A program made the translations under genes and the position numbers. This document shows, piece by piece, positions 1-64,000 of a DNA stretch of 64,000 bases. Below the pieces are notes generated by a model, which had not been told where the DNA came from, did not search any database, and saw nothing but the letters and a program-made list of their open reading frames with translations. The DNA lies in assembly GCA_050951605.1 (NCBI GenBank), contig JBMNJJ010000009.1, positions 66,361 through 130,360 on the forward strand, in the 5' to 3' direction. Position 1 is the stretch's first letter. Each line of letters opens with the position of its first letter. Source of the stretch: Peptococcia bacterium (GTDB lineage Bacteria > Bacillota > Peptococcia > DRI-13 > DTU073).

Positions 1-34
1 TAAAATATACGAATACTGACAAATAAGTTGGAGT

Positions 35-742
35 TTGATAAAATATAATATAATTGGTGGGGGTGATTTATTGAAAAGTTGTTTTGTTCCTGAAATTCAT
101 GGAAGATTGCGTAAACATATGGTTAGAGTGCCGGAGATTATTAATTCTGTTGGTGGAATTAGAATATTTGGCAAATTGATTAAATCTTTATTATTTAGTA
201 CTGATGTAGCCATTATTAAGAATTGTAATGCTGATGCAGTTATTGCTGTTTACCCTTTCACTCCTCAGCCGATCATTACGCAATCAATCATTAATGCTTC
301 AGGTGTTCCGGTTTTTTGCGGGGTGGGTGGAGGTACTACTACCGGGAATCGTGTAGTAAATTTAGCTGTACATGCTGAACATCAAGGAGCGATGGGTGTG
401 GTGGTAAATGCTCCTACTAAGAATGATATAATTAAAGAATTGTACGAAAAAATTGATATACCGATAATTGTTACTGTTGTTTCTGAAAATGAAGATTTTG
501 AAGAGCGTTTAAACTCCGGAGCTACTATTTTAAATGTATCAGCAGCGGCGAAAACACCTTTAATAGTTAAGCAAATACGTAAAAATCATCCGCAAATACC
601 GATTATTGCAACAGGCGGACCTAATGAAGAGACGATTAAGACAACCATTGAGGCGGGTGCAAATGCGATAACTTATACACCACCTACTTCAGCACAAATA
701 TTTAAAGAAATGATGCAAAATTATCGCCAGCAATTACAATAA
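35..742 (+). CDS. TIM-barrel-like (phosphate-binding barrel) protein, function unknown
   Basis: 235-aa ORF with alternating beta/alpha pattern and Gly-rich loops GVGGGTTTG and ATGGPNEE. The TTG start is uncertain; there is an in-frame ATG at 119. Confidence 0.35.
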   Translation: MIKYNIIGGGDLLKSCFVPEIHGRLRKHMVRVPEIINSVGGIRIFGKLIKSLLFSTDVAIIKNCNADAVIAVYPFTPQPIITQSIINASGVPVFCGVGGGTTTGNRVVNLAVHAEHQGAMGVVVNAPTKNDIIKELYEKIDIPIIVTVVSENEDFEERLNSGATILNVSAAAKTPLIVKQIRKNHPQIPIIATGGPNEETIKTTIEAGANAITYTPPTSAQIFKEMMQNYRQQLQ

Positions 743-878
743 AAAATATTTTTGTTAATTTTAATAAAGAAAAGAATGAGTTGGTTTTGCTTTTTTTCTT
801 AAAATTATGATATAATAGAATTATTAGAGATTAGAAACAAGGTGGGAAATATTTATATGTTTTTTTATATAAATTTAT

Positions 879-1961
879 ATGGAAGGTGAGGTGGTTAATT
901 TGGGAACGGCTCAGGGAAAACAGAATAAAGAGCATTTCAAAGGCTGTTTACTAGGTGGGGCTATTGGTGATGCCTTTGGAAGTCCTGTAGATTTATTGAA
1001 TTATAATGAGATAAAGGAAAAATACGGGAAAAAGGGCATTGTTGATTTAGTTTGTGAGGAAAATGGGAAGGCAAGAATAACTGATGATACTCAACTAACT
1101 TTATTTACAGCTGAAGGATTGTTACGTGCAGAAACAAGAAAAAGAGCGAGAGGAGCTTGTTATCCTCCTTCGATTGTCTATTATGCATATTTACGATGGT
1201 TACATACACAGGGATATCCCCAAAATAAAAATATAGAAAAAATTTATGATGGCTATTTAATTAAAATAAAAGAATTATATGTAAACCGTTCGCCGGGCAA
1301 AACTTGCTTATCAGCTTTAGCCAGTGGAAAACATGGGACTATAGAAGAACATATTAATGATAGTAAAGGTTGTGGAGCTGTGAAGCGCATTGCACCTGTA
1401 GGTCTTTATGTTTCGAGAAAAACTGCGTTCGAATTGGGTAGTGAATGTGCTGCTTTAACTCATGGGCATCCTAGTGGATATTTAGCGGCAGGTGTTCTTG
1501 CTCATATTATAGCGGGGATTATTGAAGGAATGGAAATTGAGGAAACTATTCTTGAAGCAATGGATAAGCTTGTATATTATGACGGGTATGAAGAATGTAA
1601 TAGCAGTATTCATAAAGCAATGAAGTTGGCGAAAAGTGATAAAGAACCCAGAGAAGCGATAGGTCTTATTGGAGAAGGTCGAGTGGCTGAAGAAGCGTTA
1701 GCTGTTGCTATATATTCTGTTTTAAAGTATCCGCATGACTTTAAAAAAGCACTTTATGTAGCGGTTAATCATGATGGAGGTAGTAATAGTATCGGAGCGA
1801 TTACCGGCAATATTCTTGGTGCATATTTAGGCATAAAAGGGATACCTACTGAGTGGGCTAAAAAAGTTGAATTAACTGATGTTATTTTACAGGTAGCAGA
1901 TGACCTTTTTACAGGGTATAAAGGTACACTTGATTGGTGGCGGCGGTATCCCGGATATTAA
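879..1961 (+). CDS. ADP-ribosylglycohydrolase family protein
   Basis: GCLLGGAIGDAFGSPVD near the N-terminus, TDDTQLTLF, and a C-terminal DGGSNSIGAITGNILGA, as expected for the DraG/ARH fold. An alternative TTG start lies at 900. Confidence 0.85.
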   Translation: MEGEVVNLGTAQGKQNKEHFKGCLLGGAIGDAFGSPVDLLNYNEIKEKYGKKGIVDLVCEENGKARITDDTQLTLFTAEGLLRAETRKRARGACYPPSIVYYAYLRWLHTQGYPQNKNIEKIYDGYLIKIKELYVNRSPGKTCLSALASGKHGTIEEHINDSKGCGAVKRIAPVGLYVSRKTAFELGSECAALTHGHPSGYLAAGVLAHIIAGIIEGMEIEETILEAMDKLVYYDGYEECNSSIHKAMKLAKSDKEPREAIGLIGEGRVAEEALAVAIYSVLKYPHDFKKALYVAVNHDGGSNSIGAITGNILGAYLGIKGIPTEWAKKVELTDVILQVADDLFTGYKGTLDWWRRYPGY

Positions 1962-2182
1962 GTGTGTGCAGCGGTAAGGTCTAAAAGTCGTCTTCTTATT
2001 TTGAGGAAGCGGCTTTTGTTTTTTTAAGAGAGAAATAATTTGGTGAAAAGCCTCTGTATTGAGTGGCTATTTTAAAAATATATTGTATACTTTTATAGAA
2101 AATCTGGTGCTTTCATAAATTTTGTTGTATATTATAACAAAGTTATTTTCTCACGAAAGTATAAGATAGACCCTAGTTATAG

Positions 2183-3457
2183 ATGTGTAGTGGGAATGAA
2201 GATGGGGAGGTAATTGTTTTGAGTTTTAATGGAACTGCAGCCTATCAATTAAAGAGAGCTATTGAGTTATTAAAATTAAATGATGAAACAGCGAAAGCCC
2301 TTTTAGAGCCGAGAAGGTCTTTAGAGGTGACTTTTTCTGTGAGAATGGATGATGGAAGCGTTAGAGTATTTAAAGGTTATCGAGTACAGCATACTGATGT
2401 CATGGGACCCGCTAAAGGTGGTATACGTTTTCATCCTAATGTAGATTTAGACGAAGTTAAGGCATTGGCAACTTTAATGAGTATTAAATGTTCAGTAATC
2501 GGCTTGCCTTATGGTGGAGGCAAAGGTGGCGTTACAGTTAATACGAAAGAGTTATCAGAAGGCGAATTAGAGAGAGTAAGTAGGGGCTATGTACGCGCTA
2601 TTGCTCAATTTGTTTCTTCGGATAAAGATGTTCCGGCACCGGATATGTATACGAATGCTAAAATTATGGCGTGGATGGTAGATGAGTTTTCTACGATTAA
2701 ACAATGTAATGATTTCGGTTTTATCACTGGGAAACCATTAAGCATAGGTGGTTCTGTGGGAAGAAATGCGGCTACGGCCCGCGGAGGTTTTTTTGTAACT
2801 AAAGCAGCTTGTGAAAAAGAAGGTTTTTCTTTAAAAAAAGCGAGAATAGCTATTCACGGCTTTGGTAATGTGGGTGGTAATGCGGCGAGAATTTTTGCAG
2901 CAGAAGGTAGTAAAGTTGTGGCGATTGCTGATTCGAAAACGGCTATTTATGATGCGCAAGGAATTGATGTGGAATTAGCGCATAAAATTAAAGCGGAAAC
3001 GGGTACTTTAGAAGATTATCTCAAGGGACAAAAGATAGCTCCCGATGAATTGTTTAAGTGTGAATGTGATATTTTAGTTCCGGCTTCGATGGAAGAAGTA
3101 CTGACCAAGGATAATGCTCATTTAGTTAAGGCGAAGTTAATTGCCGAGTTAGCTAATGGTCCAACGACACCAGAAGCAGATGAAATATTAGCTGAAAAGG
3201 GAGTAACAATCTTACCTGATATTTTGACTAATGCTGGCGGGGTTACGGTAAGTTATTTTGAATGGATTCAAAATAGGATGGGCTATTACTGGACTGCGGA
3301 AGAAGTTGAAGAAAAGTTGGAAAAGTTAATGTATAAAGCATATGAAGATATTTATAAATTCAAACGGGAAAATAATTGTCAGGATTATCGTTTAGCTGCT
3401 TTTGCTATTGCTACAAAGAGAATTGTTCAGGCCATGAGAGACCGGGGCTGGATTTAA
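2183..3457 (+). CDS. Glutamate dehydrogenase (Glu/Leu/Phe/Val dehydrogenase family)
   Basis: Motifs GPAKGGIRFHP, GLPYGGGKGG and the NAD-binding GFGNVGG. The likely true start is TTG 2219, behind the GGGGAGG RBS. Confidence 0.93.
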   Translation: MCSGNEDGEVIVLSFNGTAAYQLKRAIELLKLNDETAKALLEPRRSLEVTFSVRMDDGSVRVFKGYRVQHTDVMGPAKGGIRFHPNVDLDEVKALATLMSIKCSVIGLPYGGGKGGVTVNTKELSEGELERVSRGYVRAIAQFVSSDKDVPAPDMYTNAKIMAWMVDEFSTIKQCNDFGFITGKPLSIGGSVGRNAATARGGFFVTKAACEKEGFSLKKARIAIHGFGNVGGNAARIFAAEGSKVVAIADSKTAIYDAQGIDVELAHKIKAETGTLEDYLKGQKIAPDELFKCECDILVPASMEEVLTKDNAHLVKAKLIAELANGPTTPEADEILAEKGVTILPDILTNAGGVTVSYFEWIQNRMGYYWTAEEVEEKLEKLMYKAYEDIYKFKRENNCQDYRLAAFAIATKRIVQAMRDRGWI

Positions 3458-3480
3458 GCAAAAATTTTGAGGCAAATGAA

Positions 3481-3526
3481 AAACCTTTATGTAGACACAT
3501 TCTTTAAAAGTGTTGCATAAAGGTTT
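3481..3526 (+). terminator. Rho-independent terminator after gdh
   Basis: aaacctttatg ... cataaaggttt stem followed by a T-run. Confidence 0.75.
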
Positions 3527-3610
3527 TTTTGTTTACGTTTTTTAAGTGAAATTAGCATAAATTAAAGAGAAGGAGGGTAACCTAATTTTTGAAAAATTTA
3601 TCTAGGAGGC

Positions 3611-3853
3611 ATGATCTTTGTGAGTCTTATACCTTGGAATCCTTTTAAAGATATGGATAACATTGGCAGGGAAATGAGCAGTTTTTTTGAGAATTCCCCC
3701 TTTGCTTTTTTGGGGCGGGCTACTTCACCGCGTGTTGATGTTTATCAGACAGAGACAGATGTAATTGTCAAAGTAGAAATACCCGGCGTCTCGAAAGAAG
3801 ACTTAAATGTCTATATTGATGAAAATTCAATCAGACTTTCCGGGCAAACCATA
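3611..3853 (+). pseudogene. Truncated small heat-shock protein (Hsp20/alpha-crystallin), 5' part only
   Basis: SLIPWNPFKDMD...VDVYQTETDVIVKVEIPGVSKEDLNVYIDENSIRLSGQT is a typical Hsp20 N-terminus and first half of the ACD. Family-like sequence stops near 3850, and the rest of ORF 3611..3997 is out-of-frame histidine kinase sequence. Confidence 0.75.
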
Positions 3854-3975
3854 TCGTTAATCTTTATAAAGGCACGATTGAAGTTAACAGTGAACCCGGT
3901 CAGGGAACGGAATTTATCATCAGTTGGCCTGTTGCAGAGCGATTACCATCTTGTGAAGAATTTAATAATGTATAA
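3853..3975 (+). pseudogene. 3'-terminal remnant of a sensor histidine kinase gene (HATPase_c tail)
   Basis: The frame at 3853 reads IVNLYKGTIEVNSEPGQGTEFIISWPVAERLPSCEEFNNV*, the classic G2-box/C-terminal end of a histidine kinase. This frame is closed by TGA at 3820 and has no start or upstream domains. Confidence 0.75.
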
Positions 3976-3979
3976 AATA

Positions 3980-4014
3980 AAGGGAAGTCCCGAATAATAC
4001 TCGGAGCTTCCCTT
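3980..4014 (+). terminator. Hairpin after the kinase remnant
   Basis: aagggaagtcccga / tcggagcttccctt imperfect stem with a short T tract. Confidence 0.5.
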
Positions 4015-4090
4015 TGCTGACCGGAGATATTGTGTTTGAAGTAAAGATTGTTCAATTATTTAAGAACTGGGGGGAAATAAAAGGGTCATT

Positions 4091-4831
4091 TTATTCTTCG
4101 ATAATCTTTCCTGTGGTGCTGATAGTAACAATTTGCCAAGGAATCATTTTCCCGCTAGTCAGTAAAGCTTTTTGGACTGCTTTGACTAATCCACCACAGC
4201 AGGGTACTTCCATTCTGAGAATAGTGATACTTTTAATTTCATGAACGTTTAGTATGGCAGTGAGTTTTTCGCTATAATCAGTATTATCAAGCTTCGGACA
4301 GCCAATGAGTGTGATTTTATTACGCATGAAATCTTGATGAAGGTTAGTATAAGCATAGGCGGTACAGTCAGCGGCTATCAGCAAGTGAGCATTATTCAAG
4401 TAAGGAGCATTAATTGGTACAAGTTTAATCTGGCAAGGCCATTGCTGAAGCTGAGACTCGTTTTGCAATTCAATTGAGGGAGTAATGTTTGTAGGAGCAT
4501 TCTCTCTTTTTAAGATTTTGGTCTGCGTGCCCGGACAGCCACAAGGCAATTTTTCTTCTTTGTCGTGAGCAGTTGATTCTTTTAATGTTTTCTTGGCGAC
4601 ATGTGCTTTGACAGCTTCTTCATCATAAGGTGCTGCTTCACGTTCCTCAATGGTAATAGCTCCGGTAGGACATTCTGGGAGACAGTCGCCTAACCCGTCA
4701 CAGTATGCTTCAGAGACTAGTTTAGCTTTACCGTCGATGAGTTGGAGAGCACCTTCGTGGCAAGCTTCTACACATAGGCCACAACCATTACATTTTTTCT
4801 CGTCAATTGTTATAATCTTTCTTTTCATCAT
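4091..4831 (-). CDS. 2x[4Fe-4S] ferredoxin-domain protein with Cys-rich C-terminal domain
   Basis: CNGCGLCVEACHEGA and CDGLGDCLPECPTGA cluster motifs; the C-terminal region carries CGCPG, IGCPKLD and VPCCGG. Confidence 0.75.
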   Translation of the reverse strand: MMKRKIITIDEKKCNGCGLCVEACHEGALQLIDGKAKLVSEAYCDGLGDCLPECPTGAITIEEREAAPYDEEAVKAHVAKKTLKESTAHDKEEKLPCGCPGTQTKILKRENAPTNITPSIELQNESQLQQWPCQIKLVPINAPYLNNAHLLIAADCTAYAYTNLHQDFMRNKITLIGCPKLDNTDYSEKLTAILNVHEIKSITILRMEVPCCGGLVKAVQKALLTSGKMIPWQIVTISTTGKIIEE

Positions 4832-4944
4832 CTTGAACCTCCTCCTTGTAAATTTATTTTTAATTCTGCAGCCCTTAAATTAAAAGGTGTGCAGCAGTCT
4901 TTTTTCTTGTCTTTGTACATTGAGTATATTAGAATAAATCTAGT

Positions 4945-4970
4945 AAGTCGGTAGCCGTAGTTACCAAGGG
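4945..4970 (-). promoter_or_regulatory. Conserved box 1: GGTAGC-N4-GTTACC imperfect palindrome (candidate Crp/Fnr-family site) with TATACT -10
   Basis: aagtcgGTAGCcgtaGTTACcaaggg is 22/26 identical to 6055..6080. The palindrome centre (4957.5) lies 32 bp from the centre of the minus-strand TATACT (4923..4928), which is class II (-41.5) geometry. Confidence 0.55.
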
Positions 4971-5001
4971 GGATTATTTTTAATAAAAGGGGAATTTAAA
5001 A

Positions 5002-5400
5002 ATGAGATGCAAAGTTGCTTTTGTTTGCACGGGTAATGCTTGTCGCAGTCAAATTGCGGAAGGATGGACCAAAGAGTTGGGGAGAGATATTTGGGAGGTT
5101 TATAGTGCAGGTACTCATCCTACAAGAGAAGTTAACCCTAAAGCCGTAGCAGTGATGAAAGAAGTGGGCGTAGATATTAGCGGTCAGTATTCGAAAACTT
5201 TAGAAGATATTCCTTCTGAACTTGATATCTTAATCACAATGGGTTGTGGGGTTAATTGTCCTTTTGTTCCTAATCGGCACCAAGAAGATTGGGGAATTGC
5301 CGACCCTGTCGGGAAGCCGCTAGAAGAATTTCGGAAAGTAAGAGACGAAATAAAGCGAAAAGTTCTGGAATTAAGAAATAAATATCTTAAAAATGAATAG
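5002..5400 (+). CDS. arsC: Arsenate reductase, LMW-PTPase/thioredoxin-coupled type
   Basis: VAFVCTGNACRSQIAEGW P-loop with catalytic Cys, plus the downstream MGCGVNCP cysteines; 132 aa. Confidence 0.85.
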   Translation: MRCKVAFVCTGNACRSQIAEGWTKELGRDIWEVYSAGTHPTREVNPKAVAVMKEVGVDISGQYSKTLEDIPSELDILITMGCGVNCPFVPNRHQEDWGIADPVGKPLEEFRKVRDEIKRKVLELRNKYLKNE

Positions 5401-5995
5401 CGTCTTTAGGGCAATGTTGGCTACAGTTAAGACATTGTAGGCATAATTCTTTGTCAATCTGAAAAGTAGGTTCTTTTTTAATGGCTTCTCCGGGACAGAT
5501 TTGGGCACACAAGCCACATTGGAGACAGTTAGGAGAATCAATTTTAAGGTAGTGCCGTGGCTTTCTGCTGATTAGGGTGAGGATAGTACCAAAGGGGCAA
5601 AGATAGCGATGCCAGAGAGTTTCTGAAAAAAAGAGAGTTAGAATTGCCCCACTTATAAACAAAAGGGGTAGAAGAGGTAGTTGTTTACCACTAATTTTAA
5701 TGAAAAGAAATGCTACGATAAATATTGCTAAGATTAGACAGCGGGTTAGTGGCTTTTTAATAAAAGCAGGGATGGAAAGATTTTTGCTCCCTATTATTTT
5801 CTTTGTTTTGGTGATGACTTGCATCATTGTATTAATAGGGCAAATCCAGCCACAGTAAAAACGGCCAAGAAAAAGAGCGAGAAAGGCATTTCCTAGAAAG
5901 ATAACCATCCATATTTGAATTTTCCCCGTAAAGAATAGGAAAAGAAAGAAGAAGAAAAAGATAGCTTGAACTATTTTTCGCCACGCAGTATTCAT
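5387..5995 (-). CDS. Membrane-bound 4Fe-4S binding protein (NapH/MauN-like)
   Basis: Several TM helices, GRFYCGWICP and WHRYLCPFG motifs, and a C-terminal CLQCGLCAQICP / CLQCLNCSQHCP ferredoxin domain. Confidence 0.75.
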   Translation of the reverse strand: MNTAWRKIVQAIFFFFFLFLFFTGKIQIWMVIFLGNAFLALFLGRFYCGWICPINTMMQVITKTKKIIGSKNLSIPAFIKKPLTRCLILAIFIVAFLFIKISGKQLPLLPLLFISGAILTLFFSETLWHRYLCPFGTILTLISRKPRHYLKIDSPNCLQCGLCAQICPGEAIKKEPTFQIDKELCLQCLNCSQHCPKDAIHF

Positions 5996-6054
5996 GTTCT
6001 ACCTCCTGTACTTTTCTTGTTTTGGTATGTTAAGTATAATAGAGTGAATTCAAC

Positions 6055-6080
6055 AAGTCGGTAGCTGGGGTTACCAAGGG
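6055..6080 (-). promoter_or_regulatory. Conserved box 2: GGTAGC-N4-GTTACC (candidate Crp/Fnr-family site) with TATACT -10
   Basis: aagtcgGTAGCtgggGTTACcaaggg. The centre at 6067.5 lies 32 bp from the minus-strand TATACT (6033..6038). About 50 nt of flanking sequence is also similar to 4921..4970. Confidence 0.55.
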
Positions 6081-6141
6081 AAAAGACTTTTGGCAGAATA
6101 AGTAAATATAATAATAAATTTTGGGGAAAGGAAGTTATTTC

Positions 6142-6838
6142 ATGGCTCAACAGTGGCTAAAAACTCTAGAGAAATGTCCTCTTTTTCAAAAAATAACTGT
6201 GGAAGAATTATCTTGCGTTTTAGATTGCCTTCAACCTAAAATAAAAAGTTATAAAAAAAGAGACATTTGTATAACTCTAGAAGGGAAGGAGTTTTCCGGA
6301 GTAGGTGTAGTTTTAAGCGGAGAAGTTGCCGTTACTAAGGAGAACGCCGAAGGTAATCGGGTGATGATGACTAAATTAGGCGCCGGTGGGCTGTTTGGGG
6401 AAATTGCTGGCTTTTTCCGGAAAGCGTATTTGGCCGGCTACGGTAGTTACGCTAGGCTCTTGTCAGGTAATGTTTATCCCGATTAATAAGATTGTTGATA
6501 GTTGTACCAACCGTTGTCCTAGTCATAGGCAATTGATTCTCAATCTGTTGCAGATTGTTTCTAATAGGGCTTTGCTGTTGAATCGAAAAGTGGACTATTT
6601 AACAATTAAGAGTATGCGCGGGAAAATTAGTACTTTTTTATTAGAAAAATATAAAAAAGCCGGGCAAAAGAAATTTAAATTATCTTTAACCCGGCAAGAG
6701 TTAGCTGATTTTTTGAATGTATCGCGTCCCTCTCTTTCGCGGGAGATGTGTCGGATGCGCGATGAAGGGATAATTGAATTTAAGCGAGAATTAATAGAAA
6801 TAAAAGACCTTGCAGTTTTAAAAAGAGCGACAGATTAA
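6142..6838 (+). pseudogene. Crp/Fnr family transcriptional regulator, interrupted by a +1 frameshift
   Basis: N-terminal cNMP-binding-like domain (ORF 6121..6486) and C-terminal HTH (TRQELADFLNVSRPSLSREMCRMRDEGII, ORF 6386..6838). Deleting one T from the T5 run at 6412..6416 joins ...GLFGEIAGFSGKRIWPATVV... Confidence 0.8.
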
Positions 6839-6863
6839 AATTATTATTAGGTTTTATGTGAAA

Positions 6864-6890
6864 AAGACAAGGAATCCAACTCCTTGTCTT
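6864..6890. terminator. Bidirectional terminator between crp-like and hyd genes
   Basis: aagacaagga / tccttgtctt perfect 10-bp stem flanked by A- and T-runs. Confidence 0.75.
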
Positions 6891-6912
6891 TTATAATAGG
6901 TAAAACAATCAC

Positions 6913-7170
6913 CTATTTCCCTTGATTTTTCTTTGCCAGAACTGTTTTTGCTGTTACGCCGGTGAGATTACCTAGTTTACCCGAGAGAGCGCCAATTTCG
7001 TCGGTTGTGCCATCAACAATAATCGAGATGACATTGATGTGCTTTTCTTTGTAGGGAATCCCCATCCTGCCGATAATGATGGAAGCATAGTCACTTAAAA
7101 TGGAGTTGGCTTTAGGTACGCTTTCTCGATCTTCAATAATAATTGCTAGTATGCCAATTCTTTTTTCCAT
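6913..7170 (-). CDS. TM1266-family putative [FeFe]-hydrogenase system regulator (ACT-like)
   Basis: 85-aa protein (ILAIIIEDRESV...IIGRMGIPY...ISIIVDGTTDEIGALSGKLG) immediately downstream of hydE-hydG, the arrangement known from Thermotoga. Confidence 0.7.
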   Translation of the reverse strand: MEKRIGILAIIIEDRESVPKANSILSDYASIIIGRMGIPYKEKHINVISIIVDGTTDEIGALSGKLGNLTGVTAKTVLAKKNQGK

Positions 7171-7187
7171 TTATCTTCTCTCCTTTT

Positions 7188-8612
7188 TTAAAAGTAAAAG
7201 TCTCTTTCGCCGTTCTCCAGTCTCTGGAGATATTTTTTTGTCTCTTCTCGGGTAGCTTCTTTAGGTATGCTTTGCAGAGCTTGGGCGATTGTTTGGGCGC
7301 CGATTTCTTTGAGTTCATCGTCTGCATAGTCGAGAAGGAATTCTTTAAAGGTTAGGATGGCATTGGGGAGGCAAACATTATGAATCTCTCCGGCTTTAGC
7401 TAGGGGCATAAATCTTTCGCCTGTGCGACCTTGACGGTAGCAGGCCGTACAGTAACTAGGAATATAGCCTGAATTACAAAGCCCTTTTAATATTTCCATA
7501 GGTGAACGATGGTCTCCTACTTCAAATTGGGGGGTGTCTTGGGGAGTGTCACTTTCGTATTCTTCTTTGTAACCGCCTACACCTGTGCAAGAACCAGCAC
7601 TAACTTGAGAAATTCCCAGGGCAATTATTTCATCCCTAAATTGTGATTCTTCCCTTGTGGAAATGATCATTCCGGTGTAGGGAACGGTTAGTCTCAAGAT
7701 CGCTACAATTTTCTTAAAGTCAGCATCGGTAACAAGATGGGGGAAAGTTTGTAGATTAATGCTGGAGGCGGCTCTTAATCTGGGTACGGAAATGGTGTGT
7801 GGACCTACTCCATAAACACTATCTAGGTGTTCGGCATGCATAATCATGGCAATGGTATCGTATTTATGGTCATAAAGTCCATAAAGAACACCAATACCGA
7901 CATCATCAATCCCGGCTTGTAGAGCTCTGTCCATGGCGGTAGTATGCCATTCGTAGTTGTGTTTAGGACCTTGAGGATGAAGTCTTTCATAAGTGGGTTG
8001 ATGATATGTTTCTTGAAAAAGAACATAAGTCCCTATTTCCGCTGCTTTTAGTTTACGATAATTTTCTACAGTAGTAGCGGCAATATTAACGTTGATTCTG
8101 CGAATAGAGCCATTATCAAATTTTAAGGAATAGATTGTTTTGATACATTCGATGATGTAGTCGAGAGGACAATTAAGGTCATCTTCACCTGCTTCGAGAG
8201 CCAACCTTTTATGACCTAGGGATTCGAGGATACGTACTTCATCTTTTAATTCTTCCATTGTTAATTTTTTTCTGACAAGGTTTTTATTACTGCGATGATA
8301 ACCACAATAAGCACAATTGTTAACACAGTAGTTACTTACATAGAGAGGAGCAAAAAGGACGATCCGCTTGCCATAGATTTTTTCTTTAATATATTTTGCT
8401 GTTTTAAACATTTCTTGCAGTATTTCTTTATCGGTAATGTGAAGAAGTACAGCTGCTTCTCTGTGAGTGAGTCCTTTCGCTTTTTTGGCCTTAGCTAATA
8501 GTTCTTGCACATATGTTTTATCTTGTGCCTTTTCTTTACCAAATTCGAGAGATGCTAGGATTTCCGCATCATTAATAAATTCCGCAGCTTTGTAATTTTT
8601 AAATTCTTTCAT
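7188..8612 (-). CDS. hydG: [FeFe]-hydrogenase maturase HydG (radical SAM tyrosine lyase)
   Basis: 474 aa; radical SAM CVNNCAYCGY; ThiH-like core; C-terminal auxiliary-cluster motif CTACYRQGRTGERF. Confidence 0.92.
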   Translation of the reverse strand: MKEFKNYKAAEFINDAEILASLEFGKEKAQDKTYVQELLAKAKKAKGLTHREAAVLLHITDKEILQEMFKTAKYIKEKIYGKRIVLFAPLYVSNYCVNNCAYCGYHRSNKNLVRKKLTMEELKDEVRILESLGHKRLALEAGEDDLNCPLDYIIECIKTIYSLKFDNGSIRRINVNIAATTVENYRKLKAAEIGTYVLFQETYHQPTYERLHPQGPKHNYEWHTTAMDRALQAGIDDVGIGVLYGLYDHKYDTIAMIMHAEHLDSVYGVGPHTISVPRLRAASSINLQTFPHLVTDADFKKIVAILRLTVPYTGMIISTREESQFRDEIIALGISQVSAGSCTGVGGYKEEYESDTPQDTPQFEVGDHRSPMEILKGLCNSGYIPSYCTACYRQGRTGERFMPLAKAGEIHNVCLPNAILTFKEFLLDYADDELKEIGAQTIAQALQSIPKEATREETKKYLQRLENGERDFYF

Positions 8613-8636
8613 AGTTAATTAGCCTCCTCATATTTT

Positions 8637-9677
8637 TTAATAATCTATTATAATGGCGTCGCCTTTAGAGGTAGAGACGGTTCGGCCAAAACTACTGATA
8701 TATTCTTCTACTGCCCTTCTTTCTTGGACCAGGGTTTTTTCCTGGTCAAAAGATTGAGGATAGATTTCGTAAAGCTGGCGATAAGAAAGGGGTTCTACCT
8801 TCCTCATAATCACATTGGCTCCGGCACAAAAAGCATTAGTCTTTGTAGCTACTTCAAGGGCTGTTGTTGTGGGCAGATGTGTTCTTTTGAGTATGATTCT
8901 GGCAAGAGCCACGGCTTTTAAGGTTAAAAGACTGCAGTCGGTAGTTGTAGTGTTCTTGCCAAGTGGTGTATCAGGATGGGGAATAAAGGGGCCAATGCCA
9001 GCCATTTCCACATCCAGTTCTTTTAAAAGCAAGAGGTCTTGAGCGATTGTTTCCAGAGATTGTCCCGGAAGTCTAACCATAAAGCCGCTTCCTGTTTGGT
9101 AGCCTAAGCTTTTTAGCCATCGCAGACATTCGATTCTTTTTTCTAAGGAAGAGTTAGGGTGGAGTTTTTGATATAAAACACTATCTGCTGTTTCGTGTTT
9201 TAGTAAATATCTGTCGGCTCCATTTTTTTTCCATTGGGCATATTCTCGATATTCTCTTTCCCCAATGCTTAGGGTGATGGCGATATCCCCGAGCCCTTTT
9301 ATTTTTCTAATCAGATAAGAAATACTCTCCTGCGTATAGTAGGGGTCTTCACCGGATTGTAGAACTATGGTTTTATAGCCGACTTGATAGGCTTCTTGGG
9401 CGATAGCGACAATTTCATCCGGTTCTATTCTGTAACGGGGGAGGGTTTTGTTTTCTCTTCGTAAGCCACAGTAAAGACAGTTACAGCGACAAAAGTTAGA
9501 GAATTCAATGATTCCTCTTAAATGAACTTCATTTCCACAATACTTTTTCCTGACCTGGTCAGCTTTTTGCCAAAGAGGATCATTGTTTTCTCCGGCTAAA
9601 ACTTCGACAAGTTGTTCTATACTTGGTTTTGTAGCTGTAGCAATTTGTTCTATGAGGAATTCGGTTTTAGTGTGCAT
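8637..9677 (-). CDS. hydE: [FeFe]-hydrogenase maturase HydE (radical SAM, BioB-like)
   Basis: 346 aa; CRCNCLYCGLRREN radical SAM motif; BioB-like fold; adjacent to hydG. Confidence 0.9.
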   Translation of the reverse strand: MHTKTEFLIEQIATATKPSIEQLVEVLAGENNDPLWQKADQVRKKYCGNEVHLRGIIEFSNFCRCNCLYCGLRRENKTLPRYRIEPDEIVAIAQEAYQVGYKTIVLQSGEDPYYTQESISYLIRKIKGLGDIAITLSIGEREYREYAQWKKNGADRYLLKHETADSVLYQKLHPNSSLEKRIECLRWLKSLGYQTGSGFMVRLPGQSLETIAQDLLLLKELDVEMAGIGPFIPHPDTPLGKNTTTTDCSLLTLKAVALARIILKRTHLPTTTALEVATKTNAFCAGANVIMRKVEPLSYRQLYEIYPQSFDQEKTLVQERRAVEEYISSFGRTVSTSKGDAIIIDY

Positions 9678-9707
9678 ACTCGCTTTTCCTCCCTAAATAT
9701 AGAAATA

Positions 9708-9740
9708 GAAAAAGGCTTCTTCCTTAAAGGAGAAGCCTTG
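9708..9740 (-). terminator. Intrinsic terminator inside the hydE 5' leader (candidate attenuator)
   Basis: The minus strand reads ccaaGGCTTCTCCtttaaGGAAGAAGCCttttt, ending ~30 nt upstream of the hydE RBS. No upstream minus-strand gene is present for it to terminate. Confidence 0.6.
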
Positions 9741-9852
9741 GCTTTACGTAAGAATCCTGCTAATTATTTCATGGCAGTATCTAGCCCAAACGAAAAGATG
9801 ACTTCCCCTTTTACGCAGATTTTCTTTCATCCTTGTAATCAGGTATATATAT

Positions 9853-9881
9853 ATTATAAAGAGAAGTTTTTTGTTTGTCTA
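9853..9881 (-). promoter_or_regulatory. Sigma-A type promoter for the hydE leader
   Basis: Minus strand TAGACA-17 nt-TATAAT (plus-strand coordinates 9876..9881 and 9853..9858). Confidence 0.55.
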
Positions 9882-10018
9882 GCTTAATTAATGATATGAT
9901 ATTATTTAATTAGAGTTTTACCATTTTTAGGAGGGATTTGGAGAGTGATGTGGAAATAATTATAGACAATAGAATAATATAGAATTAAATAATTTGAACC
10001 GGAGAAAGGGGTCTTTTT

Positions 10019-10564
10019 ATGAGAACCGGTAAAACTATATGGTTGATTGATGCGGCGTATTTATTTAATGCCCAACGTTCCTTAGGCGATTATAATTTTG
10101 ATTACTTAAAATTAAGGAACAAGTTAGAGAAACGTGGTGAGATTAGTCGTGTTTATTATTTGAATTCATCGCAAAACCCACCGAATGATGCACAAAATGC
10201 TTTTCATTCCTGGTTAAAAACTGCTAGACCTAATGGTCCACAATTTTTAGTAAAGTTATATAAACTGAAGGAAAGCGAGAATACTTGTCCTTATTGTCAA
10301 CAAGATTTTACTTGCCAAGTACAAAAAGGTGTCGATGTGGGTTTGGCGACATTTATTGTCAAACTTGCTCATCAGAAGAGTTACGATAATTTAATTCTTT
10401 CTTCAGGAGATGGAGATTTAGAAGATTCGGTAGCTTATGTTAAAGAATATTTATATAAAAGAATTGAATTATGTGTATTTAATGGTGGAGTTTCCCCGGA
10501 TTTACAAGCTTATGCTGATTATATTTACTGGATTAATGACTTTGCGCAAGAAGTATCAAAATAG
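10019..10564 (+). CDS. NYN (LabA/DUF88-like) domain protein with Cys-rich insert
   Basis: IWLIDAAYL, QKGVDVGLA and SSGDGDL motifs of NYN/PIN-like nucleases, with a CPYCQQDFTC insert. Confidence 0.7.
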   Translation: MRTGKTIWLIDAAYLFNAQRSLGDYNFDYLKLRNKLEKRGEISRVYYLNSSQNPPNDAQNAFHSWLKTARPNGPQFLVKLYKLKESENTCPYCQQDFTCQVQKGVDVGLATFIVKLAHQKSYDNLILSSGDGDLEDSVAYVKEYLYKRIELCVFNGGVSPDLQAYADYIYWINDFAQEVSK

Positions 10565-10746
10565 AAATACGTTCTAAAAAGAGAGTGTCAGATAAAATTA
10601 GTTTTTGAGTTCCTTATTTAAAAAGGGACTTTTCTTTTTGTGGTGAGAAGCTTACAAAAAGGGTAGGGGCTTGTCCGGATAAAAGTAATTATGATAAAAT
10701 ACAGGCAAAGATTGTTAAGTACGGAGTTGAAGAAAGGGGAAGATTT

Positions 10747-12240
10747 TTGGTGAATAATAATTCTGCCAAGGTAGTTATTATTGCTCACACTCCTGAGCCG
10801 GAAAAGCTTTGTGCTTCGGCAGCAGGTATATCAACGACTAAAGGTACGGCCTTGGAAATATATAATAAGAAGCAAGAGCGAGAAAAAGCGCAAAAATTAA
10901 TTAAAAATGTTTTAAAATTAGGCCATACAACTACGATTGAGCATGCTTGCTTTACAATTGCTTTTGAGAACGTTTCTGCTTTTGTGGAGCAATTTATGAT
11001 TGAATTTCGTTTAGCTTCTTTTACGGTAAAGTCGCGGCGTTATGTTGACTTTAGTCAAATGGGGTATTATCAACCGAAATTTAGATTTAAGACTGAGGTT
11101 AGTAAGAAAGATAACCAGTATTTTGTTAATTTATACAATACTCATATAAAAAGAATTTTTTCAGAATACGAGTATTTAATACAGAATGGTGTACCTCGTG
11201 AAGATGCTCGTTTTCTTTTACCTTATTGTTACCGAAGTAATTTTTATTGCACGGTTAATGCACGAGAATTACAGCATATTATTTATGTTGCTCTTTATGG
11301 TAGAGGAAGTAAGTATCCGGAAATAAAAGAGATAGGAGCATCTTTGCTGGAGCAGGCTAAAAAGATTGCCCCGGGCATTTTCGGTGTTATTTTAGAAGAG
11401 GGTAGGGATGATAAAGAAGAAAGACTCCGTGAATTGTTAAGAGAAGATACTTTTCAGGCAAAAAGCTTAACAAAAAGAGAGTTGAGGCAAGAGCAAAAAA
11501 GGGAGGAAAATAGTGGTGCTTTTTGTGAGCTTTTGAGTTATACAGATAATCCGGAAAAAGTAGTGGCAAGTACAGTCTTAATTAAGCATACACTTTGTTC
11601 TAGTGAAATGGTGCAAAGGATACTTGAGGGGAACAGTGCTTTTCAGGAGAAGTTACTAAAGATTGCTTGTGAGGATCAGAGAAAACGTGAGTTGGAACAA
11701 ATTTGTTTTACATTTAGAATTAATAACCTTACTCTAGCAGGGCTTACTCATCTGGCACGTCATCGTTTGCAATCACTTAATGTTCCTTCTTTTACGGAAT
11801 TTGGTTTCAGCAAGGGCTATGTTTTGCCTGATTCTATTAGGCAAAAACCCAATCTTTTGTCTAGATATGTAGAGATGTGGGAAGCACATAAAAAAATATT
11901 TTGTGAATTTGCAGAGGCAGGTGTAGTTAAAGAAGACTTAGTTTATTTATATTTAAGCGGAAATTTGGTAGATGTAGTGACAACAATGAATGGACGAGAA
12001 CTTTTCCACTTTTTACGTTTACGAACTTGTAGGAGGGCACAATGGGAAATACGGGCTATAGCTGTGGAAATGTTGGTTGAGTTAAGGAAGATTTCGTCGG
12101 CTCTTTTTAAAAGGTTTGGTCCTAGTTGTTATGTTTTAGGCAAATGTCCGGAAGGTAAACTTTCTTGTGGTCATAAAGAGGAAGTAGTAAAAAGATTTAC
12201 CAAAGGTGAGGAATTAGACGTGGAGAAAGGTAAAGAATAA
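10747..12240 (+). CDS. thyX: FAD-dependent thymidylate synthase ThyX, tandem double-domain form
   Basis: 497 aa, about twice the usual ThyX length. The N-half has GHTTTIEH...FRLASFTVKSRRY and the C-half has ARHRLQSLNVPS...HFLRLRTCRRAQWEIR. Confidence 0.85.
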   Translation: MVNNNSAKVVIIAHTPEPEKLCASAAGISTTKGTALEIYNKKQEREKAQKLIKNVLKLGHTTTIEHACFTIAFENVSAFVEQFMIEFRLASFTVKSRRYVDFSQMGYYQPKFRFKTEVSKKDNQYFVNLYNTHIKRIFSEYEYLIQNGVPREDARFLLPYCYRSNFYCTVNARELQHIIYVALYGRGSKYPEIKEIGASLLEQAKKIAPGIFGVILEEGRDDKEERLRELLREDTFQAKSLTKRELRQEQKREENSGAFCELLSYTDNPEKVVASTVLIKHTLCSSEMVQRILEGNSAFQEKLLKIACEDQRKRELEQICFTFRINNLTLAGLTHLARHRLQSLNVPSFTEFGFSKGYVLPDSIRQKPNLLSRYVEMWEAHKKIFCEFAEAGVVKEDLVYLYLSGNLVDVVTTMNGRELFHFLRLRTCRRAQWEIRAIAVEMLVELRKISSALFKRFGPSCYVLGKCPEGKLSCGHKEEVVKRFTKGEELDVEKGKE

Positions 12241-12273
12241 AAATAGATTTTTTATAAATAGAGGAGGTAGAAC

Positions 12274-13233
12274 ATGAAAAAAATCGCTCTCTTAACTAGT
12301 GGTGGTGATGCCCCGGGGATGAATGCTGCGATTAGAGCAATTGTCCGGACGGCTATTTATTATGGGGTTGAGGTTGTTGGGGTTAAAAGGGGATATATGG
12401 GCTTGATTGAAAAGGACTTTATTCCGTTAAATCTAGGCTCTGTTGCCGATATAATTCATCGGGGAGGCACGATACTTCTTACTGCCCGTTGTGATGAGTT
12501 TTATCAGGAAGAGGAGCGGAAAAAAGCTGTAGCCAATATGAAGAAGGAAGGTATTGAAGGAGTTATCGTGATTGGTGGTGATGGGAGTTTTCGCGGGGCT
12601 TTGGAATTAGAAAATTTAGGGATGCCTGTCATTTGTATTCCCGGTACCATTGATAATGATATTCCTTGCACAAGTGCAACGATTGGTTTTGATACTGTTA
12701 TAAATACAGTAGTGGATGCAATTAATAAAATTAGAGATACGGCTACTTCTCATGAACGGATTTTTGTGATTGAGGTCATGGGAAGAAGGTCGGGATTTAT
12801 TGCTTTAGAAGCAGGGTTAGCGGGAGGAGCGGAATCGATTATGATTCCGGAACTTCCTCTTAAAACCGAGGATATTATCAGAAATATTAAAAGGGGTCTG
12901 CGGAGAGGGAAAAAGCATAGTATTATTATCATTGCTGAAGGGGCAGCCGATGCGACGAAAGTGACGAAAGAAATTATGGAGAAAACCGGTTTAGAAACAC
13001 GCTTATCGATTTTAGGTTACATTCAACGCGGCGGAACACCTAGTGCTCAGGATCGCTTGTTGGCCGGAAGAATGGGTGCAGAAGCAGTGAATTTGCTTTT
13101 ACGGGGAGAACGGAAAAAGATGTTGGGGTTAGATGGAGACAAGATTAGAAATTTTGATATTGATTGGGCGATTAATCAGTCTAAGACGGTTAGTTTAGAA
13201 GACCTACGTCTTGCTGGTATGCTTTCTATTTAA
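12274..13233 (+). CDS. pfkA: ATP-dependent 6-phosphofructokinase
   Basis: LTSGGDAPGMNAAIRA, GGDGS and PGTIDND motifs; 319 aa. Confidence 0.95.
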   Translation: MKKIALLTSGGDAPGMNAAIRAIVRTAIYYGVEVVGVKRGYMGLIEKDFIPLNLGSVADIIHRGGTILLTARCDEFYQEEERKKAVANMKKEGIEGVIVIGGDGSFRGALELENLGMPVICIPGTIDNDIPCTSATIGFDTVINTVVDAINKIRDTATSHERIFVIEVMGRRSGFIALEAGLAGGAESIMIPELPLKTEDIIRNIKRGLRRGKKHSIIIIAEGAADATKVTKEIMEKTGLETRLSILGYIQRGGTPSAQDRLLAGRMGAEAVNLLLRGERKKMLGLDGDKIRNFDIDWAINQSKTVSLEDLRLAGMLSI

Positions 13234-13281
13234 TTTGATATTCACAATCCGGAATTATAATTAGGGAGGATAAGTGGCACA

Positions 13282-14904
13282 ATGATAATTACCATAGCAC
13301 AATTAAATCCTGTTGTCGGGGCGATAGAAAAAAACTTAGAAGTGATGAAGAAAATTTTGCAGGAACAGAATCGAAAGGGGTCAGAACTACTTGTTTTCCC
13401 GGAACTTTTTTTAGTAGGTTATCCTCCTTTGGCTCTTTTAAAGAAGGCTTGGTTTATTCAAAAAGCGCAAGAAGCGGTAGAGGAGTTGCGTGCTTTTTCG
13501 CAGAGTTTTCCTCAAACAGGTTTGTTATTCGGTGCTCCGCGTATAGTAAAAAAGGTGCAAGGAGAAAGCTTATCTAATTCTGCTGTACTAATTTGTGGTG
13601 GAAAGATTCTTTTCGAACAGGCAAAAACTGTTCTTCCCTGTTATGACCTCTTTGATGAGAAACGGTATTTTACACCAGCTACAAAAATGGAGACAGTGAA
13701 TTTTCATGGTGAAAAATTAGGTATCTTGCTTGGCGAAGATGCATGGTTAGAGACGACTTCAGGAGACCTTGTAGAAAAATTAAAAAGAAAAGGGGCGACG
13801 CTATTAATTAATCTGGCGGCCTTTCCTTTTTATAGAGGCTCGGAGAAAATTATTTATAGTACATTTAGGGAACATGCTCAGAAGCACAAGCTTCCATTAG
13901 TTTATGTGAATCAAGTAGGGGCAAATGATGAACTTGTTTTTGCCGGAAAGAGTTTTTGCTTGGAGCGTGAGGGACAGCCACTCGCTGTTTTGGCACCCTT
14001 TCAAGAACAGGTTTTAACACTTAATACACAAGAACAAGGTCCTCTAGAAAAATATTGCTTACAGGAGGAAGTAGAGTCTGTATACGAGGCTTTGGTGTTA
14101 GGAATTAAGGATTATTTTCAAAAGACTGGTTTTCAAAAGGCCCTGATTGGTCTTTCCGGAGGGATTGATTCGGCTTTAGTTTGTGCGCTCGCTGTAGCTG
14201 CTTTAGGTAAAGAAAACGTTGTAGGAATTTCGTTACCTTCACCTTTTTCTTCTCCGGGTAGTGTGGAGGACTCTCGTCAGTTAGCACAAAACTTGGGCAT
14301 TAATTTTAAAGTTATTTCTATTTCCGGGATTTATGAAAAATATTTAGAGACACTACAAGAGTACTTTGTGGATAGACCTAACGACCTTACTGAAGAAAAT
14401 ATACAGGCTCGTATTCGTGGTAATCTTTTAATGGCTTTTGCTAATAAATTTGGTTATCTTCTACTTACTACCGGCAATAAGAGTGAGCTGGCGGTAGGCT
14501 ATTGTACTTTGTATGGTGATATGAGTGGAGGGCTGGGTGTAATTTCTGATGTGCCGAAAACAATGGTCTATCAATTGTCTCATTATCTTAATCGGGAGAA
14601 GGAAATTATTCCTGTAAGTACGATCGAAAAGGCACCTTCAGCGGAATTAAGACCTGAACAAAAGGATGAAGATACTTTGCCTCCTTATGAAATTTTAGAC
14701 CAGTTATTGTTTCTTTATCTCGAGGGGGATTATTCCTCGGAAGAATTGATACAGGAAGGTTTTGCAGTGGAAACAGTAGAGTGGGTAGTAAAAACTGTAG
14801 CGAGAAATGAATACAAAAGGAGACAGACCGTACCGGGGCTTAAGGTTAATACTAAGCCTGAGGCGATGGAGCCAAGAATGCCACTTACTGCACAATATTA
14901 TTAA
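13282..14904 (+). CDS. nadE: Glutamine-dependent NAD+ synthetase
   Basis: N-terminal CN-hydrolase domain (FPELFLVGYP) plus a C-terminal PP-loop synthetase (GLSGGIDSA). Confidence 0.92.
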   Translation: MIITIAQLNPVVGAIEKNLEVMKKILQEQNRKGSELLVFPELFLVGYPPLALLKKAWFIQKAQEAVEELRAFSQSFPQTGLLFGAPRIVKKVQGESLSNSAVLICGGKILFEQAKTVLPCYDLFDEKRYFTPATKMETVNFHGEKLGILLGEDAWLETTSGDLVEKLKRKGATLLINLAAFPFYRGSEKIIYSTFREHAQKHKLPLVYVNQVGANDELVFAGKSFCLEREGQPLAVLAPFQEQVLTLNTQEQGPLEKYCLQEEVESVYEALVLGIKDYFQKTGFQKALIGLSGGIDSALVCALAVAALGKENVVGISLPSPFSSPGSVEDSRQLAQNLGINFKVISISGIYEKYLETLQEYFVDRPNDLTEENIQARIRGNLLMAFANKFGYLLLTTGNKSELAVGYCTLYGDMSGGLGVISDVPKTMVYQLSHYLNREKEIIPVSTIEKAPSAELRPEQKDEDTLPPYEILDQLLFLYLEGDYSSEELIQEGFAVETVEWVVKTVARNEYKRRQTVPGLKVNTKPEAMEPRMPLTAQYY

Positions 14905-14935
14905 TGGGAAGATCTAATTAAGAGCTGGTGAATAA

Positions 14936-15211
14936 ATGGAAAAAAACATTAAAGACCTTGGTATTATTATACTTGGTTGGGTTTTCGTTTTTCTAGGGAT
15001 AATCGGACTTTTTTTGCCGGTATTGCAAGGAATTTTGTTTTTGTTAATTGGTTTATATGTTCTTTCTAAAAGGTCTGTTTTAGCACGAAAACTTTTAGTT
15101 GAAGTTAAACAAAGAATCCCTCGCCTTTCCGGAAAACTGGAGCTTGCTCGTCGGGATGGGGAAAAAATTATAAAAAGCATAAAAAAAAGACTTTGCAGAC
15201 CTCGGAAGTGA
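14936..15211 (+). CDS. Small two-TM membrane protein (PGPGW-like)
   Basis: 91 aa; GIIGLFLPVLQGILFLLIGLYVLS hairpin TM pattern with a basic C-terminal tail. Confidence 0.5.
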   Translation: MEKNIKDLGIIILGWVFVFLGIIGLFLPVLQGILFLLIGLYVLSKRSVLARKLLVEVKQRIPRLSGKLELARRDGEKIIKSIKKRLCRPRK

Positions 15212-15257
15212 CAGAGGTTATTTCGTTCTGTTGATATAATTTTATGATATACTAGTA

Positions 15258-18025
15258 TTGTCTTCTGTTTTTAAAGAAATAGAGGGAGGAGAGGTGAAGG
15301 ACGTGGCTGATGTTTATGAATTTTCATCTGAGGAGGACACAAAGTCTGGACATTTTCGGCTTTCTCGGAAATGGTTAATTGTTTTACTGTTATTGCTTTT
15401 TTATATACTGATTCGTTTTTTGGTATTTTTTAAACTAGATTGGACTTGGTTTAATGTATTAGGTTATGTTACGGTTTTTTGGCGTACCTTTTCAGGAAAA
15501 ATTTTGTTGGGAACAATTATTTTTGTTGTTACTTTCTTCTTAAGTTATTTAAATATCTTTTTTGTTTTTAGAATAGCGAAGAAACCTTTACGTCCTTTGC
15601 TCTCTCTAGTTCTTGCTTTTTTTGTAGCTTTTTTAGTGACCAGTAATGGAAGTCAGTTTTGGTTACAAGTTTTACAATCTTTGCACGCTGAACCGTTTGG
15701 AGTGGTTGATCCTCAGTTTAATTTAGATATTGGCTTTTATGTTTTTCGGCTTCCTGTTCTTTGGCTTGTTTATCGCTTGGTTAATCTTTTACTCTTGTTT
15801 AATGTTTGCATAGCGATACCTTTATATTTGTTTCTTTTATCCGGCAAGATTGAGATTTCAACTCAATATATGACTAAACGTATTTTTACACAGGAAGAGC
15901 GTAAAGCCATTACTCATATTGGTTTTTTATTGGGTCTTATTTTTGTGGTGCAGGCTTGGCGCTATAAGCTATTATCATATGAATTGCTTTTTTCGCAGGA
16001 AGGTTCCGTTATAGGTGCAGGTGCGGCTGAACTTGGAGCAAAGTTACCCGGTTATTATGTGATGATTTTTCTTTCTTTAGCTTTAGGAATTTTTGTTTTT
16101 TTCTTTCTGCCTAAAAACATTAAAAAAGTTCTTTTTTCTGTAGCCGCTTATTTTATTGCTGCAGCTTTGATTACAGGCTTTTTTCCGGGAGTATATCAAA
16201 AGTTCATTGTGGATCCTGATGAATTAAGACAGGAATTGCCTTATCTTGAGCGGAATATTGCTTTTACGCGTCAAGCCTATGGTTTAGAAAATTTAACGAC
16301 AGAGGAATATCCGGTTACGGAGTTAACAAGTGCGGAAATTAATAAAAATCGCGATATTATTGATAATATTCGGCTTCTCGACCATAGAGCGACCAGAAGT
16401 ACTTATGGCCAGCAACAGGAAATTCGGCTTTATTATGACTTTATTGATGTAGATGTAGATCGTTATCTGATTAATGGCAAACCTACACAAGTCTTACTTG
16501 CGGCTCGTGAGCTTAATAGAAAGGTTTTACCTGATCGGGCGAAGACGTTTAATAACCTGATGTTTAAATATACGCACGGTTTTGGTTTAGTGATGAGTCC
16601 GGCGAATGCGGTAAGTGAAACAGGGCTCCCTCAGTATTTAATTCAAGATATACCTCCCGCAGTCAGCACTCGGATCCAATTAAGCAACCGCGGATTTATT
16701 TTGGGGAGGCCGTACAGGATAATGTGATTGTCAAGACCGGTTTAAAAGAGTTTGATTATCCTTTGGGTGATGATAATCAAGAGTATGTCTATGAAGGGGA
16801 AAAAGGCATCCCGATGACTTTTTTCAATAAAATATTGCTGACTTTACGTGACCTACAGTTCAGGTATTTGTTATCTGATTATATTACACCGGAGAGTCAG
16901 TATTTGGAAACACGTAATATTATGGATCGTGTCAAAAGAATAGCTCCTTTCCTTTTATATGACCAAGACCCTTATTTGGTTTTAGGTGAGGATGGGCATC
17001 TTTATTATTTGTTGGATGCCTATACGGTTACAGATAAGTATCCTTATTCGCAAGCAGTAGGGGAAGCGGGCAGTTTTAACTATATGCGTAATAGTGTTAA
17101 AATTGTTATCAATGCTTATTCGGGGGAAGTTGATTTTTATGTTTTTGACCAAGAGGACCCGATAATTAAAGTGTATAGTAAGATTTACCCTACTTTATTT
17201 AAGAGTAGTGCAGATTTCCCGCAAGATTTACGGGCACATATTCGTTATCCGGAAGATTTCTTTACGATACAATCATTGATGATTAGAGACTATCATATGA
17301 TGAATCCAACAGTCTTTTTTACCCGTGAAGATAGATGGGAATTTGGGCGGGAGGTATATTGGGGCGAACTACAGGTACAGGAACCTTTTTACAGTATTAT
17401 TCGCCTTCCCGGTGAAGAAAAAGAGGAATTTATTTTAATGCGGGTCTTTTCCCCGGCTCGCAAGCAAAATATGATTGCTTGGTTAGCGGCACGTTCCGAT
17501 GGTGACAATTATGGGAAACTACTTTTATATAAATTTCCTAAAGGTGTACAGATACCGGGGACAGCACAAGTAGAGTCGTTAATTGATCAAGACCCGGAGA
17601 TTTCTAGTCAGTTGACCCTCTGGGGACAAGGTGGCAGTAGGGTTTTGCGGGGAAACTTATTAGTATATCCCATTGCCGGTTCGCTTCTTTATGTTGAGCC
17701 ATTATATATTGAAGCAGAACAAAACAAATATCCTCAGTTAAAGAAAGTTTTTGTTTATTATAAGGATACTATTGTGATGGAGGATACTTTAGAGCAAGCT
17801 TTGCTAAGTATTTTTGGAGGTGATGTAGGTAAAGATACTCTTCCTTTTACAGGAAAGGGTACAGAGACAGAAGATACTATTGGTGATGAGGATAATTTCC
17901 GGCAGCTATTTATGCGTTTAGCAGAATTATACAAAGAAGGACAGGAAAGAATAAAAGCCGGCGATTGGGCCGGTTATGGTCAGATTCAGAAGGAAATAGA
18001 TAGTTTGATTCGTGAAGAAGAATAA
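15258..18025 (+). pseudogene. UPF0182 family large membrane protein, split by a frameshift
   Basis: ORFs 15258..16727 (multi-TM N-terminus) and 16724..18025 are in different frames. The downstream frame reads open back to ...DPIKQPRIYFGEAVQDNVIVKTG, so a 1-nt loss near 16665..16690 is inferred. Confidence 0.7.
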
Positions 18026-18064
18026 AGGAGACAGAGAGTTTCAGACAAATAATGGGGGATTTTA

Positions 18065-18835
18065 ATGCAAGATTATCATACACACACATATCGTTGTAAA
18101 CATGCTCAAGGTGATGTAGAAGATTATGCGGAGTATGCGTTACAGCAAGGTTTTGAAGTTTTAGGGGTATCGGATCATACAGCCTTACCTGATAATTGGT
18201 GTTTGGGAATAAGGATGGCGATAAGTGAATTACCTGATTATGTACAGGCTATAGAAAAAGCTCAAAGAAAATACTCGGAATTGACTATTTTAAAGGGTAT
18301 GGAATGTGAATATCAAAAGAAATATCATAATTTTTTTCAGGATGAGCTTTTAGGTAGATGGGAATTTGATTATTTAGCTTTAGGACAACATCTTTTTTAT
18401 TGTGAGGGTGAATTAATATCTTTTTGGCAAGATATTAAAGGGGTTAAAGAACTCAAAGTGTACACAGAAGAACTTGTTCAAGGTATGGAGTCCGGTCTTT
18501 TTGCTTATATTGCTCATCCCGATGCGTTTGGTAGTTTTTATCGGTATTGGGATGAAGAAACGATAGCTTGTTCACGCTATATTCTAGAGGCGGCAGAAGC
18601 ATATTGTATCCCTTTAGAAATTAACGGAAACGGTTTTCGTAAAGGGAAAATACAGACTTCTCAAGGAGAGCGTTTTCGTTATCCGTTAGAACAATTTTGG
18701 GAAATGGCTTCTGACTATGAGGTTCAGGTATTAATTAATTCCGATGCTCATCAGCCGGAACAACTTGGCACTTATTTTCAAGAAGGGCAAAAATTAGTAG
18801 AGAGATATAATTTACATTTAATCGATAGCTTATAA
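18065..18835 (+). CDS. PHP-family histidinol-phosphatase (HisJ-like)
   Basis: MQDYHTHTYRCKHA N-terminal metal motif, SDH, and later HPD / SDAH motifs. Confidence 0.8.
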   Translation: MQDYHTHTYRCKHAQGDVEDYAEYALQQGFEVLGVSDHTALPDNWCLGIRMAISELPDYVQAIEKAQRKYSELTILKGMECEYQKKYHNFFQDELLGRWEFDYLALGQHLFYCEGELISFWQDIKGVKELKVYTEELVQGMESGLFAYIAHPDAFGSFYRYWDEETIACSRYILEAAEAYCIPLEINGNGFRKGKIQTSQGERFRYPLEQFWEMASDYEVQVLINSDAHQPEQLGTYFQEGQKLVERYNLHLIDSL

Positions 18836-18882
18836 GTGTATGTTTTGATAGAATAATTATATTATACAGTAGAGAAAGCGGT

Positions 18883-19410
18883 GTGATGATGAGTATAAAT
18901 AAACAGGAAATTAAAGAATGGGTTATTACTATTTTAACAGCAATAGTTTTAGTAATTATTATTAGAGCTTTTGTCCTTGATAGTAGAGTAGTTCCTACTC
19001 CTTCCATGGTACCAACAATACAGCCTTGGGACAGGCTTTTTGTGGAGAAGATAACACATCGTTTTAAAGGTTTAGAGAGAGGTGAAGTAATTGTTTTCGC
19101 TCCTCCGGAACAGTCACGCTTGAAAGATGACTTAATTAAACGACTTATTGGTTTGCCTGGTGATACTGTAGAAATTAAGGCAGGTAAAGTTTATGTTAAT
19201 AGTGAACCCTTAATGGAACCATATCTTGCGGAACCTATTCAATATGAATATCCTTTAATTACGGTTCCGGAAGGAAAAATGTTTGTTCTAGGTGATAATC
19301 GTAATCGCTCTTATGATTCACATGAGTGGGGATTTGCTGATTTAGAGAGTGTTAAGGGTAAGGCACTTTTTACGTATTGGCCATTTGATAGAATGAAATA
19401 TTGGAAATAG
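18883..19410 (+). CDS. lepB: Signal peptidase I
   Basis: N-terminal TM; catalytic PTPSMVPTI (Ser), KRLIGLPGDTV (Lys) and GDNRNRSYDS boxes. Confidence 0.92.
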   Translation: MMMSINKQEIKEWVITILTAIVLVIIIRAFVLDSRVVPTPSMVPTIQPWDRLFVEKITHRFKGLERGEVIVFAPPEQSRLKDDLIKRLIGLPGDTVEIKAGKVYVNSEPLMEPYLAEPIQYEYPLITVPEGKMFVLGDNRNRSYDSHEWGFADLESVKGKALFTYWPFDRMKYWK

Positions 19411-19442
19411 GTTTAAGCTATAAAAGATTTTTTGAGAGGTGT

Positions 19443-19565
19443 ATGAGCATGAAAAAAGCGAAGAAAATAAAAAGTATCTTGTTATATTTTGTTTTATTAG
19501 TAGTGATTTTATTGGGGATAGCTTTTGTCACGACGATGTTATTAAAATGGTATTATAAGTTTTAA
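19443..19565 (+). CDS. 40-aa single-TM protein (not in ORF track)
   Basis: ATG preceded by a gagaggtg RBS; MSMKKAKKIKSILLYFVLLVVILLGIAFVTTMLLKWYYKF; followed directly by a strong terminator. Confidence 0.45.
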   Translation: MSMKKAKKIKSILLYFVLLVVILLGIAFVTTMLLKWYYKF

Positions 19566-19568
19566 TGA

Positions 19569-19610
19569 AAAAAACCACGCCCAAAAAACTTTTTGGCACG
19601 TGGTTTTTTT
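19569..19610. terminator. Bidirectional terminator
   Basis: aaaaaccacg...cgtggttttt long stem with flanking A/T runs, between convergent genes. Confidence 0.8.
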
Positions 19611-19669
19611 AACTAATTCTCACCATTTTACTTCATTAATATATTTATTATAACTGGAGCAAATAATTT

Positions 19670-20191
19670 TTACAACATGCAGATGAAAACGTTTAAAAGA
19701 CCAAAACCTAAGAGTAGTAGGATTGGGTGAATTTTTGTAAAAGAAAAGAGGGCGAGAGCGATTAGTGTGAGGAAAAAGTTATAGGCTGTGGTGATTGTAT
19801 TTAGACCTAAGTAGATTGCGGCTCCGATGATGAGAGCAACAACAACAGGGCGCAGACCATGGAAAACCCCTTGAAAATAGGGGTTATTTTTATTTTTTAG
19901 GACGATGTTGGCTAGGGTAGTAATGAGGATAAAGGAAGGGAAAACTACACCTAGTGTGGCCAAAACCGATCCGGTAAGTCCTGCTACTTGATAACCGACA
20001 TAGGTGGCAGTATTAATAGCGATAGGGCCCGGAGTTATTTCGGCAACAGCGATGATATCGGTAAATTGTTGTGCTGTAAGCCAGGCGTGATTGAAAACTA
20101 TTTCTTTTTGTATCAAGGGTAGCATTGCATACCCGCCTCCGAAGCCAAAAAGACCGATCAGGAAAAATGTTTTAAAAAGGAGCCAGAGCAT
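19670..20191 (-). CDS. chrA: Chromate transporter family protein (short-chain CHR, C-terminal half type)
   Basis: FGFGGGYAMLPLIQKE and ITPGPIAIN motifs; paired with the adjacent half-size paralog. Confidence 0.85.
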   Translation of the reverse strand: MLWLLFKTFFLIGLFGFGGGYAMLPLIQKEIVFNHAWLTAQQFTDIIAVAEITPGPIAINTATYVGYQVAGLTGSVLATLGVVFPSFILITTLANIVLKNKNNPYFQGVFHGLRPVVVALIIGAAIYLGLNTITTAYNFFLTLIALALFSFTKIHPILLLLGFGLLNVFICML

Positions 20192-20193
20192 TT

Positions 20194-20802
20194 TTAGGAG
20201 ACCTCCTTTGAACCCTTTTTGAGCAAATGGTTATAGAGAACTCCGGCGAGAGCACCAAAAAGGATAAGTAAAAAAGGGTGTAAATCTAGAATTAGGAGTA
20301 ATCCTAAAGTGATAGTTCCCAGAGCAAGGCTGAAGAAAGAGTTTATAATTTTGCGACTTGTTTTTAATCCCACTCCTAAGATTAAAGCTACAATGGCAGG
20401 TCTAACTCCTTCAAAAAATCGGTTCAAGTAATAATGGTCACTTTGTGTAGATAAAAAAGTTGCTAAAAATAAAATAATCATAAAGGAAGGAATTATTGTT
20501 CCTAAAAGGGCGGCGATAGCCCCGGTTAATCTGTTCATTTTATAGCCGATAAAAATAGCAGCATTAACAGCAACAGGACCGGGGGCTGACTGGGTAATCG
20601 CAAGCATATCAATAAATTCCTCCTCAGACATCCAGTTGTGACGAGTTACTACTTCTTGTTGAATTAAAGGGATCATCGCATAGCCTCCACCAAAGACAAA
20701 AATCCCTATTTTGAAAAAAGTTCCAAATAACTTAAAATAAGAGGAGCGTTCTTGTTTAGAATTTAGCAATGGAGTACCTCCTTGTAGTGATGAGACAAAC
20801 AT
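20194..20802 (-). CDS. chrA: Chromate transporter family protein (short-chain CHR, N-terminal half type)
   Basis: FVFGGGYAMIPLIQQE and SAPGPVAVN motifs; 2-nt gap to the partner gene. Confidence 0.85.
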   Translation of the reverse strand: MFVSSLQGGTPLLNSKQERSSYFKLFGTFFKIGIFVFGGGYAMIPLIQQEVVTRHNWMSEEEFIDMLAITQSAPGPVAVNAAIFIGYKMNRLTGAIAALLGTIIPSFMIILFLATFLSTQSDHYYLNRFFEGVRPAIVALILGVGLKTSRKIINSFFSLALGTITLGLLLILDLHPFLLILFGALAGVLYNHLLKKGSKEVS

Positions 20803-20909
20803 AGTGTATATACCTTAGCATATTCTGGTTTTTTAGTCATGCACTTATTTTATAATTTTAACATAGTAATAAAGGAGATAAGAGATAAGAAAAAGGTGGC
20901 GAAAAATAA

Positions 20910-21194
20910 ATGGGGGTACAGCAATTTCTTCAAGCGTTGAATTATCTGCCACAGATTGTGGAGATGCTTAAAAAAATGAACGCGGAAGCAAAGGAGGAGT
21001 TTATTAATAAATTAGGTTTAGAAGGAGAAGAAAGAGAAAATGCTTTAAAAATTTTAAGTCGTTTTCAAAAAGGAGAAACTTTAACGAAAGAAGAACAAAA
21101 AGCTGCTCAAGAGTTATTTTTAAAAGCCTTAGAAATGAACGACTTAAATATAACTGATTTGTTTAAATTGCCGCTGGACAAAAAAATCACTTAA
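20910..21194 (+). CDS. Hypothetical helical protein
   Basis: 94-aa charged, helical ORF with an RBS; the first gene of a co-oriented cluster of unknowns. Confidence 0.5.
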   Translation: MGVQQFLQALNYLPQIVEMLKKMNAEAKEEFINKLGLEGEERENALKILSRFQKGETLTKEEQKAAQELFLKALEMNDLNITDLFKLPLDKKIT

Positions 21195-21234
21195 AAAGAT
21201 TCTTGATTTTTTAATAATAAAGTTTTGAAAAGAG

Positions 21235-21855
21235 GTGAATAATTTGACCAGTTTGCAATTTAGGTATGATGGTTATAAAAGACCGGAACGGAGGCCGGAG
21301 GTGTGTTTTTTTCCGCCAAGGTATAATTTCCAAAATTATGGTATTTATACGTCGGTAAAAGATACAGCAAAAGAAAAAAAAGTAGTAGAAGTAGAAAACG
21401 ATTCGTTAGAGCAGAAGGAGCAAGTAGAAGTAGAAAGAGATTCTTTAAAGCTAAAGGAGCAGGTAGAAGTAGAAAAGGAAGAAAAAAAAGAAAAGGAGGA
21501 AGTGGAAAATTTCGATGTTTCACAGGTTAGTGAAATGTTGATTAAGAATTTGACAACTACGGAGGCAAAGCTTACTGAGGTTAAAAGTCAAGTGGAATTT
21601 GCTAAAACGTTTTTTGATGATCTTATTTTTAAGTTGGAAAGTTTTCTGCAAATAGTAGATATAGTTAAAGCAAATGAAAAAAGAAGACTTAGTGAACCTC
21701 AAGCTCAGTTAGCTTCTTTAAAAACTTCTCAAGATTCTGTTGACGAATTTTTGGAGCTTTTACAAGGTCCTGTTTTTCAAAATATTTTGCGTCAGTTCTT
21801 GATTAGTGTATTAGTAAAGAAGGGTAATGTAACTAATTTTCAGGATAGAACATAG
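21235..21855 (+). CDS. Hypothetical protein with Glu-rich tandem repeats; paralog of 22664..23002
   Basis: Its C-terminal ...LESFLQIVDIVK...DEFLELLQGPVFQNILRQFL matches ...LDSVLNIVKGVK...IDNLLEMLKTPTFQKLARQLL in the downstream ORF. Confidence 0.55.
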   Translation: MNNLTSLQFRYDGYKRPERRPEVCFFPPRYNFQNYGIYTSVKDTAKEKKVVEVENDSLEQKEQVEVERDSLKLKEQVEVEKEEKKEKEEVENFDVSQVSEMLIKNLTTTEAKLTEVKSQVEFAKTFFDDLIFKLESFLQIVDIVKANEKRRLSEPQAQLASLKTSQDSVDEFLELLQGPVFQNILRQFLISVLVKKGNVTNFQDRT

Positions 21856-21900
21856 AATAAAGAAGAATTAAGGATGAGGTGTGGAGGGAGGTAGGGTTGG

Positions 21901-22218
21901 ATGATGGATTCTTACGGCAAATATTATTTTTATAAGGGACTTTCCGAAGAAAAGGAAAGAAGGTATCAACCTAAACAGTATAATAAAGAAAGAGACCAAT
22001 TAGAAAATGGGAAAGAACGAGCCGAAAGACAACCTGATGAGATCTCCTTTTTTGGGATAAAACTTTCTTATGCAAAAGCTTTTGGGATTGCCTTTTTAAT
22101 TATATTTTTACTATTGTTTTTTCCGGGAATAGGAGTATCCAGTTCAGTAGTGAAGAGCAAAATGAAAACAGAAAGTAGTGAAAAGGGCAATCTTAAGGAG
22201 GACACTAAGACTTTTTAA
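21901..22218 (+). CDS. Hypothetical single-TM protein
   Basis: 105 aa. The TM segment FGIAFLIIFLLLFFPGIG resembles the tiny proteins encoded just downstream. Confidence 0.5.
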   Translation: MMDSYGKYYFYKGLSEEKERRYQPKQYNKERDQLENGKERAERQPDEISFFGIKLSYAKAFGIAFLIIFLLLFFPGIGVSSSVVKSKMKTESSEKGNLKEDTKTF

Positions 22219-22235
22219 CAGGAAAGGAGGTAGTT

Positions 22236-22367
22236 ATGATGTTAGAAGAACAGACTAATGTTGATTCGTACTTTGGAGGTTTTAACTGGATTTGGATAAT
22301 CTTTATTATCTTACTTATTTTTTGCATTTTCCCTTTTATTTTCCGTCCTTTTGGTCCTTGTTATTAA
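22236..22367 (+). CDS. YjcZ-like tiny transmembrane protein (43 aa; not in ORF track)
   Basis: aaaggagg RBS; MMLEEQTNVDSYFGGFNWIWIIFIILLIFCIFPFIFRPFGPCY, i.e. a GGF motif followed by a hydrophobic run. Confidence 0.55.
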   Translation: MMLEEQTNVDSYFGGFNWIWIIFIILLIFCIFPFIFRPFGPCY

Positions 22368-22458
22368 TAAAAAACCAGTAAATTTTGGTTACCAAGATGG
22401 TTAAAAAAACATAAGATAAAGCAAGTAAGAGAAAATATTATTGAGGAGGTATTTAAAA

Positions 22459-22578
22459 ATGGCTGAAGTTAATAATCCCGGTTTGTTATCCTGGACGTGG
22501 TGGTTTTGGTATATTCTTTCTGGTGATTTTAATTCTGTTACTTTTCCCTGGTTTTTTTGGTGGCTTCTATTAAGTTAA
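22459..22578 (+). CDS. Second YjcZ-like tiny protein, probably frameshifted
   Basis: gaggaggt RBS plus ATG 22459. The +1 frame reads ...GRGGFGIFFLVILILLLFPGFFGGFY* (stop at 22573). Removing one base near 22477..22484 gives MAEVNNPVCYPGRGGFGIFF... Confidence 0.45.
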   Translation: MAEVNNPGLLSWTWWFWYILSGDFNSVTFPWFFWWLLLS

Positions 22579-22663
22579 AGAGGGGCGCAGCTAAAATGCG
22601 CCTCTTAAACTACATAAAGATATCTCTTCTTTTTATTTGATAAAAAAGTGGGGAGGGGAAGGG

Positions 22664-23002
22664 ATGAGAGAGGGGCAACAAGATTTTATGGTAAAGCAAG
22701 GAACGTTTATTTTAGAAAATTTAGAGCTAATATCTCAGGAAATTAATAATGTTCATAGTATGTGTGCCCGCTTACGTATATTATTGGATGAGGGAACATC
22801 TAAATTAGATTCTGTATTAAATATTGTTAAAGGTGTAAAAACAAAAGAAGAGGAAATAATGACTGCGGGGGGAGAACAGGCCGTTCTTCAGCAATTAAAT
22901 GAAGAGCAAATAGATAATTTATTAGAAATGCTAAAGACACCTACTTTTCAGAAGCTTGCTCGGCAATTGTTAACACGTTGGATAAATAGTGAGGAAAAAT
23001 AA
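22664..23002 (+). CDS. Hypothetical protein, paralog of the 21235..21855 C-terminal region
   Basis: ATG 22664 behind a GGGGAGGGG RBS; shared LxxVLxIVxxVK and LLEMLxxPxFQxxxRQxL motifs; terminator at 23001..23032. Confidence 0.55.
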   Translation: MREGQQDFMVKQGTFILENLELISQEINNVHSMCARLRILLDEGTSKLDSVLNIVKGVKTKEEEIMTAGGEQAVLQQLNEEQIDNLLEMLKTPTFQKLARQLLTRWINSEEK

Positions 23003-23096
23003 AAACACCCTACATTGGTAGGGTGTTTTTTTGGAATTAGCTAATAAAAAATGGTATGATGGTATGATTTTATTGTTTTTTACTTAAAATAAAGGC

Positions 23097-23501
23097 ATGG
23101 TGAAAAGATTTGTGATTTATGGACTTTTAGGTTGGACTATGGAAATATTATGGACAGGTTTAGGGTCCTTACTTAAGGGAAACTTAATGTTGTCTAGTTT
23201 CACTTATTTATGGATGTTTCCTATTTATGGTTTAGCTGTTTTTTTAGAACCTGTTCATGATTATATAGATAATTTACCTTGGTATGTGCGAGGCGGGATT
23301 TGGGTAGTTATTATTTTGTCTTTAGAATATCTTACCGGGTGGTTACTTATGAGTTTTTTAGGTCGTTGTCCCTGGGATTATAGTGATGTTACTCCTTATC
23401 ATATTCAGGGTTTGATTCGTTTAGATTATATTCCGGCTTGGTTTTTGGCAGGTCTTGTTTTTGAAAAAATTCATCGCACTTTAGATAAATTAATACTTTA
23501 G
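23097..23501 (+). CDS. Small polytopic membrane protein (CmpB / putative ABC-transporter type IV family-like)
   Basis: 134 aa, 4 TM helices, YGLLGWTMEILWTG N-terminus. Confidence 0.5.
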   Translation: MVKRFVIYGLLGWTMEILWTGLGSLLKGNLMLSSFTYLWMFPIYGLAVFLEPVHDYIDNLPWYVRGGIWVVIILSLEYLTGWLLMSFLGRCPWDYSDVTPYHIQGLIRLDYIPAWFLAGLVFEKIHRTLDKLIL

Positions 23502-23567
23502 ACCTTGCCCGGAGGAGAAAAAACCTTTATTATTTTAGTGAGAGTAAAGACAAAGGAGGTATTTTCC

Positions 23568-24203
23568 ATGCGGGTACGTCGTCAGCCTGGTATTGAGAAA
23601 AAGCTTCGGAAAATGCCGGGGCTTGTTTTAGAGGATGCTGAATTTTTGCGAGGTAAATGGCAGAAATATTTCGGGAATAATAAACCTTTATATGTAGAGC
23701 TGGGAATGGGAAAAGGTAATTTTATTACGACAATGGCTCGTCAACGGCAGGATATTAATTTTATTGGTGTAGAGCGAGTCCCGGAAATTATTCATAAAGC
23801 GGGAAAAAAGGAAATAACGGGACTATCTAATTTGTATTTTCTGCAATTAGATGTAGCTCAGCTTGCCGAATATTTTGCTCCGAGAGAAATTGAAAGAATT
23901 TATTTGAATTTTAGTGACCCGTGGCCGAAAAAACGGCATGAGAAACGGCGTTTAACTAATCCCTTTTTTCTGAAGATATATAAAACACTTTTGAAAAATG
24001 GGGGTTCTATTCATTTTAAGACAGACAACATTGATTTTTTTGAGTATTCCTTAGAACAGTTTGTGGCGGAAAATTTTTCGTTGCAGAAAATATCTTATGA
24101 CTTACATCATTCCGGTTTTGCGGAAAATGTATTGACAGAATATGAGGCTAAATTTATGAAAAAAGGTTATCCTATTTGTCGTTGTGAAGCAATTAAGTAT
24201 TAA
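23568..24203 (+). CDS. trmB: tRNA (guanine46-N7)-methyltransferase
   Basis: ELGMGKGNF SAM motif and NFSDPWPKKRHEKRRL. Start moved to ATG 23568, behind the AAGGAGG RBS. Confidence 0.9.
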   Translation: MRVRRQPGIEKKLRKMPGLVLEDAEFLRGKWQKYFGNNKPLYVELGMGKGNFITTMARQRQDINFIGVERVPEIIHKAGKKEITGLSNLYFLQLDVAQLAEYFAPREIERIYLNFSDPWPKKRHEKRRLTNPFFLKIYKTLLKNGGSIHFKTDNIDFFEYSLEQFVAENFSLQKISYDLHHSGFAENVLTEYEAKFMKKGYPICRCEAIKY

Positions 24204-24234
24204 ATCCGTTTAAAATAGAGCGGGAGAGGGTTTT

Positions 24235-25020
24235 ATGCGTTTAGCGTTACCGAGGAGTTTAATAAGAACTTTACAAAGAGCTGTAATCGAATTCGATTTA
24301 TTAGAACAAGGAGATCGAGTGTTAGTTGGGCTTTCGGGGGGAAAAGATAGCACTTTTCTTTTGTATGCTTTAACCGTATTTATTAAGCATTTACCTTTTT
24401 CTGTAGAGATAGCAGCTTTAACAGTAGATTTGGGTTTTAAAAATAAAGAGCAAATGGAGTGGGATTCTTTAGTAAAGATATGTGATATTTTAAATGTTTC
24501 TTATCAGGTACAAAGGGCGGAACTTGCCGAGCTGATATTGCATCATCCTACTCAAAATCCTTGTGCTCAGTGTGCTTATTTTCGGCGAGCAATTATTCAT
24601 AATTATGCGCAGGAACATGGGTTTAATAAAGTTGCTTTCGCTCATCATTATGATGATGCAGTGGAAACCTTTTTAATGAGTATTTTATATTCGGGACAAG
24701 TATCGACCTTTTTACCTAAAACTTTTTTAGAGAGAACAGGAGTTACGGTAATTAGACCTTTGGTTTATATTCGTGAAAAAGAGATTAAAGCGTTTATAAA
24801 AAAACTGGGAATAGAACCTCTTCCCAGTCCTTGTGCACTTGATGGTTATACGAAAAGGGCAGAAATAAAGAAATTAATTAAAGAACTTCAAAAAGTGAAT
24901 AAAGATGTTTTTGCTCATTTAGCTGCGGCGATGCGAGAGGGGCGGCGGGGGCAAAGATGGCCCAGGGAATTGACTAAAGAGGAAATTAGGAAAAAGAGTC
25001 AACAGTTTTGGTTCACTTAG
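24235..25020 (+). CDS. PP-loop ATPase, TtcA-like tRNA thiolation family
   Basis: GLSGGKDS PP-loop, with CAQCAYFRR and PCALDGY cysteine motifs. Confidence 0.75.
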   Translation: MRLALPRSLIRTLQRAVIEFDLLEQGDRVLVGLSGGKDSTFLLYALTVFIKHLPFSVEIAALTVDLGFKNKEQMEWDSLVKICDILNVSYQVQRAELAELILHHPTQNPCAQCAYFRRAIIHNYAQEHGFNKVAFAHHYDDAVETFLMSILYSGQVSTFLPKTFLERTGVTVIRPLVYIREKEIKAFIKKLGIEPLPSPCALDGYTKRAEIKKLIKELQKVNKDVFAHLAAAMREGRRGQRWPRELTKEEIRKKSQQFWFT

Positions 25021-26168
25021 TTTTTACAGATTTTTTGTAAGGCAAAGAGGGCATAATTTATTTCTTCTTTCGAATTAAAGTGACTGAAGCTGAAGCGAAC
25101 TGTACCTTGAGGATAGGTGCCTAAAGCTTTGTGAGCAGAAGGTGCACAATGGAGACCACAGCGGGTCATAATTTGGAAATCTTCTGCAAGGAGAGAGGCT
25201 ATTTTAGCATTGTCTCTATATGGGAAATTTAAAGAGACAATGGGGACTCTGTTTTTTGTATCTTCTGAACCGATAATTTTAATATCGGGAATGTTTTTAA
25301 CATTTTGGAGAAAGAAATCAGTTAAAGCAAGCTCTGTTTTGCGAATAGTTTTAAGACTTTTTTTCAGGATGTATTTTAAAGCTGCATTTAAACCATAGAT
25401 GCCAGGAATGTTTAAAGTTCCGGCTTCAAATTTATCAGGGAGATATTCAGGTTGAATTTCTTGTTCAGAAAAACTGCCTGTACCTCCTTCAATTAGAGGG
25501 GGAAGAGTTTGGGCAAGTTGGTCATTGATGATAAAACCTCCTATGCCCATAGGCCCTAAGAGTCCTTTATGACCGGTGAAAGCAAGGGCAGAAGCTCCTA
25601 ACTCAGTAAAATTTAAATCTAGAAAACCCGCTGTTTGAGCACTGTCTATAATCAAAAAAATATTTTTTTCTTGACAAAGGCGACCAATTTCTTGGAGAGG
25701 AAGGATTGTTCCACAGACATTAGAAGCATGAGTTATAATGATGGCTTTAGTCTTAGTTTGGAGTCGTTTTTCAACAGTATTTATATCTATAGAACCTTTT
25801 TTAGAGCAAGGAATTTGCTCAATAAGAATACCTTTTTTTCGTAAAGAATTAAGAGGTCTCATTACGGCATTATGTTCGAGGGCAGAAACAAGGACATGGT
25901 CCCCCGGCTGGAGAAGTCCTTTAATAATAATATTTAAACTTTCCGTAATATTTTTTGTAAAAACAATATTGTTAGGATAAGGATAATGAAAAAGGGTGCC
26001 CAGAAGTTCTCTTGTTTCCATTACAGTATTAGCGGCAGAAAAAGAACTATCATATAATCCTCTGTTAATATTTGTACCAATATTCACAAGAAAATGATGT
26101 ATTTGTTCGGATACTTCCGGAGGTTTAGGAAAAGAAGTAGCTGCATTATCAAAATAGATACTATTCAT
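25017..26168 (-). CDS. Class V aminotransferase-fold cysteine desulfurase / selenocysteine lyase family protein
   Basis: 383 aa; ITHASNVCG and FTGHKGLLGPMG (PLP lysine); divergent from yedE. Confidence 0.8.
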   Translation of the reverse strand: MNSIYFDNAATSFPKPPEVSEQIHHFLVNIGTNINRGLYDSSFSAANTVMETRELLGTLFHYPYPNNIVFTKNITESLNIIIKGLLQPGDHVLVSALEHNAVMRPLNSLRKKGILIEQIPCSKKGSIDINTVEKRLQTKTKAIIITHASNVCGTILPLQEIGRLCQEKNIFLIIDSAQTAGFLDLNFTELGASALAFTGHKGLLGPMGIGGFIINDQLAQTLPPLIEGGTGSFSEQEIQPEYLPDKFEAGTLNIPGIYGLNAALKYILKKSLKTIRKTELALTDFFLQNVKNIPDIKIIGSEDTKNRVPIVSLNFPYRDNAKIASLLAEDFQIMTRCGLHCAPSAHKALGTYPQGTVRFSFSHFNSKEEINYALFALQKICKN

Positions 26169-26292
26169 TTAATGATCACGTCCTTTACATTGTTATTACT
26201 ATTATATGCTTTTTTCCGTAAGTTGACATGTTAAAAGCATGATGGAGTTTTGAGGATGTGTATGGAAAAGGTGAAAGAGAGGAGAGGATAAG

Positions 26293-27399
26293 GTGAAGGA
26301 GAGATTTTTTGATAGTAAAAGAGGGATTGTCTTTACCGGAGCTGTGATAGGAATTTTAGCAGTTATATTAATGCAACTTGAAGACCTCTTGCAAACTGAA
26401 TTTTGTATTGCTTGTTTTATGGATGACCTGGCTGGAGTTTTAGGTTTATATAAAGTTACTGCTGCTCAATATTTCCAATTGGAAATAATCGGGGTAGTTT
26501 TGGGTGCATTTTTAATGGCTTTTTATCGTCGCGAATTTAGTACTCGGGAAGGTTCATCGCCTTTGATTCGTTTTGTACTGGGTTTTTTGGTGATGGTTGG
26601 TATCCTTATGTTTTTGGGGTGCCCTTTACGAATGACTTTAAGATTAGGCGAGGGCGACCTTAATGCTCTTTGGGGACTGGCAGGTTTGGTTACAGGAATT
26701 GTTATAGGGATTTTCTTTTTAAAGAGAGGTTTTGGCTTAAAGAGAAATTATTGTTTGCCAAAGTTCAAAGGGCCGTTATATTTTTTAGTAATGATTAGTT
26801 TATTAATTTTATTTTTGCTCCGTCCGTTGATTTTTTATTTTAGTAAGCTTGGGTTTGATTTTATTCAACCTGTAATTTGGTTTTCTTTTCTGGTAGGAAT
26901 AGTGATTGGGATTCTTGCTCAAAGGACTAGACTTTGCCTAGTTGGTGGGTTTCGTAATTTGTTTCTGTGTAAGGATACATATCTTTTTTTAGGTTTTCTT
27001 TCTATTCTTGTGTTCACTACATTTGCTAATATTAATGCCGGTACATATAAATTAGGTTTTAGGGGTCAGCCGTTAGCTCATACAGCTAGTTTATGGAACT
27101 TTTTAGCGATGGTCTTAATAGGGTGGAGTTCGCTTTTTTTAGGAGGATGTCCTTTAAGGCAATTGGTTCTTTTGGGTGAAGGGAAGATTGATGCTTTAGT
27201 TACTTTTTTGGGGATGTTAGCGGGTGCAGTTTTTGCTCATTATTTTAAGGTTGCTTCTAGTGTGATAGGTCCTACTTTTAGTGGCAAAATCGCGGTAACA
27301 ATTAGTTTAGTCATTCTCTTTTTTATTGCATATTCTAATACAGAGGATTTAAAGTTAAAAAGAAAGGGGAAAGAAAGCAAATTTGACTATTTAAGGTGA
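26293..27399 (+). CDS. yedE: YedE-family putative selenium/sulfur-compound transport membrane protein
   Basis: Polytopic; FCIACFMDDLAG and LGCPLRM / GGCPLRQ repeated motifs. Confidence 0.75.
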   Translation: MKERFFDSKRGIVFTGAVIGILAVILMQLEDLLQTEFCIACFMDDLAGVLGLYKVTAAQYFQLEIIGVVLGAFLMAFYRREFSTREGSSPLIRFVLGFLVMVGILMFLGCPLRMTLRLGEGDLNALWGLAGLVTGIVIGIFFLKRGFGLKRNYCLPKFKGPLYFLVMISLLILFLLRPLIFYFSKLGFDFIQPVIWFSFLVGIVIGILAQRTRLCLVGGFRNLFLCKDTYLFLGFLSILVFTTFANINAGTYKLGFRGQPLAHTASLWNFLAMVLIGWSSLFLGGCPLRQLVLLGEGKIDALVTFLGMLAGAVFAHYFKVASSVIGPTFSGKIAVTISLVILFFIAYSNTEDLKLKRKGKESKFDYLR

Positions 27400-27410
27400 G
27401 GCGATAAATT

Positions 27411-27653
27411 ATGGAGTATCTGGTACTTTTTTTTACTCAATCCGGAGCGATTAAGTATCAACGTTTTCTCTCTGCACAGCGCATTCATTGTAAATTACAG
27501 CCGATACCTAGAAAATTAAGTTCAAGTTGTGGTATTGCGGCTAGCTTCCGTTATCCGGGTGATTTAAAGATGTTGATTAATGAGGATGTAAATAAGATTT
27601 ATCAAGTTGATCAAGAAAATTATATTTTGCGATATCCAGTAGAGGAAAAGTAA
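27411..27653 (+). CDS. DUF3343-like small protein (putative Se/S carrier associated with YedE)
   Basis: 80 aa; LFFTQSGAIKYQRFL...IPRKLSSSCGIA; the usual partner found downstream of yedE. Confidence 0.6.
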   Translation: MEYLVLFFTQSGAIKYQRFLSAQRIHCKLQPIPRKLSSSCGIAASFRYPGDLKMLINEDVNKIYQVDQENYILRYPVEEK

Positions 27654-27656
27654 AAA

Positions 27657-27683
27657 CGAGACCGTTGGGTAACAACGGTCTCG
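27657..27683. terminator. Bidirectional terminator
   Basis: cgagaccgttg / caacggtctcg perfect 11-bp stem. Confidence 0.85.
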
Positions 27684-27715
27684 TCTCTTTATTTTCTTTA
27701 TAAATCCGGAGGTGT

Positions 27716-28066
27716 TTAGCAATAGAGGATAACAGCCATTACTTCCAGAGGTTCGGTTCCAATATTTTCGATGGAATGAGTTTCCCCTCCACCGGTTAAG
27801 GTAGCGTCACCAGCAGAAACATCATAAGTTTTACCATTGTCATCTACACGACCTTTACCTTTAATCACATAGAATATTTCTTCATCATTTTCGTGGGGAT
27901 GGAGTCCTATGGAGCATCCGGGATTTAAAGTTAGTTTGGCGATTAGCCTGGCCGCTTTTCCGTGCAGTTCATCTTTTTTAAAAAGATGGGTTACTTTAAC
28001 ACATCCTTTTCCGTCTCGCATTTGTTCCCTAATTTCTTTAATCATATCTTCGTTTCTTCTAATCAT
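27716..28066 (-). CDS. Cupin domain protein
   Basis: 116 aa; GLHPHENDEEIFYVIKG and GETHSIEN cupin motifs. Confidence 0.8.
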   Translation of the reverse strand: MIRRNEDMIKEIREQMRDGKGCVKVTHLFKKDELHGKAARLIAKLTLNPGCSIGLHPHENDEEIFYVIKGKGRVDDNGKTYDVSAGDATLTGGGETHSIENIGTEPLEVMAVILYC

Positions 28067-28326
28067 TACCCTGCCCCCTTGTGTAATATATTTGATTTTA
28101 TGAATTTATTATATAGGTCAAAAGAAGCCCTTAACAAGGGAAATCATGTGGAAAAATCATTTTCTACCGAGTGTTGGATGTCCGGGTAAACAGAAGGAGC
28201 TTGGCTGAAAAAGCGAAAGCGGGTGGCAGATATTGTTTGTGTGATCTACAAAGGGAAAAAGTTTTAGTAAGGTTTTTATAAGTAGAAAAAGGATTTCAAC
28301 ATAAACCTGTCAATATTAATTAAAGT

Positions 28327-28342
28327 TGGCATATAAATTGCA
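28327..28342 (+). promoter_or_regulatory. Sigma-54 (-24/-12) promoter
   Basis: TGGCATataaaTTGCA, with GG (28328-9) and GC (28340-1) exactly 12 nt apart; 63 nt upstream of the PHP gene start. Confidence 0.75.
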
Positions 28343-28404
28343 ACTATACTTTTGGCGGAAAGGGATAAGAAAATGGAAGCAGATTAATGGAGGTAAGATA
28401 AAAC

Positions 28405-29292
28405 ATGGCGGTTGATTTACATGTGCATACTACAGCGAGCAGTGACGGTGATTATACTCCTCGCGAGATAGTAGAAATGGCTATTAAGAAAAAGCTGCGG
28501 GCGGTGGCAATTACAGACCATGACTCTGTAGCTGGACTAGAGGAAGGTCTTTACTGGGGGAATAAGCTTGGGTTGGAAGTAATTCCCGGATGTGAATTTT
28601 ATGCACAACATCAGGGAAAATGGCTTCATGTCTTAGGATATTTTATAGATTATAATAGTTTAGAAATAAAAAAATTCAGTAGAAAGATAGCGGAAGAAAG
28701 AAAAAGGACTACAAAAAAACAAATTGAGATATTAAGACAAGCCGGTTTCTTTATAGAGGAAGAAAAAGTTTATGCAGAAAATCCTATGCCCATGTTTCAT
28801 ACTTTTGTTAATGTTATTTTTGCTGATCCAAGGAATAAGCAAAATCCCCTTCTTAAGAAATATCACCGAGTTGATAAAGCTGTGGTCAGGTTCTGTATGG
28901 ATTGGATGATACCTGGGAAACCTTTAAATGCCCCACAATATACCCCACAAGCTAAGGATATTTTTCAATTAATAAAAAGGATAGGGGGTATCCCGGTTTT
29001 AGCACATCCGGCAGCAACATTAAGTGAAGAGGATGACTATGTTATTGATAACTTAATAAATTGTGGTTTAGCAGGTTTAGAGGTTTATACGAGTTGGCAT
29101 AATGAAGAGAACGAGAAACATTATGAACAGTATTTAAGCAAACGGGAACTTATGCTTACTGCCGGTAGTGATTTTCACGGTAGTTTGAAGCCATATGCTA
29201 AACTGGGCGAAATAAAAAATAATACCTATAACCTTGTGGAAAAATTAAAAACATCGGTTTTAACCATAGATAGGCATTGTTCTTGCATGTAA
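28405..29292 (+). CDS. PHP-domain metal-dependent phosphoesterase
   Basis: MAVDLHVHTTASSDG, ITDHDS and LAHP motifs. Confidence 0.8.
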   Translation: MAVDLHVHTTASSDGDYTPREIVEMAIKKKLRAVAITDHDSVAGLEEGLYWGNKLGLEVIPGCEFYAQHQGKWLHVLGYFIDYNSLEIKKFSRKIAEERKRTTKKQIEILRQAGFFIEEEKVYAENPMPMFHTFVNVIFADPRNKQNPLLKKYHRVDKAVVRFCMDWMIPGKPLNAPQYTPQAKDIFQLIKRIGGIPVLAHPAATLSEEDDYVIDNLINCGLAGLEVYTSWHNEENEKHYEQYLSKRELMLTAGSDFHGSLKPYAKLGEIKNNTYNLVEKLKTSVLTIDRHCSCM

Positions 29293-29376
29293 TATATAAC
29301 GGAAACATGAAATGCAGAAACAAGTACTAATTTATATTTAAAACATGTAGAGCAGTTGAAACAGGGAGGAAAGATT

Positions 29377-31104
29377 ATGTTAAAAGGAATTGCGGCATCT
29401 CCCGGGATTGAGTTCGGGAAAGCGTATGTAGTAAAAGAACAGGAAGTCACTATTAATACGAATGTAATAGCGACGGAAAATGTAGTAGGGGAGATCAAAC
29501 GGTTCAATGAAGCGGTAGAAACATCTCGTGCCCAACTGCAAAGAATCAAAGAGAAAGCAGAGAAAGAGTTAGGGGCAGAAAAGGCAGAGATTTTTGCTGC
29601 TCATTTAATGGTTTTAGAAGATGAGGTTTTTCTTGATGAGGTTAGGGAAAAAATCAAAAAGGAATGTTTAACGGCAGAAAATGCTCTTACTCAAGTGGCT
29701 CAAAAATATATAGCTATGTTTGGCGAAATGGAGGACGAATATTTAAGAGAAAGAGCGGCTGATATTAAAGATATTACTGAACGTTTGGTGAAAAACATTC
29801 TCGGTATAGAAATGCGGTCTTTGGCAGACATAGATGAAGAAGTGATAATTTTGGCTAAAGACCTTACCCCTTCTGATACTGCACAGATGAACAAACAGAT
29901 GGTAAAAGCCTTTGCTACGAACATGGGCGGGCGGACTTCTCATACGGCAATTATGGCAAGGTCTTTAGAAATTCCGGCTGTAGTTGGACTTGTAGATGTA
30001 ACAGAAAAGGTTAAAGATGGGGACTTGGTCATTATTGATGGCAATAAGGGGGTTGTTTTATTTAATCCTGATGAAGTGACCCTTAATGAATATAAACAGT
30101 TACAGGAAGAATATAGACAATTTGTTAATGAACTTAAGGAATTAAAAGACAAGCCTTGTGTAACAAAAGATGGTCAGCGTCGTGTGGAACTTGCGGCCAA
30201 TATTGGTACCCCTAAAGATTGTGCGGGAGCTTTGAATAACGGAGCGGAAGGAATTGGTCTTTATCGGACAGAGTTCTTATATATGGACCGTTCTGAACTT
30301 CCTACGGAGGACGAGCAGTTTGAAGCTTATAAAGAAGTGGCTGAAGCAATGGCTCCGCGTCCTGTAATCATTCGGACATTGGATATCGGTGGCGATAAAA
30401 AACTTCCTTATTTAGAGATGCCACAAGAGTTAAATCCTTTCTTAGGGTGGAGAGCGATTAGATTATGCTTAGATCGTCAAGACATTTTAAAGACACAGTT
30501 AAAGGCTATCCTAAGGGCTAGTCATTATGGAAAATTACGGATTATGTATCCGATGATTTCTAATGTGGAAGAAGTACGAAAGGCTAATGCAGTGTTGCAG
30601 GAAGCTAGGGAAGAATTGGACAAAGAGGGTGTACCATATGACCAAAAACTAGAGGTAGGGATTATGGTTGAAATTCCTTCTGCGGCTGTAATTGCTGATA
30701 TTTTAGCCAAGGAAGTAGATTTTTTCAGTATCGGTACAAATGATTTGATTCAATATACGATTGCTGTTGACCGCATGAATGAACATATCTCTCATTTATA
30801 TGAACCACTTCATCCGGCAGTATTAAGGTTAATAAAAAATGTTATTGATGCTTCACATCGTGCCGGGAAATGGACGGGTATGTGTGGAGAAATGGCCGGA
30901 GATATAGTGACAGCCCCGATTTTATTAGGGCTTGGCTTGGATGAGTTTTCGATGAGTGCGGTTTCTATACCCAGAGTTAAGAAAGTTCTTCGTTCTTTAA
31001 CTTTTGCCGAAGCACAAAGTGTGGCTGAAAAAGCTCTTGACATGGAAAGACCTAAAGAAATTAGAGAGTTTGTTAATGCTTTTATCTCTAAGGTTAATAG
31101 TTAA
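29377..31104 (+). CDS. ptsI: PEP-protein phosphotransferase (PTS Enzyme I)
   Basis: GGRTSHTAIMARS (active His), IRTLDIGGDK and GMCGEMAGD. ATG 29377 sits behind the GGGAGGA RBS. Confidence 0.95.
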   Translation: MLKGIAASPGIEFGKAYVVKEQEVTINTNVIATENVVGEIKRFNEAVETSRAQLQRIKEKAEKELGAEKAEIFAAHLMVLEDEVFLDEVREKIKKECLTAENALTQVAQKYIAMFGEMEDEYLRERAADIKDITERLVKNILGIEMRSLADIDEEVIILAKDLTPSDTAQMNKQMVKAFATNMGGRTSHTAIMARSLEIPAVVGLVDVTEKVKDGDLVIIDGNKGVVLFNPDEVTLNEYKQLQEEYRQFVNELKELKDKPCVTKDGQRRVELAANIGTPKDCAGALNNGAEGIGLYRTEFLYMDRSELPTEDEQFEAYKEVAEAMAPRPVIIRTLDIGGDKKLPYLEMPQELNPFLGWRAIRLCLDRQDILKTQLKAILRASHYGKLRIMYPMISNVEEVRKANAVLQEAREELDKEGVPYDQKLEVGIMVEIPSAAVIADILAKEVDFFSIGTNDLIQYTIAVDRMNEHISHLYEPLHPAVLRLIKNVIDASHRAGKWTGMCGEMAGDIVTAPILLGLGLDEFSMSAVSIPRVKKVLRSLTFAEAQSVAEKALDMERPKEIREFVNAFISKVNS

Positions 31105-31197
31105 TTTATAAATTTGTACTCATATTAATGAAAGGAAGTGAGGACACAGGGTTAGTAATGAAGTTGTTATGGCAAACGTTTTAGAAAGGGGGGAGAA

Positions 31198-31704
31198 ATG
31201 ATGGCTGGAGTACAGTTGCACACAGATGTAGATTTAGTGGCATTACCTTATGAAGCAGAAAATAGTGAACAAGTAATTAGAGAGTTAGGAAAAAGAGTAT
31301 TGGCAAAGGGCTATATTGACAAAGAGTTTATTGAAAATCTTTTAGCAAGAGAAAAAGAATTTCCTACAGGATTGGAAACTGTTTATCCTATTGCGATACC
31401 TCATGTAGGTGGGCATTGTCATCAGTCTTTTTTGTCGGTAGCTATTTTAAAAGAACCGGTAACTTTTATGGCTATGGATGGTTCAGGAAAAGAATTAGAT
31501 GTACGTTGTGTGTTTATGTTTGGGATTACTGACCCTCAACATCAGGTAGAAGTTCTGAAAAAGTTTATTTTCGCCTTTAGAGAAGAAGAAAATCTTAAGA
31601 AAATCCAAGAAATGACAGATAAAAAGGAAGCATTAAAATTTCTCAAGTCATTACTTGGTGATGGCTTAGTAGTCAACAATGTAGAAAAGGAGGCGGCTGT
31701 TTAG
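31198..31704 (+). CDS. PTS EIIA component (EIIA-2, Mtl/Fru/Gat type)
   Basis: 168 aa; FPTGLETVYPIAIPHVGG contains the phosphorylatable His. Confidence 0.8.
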   Translation: MMAGVQLHTDVDLVALPYEAENSEQVIRELGKRVLAKGYIDKEFIENLLAREKEFPTGLETVYPIAIPHVGGHCHQSFLSVAILKEPVTFMAMDGSGKELDVRCVFMFGITDPQHQVEVLKKFIFAFREEENLKKIQEMTDKKEALKFLKSLLGDGLVVNNVEKEAAV

Positions 31705-31770
31705 AAAAAGGTGTTGGAGGTGGTTAGAGGCACAGATATATTTTTATAATTCAAAGGAGGAAATGTTAAA

Positions 31771-32076
31771 ATGGTTAGAATAGTAGTTGCTTGTGGTGGT
31801 GGTATTTTTACAACAACAATTGTTTCAGATCAGGTTAAAGAAATATTAAGAAAAGCAGGGATTCAACATACAGTAACTCCGGCAAAGTTAACAGAAATAG
31901 CTGGTATATCTGATGCTGATTTAATCGTTGTTACAGGTAAGTTTGGAACGAAAACTAAAAACGTGGCTAATATTCCGATTATTGTTGGTATGTCTTTGCT
32001 CACAGGTGTTGGTAAAGAAAAGTTTGCGGAAGAACTTGTACAAAAGGCAAAAGAAATTGAGGAGGCTAAAAAATAA
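31771..32076 (+). CDS. PTS EIIB component, galactitol (Gat) family
   Basis: 101 aa; MVRIVVACGGGIFTTT with an N-terminal active-site Cys. Confidence 0.8.
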   Translation: MVRIVVACGGGIFTTTIVSDQVKEILRKAGIQHTVTPAKLTEIAGISDADLIVVTGKFGTKTKNVANIPIIVGMSLLTGVGKEKFAEELVQKAKEIEEAKK

Positions 32077-33523
32077 TGGCAACATTAAAAATGGTCATTG
32101 ACCTTTTTGGTCCGACAATCTTTGTACCGGTAGTTGTTTTTATTTTAAGTTTATGTATGAGAGTTGAACCGAATAAAGCTTTCCGTGGCGCTTTATATAT
32201 GGGTATTGGTTTGACGGCTTTTAATATTATTCTTGGTGGTTTAATGGGATCCTTAGGTCCTATCGTCACCGAGATGGTTCAGAATACCGGGGTTAATCTG
32301 CCTTGTATTGACGTAGGTTGGCCGGCAGCATCAATTATTTGTTATGCTAACCAGATCGGTTTGTTCTTTATTCCTTTCGGTCTTGTTTTTGACTTGGTGC
32401 TTTTTGCTACGAAATGGACGGATACCTTCCATCCTACAGATATTTGGAATTACTATCACTTCGTTTTTTGGGCAGCTATTGTTCAGTTGGTGACAGGCAG
32501 TTTCTGGATGGGCGTACTTTGTGGGATGTTATTGAATCTTATTCTGTTACTGTTGGCTGACTGGATTGCTCCGGCGATGGAATCTTATTACGGTTATCAG
32601 GGTGTAGTTTCTACTTGTTACTGCTCTATTAACAGTGTACCTTTTACTATTTTAATCAAATGGATTTTGAAAAAGTTGAAATTAGATCGGATTACGTTGA
32701 ATCCCGAACAATTGAGAGAAAAATTTGGTTTCTGGGGTGAACCTGTCACGATAGGTCTTTTAATCGGTTTAGCCGTATCGCTGATTGCTAAATGGCAGTT
32801 CCTCGGTGAACTGGAAAGCTGGGCAACCGTCTTAAAGACCGCAATTGTTACAGGTGCGGTTATGGCTATTTATCCTTCTGTTTCCGGTCTTTTTGTGAAA
32901 GGACTTATTCCGATTACACAGACTTTAAATGCACGAATGAGAAGCGGGGAAATGACCAGAAAGAATATGTATATAGCTATTGACCCTGCTGTTTTCTTTG
33001 GTGAAGAAGCGACAATTGCTACAGGTCTGGTTTTAATTCCGATTATGTTGGCTTTTGCGATTCTTTTGCCCAGTAATATTGTTTTACCACTGGCAGACTT
33101 GCCGGCGATACCTTTCTGCTGTGATCGGTATAGTTACAGTTATGCAGGGTAATGTTTTTGGTTCGTTGATTACAGGAGCTTTATGGATAGGTTTAGGTTT
33201 TATGGCTAACTCTGATATTGCGGTTGTTTTTACCGAAGCGGCGAAGAACGTTAACGCTATTCCTGAATCTGCTGGTCAAGCTTTAGTTACTTGTTTTCTT
33301 GTCGGTAATAATATCTTTGGGTTGGTTGGTTTACAAAGCCTTTGCTGCTTCTGAAGGGATAAGAGTCTTTACAATTGGTCTTGCTTTTGCTTGTTATCTC
33401 GTTGTGTATGTTCTTCTTCCAAAAATACCGCAAGCTTGGCAGTTAGCTGCGGGAGCAACGGAAGAATATTTTGAAGAAAAAGAAGCTCTTTGGAAAGAGA
33501 TGGCAGGAAAAGCGAGCAGCTAG
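32076..33523 (+). pseudogene. PTS EIIC, galactitol (GatC) family, broken by two +1 frameshifts
   Basis: Three overlapping ORFs (32076..33152, 33055..33354, 33299..33523) form one polytopic EIIC. The junctions are at ~33113..33118 (T-run) and the T4 run at 33294..33297. Confidence 0.75.
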
Positions 33524-33713
33524 AAAGGCTTAATTATAATTAAGATTACAAGATGGTAAGAATGCGTAAGAGAGTGAGGATTGCTTATTAAAACAGGGAT
33601 GACCGGGGTTACCTTCTTTAGTAAATTGACTGGCAATCCCGGTTCCCTTTCCCTTAAGGAAATAATTAAGATAAAAAGTTTATTAAAAAACATTAAAAAA
33701 GGAGTAGAAAATC

Positions 33714-34750
33714 ATGAAAAAGACGAACACTTTAGTTACAGCAGCTTTCAGTGAAAAAGGAATTAATGATTTAAAAGAATTTTTAAATGTGGAGTATCAC
33801 AATTGGTTTAAACAGAAACGTCCTTATACGCAGGAAGAGTTAAATAAGATGTTGCAAGGTAAAGAAATTTTGATTGTAGAAATGACCGAAGTGCATAAGG
33901 AAGTAATTGAAGCCAATCCTCAACTTAAAGTAATTGCTTGCTGTCGTGGTTTAAGGGGCGATGATCCGACGATAGATATTCCTACCTGTAATGAACGTAA
34001 AATTCCTGTTTTATTAGCTCCCGGCAGAAACTTGAATTCCGTAGCTGAGTTTACCATACTGTTAACGTTAGCGATTATGAGAAAAGTACGCCCCGCGATC
34101 AATTGGTTTTATGATAGACAATTGGCAAGAAGTGGCTTGATTTTTATACAACCTTTAGAACCGGCGAAGTTAGAGGTAGGACTGTAGGCTTGATGGGTTT
34201 TGGTAATATCGGGAAAAGAGTTGCGGCATTATTTAATGCTTTTGGAGCGAAAGTAATTGCTTATGACCCTTTTATTAATGACCTAGAAGTTTATAAGAAG
34301 TTTAATGCGGAAAAAGTTGATGCGGAAACTCTTTTTAAGACGGCAGATATTGTTTCCTTGCATATGAATGTTAATGAAGATACGAAAGGATTTATCAACG
34401 AAAAATTAATCGGTTTAATGAAGCCTACTGCATTTCTAATTAACTCTGCTCGTGCTGCTTTAGTTGAACGGGATGCTCTTTATGCGGCTTTGAAGGACAA
34501 AAAGATTGCCGGATATGCAACTGACGTATATCATCAAGAACCTTGTAATCCGGAAATTGAACCCATGCTGCTTTTAGATAACTTCTTTGGTACACCTCAT
34601 CTCGGTGGTACTGCAGATGAAGTTATTAGCAATCATTCCGCCATGGTAGTTAATGACCTGAAAAAGCTATTAAATGGTGAAAACCCTCAATTTATTGTTA
34701 ATCCTCAGGTGTTACCTGATTTCCAAGAAATCTTAAAAACCATGAAATAG
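33714..34750 (+). pseudogene. D-isomer-specific 2-hydroxyacid dehydrogenase, split by a frameshift
   Basis: ORFs 33714..34187 and 34190..34750. The second frame is open back to ~34117 (TIGKKWLDFYTTFRTGEVRGRTVGLMGFGNIGKRVA). Motifs GFGNIG, NSARAALV and TPHLGG are present. Confidence 0.75.
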
Positions 34751-34765
34751 GGTTTTGGAAGGCGT

Positions 34766-35245
34766 GTGAAGATATTGGAAAATAATTCTGAACAGAGAGC
34801 TGAAATTATCGAGAAGTGTGTTCAATATTTTGATGATGGTTATGGGTTTGCTTGTATCGAATCTGTTGTCTTGGGCTATAAGGATTATTTTGGAATAAAG
34901 GATGAGATAATTCCCAAAATAGCTACTCCTTTTGGTGGTGGTATAGCCGGCAACGGTCTTACCTGTGGTGCTTTGCAGGGAGCGATTATGTGCTTGGGGT
35001 TAAAATATGGTCGTACTGATAGTAAAACTGACCGTAAAGTTCTTTATCAAAAGGTAAATAATCTTTTACGAAAGTTTAAGGATTACTATGGTACCTTGGA
35101 TTGTGGCGGTATCAGAATGATACCGCCTCTGCTCCAAAGTGATCCTGTCAAATTAAAACGGATTAAAGACTGCTATCATGAAAATGTGTGCAATGATTTA
35201 GTGAGAAATGTAGCCGGCTGGTTAGCAGAAGAATTGGAAATATAA
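34766..35245 (+). CDS. C_GCAxxG_C_C family putative redox-active protein
   Basis: FACIESV ... GLTCGALQGAIMCLG ... GTLDCG; 159 aa. Confidence 0.75.
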   Translation: MKILENNSEQRAEIIEKCVQYFDDGYGFACIESVVLGYKDYFGIKDEIIPKIATPFGGGIAGNGLTCGALQGAIMCLGLKYGRTDSKTDRKVLYQKVNNLLRKFKDYYGTLDCGGIRMIPPLLQSDPVKLKRIKDCYHENVCNDLVRNVAGWLAEELEI

Positions 35246-35313
35246 TTTAGTATAATGAACGTAATAAAATTGGCACCATGTTGAAAAGAGAATTTTAAGG
35301 AGGAGAAAGAAAA

Positions 35314-35574
35314 ATGTTAGTTGAAGATTTTGTTATTCAAAACAAAACCGGATTGCATGCTCGACCCGCATCCTTATTCGTAAAAAAAGCCAGTAGCTTT
35401 AAGTGTAAAATTAAGATTAAAAAAGATGATACGGAAGTAGATGCTAAAAGTATGTTGTCTGTCCTCACACTTGGTGCAGGACAAGGTTCTACGATTACTA
35501 TCACCACCGATGGTGAAGATGAAAAAGAAGCGTTACAAGAACTGATTAAACTTTTACAGGAAACTAAAGAGTAA
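35314..35574 (+). CDS. ptsH: Phosphocarrier protein HPr (copy 1)
   Basis: NKTGLHARPASLFV (His15) and DAKSMLSVLTLG (Ser46 region); 86 aa. Confidence 0.9.
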   Translation: MLVEDFVIQNKTGLHARPASLFVKKASSFKCKIKIKKDDTEVDAKSMLSVLTLGAGQGSTITITTDGEDEKEALQELIKLLQETKE

Positions 35575-35612
35575 GAAAAGACTTAAATTAGTTTTTAAGG
35601 GGAGTACAAGCT

Positions 35613-37265
35613 ATGAAAATTATTATTGTTGGCGGAGTGGCAGGAGGTGCCAGTGTTGCTACACGTTTACGTCGCTTAGATGAATCTGCAGAAATAATCT
35701 TGGTGGAACGGGGGGAAAATATCTCCTATGCAACCTGTGGTCTCCCTTATTATATTGGTGGTGTTATTGAGAAGCGTGATAGTTTGTTGGTGCAAACACC
35801 GGCAGCTATCAGTAAACGCTTCAAGCTAGATCTGCGTACTTTGCAGGAAGTACAAAAAGTAATCCCACATCAAAAAGAAATTGAGATTAAGGAATTGTCA
35901 ACAGGGAAGATTTACAGAGAAAGTTATGATTATTTGCTTCTTTCTCCGGGAGCATCTCCCCTTGTTCCCCCTCTACCCGGAGTAGAATTAGGTGGAGTCT
36001 TTACACTTCGTTCTATTCAGGACAGCGAAGAAATTAAAGCTTGGCTGAAAGTAAACAAAGCAGAAAGGGCAGTAGTAGTTGGCGGCGGTTTTGTCGGGCT
36101 TGAAGTAGCAGAAAATTTTAAACAATTGGGATTAAAGGTTGCTCTTCTTGAGGCTGCTGATCAGGTTTTAGCACCTTTAGACAAGGAGATGGCTTCTTTT
36201 TTACACAAACAATTACGGGATAAAGGGGTTACTTTGTTTTTAAATGAACCTGTGGTTGCTTTTGAGGGAGCAGAGAAGCTAGAAGCGGTTGTGCTGAAAA
36301 GCGGTAAAAAGATAGAGACAGATATAGTTGTGTTAGCGATAGGGGTTAAGCCCGAGACTAAATTAGCTGTTGAAGCCGGTTTGGGGATAGGACCAACAGG
36401 AGGAATACTAGTTGATGAATGTTTCCGGACATCTGTTTCCGGTATTTATGCTATTGGGGATGCTATTGAAGTTGTGAATTATGTCAGTGGACGAAATGTT
36501 CGGATTCCTTTGGCGGGTCCTGCTCAAAAGCAAGCTAGAATAGCCGCGGATAAGATTATGGGAAGAAAGGTAAAGAGTTACCGAGGAACATTGGGTACGG
36601 CTATTGTGAAGGTTTTTGATTTGGTTGCAGCGACTACCGGTTTAAATGAAAAAACTTTAAAGGAACTAGGAATACCTTATTTTTCTTCTTATACTCATCC
36701 GGAATCTCATGCAGGATATTATCCCAATGCCGGCAAGATGTGTATTAAACTACTTTTTGCACCTAAGGATGGCAAAATATTGGGAGCACAGATTGTGGGG
36801 GCAAAGGGTGTAGATAAACGCATTGATGTACTAGCGACGTGTATATGTGGTGACCTTACAGTATATGATTTAGCAGATTTAGAATTATCTTATGCACCTC
36901 CTTTTTCTTCGGCTAAAGATCCGGTTGTTATGGCCGGATATGTGGCTTGTAACATTTTACAAGGTGATGTGGAAATAGTGCATTGGCATGAATTGGAGGA
37001 ATTAAAGGGAGAGGGAGTTCTAATTGTAGACATAAGGGAGCCACGGGAGGTAGAAAAAGGGTCTATACCCGGGTCGATCAAGATTCCTTTAAATGACCTT
37101 AGAAGCCGAAGAAAGGAATTACCTAAAGATAAGACGCTTGTACTTTATTGTAAAGCAGGTCTGAGGAGTTATCTGGGGTATCGTCTTCTTAAACCATATG
37201 GTTATCAGGTCAAGAGTCTAAGCGGGGGTTATTTAACTTATAAGATGAGCCAATCAAGTGAGTGA
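35613..37265 (+). CDS. CoA-disulfide/persulfide reductase family flavoprotein with C-terminal rhodanese domain
   Basis: IIIVGGVAGGAS FAD motif, redox Cys in SYATCGLPYY, second GGGFVGLE motif, and a C-terminal rhodanese YCKAGLRS. Confidence 0.85.
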   Translation: MKIIIVGGVAGGASVATRLRRLDESAEIILVERGENISYATCGLPYYIGGVIEKRDSLLVQTPAAISKRFKLDLRTLQEVQKVIPHQKEIEIKELSTGKIYRESYDYLLLSPGASPLVPPLPGVELGGVFTLRSIQDSEEIKAWLKVNKAERAVVVGGGFVGLEVAENFKQLGLKVALLEAADQVLAPLDKEMASFLHKQLRDKGVTLFLNEPVVAFEGAEKLEAVVLKSGKKIETDIVVLAIGVKPETKLAVEAGLGIGPTGGILVDECFRTSVSGIYAIGDAIEVVNYVSGRNVRIPLAGPAQKQARIAADKIMGRKVKSYRGTLGTAIVKVFDLVAATTGLNEKTLKELGIPYFSSYTHPESHAGYYPNAGKMCIKLLFAPKDGKILGAQIVGAKGVDKRIDVLATCICGDLTVYDLADLELSYAPPFSSAKDPVVMAGYVACNILQGDVEIVHWHELEELKGEGVLIVDIREPREVEKGSIPGSIKIPLNDLRSRRKELPKDKTLVLYCKAGLRSYLGYRLLKPYGYQVKSLSGGYLTYKMSQSSE

Positions 37266-37292
37266 AAAAAATTCCTAAAAGGGGCTAAAACT

Positions 37293-37326
37293 GAAAATAA
37301 TTTCATAGTTGAATGAAATTATTTTC
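37293..37326. repeat. Perfect 14-bp inverted repeat, 6-nt spacer
   Basis: gaaaataatttcat-agttga-atgaaattattttc, located between the CoADR stop and the sorC-type regulator. Confidence 0.8.
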
Positions 37327-37433
37327 AATATTGATAAGAATTTTTTTTGGTTTATGATATATATAGAACAAGAAATAAATAAAAATTACACAAATATAGA
37401 AGGTGTAAATTCTTAGGGAAACAAAATGGGGAT

Positions 37434-38432
37434 GTGAGAATAATGGATGCAGAAGTATATAATCAATCTACTTTTATCATACTAAAAGCAGCATATCTAT
37501 ATTATCTTAAGGATAAGGCACAAAATGAAATAGCAGATATTTTAAATATCTCTGTCCCCACTGTTTCCCGCTTAATTAAAAAAGCAAAAGAAGAAAAAAT
37601 AGTAGAGTTTGTGATTAGGGATCCATACTTAGAATGTATAGATCTTGAAGAAAATTTAAAAAAAGAATTTAAACTAAAAGATGTCGTAATTGCTCCCCTT
37701 GCTGTACAAGAGTCTTCTCAAAATGATATGGAAGAGAACCTGAAAAAGTTGGTTGCTTTAGAAGGAGCACGTTATTTACAACGTATCATTACGGAAGAAG
37801 ATGTTTTAGGTATTAGTTGGGGACAAACAATGTATCATTTGATTCACTATCTTAATCCATGCCAGAAAGTGAATGGGAAGTTTGTAACTATGCATGGCAG
37901 TATTTCTAGCCTTAAGCCTGACCTTGATGTAAGAACATTAGTGTCTAGGACAAGTATGGTTTTTGGTGGCAAAAACTATTCTCTGATGGCAGAGGCTTTA
38001 TTAAGTAATGCAGAAACAGCCGCATCAATAAAGAAGGAAAAACATGTAAAAAAGGTATATGAAATGTTTGATAAAATAACAATTTCGATTAGTGGTATGG
38101 GTTCCTTTTTCCCTCAACTTGATTCTTTATTATGCAAATCCGATTATTTAACCGCAGAAGAAATTAACACTTTACAGAAGAATAATGTTGTCGGTGATAT
38201 TGTGTTGCGGTTTTTTGATAAAAATGGTCAAGAATGTGCTACTAATTTCCGAGATAGAACGATAGGTATTGAGCTGGAGCAGTTTAAACAGATTAAGACT
38301 AAGATTTCTGTTGTTTCAGGTGAAGTAAAGACACATACAGTGCTTGCTGCTTTAAAAGGCGGTTTTGTAGATGTTTTAATCACTGATTATAACTTAGTCA
38401 AGTCTATTTTAAAGCTTAATGCAAGTAAATAA
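37434..38432 (+). CDS. SorC/DeoR-type sugar-binding transcriptional regulator
   Basis: N-terminal HTH (QNEIADILNISVPTVSRLIKKAKEEKIV) plus a C-terminal sugar-phosphate-binding domain (GISWGQT..., GDIVLRFFD). Confidence 0.8.
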   Translation: MRIMDAEVYNQSTFIILKAAYLYYLKDKAQNEIADILNISVPTVSRLIKKAKEEKIVEFVIRDPYLECIDLEENLKKEFKLKDVVIAPLAVQESSQNDMEENLKKLVALEGARYLQRIITEEDVLGISWGQTMYHLIHYLNPCQKVNGKFVTMHGSISSLKPDLDVRTLVSRTSMVFGGKNYSLMAEALLSNAETAASIKKEKHVKKVYEMFDKITISISGMGSFFPQLDSLLCKSDYLTAEEINTLQKNNVVGDIVLRFFDKNGQECATNFRDRTIGIELEQFKQIKTKISVVSGEVKTHTVLAALKGGFVDVLITDYNLVKSILKLNASK

Positions 38433-38447
38433 TCTTTGTTGCTAAGT

Positions 38448-38473
38448 TTTTGGCTAAGGGCCCAGCCAAAAAT
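38448..38473. terminator. Terminator hairpin after the sorC-type gene
   Basis: tttttggct / agccaaaaa 9-bp stem with an 8-nt loop. Confidence 0.6.
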
Positions 38474-38528
38474 CTAGATATGTATCCACTTACATTTAGG
38501 CATTTAAAAAAACAAGGAGGTTGTAAAA

Positions 38529-39845
38529 ATGTACGTTGATCCTATTTTTATGCAGTTTGCTGATGGTATTGACAAAGAAAAGTTTATGATTGCTACCTAT
38601 TATGTACAAACCCATCGTAATGCTGAAGCAGTAAAATATGCCTGTGCACTTGCTGTTGAGCAAACTACAGGTACGTGGATTGCAGTTCCCGGTGAGACTG
38701 CGGAAGTTAGAGAAAAACATCTGGGTCGGGTAGTAGGGCTTTATGAAATCCCCGCTTATATTAGCGAAATGCCGGAAACTGTAAAAGAAAGACAGTATCT
38801 TATCAGGATTGCCTTCCCCGTTTTGAATATGGGACCACACTTTGCTACGATGTTGACGACCATTTTAGGGAACGTTTCTTATATGGGTCATTTAAAATTA
38901 ATGGATATTGAATTACCGGAAAGTTATTTGAAACAATTTAAGGGTCCTAAATTTGGTATTCAGGGAATCAGAGACCTTTTGGGCGTTCAGGACAGACCTC
39001 TTGTCAATAACATGATTAAACCTTGTACAGGATTAACTCCAAAACAGACAGCGGAACTTGCTTATGATGTAGCTCTGGGCGGCGTTGATATCATTAAAGA
39101 TGACGAATTGACTGCTGATCAGCCTTATTGTCCCTTGATTGACAGGGTTAAAGAAGTAATGAAAGCTCTGAAAGCTGCCGATGCGGAAAAAGGCGAAACG
39201 ACACTTTATACTTTTAATGTTACTGGACCGGTTGCTACCTTGAGAGATAGAGCACTTCGTGCCGTTGAAGCAGGTGCTAATGCTTTAATGGTTAATACGT
39301 GGACAATGGGTCTTGATGCTGTTAAAATGCTGGCTGATGATCCTGATATCAATGTTCCGATTCTTTCACATCCGGATTTACAGGGTGCGATGGCTGTTTC
39401 CCATTATTCAGGAATGTCCGTTAATCTTGCGAATGCTAAGTTCCCGCGTTTAGCCGGTATGGACATGGCTATCATCTTAAGCCCATACGGCAAGTTCCCC
39501 TTCACCATGGATGCGTTTATTAGCAATATGTTTGCTATGCTCACTCCTTGGAAAAACATTAAACCTATGATGCCTATGCCTGGTGGCGGAACTACACAAG
39601 GTCATATTGAAGAATTAATAGGCAATTTTGGTAAAGATATTATCATTGCTGCCGGTGGCGCTGTAATTGGTCACCCCATGGGAACAATTGCCGGTGGTAA
39701 AGCCTTTAGACAAGGTATCGATGCTGTCATGAAGGGTGCTACTTTAAGAGAAGCTTGCGAAGACCCTGCAAACAAAGAATTAAAAGCAGCTATTGATGCT
39801 TGGGGCGTTTATGGTGAAAAGACCATCTTTGACCTAAAAAGCTAA
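38529..39845 (+). CDS. RuBisCO large-subunit family protein, form IV (RuBisCO-like protein, RLP)
   Basis: 438 aa; GPKFGIQGIRDLLG, RPLVNNMIKPCTGL, ALGGVDIIKDDE, SHPDLQGAM (in place of HRAMH), and AAGGAVIGHPMG. Confidence 0.85.
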   Translation: MYVDPIFMQFADGIDKEKFMIATYYVQTHRNAEAVKYACALAVEQTTGTWIAVPGETAEVREKHLGRVVGLYEIPAYISEMPETVKERQYLIRIAFPVLNMGPHFATMLTTILGNVSYMGHLKLMDIELPESYLKQFKGPKFGIQGIRDLLGVQDRPLVNNMIKPCTGLTPKQTAELAYDVALGGVDIIKDDELTADQPYCPLIDRVKEVMKALKAADAEKGETTLYTFNVTGPVATLRDRALRAVEAGANALMVNTWTMGLDAVKMLADDPDINVPILSHPDLQGAMAVSHYSGMSVNLANAKFPRLAGMDMAIILSPYGKFPFTMDAFISNMFAMLTPWKNIKPMMPMPGGGTTQGHIEELIGNFGKDIIIAAGGAVIGHPMGTIAGGKAFRQGIDAVMKGATLREACEDPANKELKAAIDAWGVYGEKTIFDLKS

Positions 39846-39927
39846 GTTAATTTAATCTATATGTAGTACAATTCATAGCAATAAATAAAGTATAATTTGT
39901 AGCAGTAATTGTAGATAGGTATTTGAA

Positions 39928-39962
39928 CGAAGAGCTGAGCTTATAAAAAACTCAGCTCTTCG
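39928..39962 (+). terminator. Rho-independent terminator after the RLP gene
   Basis: cgaagagctgag / ctcagctcttcg perfect 12-bp stem. Confidence 0.8.
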
Positions 39963-40098
39963 CTTTCCTTAAAAAATATGATAAAAACGGAAGAAAAGTG
40001 AAAGAAAGGGCATTGGATTTTGGCTGGATTTTATATTATAATACGATTATAATAATTTAACAAAAGTATAAACAATATTTAGACAAAGGGGCGGTAAA

Positions 40099-40750
40099 GT
40101 GTTATTGGAAAAACAAAGAAGCAAGTTAATTAGTTTTATGTTGAAGGCCCAAGAAATGGGTTTAGTTCCTTTAACTTTTGGGAACTTTAGTTTACGGGAC
40201 AAAGATACCGGCTATGTATGTATTACACCTAGTGGTATGGAATATCAAGCTTTAAAACCTGAGGATATTGTGGTTGTAGATGTGAATGGGAAAGTTATCG
40301 AGGGAAAAAGGAAATATTCTATTGAAACTCCGATGCATTGTCTTATTTACAGAAAACGTGCTGATGTTTTTGGTGTTTGTCATACTCATTCTAGCTTTTG
40401 CTACCGCTTGGGCTGCAACAGATTTACAATTGCCGGTAGTTGTAGCGGAATTAGCTGCACTTGTGGGGGGGAATATTGAGACGGCCCCATATGAACAGAT
40501 GGGTTCAGTTGAATTGGCTAAAGTTGTTACAGAAACTTTAAAAGATAAAGATGCAGTGCTCATGGCTAATCATGGTCTTTTGGCAGTTGGACCTGACCTG
40601 GAGACCGCTTTTGCGAATGCGGTGATCGTCGAAGAAGGGGCTAAAGTGGCTTGTTATGCTCAAAGTATAGGAAAACTCCGGGCGATGCCGGAAGAAGATT
40701 GCCGAGGTTTACGTCAATGGGTTATAGAAAAATATGGGCAGCAAGAGTAA
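40099..40750 (+). pseudogene. Class II aldolase/adducin family protein (FucA/AraD-like), +1 frameshift
   Basis: FGNFSLRD, ITPSG and VCHTHSSF in ORF 40099..40479, continuing ATAWAATDLQLPVV...MANHGLLAVG in ORF 40286..40750. Deleting one T from the T4 run at 40396..40399 restores HTHSSFATAWA. Confidence 0.8.
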
Positions 40751-40798
40751 GAAATAGTTAATTAAGAAAAGGAAAGCGTGGTTAGGAGGTGATAAAAG

Positions 40799-43700
40799 GT
40801 GCAAGAAAAATTGTTAAAAATTATTGAGCAGGAAGATAAAAAGAATCCCCTTACAGATGAACAGTGTGCTAAAAGGTTGTTTTTAAACAGAAGTGAAGTA
40901 ACACAACTGAGACAAGCTTTAGGTATTCCTGATTCTCGAGAAAGAAGAAAACCGTTATTAGAAGAGGAAATAAAAGAAATTATGAAGAAAGATGCTACTA
41001 TTTCTGAACGAAATTTAACAGCGGAAATTAAAAAAAGAGGATTTATTCTTTCCCGTTATACTGTGGCGAAGATTTTAAAAGAGTTAAAACTTGAGACCGG
41101 AAAGCAGAATAAGGAGATCCGGGTAGAAGAACAGCCAAAAGAAACACAGGAAAAACGTGAAGCACAAGAACAGCAGGAAGAACAGGAAGACCAAGCGGAA
41201 CAGCAAAAAAATAAAATAAATGATCGTCCTGACCCTTTTGCTATTATGATTGGTTGGAATATGAGTTTGCGTGTTAAGGTGGAACAAGCTAAAGCAGCGG
41301 TGCTATATCCACCGTATGGTTTGCATACTTTGATTGTGGGAGCTACAGGTGTAGGTAAAAGTGTCATGGCCGAATGTATGTATAAATTTGCTTTGAAGAC
41401 GAAAAAGCTCGAGGCAAGTCAGTTCCCTTTTATTATCTTTAATTGTGCAGACTATGCGGAAAACCCTCAGCTTCTTTTAGCACAGCTTTTTGGTTATAAA
41501 AAAGGAGCATTTACCGGCGCTGAAAAAGATCGAGACGGTTTAGTAGCTAAAGCTGATGGAGGAATTCTCTTTTTGGATGAGGTGCATCGCTTACCTCCTG
41601 ATGGGCAGGAAATTCTGTTTCAACTTATTGATAAAGGTAAGTATAGGCGCTTAGGAGAAACCGATATTGTTCATGATGCTCAAGTAATGATTATTGCGGC
41701 AACTACTGAGGATATTGAAAAAAGCTTATTAGCTACTTTCAGGCGGAGAATTCCGATGATTATAGAACTCCCTCCTTTAAATAAGCGACCGGTAGAAGAG
41801 AGATTGGGTATTATTAAAATGTTTTTTCAGCAAGAAGCGGCAAGAATTAATAAACAAATAATTGTTGGTTATAATGCTTTGCGGACTTTGCTGATTTATA
41901 ATTGTGTGGGAAATATTGGACAGCTTCGTTCTGATATTCAGGTAGCTTGTGCGCGCGGTTTTTTGGCTTATGTGGCTAAAGGAAGTCAACAGGAGGTTAT
42001 CTCTGTTGATTTTGAGGAATTACCCGTTCATGCTACTAAGGATTTACTGAATACCCGGTGGGACAGGGCAGAAGTGGAAAAAATAATCTCAGAGGAATTG
42101 ATTTTTATTCCGGGTTTAGCTGAACCGGAGTCGGAATTAGAAGAAAGTTTATATATTTTTCCGAATGATATTTATAAAAACATTGAAGAACAGTATCAGG
42201 AATTACAAAAACATGGTTTGTCCGATGAAGTAATTAATCGGATTATTGGCGATGAACTTGAAGCGCGCGTAAAAAAGATTATTAAACAAGTGGAAAAGAA
42301 TAAACATAAATTTGTACGCGAAGATTTAAAAACGATAGTTCGACCTGAAGTCGTGGAATTAGTTCAGGAAATGGTCAAAAAAGCTAAATCTCTCCTAGGA
42401 GAGATTGATGATACACTTTTTTACTGTTTGGCAACACATCTTAATGCTACTGTAGAAAGAATAAAGAGTGGAAAAAGTATTACTAATCCGCAGTTAGACA
42501 GTGTTAAAAAAAATTATAACAAAGAGTTTAAAATTGCCACAGAAATGGCTTCTTTGACTAGTTTTTATTTGGGAATAGATTTGCCGGAAGAAGAAATTGG
42601 CTTTATTGCGATGTATTTGAGAACTTTGGCTAATAAAAATGTTGACCCTCAAAATACGATTGGTATCGTTGTGGTAACTCATGGTCATGTAGCAGAAGGA
42701 ATGGCCAATGTGGCTAATCGTCTTTTAGGAGTGAATCATGTCCAAGCAGTAGAAATGTCTCTTGATGAAAAACCTGAATCTGCATATCAAAAAACCTTAG
42801 ATACAGTGATTAAAGCGAACCGAGGTAAAGGGGTTCTCATTTTAGTAGATATGGGTTCTTTATCGAGTTTTGGTAATTTTATAACACAAAAGACAGGGAT
42901 TATGACTAGAACTGTGACAAGAGTTGATACCTTGATGGTTATTGACGCTGTGCGTAAAGTACTTTTACCTGAGGCCGATATTGATGAAGTGGCTACATCT
43001 TTAATTAGAGGAAAAACAGTTAAAACTTATCCTTATGAGGATGTAGCTCCTTTAACTACTGACAACATGGCAATTATTAGTTTATGTTTGACGGGTGAAG
43101 GTACTGCTAGACATATCGATAAGTTGATTAAAAATGAGGTTCATAAAATAAATGAGAAAATAAAAATAGTTACACTGGGGGTCTTGGATGATCGTGACGT
43201 ACTAGAACAAATAGATAGAATACGTCACAATATGAACGTTTTAGCGATAGTTGGTACCGTTAATCCGGAACATCCCGAAATACCCTTTATTTCTTCTGCC
43301 GATGTGATTAAAGGAGTAGGGTTAAAGAAACTTTTGAAAATTGTGAGAATAAAATGTGATGAAAGTAATCCCTTGACCTTTAAAGAAGCCTTGAACGCTG
43401 TTTTTAGTAAAGATTTTATTTTGGTAGGGCAGGAGGTACGCAATAAATTTGAAGCGATTAAAATACTTACAGACATTTTAGTAAATAAGGGTTGTGTTTC
43501 TCCTAGCTTCATTACCGGTGTTTTAGAAAGGGAAGAGATGGGTTCAACGGCGCTTGGAACTTCTATAGCGATACCTCATGGTTATGGTGAGGATATTATT
43601 TTCCCAGCAGTAGCAATAATGACTTTAAAAAAACCGGTGGAGTGGTATGAAGGGATTAAAGTTTCTTTAGTTTTTCTTTTAGCTCTTAATGAAAGTTCAA

Positions 43701-43810
43701 AAGATGAGTTCAAGCGTGTGTATAAGATTATTAGGAACCAATATATTGCCGAAGAATTAAAGAAAGCTCAAGATGCTGAAGAAGTGTTAGCTATTTTAGA
43801 AAGTATTTAG
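40799..43810 (+). CDS. Sigma-54-dependent, PTS-controlled transcriptional activator (LevR-like)
   Basis: 1003 aa. By eye: HTH; Glu/Gln-rich linker; AAA+ (GATGVGKS, GAFTGA, FLDEVHRL); a PRD; EIIA-Man-like (VVVTHGHVAEG); EIIB-Gat-like (SLCLTGEGTA); C-terminal EIIA-2 (IAIPHGYG). Confidence 0.85.
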   Translation: MQEKLLKIIEQEDKKNPLTDEQCAKRLFLNRSEVTQLRQALGIPDSRERRKPLLEEEIKEIMKKDATISERNLTAEIKKRGFILSRYTVAKILKELKLETGKQNKEIRVEEQPKETQEKREAQEQQEEQEDQAEQQKNKINDRPDPFAIMIGWNMSLRVKVEQAKAAVLYPPYGLHTLIVGATGVGKSVMAECMYKFALKTKKLEASQFPFIIFNCADYAENPQLLLAQLFGYKKGAFTGAEKDRDGLVAKADGGILFLDEVHRLPPDGQEILFQLIDKGKYRRLGETDIVHDAQVMIIAATTEDIEKSLLATFRRRIPMIIELPPLNKRPVEERLGIIKMFFQQEAARINKQIIVGYNALRTLLIYNCVGNIGQLRSDIQVACARGFLAYVAKGSQQEVISVDFEELPVHATKDLLNTRWDRAEVEKIISEELIFIPGLAEPESELEESLYIFPNDIYKNIEEQYQELQKHGLSDEVINRIIGDELEARVKKIIKQVEKNKHKFVREDLKTIVRPEVVELVQEMVKKAKSLLGEIDDTLFYCLATHLNATVERIKSGKSITNPQLDSVKKNYNKEFKIATEMASLTSFYLGIDLPEEEIGFIAMYLRTLANKNVDPQNTIGIVVVTHGHVAEGMANVANRLLGVNHVQAVEMSLDEKPESAYQKTLDTVIKANRGKGVLILVDMGSLSSFGNFITQKTGIMTRTVTRVDTLMVIDAVRKVLLPEADIDEVATSLIRGKTVKTYPYEDVAPLTTDNMAIISLCLTGEGTARHIDKLIKNEVHKINEKIKIVTLGVLDDRDVLEQIDRIRHNMNVLAIVGTVNPEHPEIPFISSADVIKGVGLKKLLKIVRIKCDESNPLTFKEALNAVFSKDFILVGQEVRNKFEAIKILTDILVNKGCVSPSFITGVLEREEMGSTALGTSIAIPHGYGEDIIFPAVAIMTLKKPVEWYEGIKVSLVFLLALNESSKDEFKRVYKIIRNQYIAEELKKAQDAEEVLAILESI

Positions 43811-43851
43811 AAATAAATTTGCCAACAAAATTTTTAAGGAGGATTATGGTT

Positions 43852-44382
43852 ATGAAAAAATGGATGGAAGAAAGTGTAATTAGGGGTGTAGAGATGATGG
43901 CTATTGCGGCCAAGACTGCTCCGAAGTCTAAAGGTGATGACTTTGTCGGTATAAAAATTATTACCGGCGATGAAATAACAGTATTAGCCGATGCTATGGT
44001 CAAGTATGGTGAGGATAATCAGAAAAGAAATTATGATCGTGATGGGGAAAATGTAAGAAATTCCAGTGCAGTATTATTACTTTCTTTAGAGGACCCTAAA
44101 GTGACAGGGTTAAATTGTGGTGCTTGTGGTGTTAATCGTTGTGCAGATTTAAAAACTGTGGAAGGTGAAGAGTTTGCGGGTCCTCTTTGTGCTTGGCGAC
44201 TTTTAGATTTAGGGGTGGCCTTAGGTTCTGCTGTAAAAACAGCTAGTATTTTGAATTTAGATAATCGGATTATGTATCGTGTTGGTGCTGTAGCACGGAA
44301 AATAGGAATGATGCAAGGACCGATTGTGGTAGGAATTCCAGTTTCTGCCCAGGGTAAAAGTATTTATTTTGATAGAAAATAA
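43852..44382 (+). CDS. DUF2148-like ferredoxin-domain protein
   Basis: AAKTAPKSKG and LNCGACGVNRC...PLCAWRLLDLG motifs. The start is probably ATG 43852, behind AAGGAGG. Confidence 0.6.
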   Translation: MKKWMEESVIRGVEMMAIAAKTAPKSKGDDFVGIKIITGDEITVLADAMVKYGEDNQKRNYDRDGENVRNSSAVLLLSLEDPKVTGLNCGACGVNRCADLKTVEGEEFAGPLCAWRLLDLGVALGSAVKTASILNLDNRIMYRVGAVARKIGMMQGPIVVGIPVSAQGKSIYFDRK

Positions 44383-44416
44383 GGAAAGAAGATAGTGGCT
44401 TGCTAGGGAGGTTAAA

Positions 44417-44680
44417 ATGATTATTAGACAGGTTAAATTTATGAACGAATCAGGTCTTCATGCTCGTCCTGCAGCGGTTTTCGTTGACCTAGCAAGTAGA
44501 TTTAAAGCATCTATTTTTGTGGAAAAGGGAGAACATAGTTATAACGGGAAAAGTATTGTTTCTATTCTTTCTGCGGGGATTGGCAAGGGAGATAAAGTAA
44601 ATTTAATTATTGAAGGTGAGGATGAGGAATTAGCCGATGAGCTTTTACTCTCCTTAATTAAAAATAATTTTTCCGAGTAA
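44417..44680 (+). CDS. HPr family phosphocarrier protein (copy 2)
   Basis: NESGLHARPAAVFV (His15) and NGKSIVSILSAG (Ser46 region); 87 aa. Confidence 0.85.
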   Translation: MIIRQVKFMNESGLHARPAAVFVDLASRFKASIFVEKGEHSYNGKSIVSILSAGIGKGDKVNLIIEGEDEELADELLLSLIKNNFSE

Positions 44681-44703
44681 AAAAAATTGATGCAGATTTT
44701 TAT

Positions 44704-44760
44704 AAAAAGGAAGGGACTGTTTCATCATGAGATTATTGATGAAACAATCCCTTCCTTTTT
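44704..44760 (+). terminator. Strong rho-independent terminator closing the PTS/RLP region
   Basis: 24-nt arms aaaaaggaagggactgtttcatca / tgatgaaacaatcccttccttttt with one mismatch. Confidence 0.85.
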
Positions 44761-44885
44761 GCGTAAAAAATAATAAAAACATAACAAACAATGTTAAAGA
44801 AGGAAAAAAGTAGAATAATGTGGTATAATAACATTTAAAGGCAAAGATGGAAAATAAACAAGAGACCAGTTTATAGGAGCGATTT

Positions 44886-45989
44886 ATGAGTAGGCTTAAG
44901 CTTATGCTTGTGGATAGAGATATTGAATATGTCAACTGTTTGCTTAATTATTTAATGTCTGAGCAGGCAGAGAAGTTTTGGGTTAACTCTTTTACAGAAG
45001 AGTCTGCCTTAGATAAATTCTTGGCGGAAGAAAAAACAGTTGACCTTGTTCTAACGAGTAGTGAATTTTATGAAATGCTAATTTCTAAAGTTCAGGGGCT
45101 AATTATTCTTTTAGATGAGGATAAAGAAACTTTTAAGGGAAACAAATGTAGAATGGTCGAAAAGTATCAATATGGTGACCGGTTGACAACAGAAATTATA
45201 AAAATATATGCAGAAGAAGTCTCCGAGGTTTCTATAAGTTGTTCGCGTAACCGTATTGGACAAAAAACAAAAATAATTGGCATTTATTCTCCGATAGGTG
45301 GTGTAGGTACGACGACAGTAGCTGTAGGGGCTAGTATTCAATCGGCTTGGGAGGGAAAGAACGTTTTTTATTTAAATTTAGAGAACACTTCTTCTATACC
45401 TCTTTATTTTACAGGTCAGCAGGGAAAAAACTTTGCCCATGTTCTATATTTTTTAAAGGAAAAAAGGGAAAATTTGGCTTGGCAAATAGAGAGTGCTAAA
45501 TGTGTAGACCCTACCTATAAAATTCATTATTTTCAGTCTCCAGATAGCATTTTTGACTTTAATGAAGACCTTAGTGAGGAATTATCTCTTTTATTAAGAG
45601 AATTAAAGTTTACTAAACAATATGAGCGAATTTTTGTTGACCTTTCTTCAGAAATAAACAAAAATAATTTAGCTGTTTTACGGGCTTGTGATGACCTTAT
45701 ATTGGTAGCTCAAGCAAACATGACTTCTTTAGTAAAAATAAAATGTTTGTGTAAAGAATTGCGTTTACTTTCAGAGGAAGAAGACATTGTTGAGAGATTC
45801 AATTTAGTACTAAATAAAGATGTGCCGGGTGCGGTAAGAGAGGTAGAGGAAATAAGTATTAATCAAAAAGGAGTTGTTGCTCGAATTCCTTGGGTGGAGA
45901 ATTTAACTTCTTTGCAGGGTAGTGTTTATAGATTGGATTTTAATTCAAGTTTTGGCCAGGCAATTTATCAATTATTGTTGAGTTTTTAA
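44886..45989 (+). CDS. TadZ/CpaE-like pilus-assembly ATPase homolog with pseudo-receiver N-domain
   Basis: N-terminal REC-like fold (LMLVDRD...VDLVLTSS) lacking the acceptor Asp, plus a ParA/MinD-like domain whose P-loop SPIGGVGTTT lacks the signature Lys. Confidence 0.7.
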   Translation: MSRLKLMLVDRDIEYVNCLLNYLMSEQAEKFWVNSFTEESALDKFLAEEKTVDLVLTSSEFYEMLISKVQGLIILLDEDKETFKGNKCRMVEKYQYGDRLTTEIIKIYAEEVSEVSISCSRNRIGQKTKIIGIYSPIGGVGTTTVAVGASIQSAWEGKNVFYLNLENTSSIPLYFTGQQGKNFAHVLYFLKEKRENLAWQIESAKCVDPTYKIHYFQSPDSIFDFNEDLSEELSLLLRELKFTKQYERIFVDLSSEINKNNLAVLRACDDLILVAQANMTSLVKIKCLCKELRLLSEEEDIVERFNLVLNKDVPGAVREVEEISINQKGVVARIPWVENLTSLQGSVYRLDFNSSFGQAIYQLLLSF

Positions 45990-46013
45990 AGAAAATTATA
46001 GGGGAGAAGCTAG

Positions 46014-47252
46014 GTGGGATTTAAAGTGGATGCTAATTTATTACAAGAGATAAAAGCGATTATTAATAAAAATATTGATTTAAGAAAAGACTTTTCGGAT
46101 GAGGAAATAGAGGAGGTTATCACGCAAGCTGTTTTTGCCAAGGCGCAGGAAACATATCTTAGCATTTCCGAGAAGCAATTTTTGATTAAGTATATTTTTA
46201 ATGCAATGCGGAGGCTAGATATAATTCAGCCTCTGCTTGATGACCCTATGGTCACAGAGATTATGGTTAATGGTCCTGACGATATTTTTATTGAACGTCA
46301 GGGGAGGATTAGTAAGTTGGAATTAGCTTTTACGAGTAGAGAGAAATTGGAAGATGTAATTCAATCAATTGTTTCCAAAGTTAACCGAACGGTAAATGAA
46401 GCTTCACCGATTGTTGATGCTCGCCTTGAAGATGGTTCAAGGGTTAGTGTAGTGTTACCACCGATTGCTTTAAATGGACCAATTTTAACGATTAGAAAAT
46501 TTCCGGAAAAGCCGCTGACGATGGAACAACTTGTTGCTTATGGCACACTTACGGAGGAAGCGGCAAAAGTTTTAGCACAGATGGTTAAAGCTAAATATAA
46601 TCTTTTTATTTGTGGAGGTACCGGTTCCGGTAAAACTACTTTTTTGAACGCGCTTTCCAATTTTATTCCTGAAGATGAAAGGATTGTAACAATTGAGGAT
46701 TCGGCGGAATTACAGATAGTTAGTGTAAAAAACATTGTAAAGATGGAAACCAGGAATGCTAATACTGAGGGGAAGGGTGAAATAACGATTCGTGATTTGA
46801 TAAGGACTTCTTTGCGGATGCGCCCTGATCGGATTATTGTGGGCGAGGTTAGGGGGGGAGAAGCTTTAGATATGTTACAGGCAATGAATACCGGTCATGA
46901 CGGTTCTTTGTCTACAGGACATGCTAATTCGTCTAAAGATATGTTAAGTAGATTAGAAACGATGGTTTTAACGGCATCTTCTTTTCCTTTGGAGGCGATT
47001 AGACAGCAGATTGCTTCTGCACTTGATGTGATTATTCATTTAGGTAGATTAAGGGATAAGTCGCGAAGAGTTTTGGAAATAAGCGAAGTGAAAGGATATG
47101 AAGCTGGTGAAATAAAGTTAAATCCTTTATTTGTTTTTCAGGAAGAGGGGGAAATGTTTGGAGAAAAAGTTGAGGGAGTTTTAAAAAGAACAAAAAATCC
47201 TTTAATTCATACGCTGAAGTTTAAAATGTCCGGTATTGCGGTGGAAGGATGA
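46014..47252 (+). CDS. CpaF/TadA family type II/IV secretion ATPase
   Basis: Walker A GGTGSGKTT, Walker B/Asp box RIIVGEVRGGEA, and His box GHDGSLSTGHANS. Confidence 0.9.
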   Translation: MGFKVDANLLQEIKAIINKNIDLRKDFSDEEIEEVITQAVFAKAQETYLSISEKQFLIKYIFNAMRRLDIIQPLLDDPMVTEIMVNGPDDIFIERQGRISKLELAFTSREKLEDVIQSIVSKVNRTVNEASPIVDARLEDGSRVSVVLPPIALNGPILTIRKFPEKPLTMEQLVAYGTLTEEAAKVLAQMVKAKYNLFICGGTGSGKTTFLNALSNFIPEDERIVTIEDSAELQIVSVKNIVKMETRNANTEGKGEITIRDLIRTSLRMRPDRIIVGEVRGGEALDMLQAMNTGHDGSLSTGHANSSKDMLSRLETMVLTASSFPLEAIRQQIASALDVIIHLGRLRDKSRRVLEISEVKGYEAGEIKLNPLFVFQEEGEMFGEKVEGVLKRTKNPLIHTLKFKMSGIAVEG

Positions 47253-48166
47253 GGTGGCAAAGGATGACTTTTGTTTTATTGGTTGTAGTGGCGAGTTCTT
47301 TTTCACTAGGTTTATATTTGCTTATAGAGAAAGGAAGAAAAGAGGAAAAAGAGGGAGCAGAAGTGAGCAAGTTTACTGTTCCGAATGACAGTGTTTTAGC
47401 ACTACAAAGTAGTAGTAAAAACTTAATTGATTATGACGTTTATACAATGAGTAAAAGAGAATGGCTTTTTAATTTTTGTTTAGCCGCAAGTTTTTTATTA
47501 TTTGTTGCTTATATTTTTTATAGAAGTATTTTACTTGCAGTTCTAGTCATTCCCTTAGCGTTTTTTTATCCTCGTCTGAAGGCTAAAGAGATTATTGCCA
47601 AAAGAAAAAAGGAATTAAGTTTACAATTTAAAGAAGCTTTATATGCTCTTTCGTCTTCTTTAATGGTGGGGCGATCAGTGGAGTCGGCTTTCAAGGAATC
47701 TTTAAAAGACCTTTCTTTACTTTATCCTGACCCACAAATGTATATTATGCAAGAATTTACTTATATTACACGGCGTTTGACTATGAATGAAACAATAGAG
47801 GAAGCTTTGGCTGATTTTGCTCAGCGAGCACATTTAGAAGACTTGGATAGTTTTGTCGATGTTTTTGTAATTAGTAAAAGAACAGGTGGCAACATTGTAG
47901 AGGTTATCAGAAATACCTCTACAATTATTGGGGATAAACTGCAAATTAAACAAGAGATTGATACACTTTTAGCACAAAGAAAATTTGAGCAAAAAATATT
48001 GAATATGATGCCGCTGGGAATGATTTTACTTCTTACTTGGACGACGGGTGATTATATGGAACCGGTGTTTACAACATTAGAAGGGCGTTTAATTATGACG
48101 GTCTCCGTCTTATTGTTAGGTTTGGCTTATTATCTCTCGAAGAAGATTATGTCTATCGAGGTGTAG
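47249..48166 (+). CDS. TadB-like type II secretion system F-domain membrane protein
   Basis: 305 aa; N- and C-terminal TM helices flank a cytoplasmic T2SSF-like domain; 4-nt overlap with the tadA-like gene. Confidence 0.75.
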   Translation: MRWQRMTFVLLVVVASSFSLGLYLLIEKGRKEEKEGAEVSKFTVPNDSVLALQSSSKNLIDYDVYTMSKREWLFNFCLAASFLLFVAYIFYRSILLAVLVIPLAFFYPRLKAKEIIAKRKKELSLQFKEALYALSSSLMVGRSVESAFKESLKDLSLLYPDPQMYIMQEFTYITRRLTMNETIEEALADFAQRAHLEDLDSFVDVFVISKRTGGNIVEVIRNTSTIIGDKLQIKQEIDTLLAQRKFEQKILNMMPLGMILLLTWTTGDYMEPVFTTLEGRLIMTVSVLLLGLAYYLSKKIMSIEV

Positions 48167-48168
48167 AA

Positions 48169-49038
48169 ATGCTTAGTATTCTTTTTTTGTTAGTAGTGTT
48201 TTTGCTTAGTTTTTTATATTTTCAGTCTAAAAGCAAATATCAGGATTTTTTGTTACCACTTCAACACGAGGAATATCCTTTACGGAAAAGCTTTTTACCT
48301 ATGGGGCATTTTCTTTTGCAAACTATAAATTATGCCTACAAAACGCCGTATGATTGGAAATTATATAACAAATTAGCTGTTCTATATGGTTATAAGCAGG
48401 CTCGGTATTATCTTCAAGTTTATTGGGCAAATAAATTAGGTTATCTTCTTTTAGGTTTACTGATTTTATCTTTTTTCCTGGCAGTAATGGGAGAGCTAGA
48501 TTTAATTATGGGTGTCTTTTGTCTAGTAGTACTTTTTGCTGTTTTTTTTGCTCCTGACTATGAAATAAAAAAGAAAATAGCAAAGAGAAATTTATTAATG
48601 CGCTTAGATTTTCCTGATTTTTTAAATAAACTTACGTTACTGCTTAATGCTGGAATGACGTTCATTAAAGCTTGGGAAAGGATCGTACTTAATAATCAGA
48701 AAAGGACACCTTTTTATGAAGAGGTAGAAACTGTTATACAGGATATACAGCGAGGTAAATCTGAAACTCAAGCCTTGGAGGACTTTGCTAGAAGGTGCCG
48801 AGTCCCGGAAATAACGAGGTTTATAGCGGTGGTACTACAGAATATGAAAAAAGGTAGCGCAGAATTAGTCCCTGTATTAAGGTTACAGGCAAATGAATGT
48901 TGGGAAATGAGGAAAAATGCGGCGAAGCGATTAGGTGAAGAAGCTTCCACTAAGTTGTTGTTACCGATGATGTTAATGTTTATAGCTATACTTTTAATTG
49001 CTGCTGCTCCGGCGATATTAGCTTTAAAGGGCTTGTAA
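48169..49038 (+). CDS. TadC-like type II secretion system F-domain membrane protein
   Basis: 289 aa with the same architecture; follows the TadB-like gene. Confidence 0.75.
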   Translation: MLSILFLLVVFLLSFLYFQSKSKYQDFLLPLQHEEYPLRKSFLPMGHFLLQTINYAYKTPYDWKLYNKLAVLYGYKQARYYLQVYWANKLGYLLLGLLILSFFLAVMGELDLIMGVFCLVVLFAVFFAPDYEIKKKIAKRNLLMRLDFPDFLNKLTLLLNAGMTFIKAWERIVLNNQKRTPFYEEVETVIQDIQRGKSETQALEDFARRCRVPEITRFIAVVLQNMKKGSAELVPVLRLQANECWEMRKNAAKRLGEEASTKLLLPMMLMFIAILLIAAAPAILALKGL

Positions 49039-49080
49039 ATAAAATAAATATTTTGAGATTAAGTGGGAGGAGGTGTAGAG

Positions 49081-49293
49081 ATGCGTAAATTATTAAAGAG
49101 ATTATGGGTTGAGGAAAGTGGAATGGGAACTGTGGAAATAGTGATTATTGTTGCCATATTAGTGGGTGTAGCTCTTTTGTTTAGAAGTCAAATCACTAAT
49201 TTTGTTCGGGCAGCTACAGATAAGGTTTTTGATACGGACATAATTGATGAATCAATAAATGTAGGTGAACCTACTACATCTAATACACCTTAG
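49081..49293 (+). CDS. Flp-family type IVb pilin
   Basis: MRKLLKRLWVEESG/MGTVEIVIIVAILVGVALLF fits a G/xxxxE(Y/I) Flp-type cleavage motif followed by a hydrophobic helix. ATG 49081 sits behind GGGAGGAGG. Confidence 0.75.
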   Translation: MRKLLKRLWVEESGMGTVEIVIIVAILVGVALLFRSQITNFVRAATDKVFDTDIIDESINVGEPTTSNTP

Positions 49294-49299
49294 AAAAGT

Positions 49300-49465
49300 T
49301 TTAACCAAGGTACTGCAGGAGGGTATCCGTAGCTACAATCAGAACGTCCTAAAGCCCGGTTCGGAGTAATGCCGAGAGTTAGTAGGTTACGAGGACGATT
49401 AAGCAGGAAAATCTAATCGTGAGATTAGCAGCACGTGACTTTAGTCATGTGAGGTTCACTTTTTA
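49300..49465 (+). ncRNA. Candidate structured RNA / cis-regulatory element between the pilin gene and the tadG-like gene
   Basis: 197-nt non-coding gap that is clearly more GC-rich than its surroundings. Helices: cgtcct(49345-50)/aggacg(49392-97); tcgg/ccga hairpin; ctaatc-GTGA-gattag (GNRA loop); cacgtgac/gtcatgtg; then a T5 run. Confidence 0.4.
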
Positions 49466-49490
49466 AAAATGAGAAAGAGAAGATGGAGGA

Positions 49491-51383
49491 ATGAAGATTT
49501 TACACAATAACCGAGGTGCCATTTCTGTTTTTTTAATTATAATTTTTCTTGCGTTGTTGATGTTAGCGGGGTTAATTGTTGATATTTGTCGAATAATGGT
49601 TGCAGAAAGAAAAGTACAAAATGCCCTAGATACTGCAGTGCGGTCTGTTTTGGCAGAATATGATGAGGAATTAGTGGGGCAATTCGGTTTATATGGTGTA
49701 GCTTCTGAAGTTAAAGAAGAGAAGTTACAAAGGTATTTTCGCGTTAATTTACTGGAGCGACATCAAAGGTTTAATTTCATTAATTACAAAATAAACAAAG
49801 TAGAAATAAGTAGTTCTGTTCAAAAAAGCATGTTAAATGATGCTCTTTTTAAGGAGCAAATATGTCAATATATGAAATATAAAGGTCCTCTTTTAATTTC
49901 AAAAGATGTTGTTGATATTTTTTCAAAAGGTTCTCTAGCTAAAAAAGCTGATTTATTAAATTTAGGTCAAGAGGCTTCATATGATTTTAAAAGAATTGAG
50001 CAGAGTAAAAAAATATTAAATGAGGAAATGAAGAAAGTAACAGCTTGGGCAAAAGGTAGAGCCATTGAAAAAATAGTAACGATAGACAATATTAAAAGTG
50101 GTGTAGATGAATTAAACAAAATAGCACAAAGATTGCAAGAAAAAACAGGGTCTGCCAATACTAAATTTGTGGAGATAAAGGAAGAAGTTAATCAACTTTT
50201 GTTAGCTGAAAAAGAGCAGGGTTTAGAAAATGTGCAGGGATTTGAAAATGAGGAAGACTTAGAAAAATTAAAAGAAAAATTAAGCCATTTGCAAGGTGAC
50301 CTAAATTTTAATCAAAGGCTTTGGGAGCAAATCGCTTCTCTGGAAAAAGAAATGGCTAATTTAGATGGAAACGATATCGCTGGCAAAGCAACTTTAGATC
50401 AGCAAAGAAGGTACCTTTATAACCAATTACGTTCTTTAGATTCATTAGAACTCTTGTCTGATTCTGTAGCACAGGTTCCTCTTAACCCTAAAGAGATAAA
50501 GACTAAAAATAATCTGGTCCAAACATTAGAAGAACTTACGGGACGGAAAATTGCTGAAGATAATCCTGTTACTTTATTAATCAAGCCGGAGTATTTTCGT
50601 AAAGCTAATCAAAAAAGACTTCAAGAAAAAGCTAATACTTTAATGACGTTAGAACTTGGTCATGACCTGAAAAAAATATCTAAGCAGAATGACTTTGCGG
50701 AAAATGTAGGTGCAAACATTTTTAGCTATCTTTGTGAACTAAACCAACGAATTCAGGAAGCTGGTCAAAGTGGTAGAGATAAAACTTATCTTACGGAGTA
50801 TATCATGGACAAGTATACTTTTATTACTTCTCCGGTGAGTCGAGGTCATTATTTTGAGCATGGTGAAGTAGAATACATACTTTGTGGAAATAAACAGGAA
50901 TCTTTTAATATTACACAAGTTTTTTTGCAGATTTGGAGTATGCGTTGGGCGATAAATGCTATAGATCATTTTGCCCTTAATCCTGTGCCTTCTTTCACAG
51001 TTAGATTAGGGAAAGCTTTAGTAGGAGGATTTATTTGTGCCACCAAAGATATGCTTGATATGTATGGTGGAAAGGACATTCCTGTTTGTGCAAGTTTAGG
51101 GAAATTACCAGTCTGTTTGTCTTATTCCGACCATTTAAGAATATTATTGTTGATGCAAAATGAAAGTACGCAGTTAGAGAGGATGAGGCAATTGATGCAA
51201 ATAAATATAAGGCAGGTTCAGCCTGATTTTGAATTGAGAAATTATGTCACTATACTTACGGGAAAAGCAGAGGTAACAGTGAATTTATGGTTCGCTCCCC
51301 TTTTACAGTTAGACAAATTCGGTTTTAAACAGATTCAGGGTAATAAGTATCACCTGATAAAAACGTCTATACAGGGTTATTAA
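49491..51383 (+). CDS. TadG-like large pilus-associated protein
   Basis: The N-terminal NRGAISVFLIIIFLALLMLAGLIVDICR is typical of Tad/TadG N-terminal domains; the middle region is a long coiled coil. Confidence 0.6.
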   Translation: MKILHNNRGAISVFLIIIFLALLMLAGLIVDICRIMVAERKVQNALDTAVRSVLAEYDEELVGQFGLYGVASEVKEEKLQRYFRVNLLERHQRFNFINYKINKVEISSSVQKSMLNDALFKEQICQYMKYKGPLLISKDVVDIFSKGSLAKKADLLNLGQEASYDFKRIEQSKKILNEEMKKVTAWAKGRAIEKIVTIDNIKSGVDELNKIAQRLQEKTGSANTKFVEIKEEVNQLLLAEKEQGLENVQGFENEEDLEKLKEKLSHLQGDLNFNQRLWEQIASLEKEMANLDGNDIAGKATLDQQRRYLYNQLRSLDSLELLSDSVAQVPLNPKEIKTKNNLVQTLEELTGRKIAEDNPVTLLIKPEYFRKANQKRLQEKANTLMTLELGHDLKKISKQNDFAENVGANIFSYLCELNQRIQEAGQSGRDKTYLTEYIMDKYTFITSPVSRGHYFEHGEVEYILCGNKQESFNITQVFLQIWSMRWAINAIDHFALNPVPSFTVRLGKALVGGFICATKDMLDMYGGKDIPVCASLGKLPVCLSYSDHLRILLLMQNESTQLERMRQLMQINIRQVQPDFELRNYVTILTGKAEVTVNLWFAPLLQLDKFGFKQIQGNKYHLIKTSIQGY

Positions 51384-51403
51384 AAGGTATAAAAGGGGGC
51401 TCT

Positions 51404-52432
51404 ATGATGGTGAGGGGGTGGGGAAAAAGGAATAAGGGTTCTCTTACTGTGGAGGCTTGTCTTGCCTTTCCTGTATTTTTGGCGTTTTTTTATTTACTGC
51501 TTTTTTTTACGAAAGTAGCTTGTATCAATATTGTTTTGGATCATGCAGTCAAAGATACTGCTCGGCAGTTAGCAACAGTATCGTATCCGCTTAGATTTTT
51601 CAATGAACATATCGACCTAAAAATCGCCGAGGGAGAACAATTACCTAATTTTTTAGAAAATGAGTTAGCAAAAATTAAAGCAATAGGAAAAAGTACGCTT
51701 GAAAAAACACTTTTTGAGAGTATTTTAACTGGCAAACTACAAGAAGTTGATTTAGAAAAAATGTGGAAGAAGATAATAAATCAAGTAAAAGATGATGCTT
51801 ATAATTTGGTAGAAGGCGCGATTATGAAAGCTTTGCTAGAACCTTATTTTGATTTAAAAGGAGCAGGTCAGTATTATTTGGCGAAGGAAATTTTACATAA
51901 TCAGCTTCAGAATAGTTATCTTGACCTCGAAAAACTTAGTTTTACTTTAGTGGAATTACCTCAAGGTAATGCTGAATATCAGTATAAAAAAGATATATCG
52001 TGGTATTGCAATTCCCAATTAGAGCCGGATGTGGATTTTAGTAAAGATGATGTGGTACTTCAGTTAGAATATAGGGTTGTTTTGCCTGTCCCTTTTTTAG
52101 CATTACAGGAGATTCAACTTTGCCATGTTGCTGTGGAGAGGGCTTGGTTATATGGAGGCAATGGTCTTTATGCAGCTAATCGTGAAGAAGAAGGGATAAA
52201 TTTTACTAAGTATAGTAAGAAAGAGCAAGCAGGGTCAAAAGGGGAAGGGAAGGAGAATGAAGAGAAAGAGGTAGAATATGTTTATATTTGTCGTTCTCCT
52301 ACCGAAGTGTATCATTGTTTTCGAAATTGCAAATATATTTACGATAAAATAGGTGTGAGAAAAATAAGTTTGGAGGAAGCAAAAGAAAGGGGTTTGCGTG
52401 CCCATGCTGGGTGTCCGGAGTTATTTAAATAA
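51404..52432 (+). CDS. TadE-like pseudopilin with C-terminal Cys/His-rich module
   Basis: KGSLTVEACLAFPVFLAFFYLLLFF TadE-type N-terminus; C-terminal YVYICRSPTEVYHCFRNCKYIY...RAHAGCPELFK. Confidence 0.6.
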   Translation: MMVRGWGKRNKGSLTVEACLAFPVFLAFFYLLLFFTKVACINIVLDHAVKDTARQLATVSYPLRFFNEHIDLKIAEGEQLPNFLENELAKIKAIGKSTLEKTLFESILTGKLQEVDLEKMWKKIINQVKDDAYNLVEGAIMKALLEPYFDLKGAGQYYLAKEILHNQLQNSYLDLEKLSFTLVELPQGNAEYQYKKDISWYCNSQLEPDVDFSKDDVVLQLEYRVVLPVPFLALQEIQLCHVAVERAWLYGGNGLYAANREEEGINFTKYSKKEQAGSKGEGKENEEKEVEYVYICRSPTEVYHCFRNCKYIYDKIGVRKISLEEAKERGLRAHAGCPELFK

Positions 52433-53060
52433 AGGAAGTTATACTATAGAGGCTATTCTGATTTTGTCCACCTTGCTTATTATTCTTTTTTTGCTGTGTT
52501 TTTCTTTTATGATGATGTATCATCGGGTGCTTTTAACGAAAACAGCTTCTTTTGTTGCTCAGCAAGCAGCGAAGGAATGGCATCGGGAGCAAGGTTTATA
52601 TCATCGTGTTATGGAATTAGCTCAAGGCTCAAAGACTTTTGTCCAAACGGTAGAAGGGGATTTGACGGTAAGTGTAGGGAAGAGGGAAACCGGGATGGTT
52701 TCAGGACAAGGGGTTGCGGGAAAGTGTCAAGCAATTCAAAAAGAAGTTTTGGTACAACTGTATAAAACAATAAAAAAACCGAAGCGGACAACAGTCGAGG
52801 TACAGTATAATAGTGGACTAATTGCTCCGGAGGTAAAAGTAGTGATTATACAGGAGGTAGCAGTACCTTTTGGTCAGTTGAAAAAGTTTTTTTCCGGGAA
52901 GGATACTGTAATACTTATGGCGGAAGAAAAAGTAATAATTACGGAACCGGCAGAGTTTATTAGAAATGCAGATTTGTTGGTAGAATGTGCAGAAAGAGCA
53001 GGTCACAAGGTAAACTTGAGTGACTTTCGGGCAAAACTTGCCGGACTAGTAGAAAATTAG
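52404..53060 (+). CDS. TadE-like pseudopilin
   Basis: KGSYTIEAILILSTLLIILFLLCF N-terminus; overlaps the upstream gene. Confidence 0.55.
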   Translation: MLGVRSYLNKGSYTIEAILILSTLLIILFLLCFSFMMMYHRVLLTKTASFVAQQAAKEWHREQGLYHRVMELAQGSKTFVQTVEGDLTVSVGKRETGMVSGQGVAGKCQAIQKEVLVQLYKTIKKPKRTTVEVQYNSGLIAPEVKVVIIQEVAVPFGQLKKFFSGKDTVILMAEEKVIITEPAEFIRNADLLVECAERAGHKVNLSDFRAKLAGLVEN

Positions 53061-53102
53061 AAGTAGTTCATGGAAGGGTTGTCGGATAAGGAGGAAGTTG
53101 AT

Positions 53103-53987
53103 ATGTCTCCGAGAAAAAATAAATTACTTATAGATTTTAAAGTTAGTTTTATCAAGGATATGGGGGGGAATTATTTAGTAGTAAAATTACCCCAACAACA
53201 AAAAATAGTTCTTCACCAATTAGAAATAATTAACCGTAATTTACCTTTAGGGATTATTCCGATGGAAAAAAGGGAAATTAATAATCAAACTGCGCTTTAT
53301 TATTGCTTGAATTCGTATGTACCCCTTAGTTACTATTTAGAAAAGGAAGAAATAACTAGTGGAGAGTTAATTAAAATTTTAGATGAGATTGTGAATATAC
53401 TTTTGCAAAGTAAAAATTATCTTTTGTATGCGGCTAGTTTTCTTCTTCATCCTGATTACATTTATCTAAGTGCCGGGAGGCAAGAAATTTTCCTTCTGTA
53501 TCTTCCGGTTAAATTGCCGGGAAATGTTAATGCAAATTTTAGAGAATTACTAAAAAAAGTGGTTTCCGTTTGCGCTGATTTTCCACAAAATCTAGTTGCC
53601 TATAATGAAGAACAGTTTTTTAATTTACAAGGTTTTCGGGAGCAAGTAAAGAAGATAAAATTTTCTGAGCTAAAAAAGGGTGAAGAAATAAAAGAAAGGG
53701 TGAAACCGTTTCACTTAGAGTCGGAAGTTTTTTTATCCAGAGAGTTACAACATGAGGAAGGAGAAAAAAACTCTTTATTAAAAGACTTTACTCTAAAAAA
53801 GAAATTTATTACTGTCTTTGGTTTATTTCAACTTATAATCATTATTGTTCTTATGTTGCTTTCTCCTTGGCTTAATTCTTTTGGGAATACACTAACTATT
53901 TATGGTGGTCTTGCTTTGCTGATTGTTGTGTTTAATTTATTAATCTTAAGGTTTTTTTCTTTAAAGTATCCGCATTTTAAATTGTAG
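53103..53987 (+). CDS. Hypothetical membrane-anchored protein associated with the Tad locus (DUF6382-like N-domain)
   Basis: Soluble N-domain (DMGGNYLVV...ALYYCLNSYVPLSYYL...HPDYIYLS) plus two C-terminal TM helices. ATG 53103 sits behind AAGGAGGAAG. Confidence 0.45.
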   Translation: MSPRKNKLLIDFKVSFIKDMGGNYLVVKLPQQQKIVLHQLEIINRNLPLGIIPMEKREINNQTALYYCLNSYVPLSYYLEKEEITSGELIKILDEIVNILLQSKNYLLYAASFLLHPDYIYLSAGRQEIFLLYLPVKLPGNVNANFRELLKKVVSVCADFPQNLVAYNEEQFFNLQGFREQVKKIKFSELKKGEEIKERVKPFHLESEVFLSRELQHEEGEKNSLLKDFTLKKKFITVFGLFQLIIIIVLMLLSPWLNSFGNTLTIYGGLALLIVVFNLLILRFFSLKYPHFKL

Positions 53988-54068
53988 ATAGCTGAGGTTG
54001 TTTTCTGAAAACAATATAAGTGATATAATTAAAAGAAAACAAACTACAATTTGGAGGGCACATCCAAT

Positions 54069-55526
54069 ATGGTATGGGTTAAAAAAACTGTCTACATAAT
54101 TTTAATTATTATACTTTTAGTCTCTTTATATGGTGTTTTCAAACCACTTCCACAGGGACTTTCTTGGGAAGGAGAGCTTTTTGATGAGGCTAATGTGAAG
54201 TTTATTTATGACCTTACTTATGAACAAGAGGGACAGATTGTTCATCAACAGAATATTTTTCGAAAGGCTTTACAGATAATTGATGAAGCGGAAGATTTTA
54301 TTGTTCTGGATATGTTTTTATTTAATGATACTTATGACCGAAAATATGAATTTCCACAGTTAACGTCTACTTTGACCAACACACTTGTGCAGAAAAAAAG
54401 AGAGAACCCGGATGTGCAAATTGCTTTGCTTACTGATGAGATTAATACTTTTTACGGTTGTTATTTTCCTCAACATCTTGAAGAATTGAAAGAAAAGGGG
54501 ATTGAAGTAATTATTACTGATTTAAATGCTTTGCGAGATTCAAATCCTTTTTATTCCGGTTTGTGGAATACATTTATTCGTTGGTCCGGGACTAAGGGAA
54601 AAGGTTGGCTTCCTAATGCTTTTAGCCCACAGGCACCTAAAGTAACTGCCCGGGCTTATCTAAAAATGTTTAATTTCAAAGCAAATCACAGAAAAGTATT
54701 AGTTACCGAAAAGAAGGCTTTATTGACATCGGCTAATTTTCATGATGCTAGTGCTTTCCATTCTAATATTGCTTTTGTAGTAGAGGGGGAAATTATTGGG
54801 GATATTCTAGCTTCGGAAAAAGCAGTGGCAGCTTTTAGTGGTGTCGAACTTCCCCTGGTTTATACAGACGAACAAGCTAAAAATGATGAAAAGATGAAAA
54901 AGCTTATCAGTCCGGCTTTGCGAGATAGTTCACCCCAAGTGGAAGTTTGTTTATTAACTGAAGGTAAGATTAAAAAACATTTGTTAGAGGCAATAAAAAA
55001 GACGGAACAAGGAGATTCTATTTGGGCAGGGATGTTTTATCTTTCTGATCGTAAGGTAGTTAAGGAATTGTTAAAAGCATCTTGGCGAGGAGTAGAGGTT
55101 CGTTTAGTTTTAGACCCCAATAAAGATGCTTTTGGTTTTGAAAAAATTGGAATTCCGAATAGACCGGTAGCTGATGAGCTGGTTAAAGAGTCTGAAGAGA
55201 AAATAAAGATTAGGTGGTATAAGACACGTGGAGAGCAATATCATACGAAGCTTGTTTTTATTAAAGGAAGGGGAAAAAGTGTCATTATTGGTGGCTCAGC
55301 TAATTTAACGAAAAGAAATATTGATAATTATAATTTGGAGTCTAATTTAAAGATTGTCGCTGATAATGAAAGTATGATTGTGAAAGACCTGGAAAATTAT
55401 TTTCAGCGGATTTGGAATAATACAAGAGGGCTTTATACTGTGGATTTAGAAGAATATCGGGATCAGTCTTTTGCTAAAAGATTTTTGTATCTTTTCCAGG
55501 AATGGAGCGGATTTTCAACGGTTTAG
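54069..55526 (+). CDS. Phospholipase D / cardiolipin synthase-like protein (two HKD motifs), N-terminal TM
   Basis: NHRKVLVTEKKALLTSANF and YHTKLVFIKGRGKSVIIGGSANLTKRN. Confidence 0.8.
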   Translation: MVWVKKTVYIILIIILLVSLYGVFKPLPQGLSWEGELFDEANVKFIYDLTYEQEGQIVHQQNIFRKALQIIDEAEDFIVLDMFLFNDTYDRKYEFPQLTSTLTNTLVQKKRENPDVQIALLTDEINTFYGCYFPQHLEELKEKGIEVIITDLNALRDSNPFYSGLWNTFIRWSGTKGKGWLPNAFSPQAPKVTARAYLKMFNFKANHRKVLVTEKKALLTSANFHDASAFHSNIAFVVEGEIIGDILASEKAVAAFSGVELPLVYTDEQAKNDEKMKKLISPALRDSSPQVEVCLLTEGKIKKHLLEAIKKTEQGDSIWAGMFYLSDRKVVKELLKASWRGVEVRLVLDPNKDAFGFEKIGIPNRPVADELVKESEEKIKIRWYKTRGEQYHTKLVFIKGRGKSVIIGGSANLTKRNIDNYNLESNLKIVADNESMIVKDLENYFQRIWNNTRGLYTVDLEEYRDQSFAKRFLYLFQEWSGFSTV

Positions 55527-55532
55527 CAGTTG

Positions 55533-55561
55533 TTGACATATGACCATTATAGAGGTATGCT
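55533..55561 (+). promoter_or_regulatory. Promoter with CATATG-core site upstream of the mrp-like gene
   Basis: TTGACATATGACC: the -35 TTGACA overlaps CATATG, and TATGCT lies 17 nt downstream. Confidence 0.5.
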
Positions 55562-55612
55562 AAATGAAGCAATGGATAAATTAATTCGTCTAATTATTTG
55601 AGGAGGCATAAA

Positions 55613-56428
55613 ATGACTGAACAAAATAGTGCTTGCAGTAATTGTAGTAGTAAAGGTAGTGAAAGTTGTTCTTCGTGTAGTGAAGGGAAAAATGGTCATC
55701 AGCTTAATGAGGTTAAACATGTTTTGGCAGTAATGAGTGGGAAAGGTGGGGTCGGTAAATCAACGGTAGCAGCTCTATTAGCGGTAGCTTTGCAAAAAAA
55801 AGGCTATCAGGTAGGAATTTTAGATGCTGATATTACAGGACCTAGTATTCCTAAGCTTTTTGGTTTAAAAAAAGCACCTGATGTTACGGAATTAGGTATC
55901 TTTCCGGTGAAAAGCAAAACAGGGATTGCCATTATGTCTATTAATTTATTATTAGAACATGAAGATGACCCGGTAATTTGGCGTGGACCGGTAATTGCGG
56001 GGGTAATTAAGCAATTCTGGGAAGAAGTTATTTGGGGGAACTTAGATTACTTGATTGTAGATTTACCTCCTGGAACAGGGGATGCTCCTCTTACGGTAAT
56101 GCAGTCTTTACCACTTGAGGGTGCGGTTGTTGTCACTTCACCACAAGACTTAGCTGGTATGGTGGTGAAAAAAGCTATTAAAATGGCACAAAAGATGGAG
56201 GTCCCTTTGTTAGGGATTGTAGAAAATATGAGTTATTTAGTATGTCCGGATTGTGGGAAAAAACTTTATCCTTTTGGGGAAGGAAAAACAAAGTTAATGG
56301 CACAGGAGTTTGCTCTTCCCTTTATGGGAGTACTTCCTTTAGAACCTTCAACGAGTAGTTTGGGGGATCAGGGAAAAATTGAGGAAGCGACCAGTTATGA
56401 ATTACTGAAGATAGATTTACTAGTGTAG
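55613..56428 (+). CDS. Mrp/NBP35 (ApbC) family Fe-S cluster carrier ATPase
   Basis: Cys-rich N-terminus (CSNCSS...CSSCSE), deviant Walker A SGKGGVGKST, and the CPDCGKK motif. Confidence 0.88.
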   Translation: MTEQNSACSNCSSKGSESCSSCSEGKNGHQLNEVKHVLAVMSGKGGVGKSTVAALLAVALQKKGYQVGILDADITGPSIPKLFGLKKAPDVTELGIFPVKSKTGIAIMSINLLLEHEDDPVIWRGPVIAGVIKQFWEEVIWGNLDYLIVDLPPGTGDAPLTVMQSLPLEGAVVVTSPQDLAGMVVKKAIKMAQKMEVPLLGIVENMSYLVCPDCGKKLYPFGEGKTKLMAQEFALPFMGVLPLEPSTSSLGDQGKIEEATSYELLKIDLLV

Positions 56429-56462
56429 AGGAGAAATATAAAGGTGGAGGGAGTTGAGAGGT

Positions 56463-56867
56463 ATGGCCAGACCACCTAAACTGCGCAGAGTAGAATTTAA
56501 GCCTGAGTTTACTTATTTTAAGCCTGCGGGGATCCCTAAACGTGAGCTGGAAGAAGTTGTCTTACATGTTGAAGAAGTAGAAGCGATACGGCTTAAAGAT
56601 TTGGAAGATTTAGAGCAAGAGGCATGTGCTGAAAGAATGCATATATCGCGACCAACTTTTCAAAGATTATTGGTTAGTGCGCGTAAGAAAATTGCAGAAG
56701 CACTTATTGAAGGAAAAGCCTTACGGGTTGAAGGGGGAAATTATCGTTTAGCCAAGCGTCATTTTCGTTGTGTTACTTGCCAAAAAGAATTAGATGTGCC
56801 CCATGGTCAAGGGCGAGGTTGGGAATTGTCTTGCCCACATTGTGGAGGTTCGGTTCGTAGAATTTAA
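56463..56867 (+). CDS. DUF134 (UPF0251) putative DNA-binding protein with C-terminal zinc ribbon
   Basis: MARPPKLRRVEFKPEFTYFKPAGIP, an HTH-like LEQEACAERMHISRPTFQRLL, and C-terminal CVTCQ...CPHCGG. Confidence 0.8.
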   Translation: MARPPKLRRVEFKPEFTYFKPAGIPKRELEEVVLHVEEVEAIRLKDLEDLEQEACAERMHISRPTFQRLLVSARKKIAEALIEGKALRVEGGNYRLAKRHFRCVTCQKELDVPHGQGRGWELSCPHCGGSVRRI

Positions 56868-56889
56868 TTAAGAAATTTAAAAGGATAAC

Positions 56890-56924
56890 AAAAGCTGTCA
56901 ACTCATCACGAGCTGACAGCTTTT
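56890..56924. terminator. Bidirectional terminator
   Basis: aaaagctgtca / tgacagctttt 11-bp stem between convergent genes. Confidence 0.85.
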
Positions 56925-56940
56925 ATTGTCTTTGTTTTAA

Positions 56941-57279
56941 TTAATGGTCACAGACATTATCGCCTGTTTGTAAAGTGCCCTGAAGGTAGCGGTGGACAAT
57001 ATTTTCCGGACTATCAATGGGAGCACCTGTAATTACTTTGATTCCTTGTTCTTGGAAAAGGTTTTGTGCCCGTCCGCCCATACCTCCGGCAATAACGAGG
57101 TCGACATCTTGCTTTTTAATCCAGGTGGGTAAAATTCCTGGTTCATGAGGAGGTGGGGTAAGCAGCTCTTTCTTTATTATTTTTTTTTCCACCTCATCAA
57201 CTTCAAGGAAAGCGAAAGTTTCACAGTGACCGAAATGCATACTTAATTGATTCTCGGCAAGTGGTAAAGCAATTTTCAT
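56941..57279 (-). CDS. NifB/NifX-family (dinitrogenase FeMo-cofactor biosynthesis domain) protein
   Basis: 112 aa; MKIALPLAEN...HFGHCETFAF...VIAGGMGGRA. Confidence 0.8.
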   Translation of the reverse strand: MKIALPLAENQLSMHFGHCETFAFLEVDEVEKKIIKKELLTPPPHEPGILPTWIKKQDVDLVIAGGMGGRAQNLFQEQGIKVITGAPIDSPENIVHRYLQGTLQTGDNVCDH

Positions 57280-57315
57280 TTTTTCCTTCCTCCTTGTGTT
57301 TAAATTTTAATGAGT

Positions 57316-58182
57316 TCATATTTTAAGGTATTCTTTTAGTTTTTGTGCCATCATTTTAATTTCTTGAGCGACTAGACTTTGAGGATTAAACTCAATAATA
57401 TTTTGCCCAGCAATTTGGGCTTTAGTAATTTCTTCATCATAGGGGATTTGCCCAATGATTTTTATGCCTAATTCAGTACAGTGGTCAATTGTTTCTTTAA
57501 CTTGACGTGGGTTTAAATCTGCCTTATTGATACAGACAAAAGTTTGAACTTGAAAATGTTGCGCTAGTTGGATAACTCTTTCTAAGTCATGAAGTCCGGA
57601 AAGAGTAGGTTCGGTGATAATTAAGACAGACTTTGCTCCGGCAAGAGAAGCGATAACCGGACAGCCAATCCCGGGTGGACCATCGATGAGAATGAGAGGT
57701 AAATTTTCTTTTTGTGCTTTTTGTCGCGCTCTATTTCTTACTTCAGCCACTAATTTCCCTGAGTTTTCTTCACCTGTACCTAAACGGGCATGAATCATCG
57801 GTCCACATGAGGTGGTAGAGACAAAGAGATAACCGGCCATATTTTCCTGCATTTCGATGGCCTTTTGAGGACAGAAATAAGCGCAGACACCACAACCTTC
57901 ACAGGAAATTTTATCGATAATAAAGTTTTCTTGTATAGCTTTAAAGCGGCATAAGTCAAGACATTGTCCACATTCTATACATTTTTCCGGATGTAAAAAA
58001 GCAGTTTTGCCACTCCAAAACTCTTTTTTTTCTAAGATAGTAGGGTGTAAAAGTAAGTGCAGGTCAGCTGCATCGACATCACAATCAGCTAAAACTTTAT
58101 CTTGAAATATTTGCGCCAGCGAGGCGACAATACTTGTTTTACCAGTACCTCCTTTACCACTGAGGACAATTAGTTCTTGCAT
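57316..58182 (-). CDS. MinD/ParA-type P-loop ATPase with inserted 2x[4Fe-4S] ferredoxin domain (COG1149-like)
   Basis: LSGKGGTGKTS, with CIECGQCLDLC and CEGCGVCAYFCP. Start moved to ATG 58182, behind AGGAGGTG. Confidence 0.85.
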   Translation of the reverse strand: MQELIVLSGKGGTGKTSIVASLAQIFQDKVLADCDVDAADLHLLLHPTILEKKEFWSGKTAFLHPEKCIECGQCLDLCRFKAIQENFIIDKISCEGCGVCAYFCPQKAIEMQENMAGYLFVSTTSCGPMIHARLGTGEENSGKLVAEVRNRARQKAQKENLPLILIDGPPGIGCPVIASLAGAKSVLIITEPTLSGLHDLERVIQLAQHFQVQTFVCINKADLNPRQVKETIDHCTELGIKIIGQIPYDEEITKAQIAGQNIIEFNPQSLVAQEIKMMAQKLKEYLKI

Positions 58183-59030
58183 GAGGAAATCACCTCCTGA
58201 ATGTAGGACCAAAGTGGAGCAAAGTTTTTTTCATATTGCGGGAATTTTTTTAGAAGTAATTCCCCTTCAGAATAGGCGATGGCAATATTTCGTTCATGAG
58301 GGATTTCCAAGATGATCGGAATATTTTCTCGGGCACAGTAATCTTTTAAAGCGGAGTTGCCAAGTGTAGAACGATTGATGCCTACAGCAAAAGGAATTTT
58401 TAAGTCCCTTACTACTTCGACAGCTAATTTTAAATCATGGAGACCAAAGGGGGTAGGTTCTGTAATTAAAAGAACGAAGTCACTTCCTTTTAGAGCTTCA
58501 ATTACCGGGCAGGAAGTACCGGGAGGGCAATCGACAATAATTAAATCTTCTTGTGTGGCTTGTTCTTTTACTTTTCTAATTAAGGGTGGGGACATGGGTT
58601 CTCCAATTTTTAAATATCCGTGGATAATTTGTAAATTGTCTTGTGCCCCAATTTTAATTTCACCCAGTTCTTTTTCGACCTCTATAATGGCTTTAGTAGG
58701 GCAAACAAGAGTACAACCGCCACAACTGTGGCAGAGTTCAGGAAAAACCAGGACGTTATCTTTAAGGCAAGAAATCGCCCCGAATTGACAGAGGTCGCTA
58801 CACTTGCCACAATAGGTACATTGCTCTAAGTTAATTGAGGGAATTTTGGCAGTTGCTTTTTGGGATGAATGCCAAGTAGGCTTAAGAAACAAATGACAAT
58901 TAGGTTCTTCTACATCACAGTCAAGTAAAACTATTTTCTTTTTCATTTGTTTTTGCCAAAAATAAGCAAGATTAGTAGCAATAGTTGTTTTACCCGTACC
59001 GCCTTTTCCGCTGGCAATAGCTATTTGCAT
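58170..59030 (-). CDS. MinD/ParA-type P-loop ATPase with inserted ferredoxin domain (paralog)
   Basis: ASGKGGTGKTT, with CTYCGKCSDLC and CHSCGGCTLVCP; overlaps the downstream paralog by 13 nt. Confidence 0.85.
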   Translation of the reverse strand: MQIAIASGKGGTGKTTIATNLAYFWQKQMKKKIVLLDCDVEEPNCHLFLKPTWHSSQKATAKIPSINLEQCTYCGKCSDLCQFGAISCLKDNVLVFPELCHSCGGCTLVCPTKAIIEVEKELGEIKIGAQDNLQIIHGYLKIGEPMSPPLIRKVKEQATQEDLIIVDCPPGTSCPVIEALKGSDFVLLITEPTPFGLHDLKLAVEVVRDLKIPFAVGINRSTLGNSALKDYCARENIPIILEIPHERNIAIAYSEGELLLKKFPQYEKNFAPLWSYIQEVISSCKN

Positions 59031-59082
59031 TAAAATAACACCTCCACAATGTTTAGTAATAGGCTAGTCCGTTTTTTGCTGC

Positions 59083-59445
59083 TTAGAGCCAATGACCTTC
59101 GACATTGCTATCCTGAGCTTCTGGTAATAATCCCTTTTTATATTGTTCCAGGGCTTCGCGTACAGTAATGCCTGTCGCTAGATAAACTTTTATCTTACCG
59201 GCATTTAGTGTACGAAAAGCTTTTGGACCAACATTTCCTGTGATGACTACATCTGCTTTGGCATTAATGATGTTTTGGGCAGTTTGGATACCGGCTCCTT
59301 GTGGAGCAGTACGATTTTGTTTGTTGTCAAATAAACTATAGGTGTTTTTTTCAAGGTCATAAAGAAGAAATTGGCTAGTGCGACCGAAACGTTCATCAAT
59401 CAGGCTATCTAAACTTTCACCGGTAGTACTGACGGCAATTTTCAT
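59083..59445 (-). CDS. NifB/NifX-family (FeMo-cofactor biosynthesis domain) protein
   Basis: 120 aa; MKIAVSTTGE...RFGRTSQFLLYD...VITGNVGPKA. Confidence 0.8.
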   Translation of the reverse strand: MKIAVSTTGESLDSLIDERFGRTSQFLLYDLEKNTYSLFDNKQNRTAPQGAGIQTAQNIINAKADVVITGNVGPKAFRTLNAGKIKVYLATGITVREALEQYKKGLLPEAQDSNVEGHWL

Positions 59446-59489
59446 TTTAAAATTCCTCCTTTCTAGAACAATTAAATTATAAATATAGT

Positions 59490-59560
59490 GAGCATATGAC
59501 CAAAAATGTTATTGACATATGTTCAGAAATAATATATCATAATAATGGGCATATGTCCAT
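59490..59560. promoter_or_regulatory. Divergent promoter region with three CATATG-core sites
   Basis: GAGCATATGACC (59490-501), TTGACATATGTTC (59512-24, overlapping a plus-strand -35) and the near-palindrome ATGGGCATATGTCCAT (59545-60). On the minus strand, TTGGTC-16-TATAAT overlaps the first site. Confidence 0.55.
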
Positions 59561-59596
59561 AAGGAATAAAAAAATTTAGGAAAGGGGTTGTTGTCA

Positions 59597-59911
59597 ATGC
59601 CAGGTTTTGATGGTACCGGTCCATTAGGTCAAGGTCCGAGAACAGGGAGAGGTTTAGGGTATTGTACTCCGGGGTTGGGTTTTCGTCGTGGTTATGGACG
59701 CGGTTTTGGTCGTGGTTTAGGAAGAGGACGTGGCTATAGAAGAGGTTTTGGCTATGGTTACGGTGTTCCTCAAAGAGATGTAATTGCGGAAAGGCAATAC
59801 TTGGAGGAAAACGTGCTCTACTTAGAGGATTTGAAAGCAGATATTGAAGATGAATTAGCGGAAATTAAAACAATGCTGCAAGAACAGAAAGCTGCCAAGA
59901 GAAAAGAATAA
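59597..59911 (+). CDS. DUF5320-like protein with Arg/Gly-rich repeat and C-terminal coiled coil
   Basis: MPGFDGTGPLGQGPRTGRGLGYC N-terminus, GFRRGYGRGFGRGLGRGRGYRRGFGYGYG, and an acidic coiled coil. ATG at 59597. Confidence 0.7.
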   Translation: MPGFDGTGPLGQGPRTGRGLGYCTPGLGFRRGYGRGFGRGLGRGRGYRRGFGYGYGVPQRDVIAERQYLEENVLYLEDLKADIEDELAEIKTMLQEQKAAKRKE

Positions 59912-59925
59912 TGATTTCTAAGCAG

Positions 59926-59972
59926 AAAGGACTGTTTCATAATTAGAGTGATTATGAGACAGTCCTTTTTTT
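59926..59972. terminator. Bidirectional terminator
   Basis: aaaggactgtttcataat / attatgagacagtccttt 18-nt arms (one G-U pair) followed by a T-run. Confidence 0.85.
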
Positions 59973-60022
59973 ATCTAAAAATAAGCAAAGGATTATTTAA
60001 ATTAATCTTATAGAATATCTTT

Positions 60023-61393
60023 TTAATTAGTTTCTTTGATTAAGGATTTTTTCCATCTGCCGGAGCGGTAATAAAGATAATTAAGGAGAAGTCCGATTAA
60101 AGGGCTGGCAGCTATGCCCATCCAAACTCCTTCGATACCTAAAGCAGGCAGACTGGAGAGATAGGAAGCTAAGGGAACTCTGATTAACCATAGAGAAATA
60201 AGGGTAAAGAGCATGGCAACGAAAGTATCACCAGCTCCACGTAATACTCCTCCGAGGGTAAACATTAGAGCCATAGGAATATAGGCAAAACTTAAGTAAT
60301 ACAGGTAGCGGGAACCTGCGGCAATGACATCGGGGTCAGTAGTAAAAGGAAAGAGAAGCAGATGAGGAATAAACATAGCGGCTAAGGAGGCGATAAGGGT
60401 AATACTTGTGGTGAGCAGTGAGCTCCAGTAAACCGATTCTTGAACTCGTTCATTTTGACCTGCTCCTAAATTTTGGGCGACAAGAGAGGAAACGGCCATA
60501 CCCAGACTCATCGCCGGCATAAAAGCGAATTGGTCAATAGTGGCTCCGGCTCCAAAGCCGGCAACAATAGTACTGCCAAAACGGTTGACTAAAGAACTAA
60601 CAACAAGAGAACTTAGGGAGATAAAGACGTGTTGGAGTCCGGCAGGCAGACCGATTTTAAAGATTAATTTGATAATTGATAAGTCCCAGATCCAAAAATT
60701 CTTTTTGAAGTCAACGAGTCGGGAAGTAAAAAAGAGATATCTTAAGGAAATTAAAGCGGAAATAGCTTGAGCAATAACTGTAGCTAGAGCAGCACCGTTA
60801 GTTTCTAATCTAGGGAAGGGTCCTAGACCAAAGATCAGAAAAGGGTCTAGCAGGAGATTAAAAAAGGTAGCATAAAAAAGGAATTTTAACGGTGTTCGAG
60901 AATCACCTAAACCTCTTAAAATAGCACTAGTGCCATTATAGAGGAACATTCCGAGTAGTCCACTACTGAATATTTTTAAGTAAGAAGAAGCCATTTCGAG
61001 GATATCAGCAGGTACATTAATAAAGAGGAGGATTTGGCGACTAAAAAAGATCCCTAAGAGAGAAACCAGTCCGCCACAGATAATGAGTAAAAACATAGAA
61101 TTACTAATGGTTTTGCTGACCATGTCATTTTTTTTGGCCCCGTAATATTGCCCTACGAGAGTTGTTGTGCCCATTGTAATTCCCATTACAAGAGCAATTA
61201 AGACGAAAATAACAGGAAAACTTACGGAAATAGCGGCAAAAGCTTGATGCCCTAAAAATCTTCCGACCCAGATGCTGTCTACAATATTATAAAGAGCTTG
61301 TAAGACATTGCCTAAGAACATAGGAATAGCGAAGGTGATTAAATGGCGAGGAATACTTCCGGTAGTAAAGTCTGTTGTTTTTTTATTTGGCAT
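60023..61393 (-). CDS. MATE family efflux transporter
   Basis: 456 aa, 12 predicted TM helices, IPMFLGNVLQALYNIVDSIWVG N-terminal signature. Confidence 0.88.
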   Translation of the reverse strand: MPNKKTTDFTTGSIPRHLITFAIPMFLGNVLQALYNIVDSIWVGRFLGHQAFAAISVSFPVIFVLIALVMGITMGTTTLVGQYYGAKKNDMVSKTISNSMFLLIICGGLVSLLGIFFSRQILLFINVPADILEMASSYLKIFSSGLLGMFLYNGTSAILRGLGDSRTPLKFLFYATFFNLLLDPFLIFGLGPFPRLETNGAALATVIAQAISALISLRYLFFTSRLVDFKKNFWIWDLSIIKLIFKIGLPAGLQHVFISLSSLVVSSLVNRFGSTIVAGFGAGATIDQFAFMPAMSLGMAVSSLVAQNLGAGQNERVQESVYWSSLLTTSITLIASLAAMFIPHLLLFPFTTDPDVIAAGSRYLYYLSFAYIPMALMFTLGGVLRGAGDTFVAMLFTLISLWLIRVPLASYLSSLPALGIEGVWMGIAASPLIGLLLNYLYYRSGRWKKSLIKETN

Positions 61394-61500
61394 TTTTAAA
61401 TGAACTCCTTAAGTTGAATTTTTTGTGGGATCGAGTGTTAGTGTAAATGTTTTTGTGTTTTTTATAGTTTAACATTTTTGGTCTTGTCAAAGCAAAGAGT

Positions 61501-61534
61501 AATCAATTGACTTTGTTATTCATTATACTATACT
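61501..61534 (+). promoter_or_regulatory. Promoter with overlapping palindrome upstream of the GntR-family gene
   Basis: aaTCAATTGAct contains an 8-bp perfect palindrome overlapping TTGACT (-35, 61507-12); TATACT lies 16 nt downstream. Confidence 0.4.
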
Positions 61535-61574
61535 TTATCTAAGAGAATTTTTAAAAAAGATAGGAGAGGTAAAG

Positions 61575-62255
61575 ATGGTCGGAAGGGAAATTTTGAAAAT
61601 AAAAATAGATAATATTAGACCTTTGGGAGATATTGTTTATGAAGCACTTAGAGATGCAATTATCAATCAAGTTTTGAAACCTGGAGAACGGTTGATGGAA
61701 ACTGAATTGGCTGAAGAAATGGGAGTAAGTCGTACTCCGGTGCGTGAAGCGATGCGTAAATTAGAGCTGGAAGGTTATGTAGTGATGGTCCCACGTAAAG
61801 GTGCTTATGTAGCAGGACTTTCAATTAAGGATATCAATAATCTTTTTGAAATTAGGGGTGCTTTAGAAACGTTGGCGGCAGGGCTTGCTGCTTCCAGAGC
61901 TAGTCGGGAAGAAATTGAGGAAATGGAAAGAAATTTAGTTATGGAAGCTAGTCTTTTTGAAACTAGTGATGTGATCAATACGATTGAAGTAGATGCCAAA
62001 TTTCATGAACTTATTTATAGTGCCTCACGGAATACTCGATTGCAAAATATGATTAAAGACCTACGTGACCAAATTCAGCGGTTTAGGACAACGTCATTAG
62101 CTGTTCCGGGGAGGATGAAGTTTGCTTTGGCTGAGCATCGGAGAATCGTGGAGGCTATTGCAGCTGGGGATGTGGAGGAAGCAAGTAGAGCGACAAAGGA
62201 ACATATTGAAAGTGCGGAAAATGCTTTATTAGACGTAATTAGTTATCAAAAATAA
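61575..62255 (+). CDS. GntR family (FadR/FCD subfamily) transcriptional regulator
   Basis: N-terminal wHTH (LKPGERLMETELAEEMGVSRTPVREAMRKLELEG) plus an all-helical FCD domain. Confidence 0.88.
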   Translation: MVGREILKIKIDNIRPLGDIVYEALRDAIINQVLKPGERLMETELAEEMGVSRTPVREAMRKLELEGYVVMVPRKGAYVAGLSIKDINNLFEIRGALETLAAGLAASRASREEIEEMERNLVMEASLFETSDVINTIEVDAKFHELIYSASRNTRLQNMIKDLRDQIQRFRTTSLAVPGRMKFALAEHRRIVEAIAAGDVEEASRATKEHIESAENALLDVISYQK

Positions 62256-62305
62256 GAAAAGTTCGGAGTTTGGTTAAAAAATAGTACAGGTAAGGAGAGA
62301 GCTTT

Positions 62306-63235
62306 TTGAAAAAAATTGCACAAAGTTTGACAGAGTTAATTGGGAATACTCCTTTATTAGAATTAGAAAATTTTAGTAGGAAAAATAAATTAAAGAGAGA
62401 TCTTGTGGCTAAATTAGAGTATTTTAATCCTGCGGGAAGTGCGAAGGATCGAGTTGGTTATGCCATGATTAAAGATGCCGAGGAGCGGGGGTTAATTAAG
62501 CCTGGTGCGGTGATTATTGAACCAACTAGTGGCAATACGGGGGTTGGTTTGGCGATGGTAGCGGCAGTAAGGGGATATCGACTTATTTTAACTATGCCGG
62601 AGACGATGAGTTTGGAAAGAAGAAAGTTGCTGTCAGCTTTAGGGGCAGAAATAGTGCTCACTCCGGGACGGGAAGGGATGGCGGGAGCAATTCGTCAGGC
62701 AGAGGAATTAGCTCAGCAAATAAAGGGTTCTTTTATTCCCCAACAGTTTAAAAACCTGGCTAATCCGGAGATACATAAAAAAACCACCGGTATGGAAATC
62801 TGGCGGGATACAGAAGGACAGGTAGATATTTTTGTCGCCAGTGTGGGCACAGGTGGCACTCTCACGGGGGTAGGAGAGGCTTTAAAAGCAAAAAATCCAC
62901 AGGTGCAGATTATTGCCGTGGAGCCTTTTGGTTCTCCCGTTCTTTCCGGGGGCAAACCCGGTTCTCATAAAATTCAAGGGATCGGAGCCGGCTTTATACC
63001 GGAAATCTTAAAACGAGAACTAATTGATGAAGTAGTTACAGTGAAGGATGAAGAAGCGTATGCGGTTTGCCGCAGTCTAGCCAGAGAGGAAGGGCTTTTG
63101 GTAGGGGTATCCTCGGGAGCAGCGGTGAGCGGTGCTTTAAAAATAGCCGCAAGACCGGAAAATCAAGATAAGCTAATTGTGACGTTATTGCCTGATACCG
63201 GAGAAAGGTATTTATCTTCCGATTTATTTGTGTAG
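62306..63235 (+). CDS. cysK: Cysteine synthase A (O-acetylserine sulfhydrylase)
   Basis: NPAGSAKDR (PLP Lys), TSGNTG and GVGTGGT motifs; 309 aa. Confidence 0.93.
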
Positions 63236-63364
63236 CTCTTTAGAAAAGGATAAGTTGAGCGTAATTTTAAACTTTTTGCGAAATATGGTGAATTATTTAA
63301 ATTCATGTTATAATTACTGCAAAGTTGGGTAGCGTTGATAAATTTTAAGAAGGAGTGAAGAGAT

Positions 63365-64000
63365 ATGGTGACAAGAGATATGGTGAGATTAGGTGGTAAT
63401 ATAAGACGAGGTGAGATTAAGCAACTGGTAAAGGATATAGATAATTATCTTGAATCTGTCAGGGGGGAAGATTTTTATCTTCTGTATAACAGTGGTTCGG
63501 TAAGAGAAAAAAATTTGAAAAGGGAACAAAAAGCGATAACCGAGTGTTTTGAATCACGTTTTAAAGATGAAATAGATAGGTTGTGTTTTCCGGAAGAAGC
63601 GCAAAGGATAGAAATTGCCCTTGCTTTTAGTTCAAGGTATTGGAATAATTTGATAATGCACCCGAGTATTAGTTATTCGGAAAGTACGAAGGAAGATCTA
63701 AGAACATTAAGAGAAGTTGAAGAGTTTATTGGGAATGAAAAGAGATTAAAACAATTAGATGATTTTGAAGCTCTTTATCAAAGTGGAGATTTTGAAAGGT
63801 ATGCTACAGACCTTCAGCTAAAAAGACAGTCACGTTGGATGGGATATAGTAATCAAAAAGAAAAAAATTATTTTAATATGCATAATTGTGATGCCGAAAA
63901 CACAAGATTATATGAAAAAGAAATGCATTTTGTAAAGGGAAGTGGAAAATATAGTGATTTATTTGCCAGGCGGTTGGAACTTATGGATAAAGTCAGAAGG
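63365..64000 (+). CDS. Hypothetical protein, 3'-truncated by the window edge (not in ORF track)
   Basis: ATG 63365 behind a gaaggag RBS; the frame is open to 64000 (MVTRDMVRLGGNIRRGEIKQLVKDIDNYLES...). No family recognised. Confidence 0.5.
   Translation, partial: MVTRDMVRLGGNIRRGEIKQLVKDIDNYLESVRGEDFYLLYNSGSVREKNLKREQKAITECFESRFKDEIDRLCFPEEAQRIEIALAFSSRYWNNLIMHPSISYSESTKEDLRTLREVEEFIGNEKRLKQLDDFEALYQSGDFERYATDLQLKRQSRWMGYSNQKEKNYFNMHNCDAENTRLYEKEMHFVKGSGKYSDLFARRLELMDKVRR

Follow-up and report, generated by a model that had tools for sequence, protein, structure and literature searches.

A RuBisCO-like protein within a Gat-family PTS gene cluster of a Peptococcia bacterium and its possible part in polyol breakdown

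What does a RuBisCO-like protein (RLP) do inside a sugar-uptake cluster of the PTS? This question is raised by a gene block at 28405–44680 of the window, the whole 64,000-nucleotide stretch of Peptococcia DNA analysed here. Pfam searches recovered, all on the forward strand, every gene listed by a first-pass annotation and in the order it had given, but it had been overlooked that three genes are frame-broken, those for EIIC, a D-2-hydroxyacid dehydrogenase (2-HADH) and a class II aldolase-family enzyme. The block stands as a real observation, with gene content, promoter, terminator and RLP motifs all confirmed, while its interpretation as a whole is partly supported. We put at about even the chance that the block functions as a cluster for carbohydrate utilisation, its substrate probably being a polyol, through a PTS–dehydrogenase–RLP–aldolase route.

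The block opens with a PHP-family phosphoesterase (28405–29292; PF02811, E = 2e-15), whose best NCBIfam match, 3',5'-nucleoside bisphosphate phosphatase, reaches 118 bits, far under the 400-bit cut-off. The PTS genes follow, encoding a cluster-specific Enzyme I (EI, ptsI; 29356–31104; PEP-utilisers_N, PEP-utilizers and PEP-utilizers_C, E = 3.5e-130), an EIIA (PTS_EIIA_2; 31198–31704; PF00359, E = 1.7e-28), an EIIB of the PTS_IIB fold with Cys8 within MVRIVVACGGG (31771–32076; PF02302, E = 3e-10) and the frame-broken Gat-family EIIC (32076–33523; PF03611, EIIC-GAT, E = 5e-67). Two HPr copies (PF00381; 35314–35574, E = 3.9e-32; 44417–44680, E = 8.4e-25) both possess His15 and Ser46. The split 2-HADH (33714–34750; PF00389 and PF02826) resembles PGDH and glyoxylate reductase in Pfam and NCBIfam. 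The aldolase-family enzyme (40099–40750; Aldolase_II, PF00596, matching both pieces) gives its best NCBIfam scores, both below cut-off, with L-ribulose-5-P 4-epimerase (199 of 251 bits) and fuculose-P aldolase (184 of 264). The succession of EIIA-2, EIIB, EIIC-GAT and a dehydrogenase is shared with galactitol (gat) and pentitol Gat-family PTS operons, and sister clusters even carry a GatD-like Zn-ADH. Unlike gat operons, however, the cluster has its own EI and HPr, is under sigma-54/LevR control, contains an inserted RLP and SorC regulator, and is without tagatose-bisphosphate aldolase or kinase. Moreover, its EIIC scores 303 bits against the galactitol equivalog TIGR00827, below the 542-bit cut-off.

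The control region agrees with the earlier description. The sigma-54 (-24/-12) promoter TGGCATATAAATTGCA (28327–28342, forward strand) is the only exact match to TGGCAY-N5-TTGCW across the 64 kb, and related loci (L004, L005, L007, L008, L009, L011 and L012) have corresponding sites ahead of PHP, EI or EIIA. The sequence GTGGCAGATATTGTTT (28223–28238, forward strand), which precedes the -24 element by about 104 bp, may tentatively be regarded as a LevR activator site; it is the sole exact match in the window, with 0.28 expected at one mismatch or fewer. In related loci, too, GTGGCAG-type motifs precede the sigma-54 sites, the one in L012 being a perfect palindrome. The LevR-like sigma-54 enhancer-binding protein (40799–43810) is composed of Sigma54_activat, PRD, EIIA-man and C-terminal EIIA-2 domains, its AAA+ domain containing GAFTGA. 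The Gat-family PTS, equipped with its own EI and HPr, is accompanied by both an activator of the LevR type and a -24/-12 promoter. At the other end, the strong terminator (44709–44760, forward strand) is formed by a long GC-rich hairpin (44709–44755) and a T-run; its fold has an energy of -35.3 kcal/mol (z = -9.08), matched by none of 200 shuffles. A degenerate sigma-54-like site with one mismatch, AGGCATTGTTCTTGCA (29272–29287, forward strand), is located 84 bp upstream of ptsI, and an exact TGGCATGGTTCTTGCA occupies the matching position relative to EI in L012. Because of this second site, and because SorC–RLP is the universally conserved pair among the loci compared, the block probably comprises more than one transcription unit. 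Just upstream of the block are genes for YeeE, a TusA-like protein and a class V aminotransferase, and a further terminator (27656–27684) sits between these sulfur genes and the block.

The frame breaks bear on whether the cluster works at all. In the window, EIIC is interrupted into three pieces (32076–33152, 33055–33354 and 33299–33523), and 2-HADH and the aldolase into two each, as might be expected if the genes were the remains of a cluster in decay, or had come together by accident, with no working pathway in the host. The aldolase is broken in L001 as well, a JGI contig of the same MAG that is 99.9% identical to the window. Nevertheless, the two assemblies differ at the interrupted sites only: all 17 indel positions fall inside stretches of EIIC, 2-HADH and the aldolase, five of them in the 3' part of EIIC. 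In L001, EIIC (484 aa) and 2-HADH (344 aa) are both uninterrupted, the latter in the frame of its orthologues in L003, L006 and L012; compared with L001, the window's 2-HADH, split at 34187/34190, shows two additional G, one at 34117 and one at 34129. The aldolase frame is broken by one extra base near 40393, and the gene is intact (216 aa) in L002, a 98.75% identical contig. Since near-identical assemblies carry the genes intact, the breaks are probably assembly indels. Together with a gene order kept across families and classes, this leaves decay or accident as a very unlikely explanation.

The RLP itself (38529–39845, forward strand; RuBisCO_large and RuBisCO_large_N, PF00016 and PF02788) is of form IV. 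Its motifs GGVDIIKDDE, IKPCTGL and SHPDLQGAM are all present, and alignment to form I RuBisCO verified that they map to K201/D203/E204, K177 and H294–H298. The clade keeps RuBisCO residues E60, T65, W66, N123, K175, K201, D203, E204, H294 and K334, along with G380, G381, G403 and G404, and lacks R295, H298 and H327 of the second phosphate site, a pattern that holds in 77–80 of the 80 clade members; K177 is replaced by Cys. Judged from these residues, the protein cannot bind RuBP, in line with the earlier reading that it is not a carboxylase. A neighbour-joining tree places it in a large uncharacterised clade that is sister to MtnW/YkrW and does not group tightly with it.

MtnW/YkrW (2,3-diketo-5-methylthiopentyl-1-phosphate enolase of Bacillus and Geobacillus; PDB 2oek and 2zvi) provides the nearest structures and curated model at 36–38% identity, 2oek being the closest PDB match (E = 4e-80). 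The two proteins share K175, K201, D203, E204 and H294, the loss of R295, H298 and H327, and a monophosphate-type site. In contrast to MtnW, the cluster RLP keeps E60 and K334, has Cys at K177, and carries Asn (RuBisCO N123) at the position of the catalytic Lys98, as do 79 of the 80 clade members. It scores below the cut-offs of both MtnW NCBIfam models (369 against 409 bits; 310 against 514) and stands outside any mtnK, mtnA, mtnX or mtnD context. The two missed cut-offs, the Asn and the separate clade led us to reject its identification as MtnW.

These relationships also bear on a methionine-salvage-like module for a thio-sugar or deoxy-sugar, in which the aldolase-family protein would dehydrate a ketose 1-phosphate (MtnB-like), the RLP enolise the diketone (MtnW-like), PHP strip the phosphate (MtnX-like) and the thiol proteins handle a sulfur leaving group. 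Such a module would fit the nearness of MtnW, the aldolase-family/RLP/phosphatase trio, which mirrors mtnB-mtnW-mtnX of a Priestia plasmid operon, and the sulfur-related genes within and just upstream of the block. We consider it very improbable given the Lys98 replacement and the MtnW scores, an aldolase score of 76 bits against the 137-bit MtnB cut-off, the absence of mtnK, mtnA and mtnD from all of the 80+ loci, and the terminator parting the upstream sulfur genes from the block. Nor do the thiol proteins track the cluster. The CoA-disulfide reductase-like flavoprotein–rhodanese fusion (CoADR–rhodanese; 35613–37265; Pyr_redox_2, Pyr_redox_dim and Rhodanese; 504 bits against the 579-bit TIGR03385 cut-off) occurs in two loci only, L001 on the window's contig and L003, and is missing from the otherwise syntenic L012; it is a lineage-specific insertion outside the conserved core. 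The C_GCAxxG_C_C protein (34766–35245; PF09719, E = 1.6e-25) is limited to four loci (L001, L003, L006 and L012), and the DUF2148 ferredoxin-domain protein (43819–44382; PF09918, E = 3e-30) always lies beside LevR and the second HPr (L001, L003, L004, L005, L007 and L012), not with the enzymes. The thiol proteins do not belong to the core, and the earlier hint of a sulfur-containing substrate or redox gating is not supported, as CoADR–rhodanese occurs in just two loci.

Loci were grouped by RLP identity into those of at least 65% (n = 13, PTS-type), 54–65% (n = 28, kinase-type) and 40–54% (n = 36). EIIC-Gat and SorC are present in all 13 PTS-type loci, EI in 10, PHP in nine (and in 7/28 kinase-type loci), the LevR-like activator in seven and the aldolase in five, the last being missing from Propionispira and several others. 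The SorC/DeoR-type sugar-phosphate-binding regulator (37434–38432; Sugar-bind, PF04198, E = 2.5e-62) lies next to the RLP in all 13 close loci and in 24 of the 28 at middle distance. The full cluster is kept in L003 and L012, and with its variants (L004–L011, L045, L051, L079 and L082–L084) it spans Peptococcia, Anaerovoracaceae, Propionispira and Veillonellaceae. The neighbourhood, with its recurring sigma-54 sites, is therefore conserved rather than accidental. In the 54–65% class, none of the 28 loci has a PTS, 13 have an FGGY kinase and 11 a UPF0261 protein; at 40–54%, FGGY is found in 21 of 36. The neighbouring FGGY kinases are xylulokinase-like, and for UPF0261, kinase activity has been proven in one member, MarK (PMC12624787). 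As these more distant relatives bear a kinase in the same place, for instance L085 with its order SorC–PHP–aldolase II–FGGY–RLP, the PTS does replace it, and the gene contents show it to be interchangeable with FGGY or UPF0261 kinases, directly supporting the proposal that the PTS stands in for the kinase.

Across closely related RLPs, the dehydrogenase slot is filled by three unrelated families (2-HADH, Zn-ADH and GlpABC-like), and kinase-type loci contain glycerol-3-P-oxidase-like and glycerol-1-P-dehydrogenase-like genes. These enzymes oxidise the carbon adjacent to CH2-O-P, which supports the polyol route. In kinase-type relatives, an FGGY kinase occurs together with a FAD dehydrogenase that is GlpA/GlpD-like and with a SorC regulator. 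The erythritol (ery) operon of Brucella and Rhizobium likewise encodes the FGGY kinase EryA, the GlpD-like dehydrogenase EryB and the SorC regulator EryD, followed by isomerases. Compared by gene description, both suggest a course from polyol to polyol phosphate, ketose 1-phosphate and isomerisation, with the difference that the RLP would replace the isomerase/racemase set (EryC, TpiA2 and RpiB).

The dehydrogenase of the window itself, being of the PGDH/glyoxylate-reductase-like D-2-hydroxyacid type, normally needs a carboxylate, and an acid sugar would fit it better than a polyol. In a route akin to L-ascorbate/ketogulonate (Ula/Sgb) catabolism, the PTS would deliver a phospho-aldonate or keto-aldonate, 2-HADH would interconvert hydroxy and keto acid, the RLP would act as a beta-keto-acid decarboxylase like the apiose-pathway RLP OiaX, and the aldolase-family protein would be a UlaF/AraD-like epimerase. 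SgaT/UlaA also fall under Pfam EIIC-GAT, yet the EIIC matched only the GatC model in the NCBIfam search, with no UlaA match. L-ribulose-5-P 4-epimerase is the aldolase's top match, although the enzyme has Glu (SIETPMH) where AraD-type epimerases have Asp. RLPs linked to DUF1537 kinases (acid-sugar, D-apiose; OiaX type) likewise adjoin a substrate-phosphorylating enzyme in catabolic clusters and keep E60, N123 and K334, residues that handle the CO2-derived carboxylate in RuBisCO. They form a separate clade at ~35% identity, however, and retain R295 and H327, both lost here, with Ser rather than Cys at K177; phosphorylation is by DUF1537 instead of a PTS, and the OiaX model gives 198 bits against a 700-bit cut-off. 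In L085 (SorC–PHP–aldolase II–FGGY–RLP), a biotin-type decarboxylase gene set adjoins the RLP, in keeping with an acid substrate, whereas RLPs 78–81% identical have as neighbours Zn-ADH or GlpABC-like dehydrogenases, of kinds that typically act on polyol phosphates. On balance, we regard the acid-sugar route as unlikely.

The polyol route, with a C4–C5 polyol as the favoured substrate, would proceed in an order inferred for the RLP clade from genomic context. The PTS would import a polyol-like substrate and phosphorylate it at a terminal carbon, and the dehydrogenase, here the PGDH-like 2-HADH and in sister clusters Zn-ADH or a GlpABC-like flavoenzyme, would oxidise the neighbouring hydroxyl to give a ketose 1-phosphate. 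To our knowledge, all characterised RuBisCO-superfamily substrates carry a C1-phosphate beside a C2 carbonyl. The RLP would bind the ketose 1-phosphate through its retained P1 site and carbamate–Mg2+ centre and form a 2,3-enediolate as RuBisCO does; reprotonation would then move the carbonyl or invert C3, with the conserved Cys166 possibly serving as second acid/base. A comparable reaction is known from the Rhodospirillum rubrum RLP, which isomerises a ribulose 1-phosphate derivative with migration of its carbonyl (PMC6302742). That enzyme (5-methylthioribulose-1-phosphate 1,3-isomerase; PDB 3qfw) resembles the cluster RLP in the proposed ketose 1-phosphate enolisation and carbonyl migration, but is far more distant (E = 1e-41 against 4e-80 for MtnW) and serves MTA metabolism rather than a PTS/SorC sugar cluster. 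The class II aldolase would cleave the RLP product into DHAP and an aldehyde, whereas in aldolase-less clusters the product would pass straight into the pentose-phosphate pathway. SorC would sense a sugar phosphate, and PHP would act as an accessory phosphatase.

Several observations weaken this polyol route in addition to the nature of the dehydrogenase. E60, N123 and K334 are retained although unneeded for simple isomerisation, the aldolase is absent from several PTS-type clusters, and three genes are frame-broken in the window. Moreover, the EIIC paired with 2-HADH (~480 aa) and that paired with Zn-ADH (~420 aa) are only ~31% identical, so the two types may carry different substrates. A literature search found no published description of a PTS-fed RLP cluster or pathway, consistent with the novelty suggested at first sight. 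The cluster points to an undescribed route of sugar-alcohol breakdown in anaerobic bacteria.

Pfam recovered all genes named in the first-pass annotation, each on the plus strand and in the listed order, between positions 28405 and 44680. The block starts with a PHP gene, followed by EI, EIIA-2, EIIB, EIIC-GAT, a D-2-hydroxyacid dehydrogenase (2-HADH, 33714-34750), a C_GCAxxG_C_C protein, HPr, and a pyridine-nucleotide-disulfide reductase fused to rhodanese (CoADR-rhodanese, 35613-37265). It continues with a SorC regulator, the RuBisCO-like protein (RLP, 38529-39845) with its large-subunit N and C domains, a class II aldolase, a sigma-54 activator of 1003 aa that contains PRD, EIIA-Man, and EIIA-2 domains (Pfam), a DUF2148 protein, and a second HPr. 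The base composition of the window is uniform, with a low GC content of ~37%. Exact matches to the RLP sequence come from a JGI metagenome contig of 609 kb and an NCBI MAG that bears the label Peptococcia bacterium.

The sole exact consensus match to a sigma-54 -24/-12 site in the 64 kb, TGGCATATAAATTGCA, is located at 28327-28342 on the plus strand. In seven of the 13 loci with the closest RLPs (at least 65% identity), promoter sites of this type likewise precede PHP, EI, or EIIA. The sequence AGGCATTGTTCTTGCA before ptsI is a one-mismatch sigma-54 site in the window, and an exact site occupies the same place in L012, one of the loci with a related RLP. An inverted-repeat search upstream of the 28327 promoter gave nothing useful, and the GTGGCAG motif is at best a weak candidate for an upstream element. 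At 50122-50158, another one-mismatch sigma-54-like site, TAGCACAAAGATTGCA, is separated by 6 bp from an opposite-strand GTGGCAG...TGTTT motif that also has one mismatch; this pairing is probably due to chance. Divergent from the 28327 promoter is the gene of a small Cupin_2 protein (27716-28066, minus strand), and L012 has a 79% identical copy at the corresponding place; the cupins include MtnD of methionine salvage.

A strong terminator at 27656-27684, bidirectional over 27652-27688, closes the unit preceding the block, and the block itself ends at a hairpin (44709-44755) followed by a T-run (-35.3 kcal/mol, z = -9). The terminator scan missed this hairpin at 44.7 kb because its stem is bulged, and RNA folding confirmed it. 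An Rfam scan of 27.5-45.5 kb returned sub-threshold chance matches only, with no riboswitch or RAT in the 190-bp gap between EIIC and 2-HADH or in the 254-bp gap between the RLP and aldolase genes. One sub-threshold match, to Vibrio RNA AS7 (35632-35800, minus strand, inside the CoADR gene), scored 40.6 bits (gathering score, 90) and is taken as chance. Past the terminator, Tad/Flp pilus genes (TadZ-like, T2SSE ATPase, two T2SSF, and Flp) occupy 44886-~50500. Such genes also lie 3' of the cluster in L003, L007, and L012, so the chromosomal location of the cluster is conserved in these Peptococcia even though its PTS and dehydrogenase modules differ.

Three genes of the block are split in the window, a feature overlooked by the first-pass annotation: EIIC into three ORFs, and 2-HADH and the aldolase into two each. 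L001, the JGI copy of the contig, is 99.9% identical to the window over 21.3 kb, differing at 17 indel positions and by 4 substitutions, most of the differences being a single G or C inserted in the window. All 21 differences fall into three short stretches (32678-33668, 34117-34129, and 40099-40606), which lie within the three genes and the spacer between EIIC and 2-HADH. This clustering is unlike random sequencing error and suggests polishing differences or strain heterogeneity. EIIC (484 aa) and 2-HADH (344 aa) are intact in L001, and across the 2-HADH indels the L001 frame gives the sequence conserved in L003, L006, and L012. The aldolase, which has one extra base near 40393 in the window, is also broken in L001 and is intact (216 aa) in L002, a 98.75% identical contig from another sample. 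We read the frame breaks as probable assembly or polishing errors, and regard real gene decay in this strain as the less likely reading.

The RLP matches PF02788 (E = 4e-8) and PF00016 (E = 9e-49), and 99 RuBisCO/RLP sequences in the PDB match it at E <= 1e-10. Its nearest solved structures are the MtnW enolases 2oek (E = 4e-80) and 2zvi, followed by the Chlorobium RLP and form III RuBisCOs. For alignment, 80 RLPs from related loci were combined with Cupriavidus necator pHG1 form I, a plasmid MtnW within a complete mtn operon (Priestia), four DUF1537-linked RLPs, and a purple-sulfur-bacterium RLP. K190, D192, and E193 of the window RLP align with K201, D203, and E204 of the C. necator enzyme and are kept in 80/80 clade members. 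In spinach RuBisCO numbering, E60, T65, W66, N123, K175, K201, D203, E204, H294, K334, G380, G381, G403, and G404 are retained, and the substitutions are T173 to Met, K177 to Cys, R295 to Pro, H298 to Gln, H327 to Ile, and S379 to Gly. The alignment with form I RuBisCO and the 80 RLPs thus bears out the earlier statements that the KDDE motif is kept, that Cys occupies the K177 position, and that SHPDLQGAM replaces HRAMH. Substitution of residues essential for RuBP carboxylation, which sets form IV apart from forms I-III, places the window RLP in form IV. The signature E-T-W-N-M-K-C-K-D-E-H...K is found in 77 to 80 of the 80 clade sequences.

Neighbour joining, with form I as the root, groups the 80 RLPs in a single clade, sister to MtnW, and leaves the photo-type and DUF1537-type RLPs outside it; the tree was built without bootstrap, so this topology is indicative only. 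The window RLP misses the curated cut-offs of both MtnW models (NF007095, 369 vs 409; TIGR03332, 310 vs 514). The catalytic general base of MtnW, Lys98 of 2oek (FGKLS, G. kaustophilus numbering), aligns with Asn115 of the window RLP (LGNVS) in the HMMER alignment, and Asn is found here in 79/80 clade members. MtnW carries G/K/S at positions 60/123/334, whereas the window RLP has E60, N123, and K334. By its scores, by Asn115, and by its separate clade, the RLP does not group tightly with MtnW, in line with the first-pass view of a candidate undescribed pathway. The gene context differs as well, since the Priestia operon carries mtn genes around MtnW, whereas no mtnK, mtnA, mtnB, mtnX, or mtnD was found in the window block or the related loci. 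The DUF1537-linked RLPs keep R295 and H327, both lost in the window RLP, which belongs to a separate clade. No DUF1537 four-carbon acid sugar kinase gene lies beside the window RLP, which scores 198 with NF042437 (cut-off 700), the model of the 3-oxo-isoapionate-4-P decarboxylase OiaX. With 1667 proteins found at E <= 0.001 in the first homology search, the clade is large, and the family spans Firmicutes, Chloroflexi, Acidobacteriota, Bathyarchaeia, and Lokiarchaeota.

Related loci were collected from a one-genome-per-species scan (79 loci) and three metagenomic look-ups (5 loci), and were scored by tblastn with the window proteins and by clustering of all neighbouring ORFs. In all 13 loci whose RLP is at least 65% identical to that of the window, both EIIC-Gat and SorC are present and neither FGGY nor UPF0261 is found. 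The neighbourhood is therefore conserved rather than accidental. These loci come from taxa including Peptococcia, Clostridiales DTU073, Anaerovoracaceae, Propionispira arboris, P. raffinosivorans, and a Veillonellaceae MAG, and also contain EI (10/13), PHP (9/13), the LevR-like activator (7/13), and the aldolase (5/13). The whole gene order of the window is repeated in L003 and in L012, in the latter without CoADR-rhodanese. At 54-65% RLP identity (28 loci, mostly from gut and digester Firmicutes), EIIC-Gat is absent, and FGGY is present in 13 loci, UPF0261 in 11, and SorC in 24. At 40-54% (36 loci, including Bathyarchaeia, Chloroflexi, and Lokiarchaeota), the corresponding counts are 4 for EIIC-Gat, 21 for FGGY, 4 for UPF0261, and 3 for SorC. 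This last group contains four or five independent PTS-linked cases (L045, L051, L060, L079, and possibly L048).

The exchange is seen in L085, whose order SorC-PHP-class II aldolase-FGGY-RLP is the window core with a kinase instead of the PTS. MarK, a member of UPF0261, has been experimentally shown to be a kinase (PMC12624787). Non-orthologous replacement across the RLP family supports the earlier proposal that the PTS delivers the phosphorylated substrate supplied elsewhere by a kinase. A PEP-hydrolase-like gene stands on either side of UPF0261, and the resulting triplet, an unstudied feeder module, lies directly 3' of the RLP in L014, L016, L017, L020, L021, L027, L029, L043, L049, L052, L056, and L058. 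L043, L049, and L052 add a gene of the ComB-like 2-phosphosulfolactate-phosphatase type, identified by eye only. Two RLP paralogues of the clade occur within 6-8 kb of each other, each near a SorC gene, in L033 and L034 (both Caproiciproducens) and in L085/L086, and a class V aminotransferase gene adjoins the second copy in L085. Directly downstream of the L085 RLP (10694-15331) are genes for a carboxyltransferase, OAD gamma, a biotin carrier, OAD beta, and an HMGL-like/PYC_OADA protein. They look like a Na+-pumping biotin decarboxylase set, and may point to chemistry on carboxylates in this form of the cluster.

The PTS of the window belongs to the Gat family, as all three components are matched (EIIA-2, PF00359; EIIB, PF02302; EIIC-GAT, PF03611). 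Cys8 of EIIB is read from the sequence, and His15 and Ser46 are present in both HPr copies. The galactitol-specific level of GatC is not reached, the intact L001 EIIC scoring 303 with TIGR00827 against a cut-off of 542. The activator is of the LevR type, with PF00158 AAA+, GAFTGA, PRD, EIIA-man, and EIIA-2; it departs from canonical LevR, which has a second PRD in place of the C-terminal EIIA-2. SorC matches the PF04198 Sugar-bind domain (E = 2.5e-62) and N-terminal HTH models, as expected for a SorC/DeoR-type regulator, and scores 232 bits with the B. subtilis DeoR model (cut-off 420). SorC may act as a sugar-phosphate-sensing repressor of the RLP part, while control of the PTS part would fall to LevR and sigma-54. 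The second HPr and DUF2148, always beside LevR, may serve the phosphorylation of its PRD/EIIA domains. A role in AI-2 metabolism (LsrK/LsrR-like) for the FGGY, SorC, and RLP combination was considered and set aside as a leading idea: SorC scores 232 bits with DeoR vs 130 with LsrR, and the XylB scores of the FGGY kinases exceed their AI-2 kinase scores.

The thiol and sulfur proteins had been taken as a hint of a sulfur-containing substrate, which finds no support here. CoADR-rhodanese is confined, among the related loci, to the window's contig and L003, and is missing from L012, which is otherwise fully syntenic and has an 81% identical RLP. C_GCAxxG_C_C is limited to four loci of the 2-HADH type, and DUF2148 occurs in six loci, always adjoining LevR/HPr2. 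Given this patchy distribution, the three proteins were judged not to be core components. Immediately upstream of the block, and set off from it by the terminator, are genes (25017-27653) for a class V aminotransferase (minus strand), a sulfur-transport protein of the YeeE/YedE type, and a TusA-like Se/S carrier. In L004 and L007, which belong to the same class, the cluster likewise comes after YeeE/TusA genes, an arrangement that shared chromosomal position explains as well as function does. A redox input to the regulation of the cluster could still be accommodated.

The gene following EIIC varies among RLPs that are 66-83% identical to one another. It is a PGDH-like 2-HADH in L001, L003, L006, and L012 (and in the distant L051), a GatD/threonine-dehydrogenase-like Zn-ADH in L004, L005, L007, L009-L011, and L082, and a GlpA/GlpB/GlpC-like flavin/iron-sulfur set in L008 and L084. 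These types are interleaved in the RLP tree, which suggests that the RLP function is constant and the feeder changes. The kinase-type loci contain glycerol-3-phosphate-oxidase-like and glycerol-1-phosphate-dehydrogenase-like genes together with xylulokinase-like FGGY kinases. Glycerol-phosphate dehydrogenases and PGDH oxidise the hydroxyl on the carbon adjoining CH2-O-phosphate. To our knowledge, every characterised substrate of the RuBisCO superfamily is a C1-phosphate/C2-carbonyl compound (RuBP, DK-MTP-1-P, methylthioribulose-1-P, and 3-oxo-isoapionate-4-P). From the feeder chemistry and this rule, we infer that the substrate of the RLP is a ketose 1-phosphate derived from a polyol phosphate made by the PTS or a kinase. 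A substrate with one phosphate would agree with the loss of R295, H298, and H327. In addition, Asn at position 123, instead of the Lys of MtnW, suggests that the carbamate takes the C3 proton, as in RuBisCO, and speaks against MtnW-style deprotonation at C1.

Starting from the observed gene content, promoter, terminator, conservation, kinase/PTS interchange, and active-site signature, we propose a polyol route, to which we give about an even chance. The PTS would convert a polyol into its phosphate, and the dehydrogenase would oxidise this to a ketose 1-phosphate. The RLP would then form the 2,3-enediolate and reprotonate it to the C3 epimer or a carbonyl-shifted isomer, a reaction type known for the R. 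rubrum RLP (PMC6302742). The class II aldolase would cleave the product into DHAP and an aldehyde, and in clusters without aldolase the product may pass straight into the pentose-phosphate pathway. Loci that unite an FGGY kinase, a GlpD-like dehydrogenase, and SorC are reminiscent of the Brucella erythritol operon, and by this analogy C4-C5 polyols would be the favoured substrates.

Several points weaken the polyol route. 2-Hydroxyacid dehydrogenases usually require a carboxylate, 8/13 close loci have no aldolase, PHP is fitted to no step, and E60, N123, and K334 are more than an isomerase needs. These points keep two other readings alive. One is an acid-sugar/decarboxylase route, in which the dehydrogenase would have its carboxylate; we consider it unlikely. 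The other, which we hold to be quite unlikely, is that, instead of simply isomerising a ketose monophosphate, the clade makes or breaks a C-C bond in it by a new reaction, for example carboxylation, decarboxylation, or hydrolytic cleavage. It is suggested by the retention of E60, N123, and K334, which in RuBisCO position and stabilise the CO2-derived carboxylate, together with the loss of the second phosphate site. If true, it would represent a RuBisCO-like cleavage route for polyols in anaerobes, fed by PTS or kinases.

RLP catabolic clusters adjoining a dedicated kinase are already known, as are Gat-family PTS operons under sigma-54/LevR control. The literature searched, which left many subscription papers outside, contained no description of this RLP clade or of a PTS-fed RLP. 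As far as we know, RLPs are the sole non-carboxylating branch of the RuBisCO superfamily, with few known reactions. The RLP clade defined here is large, is marked by a sharp residue signature, and recurs very consistently beside SorC, a phosphorylating device, and a dehydrogenase, often with PHP and class II aldolase; this context makes its function directly testable. Cultured carriers exist for both the PTS type (Propionispira arboris and P. raffinosivorans) and the kinase type (Eubacterium barkeri, Enterocloster aldenensis, Pseudoramibacter, and Caproiciproducens). Solving the function would add an RLP reaction and an unrecognised route of polyol/sugar fermentation in gut and digester anaerobes, and would inform which catalytic residues predate carboxylation in the evolution of RuBisCO.

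What the first reader, a model, noticed from the sequence alone, without database searches (positions are those of the whole stretch)
49294..49490. GC-rich, highly structured ~170-nt element between the Flp pilin gene and the tadG-like gene: candidate novel RNA
The 197-nt gap has no plausible ORF. It is visibly more GC-rich than the flanking AT-rich DNA, which is a classic sign of structured RNA in low-GC genomes.

Several stems can be drawn:
- a long-range pair cgtcct (49345-50) / aggacg (49392-97) enclosing a tcgg-N7-ccga hairpin
- ctaatc-GTGA-gattag, which has a GNRA tetraloop (49413-28)
- an 8-bp cacgtgac/gtcatgtg hairpin (49432-51), followed by gtga-ggt-tcac and TTTTT

Its position right after the highly expressed pilin gene suggests three possibilities. 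It could be a conditional terminator or processing site that sets pilin-to-machinery stoichiometry. It could be a ligand- or protein-responsive element; second-messenger control of pili is a known theme. It could also be an independent sRNA. I could not match it to any RNA family I know.
Basis: seen in the sequence. Interest (0 to 1): 0.7.

Follow-up and report, generated by a model that had tools for sequence, protein, structure and literature searches.

The report
Transposon guide-RNA fossil behind pilin gene
The GC-rich, hairpin-rich spacer after the Flp pilin gene is a leftover right end of an IS200/IS605 transposon, the part that encodes the scaffold of the TnpB guide RNA (omega RNA); it is not a new pilus-regulating RNA, so it is an ordinary mobile-element relic in a conspicuous place.

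Summary

It is not a Tad-specific or novel RNA. None of about 130 related Tad loci has it. Window 49376-49459 is homologous to the sequence just 3' of tnpB in IS200/IS605 elements: 84% identity to a C. tetani plasmid IS, E=9e-17. The 19-nt core motif occurs in 103 viral-contig stretches, and 73 of the 93 unique sequences compared (mostly from these) have TnpB directly upstream. Homology stops at the transposon right-end boundary (…GGTTCAC, 49459).

A covariance model built from 65 such right ends hits only 49342-49459 in the window (41.5 bits, E~1e-9). The GNRA hairpin (49413-28) and the 8-bp hairpin (49432-51) are conserved, covarying omega-RNA stems.

The window copy has no tnpB, no tnpA and no left end. 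Stems P1 and P2 are eroded. I read it as a solo right-end / orphan omega-RNA relic, co-transcribed with the operon. Any role in stabilising or attenuating pilin mRNA is unproven. Interest is low to moderate.

The parts
49081..49293 (+). flp pilin gene. It is complete: its C-terminal tail EPTTSNTP* is homologous to EPTTPNTK* in relative L002.
   Evidence: Pfam Flp1_like E=3e-16; comparison with L002.
49294..49341 (+). 5' segment of uncertain origin, containing an interrupted 10-bp hairpin (49310-49336). It could be old spacer or strongly diverged IS sequence. A resemblance to the last tnpB codons (…NQG…stop) is not statistically supported.
   Evidence: MFE fold; nhmmer profile that includes tnpB 3' ends gives no match here; no left-end match.
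49342..49459 (+). IS200/IS605-family right end, i.e. a TnpB omega-RNA scaffold remnant (full extent of the covariance-model match).
   Evidence: CM R1 scores 41.5 bits, E=1.3e-9, and this is the only significant hit in 64 kb. Robust sequence homology covers 49376-49459.
49352..49375 (+). Eroded P1/linker/P2-5' region. The canonical P1 hairpin is replaced by a 3-bp CCG-GTT-CGG hairpin (49356-49364). The 5' arm of P2 is reduced to CC (49372-73).
   Evidence: CM alignment flags these pairs as non-canonical; alignment A4.
49376..49394 (+). Invariant core motif GAGTTAGTAGGTTACGAGG. Together with C49396 it includes stem P2b: G49378-C49396, T49379-A49395, T49380·G49394.
   Evidence: 103 exact-motif stretches in viral contigs. 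Of the 93 unique sequences compared (mostly from these stretches), 73 have TnpB upstream. P2b covaries U-A:40 / A-U:24-25.
49413..49428 (+). P3 hairpin CTAATC-GTGA-GATTAG (GNRA loop), specific to the C. tetani-like subfamily.
   Evidence: Compensatory variants CTAATA/TATTAG, CTAAGA/TCTTAG, CTAGTA/TACTAG and CTAAAA/TTTTAG.
49432..49451 (+). P4, the subterminal right-end palindrome CACGTGAC-TTTA-GTCATGTG. This is the TnpA-type recognition hairpin and the last omega-RNA stem.
   Evidence: 100% of cells paired across A4, with compensatory changes. It matches in 65 plasmid and 7 phage records.
49455..49459 (+). Transposon right-end terminus TTCAC. Homology to all IS copies stops here.
   Evidence: Alignment A2 and 30 right-end copies with divergent flanks.
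49460..49479 (+). Host flank that would form the roughly 16-20-nt 'guide' of the orphan omega RNA (TTTTTAAAAATGAGAAAGAG). It includes the T5 run 49460-64. Homology to the relatives' spacer resumes at about 49465.
   Evidence: Comparison with L002, L037 and L126; guide definition from Karvelis 2021.
49465..49490 (+). Conserved translation-initiation region of the tadG-like gene (…GAAAGAGAAGATGGAGGA).
   Evidence: This is the only part of the spacer shared with related Tad loci.
49491..51383 (+). DUF5702 / TadG-like gene.
   Evidence: Pfam DUF5702 and Tad domains; homologues.

Best explanation
Window 49342-49459 (securely 49376-49459) is a solo right end of an IS200/IS605-family insertion sequence of the tnpA+tnpB 'IS605' type. 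This is the segment that, in intact elements, lies just 3' of tnpB and encodes the 3' scaffold of the TnpB guide RNA (omega RNA / reRNA).

Inferred history: an IS inserted between the flp stop codon and the ribosome-binding region of the tadG-like gene, in the same orientation as the operon. It later lost its left end, tnpA and tnpB by deletion.

What remains: stems P2b, P3 and P4 and the TTCAC terminus. P1 and P2 are eroded, so the copy is probably no longer a competent guide-RNA scaffold, and it cannot transpose.

Consequence: the relic lies inside the operon on the sense strand, so it is presumably carried on the flp–tadG transcript (inferred). Any effect on flp mRNA stability or read-through would be an incidental or secondarily exploited by-product, not the reason the sequence exists (inferred).
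For: - blastn against plasmids: window 49376-49461 matches a C. tetani plasmid at 83.7% identity, E=9e-17. Weaker matches occur in C. botulinum, E. faecium and Paenibacillus plasmids and in phages.
- In the annotated records the match lies 50-100 nt after the stop of 'IS200/IS605 family element RNA-guided endonuclease TnpB', with tnpA upstream.
- The 19-nt core motif occurs in 103 viral-contig stretches. Of the 93 unique sequences compared (mostly from these stretches), 73 have a TnpB ORF (49-72% identical to the C. tetani TnpB) ending just upstream.
- Homology ends at …GAGGTTCAC in all copies and the flanks then diverge, which marks the right-end boundary.
- Family structure: P1, P2 and P2b covary. 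96.7% of cells pair, against 27-52% when partners are slid.
- A CM built without the window scores 49342-49459 at 41.5 bits, E=1.3e-9, and nothing else in the window is significant. That score is higher than bona fide tnpB-adjacent copies of sister subfamilies, which score 30-32 bits.
- P3 and P4 of the window copy fit the subfamily's covariation.
- No tnpA or tnpB in the window. No left end.
- Absent from all related Tad loci.
- Similar truncated derivatives exist elsewhere: L168 and L254 keep only the last 25-44 TnpB residues plus the right end.
- Literature: the reRNA derives from the tnpB 3' end plus the right end, with a 16-nt guide from the flank (PMC8612924). Rfam covers only a small subset of TnpB omega RNAs (10.1101/2023.03.14.532601).
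Against: - Only the 3' 84-118 nt are demonstrably IS-derived. The 5' 48-82 nt have no significant homologue.
- The insertion-then-deletion history is inferred. No empty-site or full-length allele of this locus was found.
- The closest relative (81% protein identity) carries a deletion across the whole region, so it says nothing about timing.
- The perfectly preserved last 30 nt, and the presence of some hairpin at this position in several relatives, leave room for retained function.
- Only 64 kb of the genome could be searched for a cognate TnpB.
Confidence: 0.87

Rival explanations
1. Exapted cis element. The relic's stable hairpins (P3 and P4, followed by U5) now act on the operon mRNA. They would serve as a 3' stabiliser of a processed or terminated flp transcript, or as a leaky attenuator, raising pilin relative to machinery.
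For: - It sits directly after the major pilin gene, on the sense strand.
- Four other lineages carry unrelated strong hairpins at the same junction: L002/L035 (-42 kcal/mol spacer), L036 (-23), and L007/L038/L128 and L129, which have long hairpins followed by U-runs, i.e. classic terminators.
- This suggests recurrent selection for a hairpin at this position.
Against: - The U5 run starts 8 nt after P4. The terminator scan finds nothing here.
- The MFE z-score is -1.0.
- L001, L037, L045 and L126 have essentially no spacer, so the feature is dispensable.
- There are no transcript data.
Confidence: 0.2
2. Functional orphan omega RNA. The scaffold, transcribed with the operon, is bound in trans by a TnpB (or a nuclease-dead TnpB derivative) encoded elsewhere in the genome. 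It would use the flank TTTTTAAAAATGAGAAAG as its guide, and TnpB binding or processing might also cut the polycistronic mRNA.
For: - The 3' modules and terminus are intact. The last 30 nt are identical to active-looking copies L152 and L155.
- Protein-less IS605 derivatives (PATEs) are proposed to supply omega RNAs in trans.
- TnpB processes its own mRNA into omega RNA (PMC10278001).
- Two Logan assemblies break 29 and 30 nt before the right end. With k=31 graphs this hints at other copies of this terminus in those samples.
Against: - P1 is lost and P2 is reduced to 2 bp.
- No tnpB lies within 64 kb.
- The guide would match only its own flank, which is preceded by the transposon end rather than the TTGAA-like motif that precedes left ends in this family.
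- There is no benefit to the host.
Confidence: 0.08
3. A genuinely novel Tad-associated regulatory RNA (a riboswitch, protein-binding leader or sRNA).
For: GC-rich and ORF-free; no Rfam match.
Against: - Absent from every related Tad locus.
- The structured part is homologous to transposon right ends.
- The unexplained 5' part has no homologues and no exceptional folding.
Confidence: 0.03
4. A complete miniature non-autonomous transposon (a PATE/MITE with both left and right ends) that could still be mobilised by TnpA.
For: It is small and protein-less and carries an authentic right end. The 5' hairpin 49310-49336 superficially recalls the outer stem of left ends.
Against: - A profile of 22 family left ends finds nothing in the window.
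- The only GACTTTAGTC-type hairpin nearby is the right-end hairpin itself.
Confidence: 0.02

Closest known systems
TnpB omega RNA / reRNA of IS200/IS605 elements (e.g. ISDra2; Karvelis 2021 PMC8612924; Meers 2023)
   Same: - Encoded at the transposon right end.
- Multi-stem scaffold ending in the subterminal right-end hairpin and a short conserved tail.
- Homology stops at the element boundary and the next ~16 nt of flank would be the guide.
- Same strand as the upstream gene.
   Different: - No tnpB (the scaffold normally overlaps or follows its 3' end), no tnpA and no left end.
- P1 and P2 are eroded.
- This sequence subfamily (Clostridia plasmid/phage IS605 elements with core GAGTTAGTAGGTTACGAGG) is not captured by any Rfam model.
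PATEs (palindrome-associated transposable elements), the protein-less IS200/IS605 derivatives
   Same: A short, ORF-less derivative that retains an omega-RNA-coding right end.
   Different: PATEs keep both ends and remain mobilisable. Here the left end is absent, so this is a dead-end relic. PATE-like copies with a left-end-type hairpin do seem to exist in the same family (e.g. L183, L230).
Intercistronic hairpins/terminators after major pilin genes (the tad 'termination cascade' of Aggregatibacter and papA-type 3' stem-loops; cited from my own knowledge, papers not held)
   Same: Position immediately 3' of the pilin gene, on the sense strand, with stable stem-loops. Relatives of this locus do carry terminator-like hairpins there.
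   Different: The origin is a transposon end. The geometry is not that of a canonical hairpin plus U-tract. No transcript evidence.
Rfam RF02841 Ref70 (Enterococcus sRNA 70)
   Same: It weakly matches the tnpB-adjacent right-end region of the E. faecium plasmid copy (31 bits, against a gathering threshold of 115). It is therefore probably a sister omega RNA.
   Different: No match to the window element at E<=10.

Membership tests
IS200/IS605 right end / TnpB omega-RNA scaffold | Sequence homology to the segment immediately 3' of tnpB in intact elements | tested here: met
   83.7% over 86 nt to the C. tetani IS, E=9e-17. tnpB ends about 50 nt upstream of the match. Of the 93 unique sequences compared, mostly motif-bearing viral-contig stretches, 73 have TnpB upstream. 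nhmmer E=1.3e-15.
IS200/IS605 right end / TnpB omega-RNA scaffold | Homology terminates at a fixed transposon boundary, with unrelated flanks beyond it | tested here: met
   All copies end …(G/A)(G/T)TTCA(C/A). The window ends at 49459, after which the native spacer resumes.
IS200/IS605 right end / TnpB omega-RNA scaffold | Subterminal imperfect palindrome (right-end hairpin) | tested here: met
   49432-49451. All 8 pairs are kept in all 10 aligned sequences, with compensatory changes.
IS200/IS605 right end / TnpB omega-RNA scaffold | Fit to the family's covarying secondary structure (covariance model) | tested here: inconclusive
   41.5 bits, E=1.3e-9, and P2b, P3 and P4 are intact. However, the P1 and P2 pairs are non-canonical or deleted in the window copy.
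IS200/IS605 right end / TnpB omega-RNA scaffold | Adjacent tnpB gene whose 3' end overlaps or precedes the scaffold | tested here: not met
   tblastn with two TnpBs and one TnpA finds nothing in the 64-kb window. Hence 'orphan/relic', not an intact member.
IS200/IS605 right end / TnpB omega-RNA scaffold | RNA is expressed, processed and bound by TnpB | not testable with these tools
   No transcriptome or protein data are available.
PATE (miniature IS200/IS605 element) | Left end with a hairpin resembling the right-end hairpin, preceded by the target motif (about TTGAA in this family) | tested here: not met
   A left-end profile from 22 elements gives no significant hit. No second GACTTTAGTC-type hairpin near the element.
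Any Rfam 15 family (riboswitches including c-di-GMP-I/II, ribozymes, sRNAs, IS605-orfB motifs) | Covariance-model score at or near the gathering threshold | tested here: not met
   No hit at gathering threshold in the whole window. The only hit at E<=10 in 49000-49700 is noise: mir-883, 15.9 bits.
Rho-independent terminator | GC-rich hairpin followed within 0-2 nt by a U-tract | tested here: not met
   The scan reports none in the spacer. U5 begins 8 nt after the 8-bp hairpin. The only adjacent stem is 4 bp, GTGA/TCAC.
Conserved Tad-locus regulatory RNA | Presence and covariation at the flp–tadG junction in homologous loci | tested here: not met
   About 130 loci were searched by blastn, nhmmer and CM. 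Only same-species copies match.

The most novel reading that the evidence does not exclude
The transposon relic has been co-opted. Because it is embedded in the presumably abundant flp transcript, its omega-RNA scaffold would be recognised in trans by a TnpB-family protein encoded elsewhere, either a nuclease or a domesticated, nuclease-dead relative. Binding or 5' processing at the scaffold would split the flp message from the downstream machinery genes, or the scaffold alone would act as a protective 3' structure. Either way a selfish guide-RNA module would become the device that sets the pilin-to-machinery ratio.
Probability: 0.06. Interest if true: 0.65.

Novelty: new member of a known kind. 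Interest (0 to 1): 0.22.

Why it matters
The main value is cautionary and for annotation.

- GC-rich, hairpin-rich, Rfam-negative spacers in low-GC Firmicutes can be orphaned IS200/IS605 right ends. Rfam covers only a sliver of TnpB omega-RNA diversity, so such relics will keep appearing as 'novel structured RNAs' in GC-based screens.
- The 65-sequence alignment and model made here define a widespread Clostridia plasmid/phage omega-RNA subfamily: core GAGTTAGTAGGTTACGAGG, terminus GTTCAC, left-flank motif about TTGAA. It could be used to mask such hits.
- Biologically, it records a transposon insertion within a pilus operon that left the genes intact.
- If the relic does influence flp mRNA fate, it would be a small example of exaptation of a guide-RNA scaffold.

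Tried and rejected
- Rfam at gathering threshold (whole window) and at E<=10 (49000-49700): nothing real.
- Thermodynamic significance: z = -1.0 on both strands.
- Repeats of the element within the window: none.
- Conservation in related Tad loci, with 114 loci from genome and metagenome scans and 16 more by exact-protein look-up. Only the ribosome-binding stretch is shared. Spacers in relatives are unrelated hairpins or are absent.
- Degraded coding remnant: tblastx and six-frame translation are negative.
- tnpB-tail remnant in 49294-49341 ('…NQGTAGGYP*' against '…NILNQGLKEL…*'): tempting by eye, but not supported by the profile search.
- An alternative reading of a 20-nt insertion splitting P2: less parsimonious than the collinear alignment.
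- Closer relatives of the 5' half in viral contigs: two exact-pattern scans gave nothing or chance hits.
- Left end / PATE hypothesis: rejected.
- Pseudoknot between the P1-P2 linker (GAAUU) and the 3' tail (AGUUC): compatible (92% paired) but with no double covariation, so left open.
- Canonical terminator: rejected.
- tRNA/tmRNA: none in the window.

Full report
**Context**

The window comes from an uncultured Peptococcia bacterium; the tadG-like protein is 100% identical to a MAG protein of that name. It carries a plus-strand Tad/Flp pilus operon:
- tadZ-like: 44886-45989
- tadA: 46014-47252
- tadB: 47249-48166
- tadC: 48169-49038
- flp: 49081-49293
- the 197-nt spacer
- a DUF5702/TadG-like gene: 49491-51383
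- TadE-like genes downstream

**Checking the observation**

The spacer has stops in all six frames and no translated similarity to anything fetched. Its GC content reaches 0.49 against about 0.35 around it. With a crude gene call, it contains the most GC-rich 100 nt (0.51) of the 31 intergenic regions of at least 60 nt in the window.

The sequence is identical in three independent assemblies.

Global folding is unremarkable: the MFE is -45.5 kcal/mol, z = -1.0, and 29 of 200 shuffles fold as well. The minus strand gives the same z. Rfam 15 gives nothing at gathering thresholds in the whole window. In a permissive scan of 49000-49700 it gives only a noise hit. No terminator-like site is called in the spacer.

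**Is it conserved in Tad loci?**

I aligned 25 homologues of the downstream protein (31-81% identity) and fetched 34 genome loci and 80 metagenome loci. I added 16 more loci by exact-protein look-ups.

blastn and nhmmer with the 197 nt find only the last ~20 nt, the ribosome-binding stretch GAAAGAGAAGAT. Reading the junctions directly gave the following:
- The 81%-identity lineage (L001, L120-125) has a deletion that fuses a shortened flp to the tadG start.
- L002/L035 (68%) have an unrelated 110-nt spacer with two strong palindromes.
- L036, L007/L038/L128 and L129 (56-57%) have unrelated long hairpins. Those of L007/L038/L128 and L129 are followed by U-runs; the L036 hairpin is not.
- L037, L045 and L126 have 14-18-nt spacers.

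So the element is lineage-specific.

**What it is**

A sensitive blastn of 49294-49470 against plasmids gave an unexpected hit. Window 49376-49461 matches a C. tetani plasmid at 83.7% identity (E=9e-17) and C. botulinum plasmids at 73%. The last ~30 nt match 65 plasmid and 7 phage records from Clostridium, Enterococcus, Paenibacillus and Clostridioides.

In the annotated records the match lies just downstream of tnpB, annotated as 'IS200/IS605 family element RNA-guided endonuclease TnpB'. The tnpA gene lies upstream of tnpB. In C. botulinum the corresponding ORF is a tnpA–tnpB fusion or pseudogene.

Aligning the window with three such regions shows that similarity ends at …GAGGTTCAC (window 49459), after which every sequence differs. 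This is the signature of a transposon right-end (RE) boundary.

An exact-pattern scan of viral contigs for the 19-nt core GAGWTAGTAGGTTACGARG (window 49376-49394) returned 103 stretches. Of the 93 unique sequences compared (mostly from these stretches), 73 have a TnpB ORF (49-72% identical to the C. tetani protein) ending about 50-60 nt upstream. A second scan for the terminal hairpin gave 27 more stretches.

According to Karvelis et al. 2021, the TnpB guide RNA (reRNA/omega RNA) corresponds to the 3' end of tnpB plus the RE, followed by ~16 nt of flanking DNA that serves as the guide (PMC8612924). Meers et al. [quoted passage not shown] That explains the Rfam silence here and on the intact elements.

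**Structure and model**

I aligned 65 unique RE regions, excluding the window (A3). RNAalifold recovers three stems:
- A P1 hairpin, with pair types G-C:33 / C-G:32 at its closing pair.
- P2 (CCUGU/ACAGG), with C-G:42 / U-A:22 and U-A:59 / C-G:6.
- An inner stem P2b, with U-A:40 / A-U:25.

On this structure 96.7% of cells are paired, against 27-52% when partners are slid. The covariation score is 0.34 against 0.19 in shuffles.

The covariance model R1 built from A3 was run without filters over the window. It gives one significant hit, 49342-49459 on the plus strand, at 41.5 bits and E=1.3e-9. The next best hit is 16.5 bits, E=0.06. The same model finds nothing in the related Tad loci except the same-species copies. 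It scores true tnpB-adjacent copies of sister subfamilies at 30-32 bits.

I then aligned the window with its nine closest relatives and imposed a manual structure (A4).
- CTAATC/GATTAG in the window against CTAATA/TATTAG, CTAAGA/TCTTAG, CTAGTA/TACTAG and CTAAAA/TTTTAG.
- A-U to G-C at the P4 column pair 109/116 of alignment A4.

Overall, 94% of cells pair against 28-44% when slid, and 10 pairs show double changes.

It uses 49394-96, which belong to the covarying P2b.

In the window copy, canonical P1 is replaced by a 3-bp hairpin. The 5' arm of P2 is reduced to two bases.

**What is missing**

- tblastn with TnpB and TnpA finds nothing in the 64 kb.
- I defined the family's left ends from multi-copy elements and from hairpin similarity. 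A left end consists of the flank motif ~TTGAA, an outer stem, 'GCAnT', and a hairpin resembling the RE hairpin.
- A profile of 22 left ends finds none in the window. The only nearby GACTTTAGTC-type hairpin is the RE one. The element is therefore not a PATE.
- A profile extended into tnpB 3' ends supports homology only from 49376, with the envelope starting at 49356. The origin of 49294-49341 stays open. A by-eye resemblance to the last tnpB codons is not significant.
- Homology to the spacer of relative L002 resumes about 6 nt after the RE terminus, at AAAAATGAGAAAGAGAAGAT. This independently brackets the foreign segment.

**Most likely mechanism and history**

Shown:
- The 3' two-thirds of the 'novel RNA' is an IS200/IS605 RE / omega-RNA scaffold.
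- It is oriented with the operon.
- It lacks its protein genes and its left end.

Inferred:
- An IS inserted between the flp stop codon and the tadG ribosome-binding region, after divergence from the L002 lineage.
- An internal or leftward deletion then removed the left end, tnpA and tnpB. Comparable truncated derivatives (L168, L254) occur in phage contigs.
- The relic is now carried passively on the operon transcript.
- Loss of P1 and P2 argues that it is decaying as a guide-RNA scaffold.

**Rivals**

- *Cis exaptation as an mRNA stabiliser or attenuator.* Hairpins recur at this junction in relatives, which makes this plausible. But the U-run is 8 nt from the hairpin, several relatives lack any spacer, and there are no transcript data.
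- *Trans use by a TnpB encoded elsewhere.* PATE-borne omega RNAs are proposed to work this way, and TnpB processes its own mRNA (PMC10278001). Two Logan contigs start 29 and 30 nt before the RE end, as expected if that 30-mer is repeated in the sample. However, no tnpB is in reach and the scaffold is damaged.
- *A truly novel Tad riboregulator, or an intact miniature transposon.* Both are effectively excluded.

**Verdict**

The object is a known kind of thing: an orphan TnpB omega-RNA / IS605 right-end relic. It belongs to a Clostridial subfamily that Rfam does not model. Interest is low to moderate. The main value is as a recognisable false-positive class for GC-based ncRNA screens, plus a small chance of exaptation in pilin mRNA handling.

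Noticed in passing
L001 1590-1655; also L120-L125: In the closest relative (81% protein identity) a deletion removes the flp C-terminal tail and the whole spacer. A 68-aa flp ends in …GEEKMGK* and overlaps the tadG start (ATGA). The state is the same in at least 6 independent assemblies.
   Followed up: partly
L002 1178-1287 (= L035); L036; L007/L038/L128/L130; L129: Related Tad loci carry unrelated, very stable hairpins at the same flp–tadG junction. In the L128 group and L129 these are followed by U-runs (classic terminators). L037, L045 and L126 have only 14-18-nt spacers. This suggests recurrent gain and loss of a post-pilin hairpin.
   Followed up: partly
L002 about 1222-1268: The L002 spacer contains nested TTCGAGG/CCTCGAA palindromes (TTTTCGAGGTTCGAATATCGAACCTCGAATTTCGAGACCTCGAAAA). 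They look like a small repeat element of their own.
   Followed up: no
L118 position 1 and L119 position 1 (window 49431 and 49430): Two Logan assemblies of the same species break 29 and 30 nt before the transposon right-end terminus. For k=31 graphs this is what a repeated 30-mer would cause, so it hints at other copies of this right end in those samples.
   Followed up: no
L134 2917-3037 (E. faecium plasmid pEfm12493): Rfam RF02841 'Ref70, Enterococcus sRNA 70' weakly matches (31 bits, against a gathering threshold of 115) the region right after tnpB. That published sRNA is probably a TnpB omega RNA.
   Followed up: no
L183, L229, L230 (viral contigs), around the core motif: Copies with no TnpB ORF have a left-end-type hairpin and only the last few tnpB codons directly upstream of the scaffold. 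They are apparent PATE-like miniature derivatives of the same family. L168 and L254 keep only the last 25-44 TnpB residues.
   Followed up: partly
L206 13151-13270: One family member has a ~60-nt GC-rich hairpin inserted after GAGG in the scaffold. Large insertions inside this omega RNA evidently occur.
   Followed up: no
window 32076-33523: A membrane-protein ORF (32076-33152) continues in two other overlapping frames (33055-33354 and 33299-33523). This is probably a frameshifted gene or an assembly frameshift. It accounts for one of the other 'GC-rich intergenic' stretches (33153-33713).
   Followed up: partly
window 5996-6385 and 28067-28404: Two further divergent-promoter spacers have 100-nt GC maxima of 0.47-0.48, the next highest after the studied spacer. 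No Rfam hit at gathering threshold.
   Followed up: no
L037 about 3500-3790: This relative has an unusually long (~290 nt) tadC–flp spacer containing a GGGGGCCCCCATCCCCACC stretch that is absent from the window.
   Followed up: no
A3 columns 26-30 with 132-136 (window about 49364-49368 with 49453-49457): A possible pseudoknot between the P1-P2 linker (GAAUU) and the 3' tail (AGUUC / GGUUC) of the omega-RNA family. 92% of cells are compatible, but there is no double covariation.
   Followed up: partly

Follow-up and report, generated by a model that had tools for sequence, protein, structure and literature searches.

A conserved 20-bp palindrome in an orange-protein-type gene cluster and DUF134 as its candidate autoregulated repressor

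The orange-protein (ORP) complex has been studied in Desulfovibrio, where Orp3 and Orp4 of D. vulgaris Hildenborough are MinD-type ATPases with two 4Fe-4S motifs (PMC6345978). The Desulfovibrio orp operons are under the positive control of OrpR, a regulator reported as restricted to the delta-proteobacteria (PMC8359166). The ORP cluster of D. vulgaris Hildenborough comprises orp5-orp4-orp3 and orp7-orp8-orp9 and is regulated by OrpR (DVU2106), sigma-54 and IHF. We take its orp7 (DVU2107) to encode a DUF134 protein. Judged from its encoded proteins, the block described here, which lies in a 64-kb stretch of DNA (the window), is an ORP complex-type cluster. The initial annotation had regarded the function of the block as unknown; because clusters of this type have been studied in Desulfovibrio, this is only partly the case.

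Genes of the block

The initial assignment of the block as Mrp, DUF134, NifX-like, MinD-ferredoxin and DUF5320 genes was confirmed by Pfam. The genes and terminator-like elements are as follows:
55613-56428, plus strand: mrp, Mrp/NBP35-type Fe-S carrier ATPase with a Cys/Ser-rich N-terminus (Pfam PF10609, E 3e-96)
56463-56867, plus strand: duf134, DUF134 protein, the candidate regulator (Pfam PF02001, E 4e-27)
56887-56927, no strand assigned: terminator-like hairpin between the convergent duf134 and nifX2 (terminator scan: one minus-strand site, 19-pair stem)
56941-57279, minus strand: nifX2, NifX-like (Nitro_FeMo-Co) protein 2 (Pfam PF02579)
57316-58182, minus strand: MinD/CbiA-type ATPase with a 2x[4Fe-4S] ferredoxin insert, Orp3/Orp4-like (Pfam CbiA, ParA, Fer4)
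58170-59030, minus strand: a further such Orp3/Orp4-like MinD/CbiA-type ATPase with a 2x[4Fe-4S] ferredoxin insert (Pfam CbiA, ParA, Fer4)
59083-59445, minus strand: nifX1, NifX-like protein 1, orange protein (ORP/Orp8) homologue and first gene of the minus-strand operon (structure match 2wfb)
59597-59911, plus strand: duf5320, DUF5320 protein, rich in Gly and Arg in its N-terminal part and coiled-coil-like in its C-terminal part (Pfam PF17253, E 4e-22)
59925-59969, plus strand: terminator-like hairpin 3' of duf5320 (terminator scan)

The mrp start codon (ATG 55613) is preceded by a GAGGAGG ribosome-binding site. MrpORP consists of a P-loop NTPase domain fused to a Di-Nase (Nitro_FeMo-Co) domain. 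The mrp product is the counterpart of its P-loop domain (NCBIfam MrpORP model positions 1-231, E 7e-102) and the nifX2 product is the separate-gene equivalent of its C-terminal domain (model positions 265-365, E 3e-39); both fall below the 450-bit cut-off of the full-length NCBIfam MrpORP model and come from two separate genes. The top solved-structure match of the nifX1 product is the D. gigas ORP (2wfb, E 2.3e-20). From its position, the hairpin between duf134 and nifX2 is read as working in both directions. As in the D. vulgaris cluster, the window contains an Orp8 homologue and two Orp3/Orp4-like ATPases, and its genes form divergent operons with one common control region. Unlike that cluster, it has the two halves of MrpORP split over two genes and adds DUF5320, a very consistent member of the proposed regulon.

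A palindrome shared by the promoter regions

The CATATG sites described initially were all found in the window sequence, namely TTGACATATGACC at 55533-55545, GAGCATATGACC at 59490-59501, TTGACATATGTTC at 59512-59524 and ATGGGCATATGTCCAT at 59545-59560. These four are putative operators (O1-O4) of one conserved 20-bp palindrome, TTATKRRCATATGYYMATAA; the sites therefore stand, whereas the 6-bp core first taken as the operator gives way to this longer element. Operators and promoters are arranged as follows:
55530-55549, no strand assigned: predicted operator O1, TTGTTGACATATGACCATTA (weight matrix 26.3 bits)
55533-55561, plus strand: sigma-70-type promoter of mrp-duf134, TTGACA (55533-55538), 17-bp spacer, TATGCT (55556-55561) (promoter scan, 10/12 matches)
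59476-59503, minus strand: promoter of the nifX1 operon, TTGGTC (59503-59498), 16-bp spacer, TATAAT (59481-59476) (by eye)
59486-59505, no strand assigned: predicted operator O2, TAGTGAGCATATGACCAAAA (22.9 bits; L002 counterpart present)
59509-59528, no strand assigned: predicted operator O3, TTATTGACATATGTTCAGAA (25.4 bits; L002 counterpart present)
59512-59540, plus strand: sigma-70-type promoter of duf5320, TTGACA, 17-bp spacer, TATCAT (promoter scan, 11/12 matches, best of the region)
59543-59562, no strand assigned: predicted operator O4, TAATGGGCATATGTCCATAA (27.4 bits)

The scores come from a weight matrix of 24 columns that was derived from other genomes; the next-best position in the window reaches 14.2 bits. 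Over the whole window CATATG is not enriched (15 copies versus 10.6 +/- 3.2 in shuffles); four of the 15 copies sit in the two promoter regions of the block. The clustering of three cores was remarked on from the outset; under uniform placement of 15 sites, three copies inside 57 bp have a P of ~0.001. For the extended pattern GNCATATGNNC, 0.72 matches are expected in the window and five were found, all at O1-O4. Several half-sites in the window (ACC, read as GGT) differ from the consensus.

The promoters named for mrp and duf5320 in the initial annotation proved to be the two best sigma-70-like promoters in 55400-60000; the same scan gave an alternative promoter for the nifX1 operon, TGGACA-17-TATATT at 59559-59531. 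O1, O2 and O3 cover the -35 hexamer and spacer of the predicted promoters of mrp-duf134, nifX1 (the nifX1-minD1-minD2-nifX2 unit) and duf5320, respectively, with the centres of O1 and O3 at about -28 from the inferred transcription start. O4, 34 bp downstream of O3, spans the inferred duf5320 start with its centre at about +5. All promoters and transcription starts are predicted and unmapped. In other loci, 34-35 bp is the commonest spacing of paired operator sites, and a TTGACA-like hexamer lies within the operator, with a -10 box 16-18 bp downstream, in 42 site orientations. TTGACA is a promoter-embedded variant of one operator half-site, and in three of the sites in the window it would double as the -35 box.

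Phylogenetic footprinting bears out the shared element. In the divergent region of locus L002, whose DUF134 is 68% identical to the window protein, each of the three CATATG sites is retained amid diverged neighbouring sequence; the mrp site of L002, the O1 counterpart TTATTGACGTATGACCATTA, reads CGTATG and scores 25.5 bits. Across 1.05 Mb of duf134 loci (80 loci), the matrix found 87 matches compared with 2 in shuffled sequence; 75 of the 87 are intergenic and almost all lie upstream of cluster genes. The frequency of CATATG is 1.70 per kb in the 150 bp preceding cluster genes, where 50 copies were counted and 6.8 expected; the overall figure is 0.22 per kb. Conservation of the flanks extends to +/-10, and a scan with the flanking columns alone returned the CATATG core in 43 of 115 matches. 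Many conserved sites read ATGAGCATATGCTCAT and lack TTGACA, so that the sites are not, as the initial annotation had cautioned they might be, a mere reflection of TTGACA in an AT-rich context.

The motif is present in Bacillota and Chloroflexota. In about 40 loci a site precedes duf134 by 25-75 bp; among these are Dehalococcoidia and loci where tblastn detected no other cluster gene near duf134. After duf134 itself, the most consistent target is DUF5320, which is preceded by an operator in L003, L005, L007, L008, L022, L031, L056, L057, L058, L065 and L074. When metagenome contigs were retrieved by the motif alone, 90 of 120 encoded duf134, which was the first downstream gene on 84 (median distance 38.5 bp); the 75 motif-linked DUF134 proteins compared fall into 74 clusters at 90% identity and are thus non-redundant, and 22 of the 120 contigs have no recognised regulon gene. 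The operator half-sites are symmetric in 53 of 120 cases, against 19.7 by random pairing, and asymmetric in 67. No site of at least 16 bits was found in 34 of the 80 genome loci, including 15 of 15 with the helix SRPTYHRIL, and not every DUF134 therefore uses the CATATG operator. The linkage of the motif to duf134 genes is tight, specific and extends across phyla.

DUF134 as the candidate regulator

The DUF134 protein (95.2 bits against a Pfam cut-off of 27, E 3.7e-27; PF02001 = UPF0251 = COG1342) belongs to a family whose only NCBIfam label is PRK04217, 'hypothetical protein'. Its 134 residues comprise an N-terminal beta region, a DeoR/sigma-70-region-4-like helix-turn-helix whose recognition helix reads SRPTFQRLL, and, at the C-terminus, a zinc ribbon of the Cys4 type. 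In the AlphaFold2 model (pLDDT 83.8) the helix-turn-helix matches the DNA-bound domain of Bacillus subtilis DeoR (7bhy) with an r.m.s.d. of 0.7 Å and 45% identity over 40 residues (Foldseek), and the two are also related by sequence (E 2.7e-5). The match to the NCBIfam DeoR model is confined to positions 9-47 of 311, and Pfam and NCBIfam detect no SorC sugar-phosphate effector-binding domain. The conserved residues Arg62 and Arg67 align with Arg34 and Arg39 of DeoR, which makes base-specific contacts to a TTGAACA operator, with Arg39 contacting G4 (PMC11229326). As a separate matter, DUF134 was rejected as a sigma-70 family sigma factor: Pfam finds no region 2 and only a region-4-like stretch (25.0 versus a cut-off of 25.7 bits).

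Differences in the recognition helix of DUF134 are matched by differences at the variable bases of the half-sites. Where the position equivalent to residue 67 of the window protein is arginine, operator base -5 is G in 70 of 80 half-sites; where it is not, G is found in 0 of 46 (Fisher 6e-25, with related sequences counted as independent). At least two different non-arginine helix classes show this covariation. By class, PFSR helices go with GAA half-sites, PFQR/xFGR with GAG/GGG, QFGN with TAG/TGG and TVQx with TGA. A simple recognition code (Arg67-G, Asn67-T), if true, would make the DUF134 switch re-engineerable.

The initial proposal, in which DUF134 controls a regulon through an operator common to its promoters, is supported: all computational checks proposed with it gave favourable results, and the motif-only retrieval, the covariation and the DeoR-type helix-turn-helix match add to them. 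From these comparisons, we consider it likely that a DUF134 dimer binds the 20-bp operator and acts as an autoregulated local repressor of the ORP-type metal-cluster genes and duf5320. The helix-turn-helix, of the DeoR/sigma-70-region-4 type, would let the dimer grip the palindrome, Arg67 would read the G at -5, and the presence of the dimer on the operators would exclude RNA polymerase from the three promoters. DUF134 is most likely a repressor because the operators cover the -35/spacer regions of three strong predicted promoters as well as the inferred duf5320 start, the direction of control being read solely from site position relative to predicted promoters. The orange-protein homologue, the two MinD-ferredoxin ATPases, the split MrpORP and duf5320 would be repressed together and, since duf134 lies within the mrp-duf134 operon, DUF134 would repress its own synthesis. 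More speculatively, the state of a metal or Fe-S cluster may relieve or tighten repression, sensed by the Cys4 ribbon of this subfamily or by a NifX-like partner domain. DUF134, an old family of 'unknown function', would thus gain a testable role as local regulator of orange-protein-type genes in anaerobes.

Activation of the three promoters by DUF134, or a combination of activation and repression, through recruitment or stabilization of RNA polymerase at the -35 hexamer or MerR-like remodelling of the spacer, seems unlikely to us. The operator covers the -35 hexamer, which is a binding place of some activators, the nifX1 hexamer TTGGTC is weak and the Desulfovibrio orp operons are positively controlled (PMC8359166). 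However, the mrp and duf5320 promoters, with 10-11 of 12 consensus matches, should fire unaided, the spacers in the window are 16-17 bp compared with 19-20 bp in MerR-type promoters, and a second site across the transcription start (O4) is a typical repressor feature. Furthermore, activator sites are typically centred at -41.5 or -61.5, in contrast to about -28 and +5 here.

Repression by DUF134 also has to be weighed against binding of the palindrome by a factor encoded elsewhere (a SorC/DeoR-type, ArsR-type or other metal or redox regulator), with DUF134 merely among the targets. The TGAAC half-site read by B. subtilis DeoR is similar, and TTTACATATGTTCAA occurs in the DeoR operator, while binding by DUF134 is argued from sequence and structural analogy. 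An unlinked factor would nevertheless not explain why base -5 covaries with the DUF134 residue aligned to a base-contacting arginine of DeoR, and the motif tracks duf134 in two phyla and on the motif-only contigs, even where tblastn finds no other cluster genes. Pfam shows no further DNA-binding domain in the block, in agreement with the early view of DUF134 as its sole candidate, and we judge an external factor very improbable. The cross-genome tests effectively refute the weakest explanation, that the sites arose by chance from TTGACA -35 boxes in AT-rich intergenic sequence or act as a hairpin in DNA or RNA: the lack of window-wide CATATG enrichment, the -35-like hexamer inside or abutting three of the four sites and the excess of symmetric half-sites would suit it, but conserved sites without TTGACA, conserved flanks and the near-absence of shuffled matches do not, the asymmetric sites would break a hairpin, and O1-O3 lie upstream of the inferred transcription start and would thus be absent from RNA.

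Comparison with known regulators

DUF134 resembles DeoR, a SorC-family protein, in its helix-turn-helix, in which both base-contacting arginines are kept. The DeoR operator of dra-nupC-pdp consists, by eye, of inverted TGAAC-type half-sites with a G 5.5 bp from the dyad, like the DUF134 operator, and gives no score on the DUF134 weight matrix. DeoR is a repressor that partly overlaps its promoter and uses two adjacent half-operators, to which the proposed repression by DUF134 can be likened. Unlike DeoR, DUF134 lacks the SorC sugar-phosphate effector domain and has its own N-terminal beta region and, in the subfamily of the window, a Cys4 ribbon; it would act on metallocluster genes, and DeoR acts on genes of nucleoside catabolism.

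In its regulatory logic, the system recalls IscR, NsrR and RirA (Rrf2 family), SufR and the Fur-family boxes, in which autoregulated repressors act at a palindromic operator over promoters of cluster biogenesis. Like such Fe-S or metal repressors, DUF134 possibly senses a metal cluster through cysteines; it is unrelated to them in fold and family, and its operator, an even 10+10 palindrome with a CATATG centre, differs from theirs in sequence and geometry. Fusions of DUF134 to a Nitro_FeMo-Co domain occur in L092, L101, L119, L122, L131 and L168, each preceded by an operator (Pfam confirms three of the six), and these NifX-like fusions point to a bound metal cluster as the signal. Of 81 motif-linked loci, 19 encode a NifX/ORP-type domain next to duf134. 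Among the DUF134 proteins linked to the motif, about half have no Cys4 ribbon, so that the ribbon cannot be the universal sensor, and most have no cysteine preceding the helix-turn-helix. A tentative reading, which we hold to be possible though rather less than even in likelihood, is that DUF134 with a NifX/ORP-type domain forms a new metallocluster-sensing transcription switch, the ancestral ORP regulator, replaced by OrpR and sigma-54 in the delta-proteobacteria. The cluster-binding domain would be fused, encoded next door or, as in the window, replaced by the Cys4 ribbon, and would inform the DNA-binding domain about the redox state or the occupancy of an Fe-S or Mo/Cu-S cluster. If so, synthesis of the ORP machinery and of DUF5320 would be limited to times of need.

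Set against D. vulgaris, Pfam finds no enhancer-binding protein gene in the block and no TGGCA-N7-TTGC (sigma-54) element was seen by eye in its intergenic regions. Where D. vulgaris has upstream OrpR sites and IHF, the window has a 20-bp palindrome at the -35 hexamer of promoters of the sigma-70 type. With OrpR reportedly confined to the delta-proteobacteria, the DUF134 operator would therefore be a regulatory solution used elsewhere.

Genes, operators and promoters of the block

The gene content that the initial annotation had ascribed to the block at 55533-59911 was borne out by Pfam, which identified an Mrp/NBP35-type ATPase (mrp), DUF134 (duf134), which combines a zinc ribbon with a helix-turn-helix like that of sigma-70 region 4, two Nitro_FeMo-Co (NifX-like) proteins (nifX1 and nifX2), two MinD/CbiA ATPases with 4Fe-4S ferredoxin inserts (minD1 and minD2) and DUF5320 (duf5320). 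DUF134 is the sole DNA-binding domain encoded in the block, as had been noted.

All four CATATG sites previously picked out at the promoters of these genes were found exactly where they had been placed. The hexamer shows no enrichment across the window (15 copies versus 10.6 ± 3.2 in shuffled sequences); four of the 15 copies fall in the two promoter regions of the block. Clustering of three copies had been remarked on earlier; they lie within 57 bp, for which the probability is ~0.001 if 15 sites are placed at random. The pattern GNCATATGNNC gave five matches in the window against 0.72 expected, all confined to the four sites. Alignment of the CATATG sites upstream of cluster genes in other genomes showed that the proposed CATATG-core operator is indeed a shared site, but that its real unit is not 6 bp in extent but a 20-bp palindrome, TTATKRRCATATGYYMATAA, as in ATTATGAGCATATGCTCATAAT from Dehalococcoidia and TTATTGACATATGTCAATAA from Bacillota. 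The four sites score 26.3, 22.9, 25.4 and 27.4 bits with the final matrix; the next-best position in the window (14.2 bits, at 14426) was rejected because it has no CATATG core.

Operators (O1-O4, predicted to bind DUF134), promoters, terminators and flanking genes in the window
55530-55549, operator O1, before mrp-duf134
59486-59505, operator O2, before nifX1
59509-59528, operator O3, at duf5320
59543-59562, operator O4, at duf5320
55533-55561, + strand, predicted mrp-duf134 promoter, TTGACA-17-TATGCT (promoter scan)
59512-59540, + strand, predicted duf5320 promoter, TTGACA-17-TATCAT (promoter scan)
59503-59476, minus strand, nifX1 operon promoter, TTGGTC-16-TATAAT (by eye)
59559-59531, alternative nifX1 operon promoter, TGGACA-17-TATATT (promoter scan)
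56887-56927, terminator-like hairpin, read as bidirectional (terminator scan)
59925-59969, terminator-like hairpin (terminator scan)
54051-55526, PLD-like (two-HKD-type) protein, whose gene stops 4 bp short of O1
60023-61393, MATE efflux transporter
61575-62255, GntR/FCD regulator
62306-63235, ORF resembling cysteine synthase, by eye only

The two top sigma-70-like promoters found by the scan of 55400-60000 are those of duf5320 and mrp-duf134. The centres of O1-O3 lie at about -28 of the predicted starts, in keeping with their earlier placement at the -35/spacer boundary, and that of O4 at about +5 of the predicted duf5320 start. The two hairpins bound three units, mrp-duf134, nifX1-minD1-minD2-nifX2 and duf5320. 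None of the four flanking genes has an operator, and they appear to be unrelated to the regulon.

Conservation of the palindrome and its link to DUF134

The genome sample comprised 80 loci (1.05 Mb) fetched via the DUF134 alignment, one of which (L001) is a near-identical Clostridia metagenome-assembled genome. The phylogenetic footprinting that the initial annotation had recommended favours the operator: in L002, a locus with the same gene order and a DUF134 68% identical to that of the window, all three CATATG copies of the divergent region are retained in register while the other spacer sequence has diverged, and the mrp site reads TTGACGTATGACC. For the 79 other loci, the density of CATATG is 1.70 per kb within the 150 bp preceding cluster genes, compared with 0.22 per kb overall; these upstream stretches hold 50 copies, against 6.8 expected from local composition. 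Matrix matches of at least 16 bits number 87 in the 80 loci versus two in shuffled sequence; 75 of the 87 are intergenic by a crude ORF call, and most of the apparent exceptions precede duf134, DUF5320 or NifX-like genes missed by that call. When only the flanking columns are used for scanning, CATATG reappears as the core of 43 out of 115 matches, so the core is not an artefact of matrix seeding; CATAAG and CGTATG/CATACG are the commonest variants and CATAGG is rarer.

No site of at least 16 bits is present in 34 of the 80 loci. These include all 15 loci encoding DUF134 paralogues with an SRPTYHRIL recognition helix, mostly from Peptococcaceae or Desulfotomaculum-like organisms, from which the CATATG operator is absent. 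A separate palindromic operator was sought for this clade and none was found, other promoter-like sequence being common to several of those loci. This sequence, GGCAGGAAAAA...TTTGCAATAGAACTATAATACATATATAGTTA, is conserved in L009, L013, L015, L017, L023 and L026 at ~60-130 bp upstream of duf134 (position 8001 or equivalent), and could be either a promoter for an alternative (sporulation?) sigma factor or an operator of another type.

Autoregulation, a reverse test, covariation and structural analogy point to DUF134 as the predicted binder of the palindrome. In ~40 loci, representing two phyla, duf134 is preceded by a site at a distance of 25-75 bp; some of these are loci in which tblastn detects no other cluster gene near duf134. 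In the reverse test, which made no use of the protein, metagenome contigs were searched for the exact pattern TTATKRRCATATGYYMATAA. Of the 120 contigs obtained, 90 carry a gene for a DUF134 homologue and 98 have one or more cluster genes; duf134 is the first downstream gene in 84, where its median distance from the motif centre is 38.5 bp. The motif-linked DUF134 proteins are diverse, falling into 74 clusters at the 90% identity level and into 41 at the 70% level, and in several of the 23 contigs without a recognised nearby gene a divergent DUF134, a DUF5320-like or an ARMT1/DUF89 protein adjoins the motif. Fur/PerR/Zur, Rex and ArsR-type boxes were considered and provisionally set aside, since they differ in symmetry or length and none of the genes of these regulators follows the motif.

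Covariation was assessed for 63 DUF134 proteins adjoining the motif. Where the position of residue 67 of the window protein is Arg, G occupies the outer variable operator position (-5) in 70 of 80 half-sites; where it is not (Asn in SRQTFGN-class proteins, various residues in those of the TVQx class), G occurs in none of 46 half-sites and T in all (Fisher 6e-25, a statistic that ignores kinship between sequences). By helix class, PFSR goes with GAA, PFQR and xFGR with GAG/GGG, QFGN with TAG/TGG and TVQx with TGA.

Proposed regulon, mechanism and signal

Apart from duf134 itself, DUF5320 is the most consistent operator target, followed by the NifX-like and MinD-ferredoxin operons and mrp. Other genes are occasional targets, each preceded by an operator, and all suggest that the regulon deals with metals or metal clusters.

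Occasional operator targets in fetched loci and contigs
L007:8701-10710 (operator at 9891), CDF (cation-diffusion-facilitator, cation-efflux) transporter with a C-terminal NifX-like domain, and divergent DUF364 'heavy-metal chelation' protein
L074:6841-7239, NifU_N/IscU-like scaffold protein
L065:1933-2796, ARMT1/DUF89-like protein
L143, right of motif at 284, ARMT1/DUF89-like protein

DUF5320 (window 59597-59911; also at L005:3770-3988 and in L166, to the left of a motif at 3287), for which NCBIfam has no model, consists of an N-terminal half rich in Gly and Arg (MPGFDGTGPLGQGPRTGRGLG...) and a coiled-coil-like tail, which in some relatives is replaced by a zinc ribbon. Its cationic Gly/Arg tract may be similar to the tail of IssA, a thioferrate-binding protein.

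If DUF134 is the binder, it is probably an autoregulated repressor that would occlude the -35 hexamer together with the spacer; at duf5320 it would also cover the predicted transcription start. The main alternative is that DUF134 is an activator; the positions of the sites, the near-consensus promoters and their normal 16-17 bp spacers favour the repressor. At other loci, 42 site orientations have a TTGACA-like hexamer within the operator and a -10 box 16-18 bp downstream, and the TTGAC half-site is mostly promoter-distal in the motif-only contigs; the TTGACATATG of the initial annotation is thus read as a half-site variant that also serves as a -35 box. The commonest spacing of paired sites, 34-35 bp, is also that of O3 and O4.

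In the DUF134 subfamily of the window, an invariant Cys precedes the helix-turn-helix and there is a CxxC...CPxC ribbon. Neither the Cys4 ribbon nor Cys54 can be a universal sensor, since the ribbon is missing from about half of the motif-linked homologues, and the Cys from most of them. Six motif-preceded single ORFs, three of them confirmed by Pfam, fuse DUF134 to Nitro_FeMo-Co (metagenome contigs, with genes starting just after the motif at L092:9632, L101:3025, L119:7450, L122:31, L131:1319 and L168:1792), and a NifX-like gene directly follows 19 of 81 motif-linked duf134 genes. Together with the absence of ribbon and Cys from many homologues, these fusions and neighbours suggest that a cluster-binding NifX-type domain may be the usual sensory partner of DUF134. 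The fusions often have a His/Cys-rich C-terminal tail, e.g. HHDHEHGEGHTCGEHGCGKHSCH.

Comparison with DeoR and ORP systems

DUF134 has no solved structure. In a structure search only its helix-turn-helix had any match, and no whole-protein analogue was credible (the MCM N-terminal domain reached a TM-score of only ~0.2). The best sequence and fold match of this helix-turn-helix is the DNA-binding domain of Bacillus subtilis DeoR on its operator (PDB entry 7bhy; E = 2.7e-5, r.m.s.d. 0.7 Å, 45% identity over 40 residues). DeoR makes base-specific contacts to 5'-TTGAACA-3', with R39 contacting G4 and T14 and R34 contacting T12 (PMC11229326). By alignment and chain offsets, R34 and R39 correspond to R62 and R67 of DUF134, both invariant in the DUF134 alignment A1. 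The DeoR palindrome (ATTGAACAA/AATTTCAAT) and the DUF134 operator (TATGAACAT/ATGTTCATA), compared by eye, both place TGAAC with its G 5.5 bp from the dyad. Since the R39-G contact aligns and the dyad distance is equal, residue 67 and base -5, which covary, are just those expected to be in contact. In the B. subtilis dra-nupC-pdp DeoR operator (PMC11229326), the right half, TTTACATATGTTCAA, is nearly identical to O3 of the window, TTGACATATGTTCAG. The DeoR operator gives no match above 5 bits with the DUF134 matrix; the resemblance is one of half-site and geometry, not of the full site.

[quoted passage not shown] The best solved-structure match of nifX1 is the Desulfovibrio gigas orange protein (PDB entry 2wfb; E = 2e-20). 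Mrp of the window matches positions 1-231 of the NCBIfam MrpORP model (E = 7e-102) and nifX2 its C-terminal domain (positions 265-365, E = 3e-39), so that MrpORP, a single two-domain protein in Desulfovibrio, is here split into two convergent genes, the P-loop domain being mrp (55613-56428) and the Di-Nase-like domain nifX2 (56941-57279). The two MinD-ferredoxin ATPases are the counterparts of Orp3 and Orp4 as described in PMC6345978. The Mrp of the window has a Cys/Ser-rich N-terminal extension, CSNCSSKGSESCSSCSEGK. In D. vulgaris, orp7 (DVU2107) may encode a DUF134 protein. The D. vulgaris orp5-4-3 and orp7-8-9 operons are divergent; sigma-54, OrpR and IHF activate them, and their expression takes place at low redox potential. 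OrpR is an Fe-S redox sensor reportedly limited to delta-proteobacteria (PMC3897727, PMC8359166). In contrast, the promoters of the window are predicted to be of the sigma-70 type and the block encodes no enhancer-binding protein.

PF02001/DUF134 is an old family, widespread in anaerobic bacteria and metagenomes, without assigned function; its NCBIfam label is 'hypothetical protein', and no paper on the function of DUF134/UPF0251/COG1342/PF02001 or DUF5320 was found in the searchable literature. The family gains a testable role as a predicted sequence-specific DNA-binding regulator, together with an operator of 20 bp, a rule that links a residue to the base recognised, and a putative regulon that ties DUF5320 and metal genes (the CDF-NifX-like fusion, DUF364, NifU/IscU-like and ARMT1/DUF89) to ORP-type metallocluster machinery. 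In any anaerobe, the operator could be used to probe the whole genome for members of the regulon. A helix-turn-helix repressor with a palindromic operator is of a familiar kind; what we propose as new is the function, operator, rule and regulon of an old DUF, which suggest how ORP genes may be controlled outside the delta-proteobacteria, where OrpR is absent.
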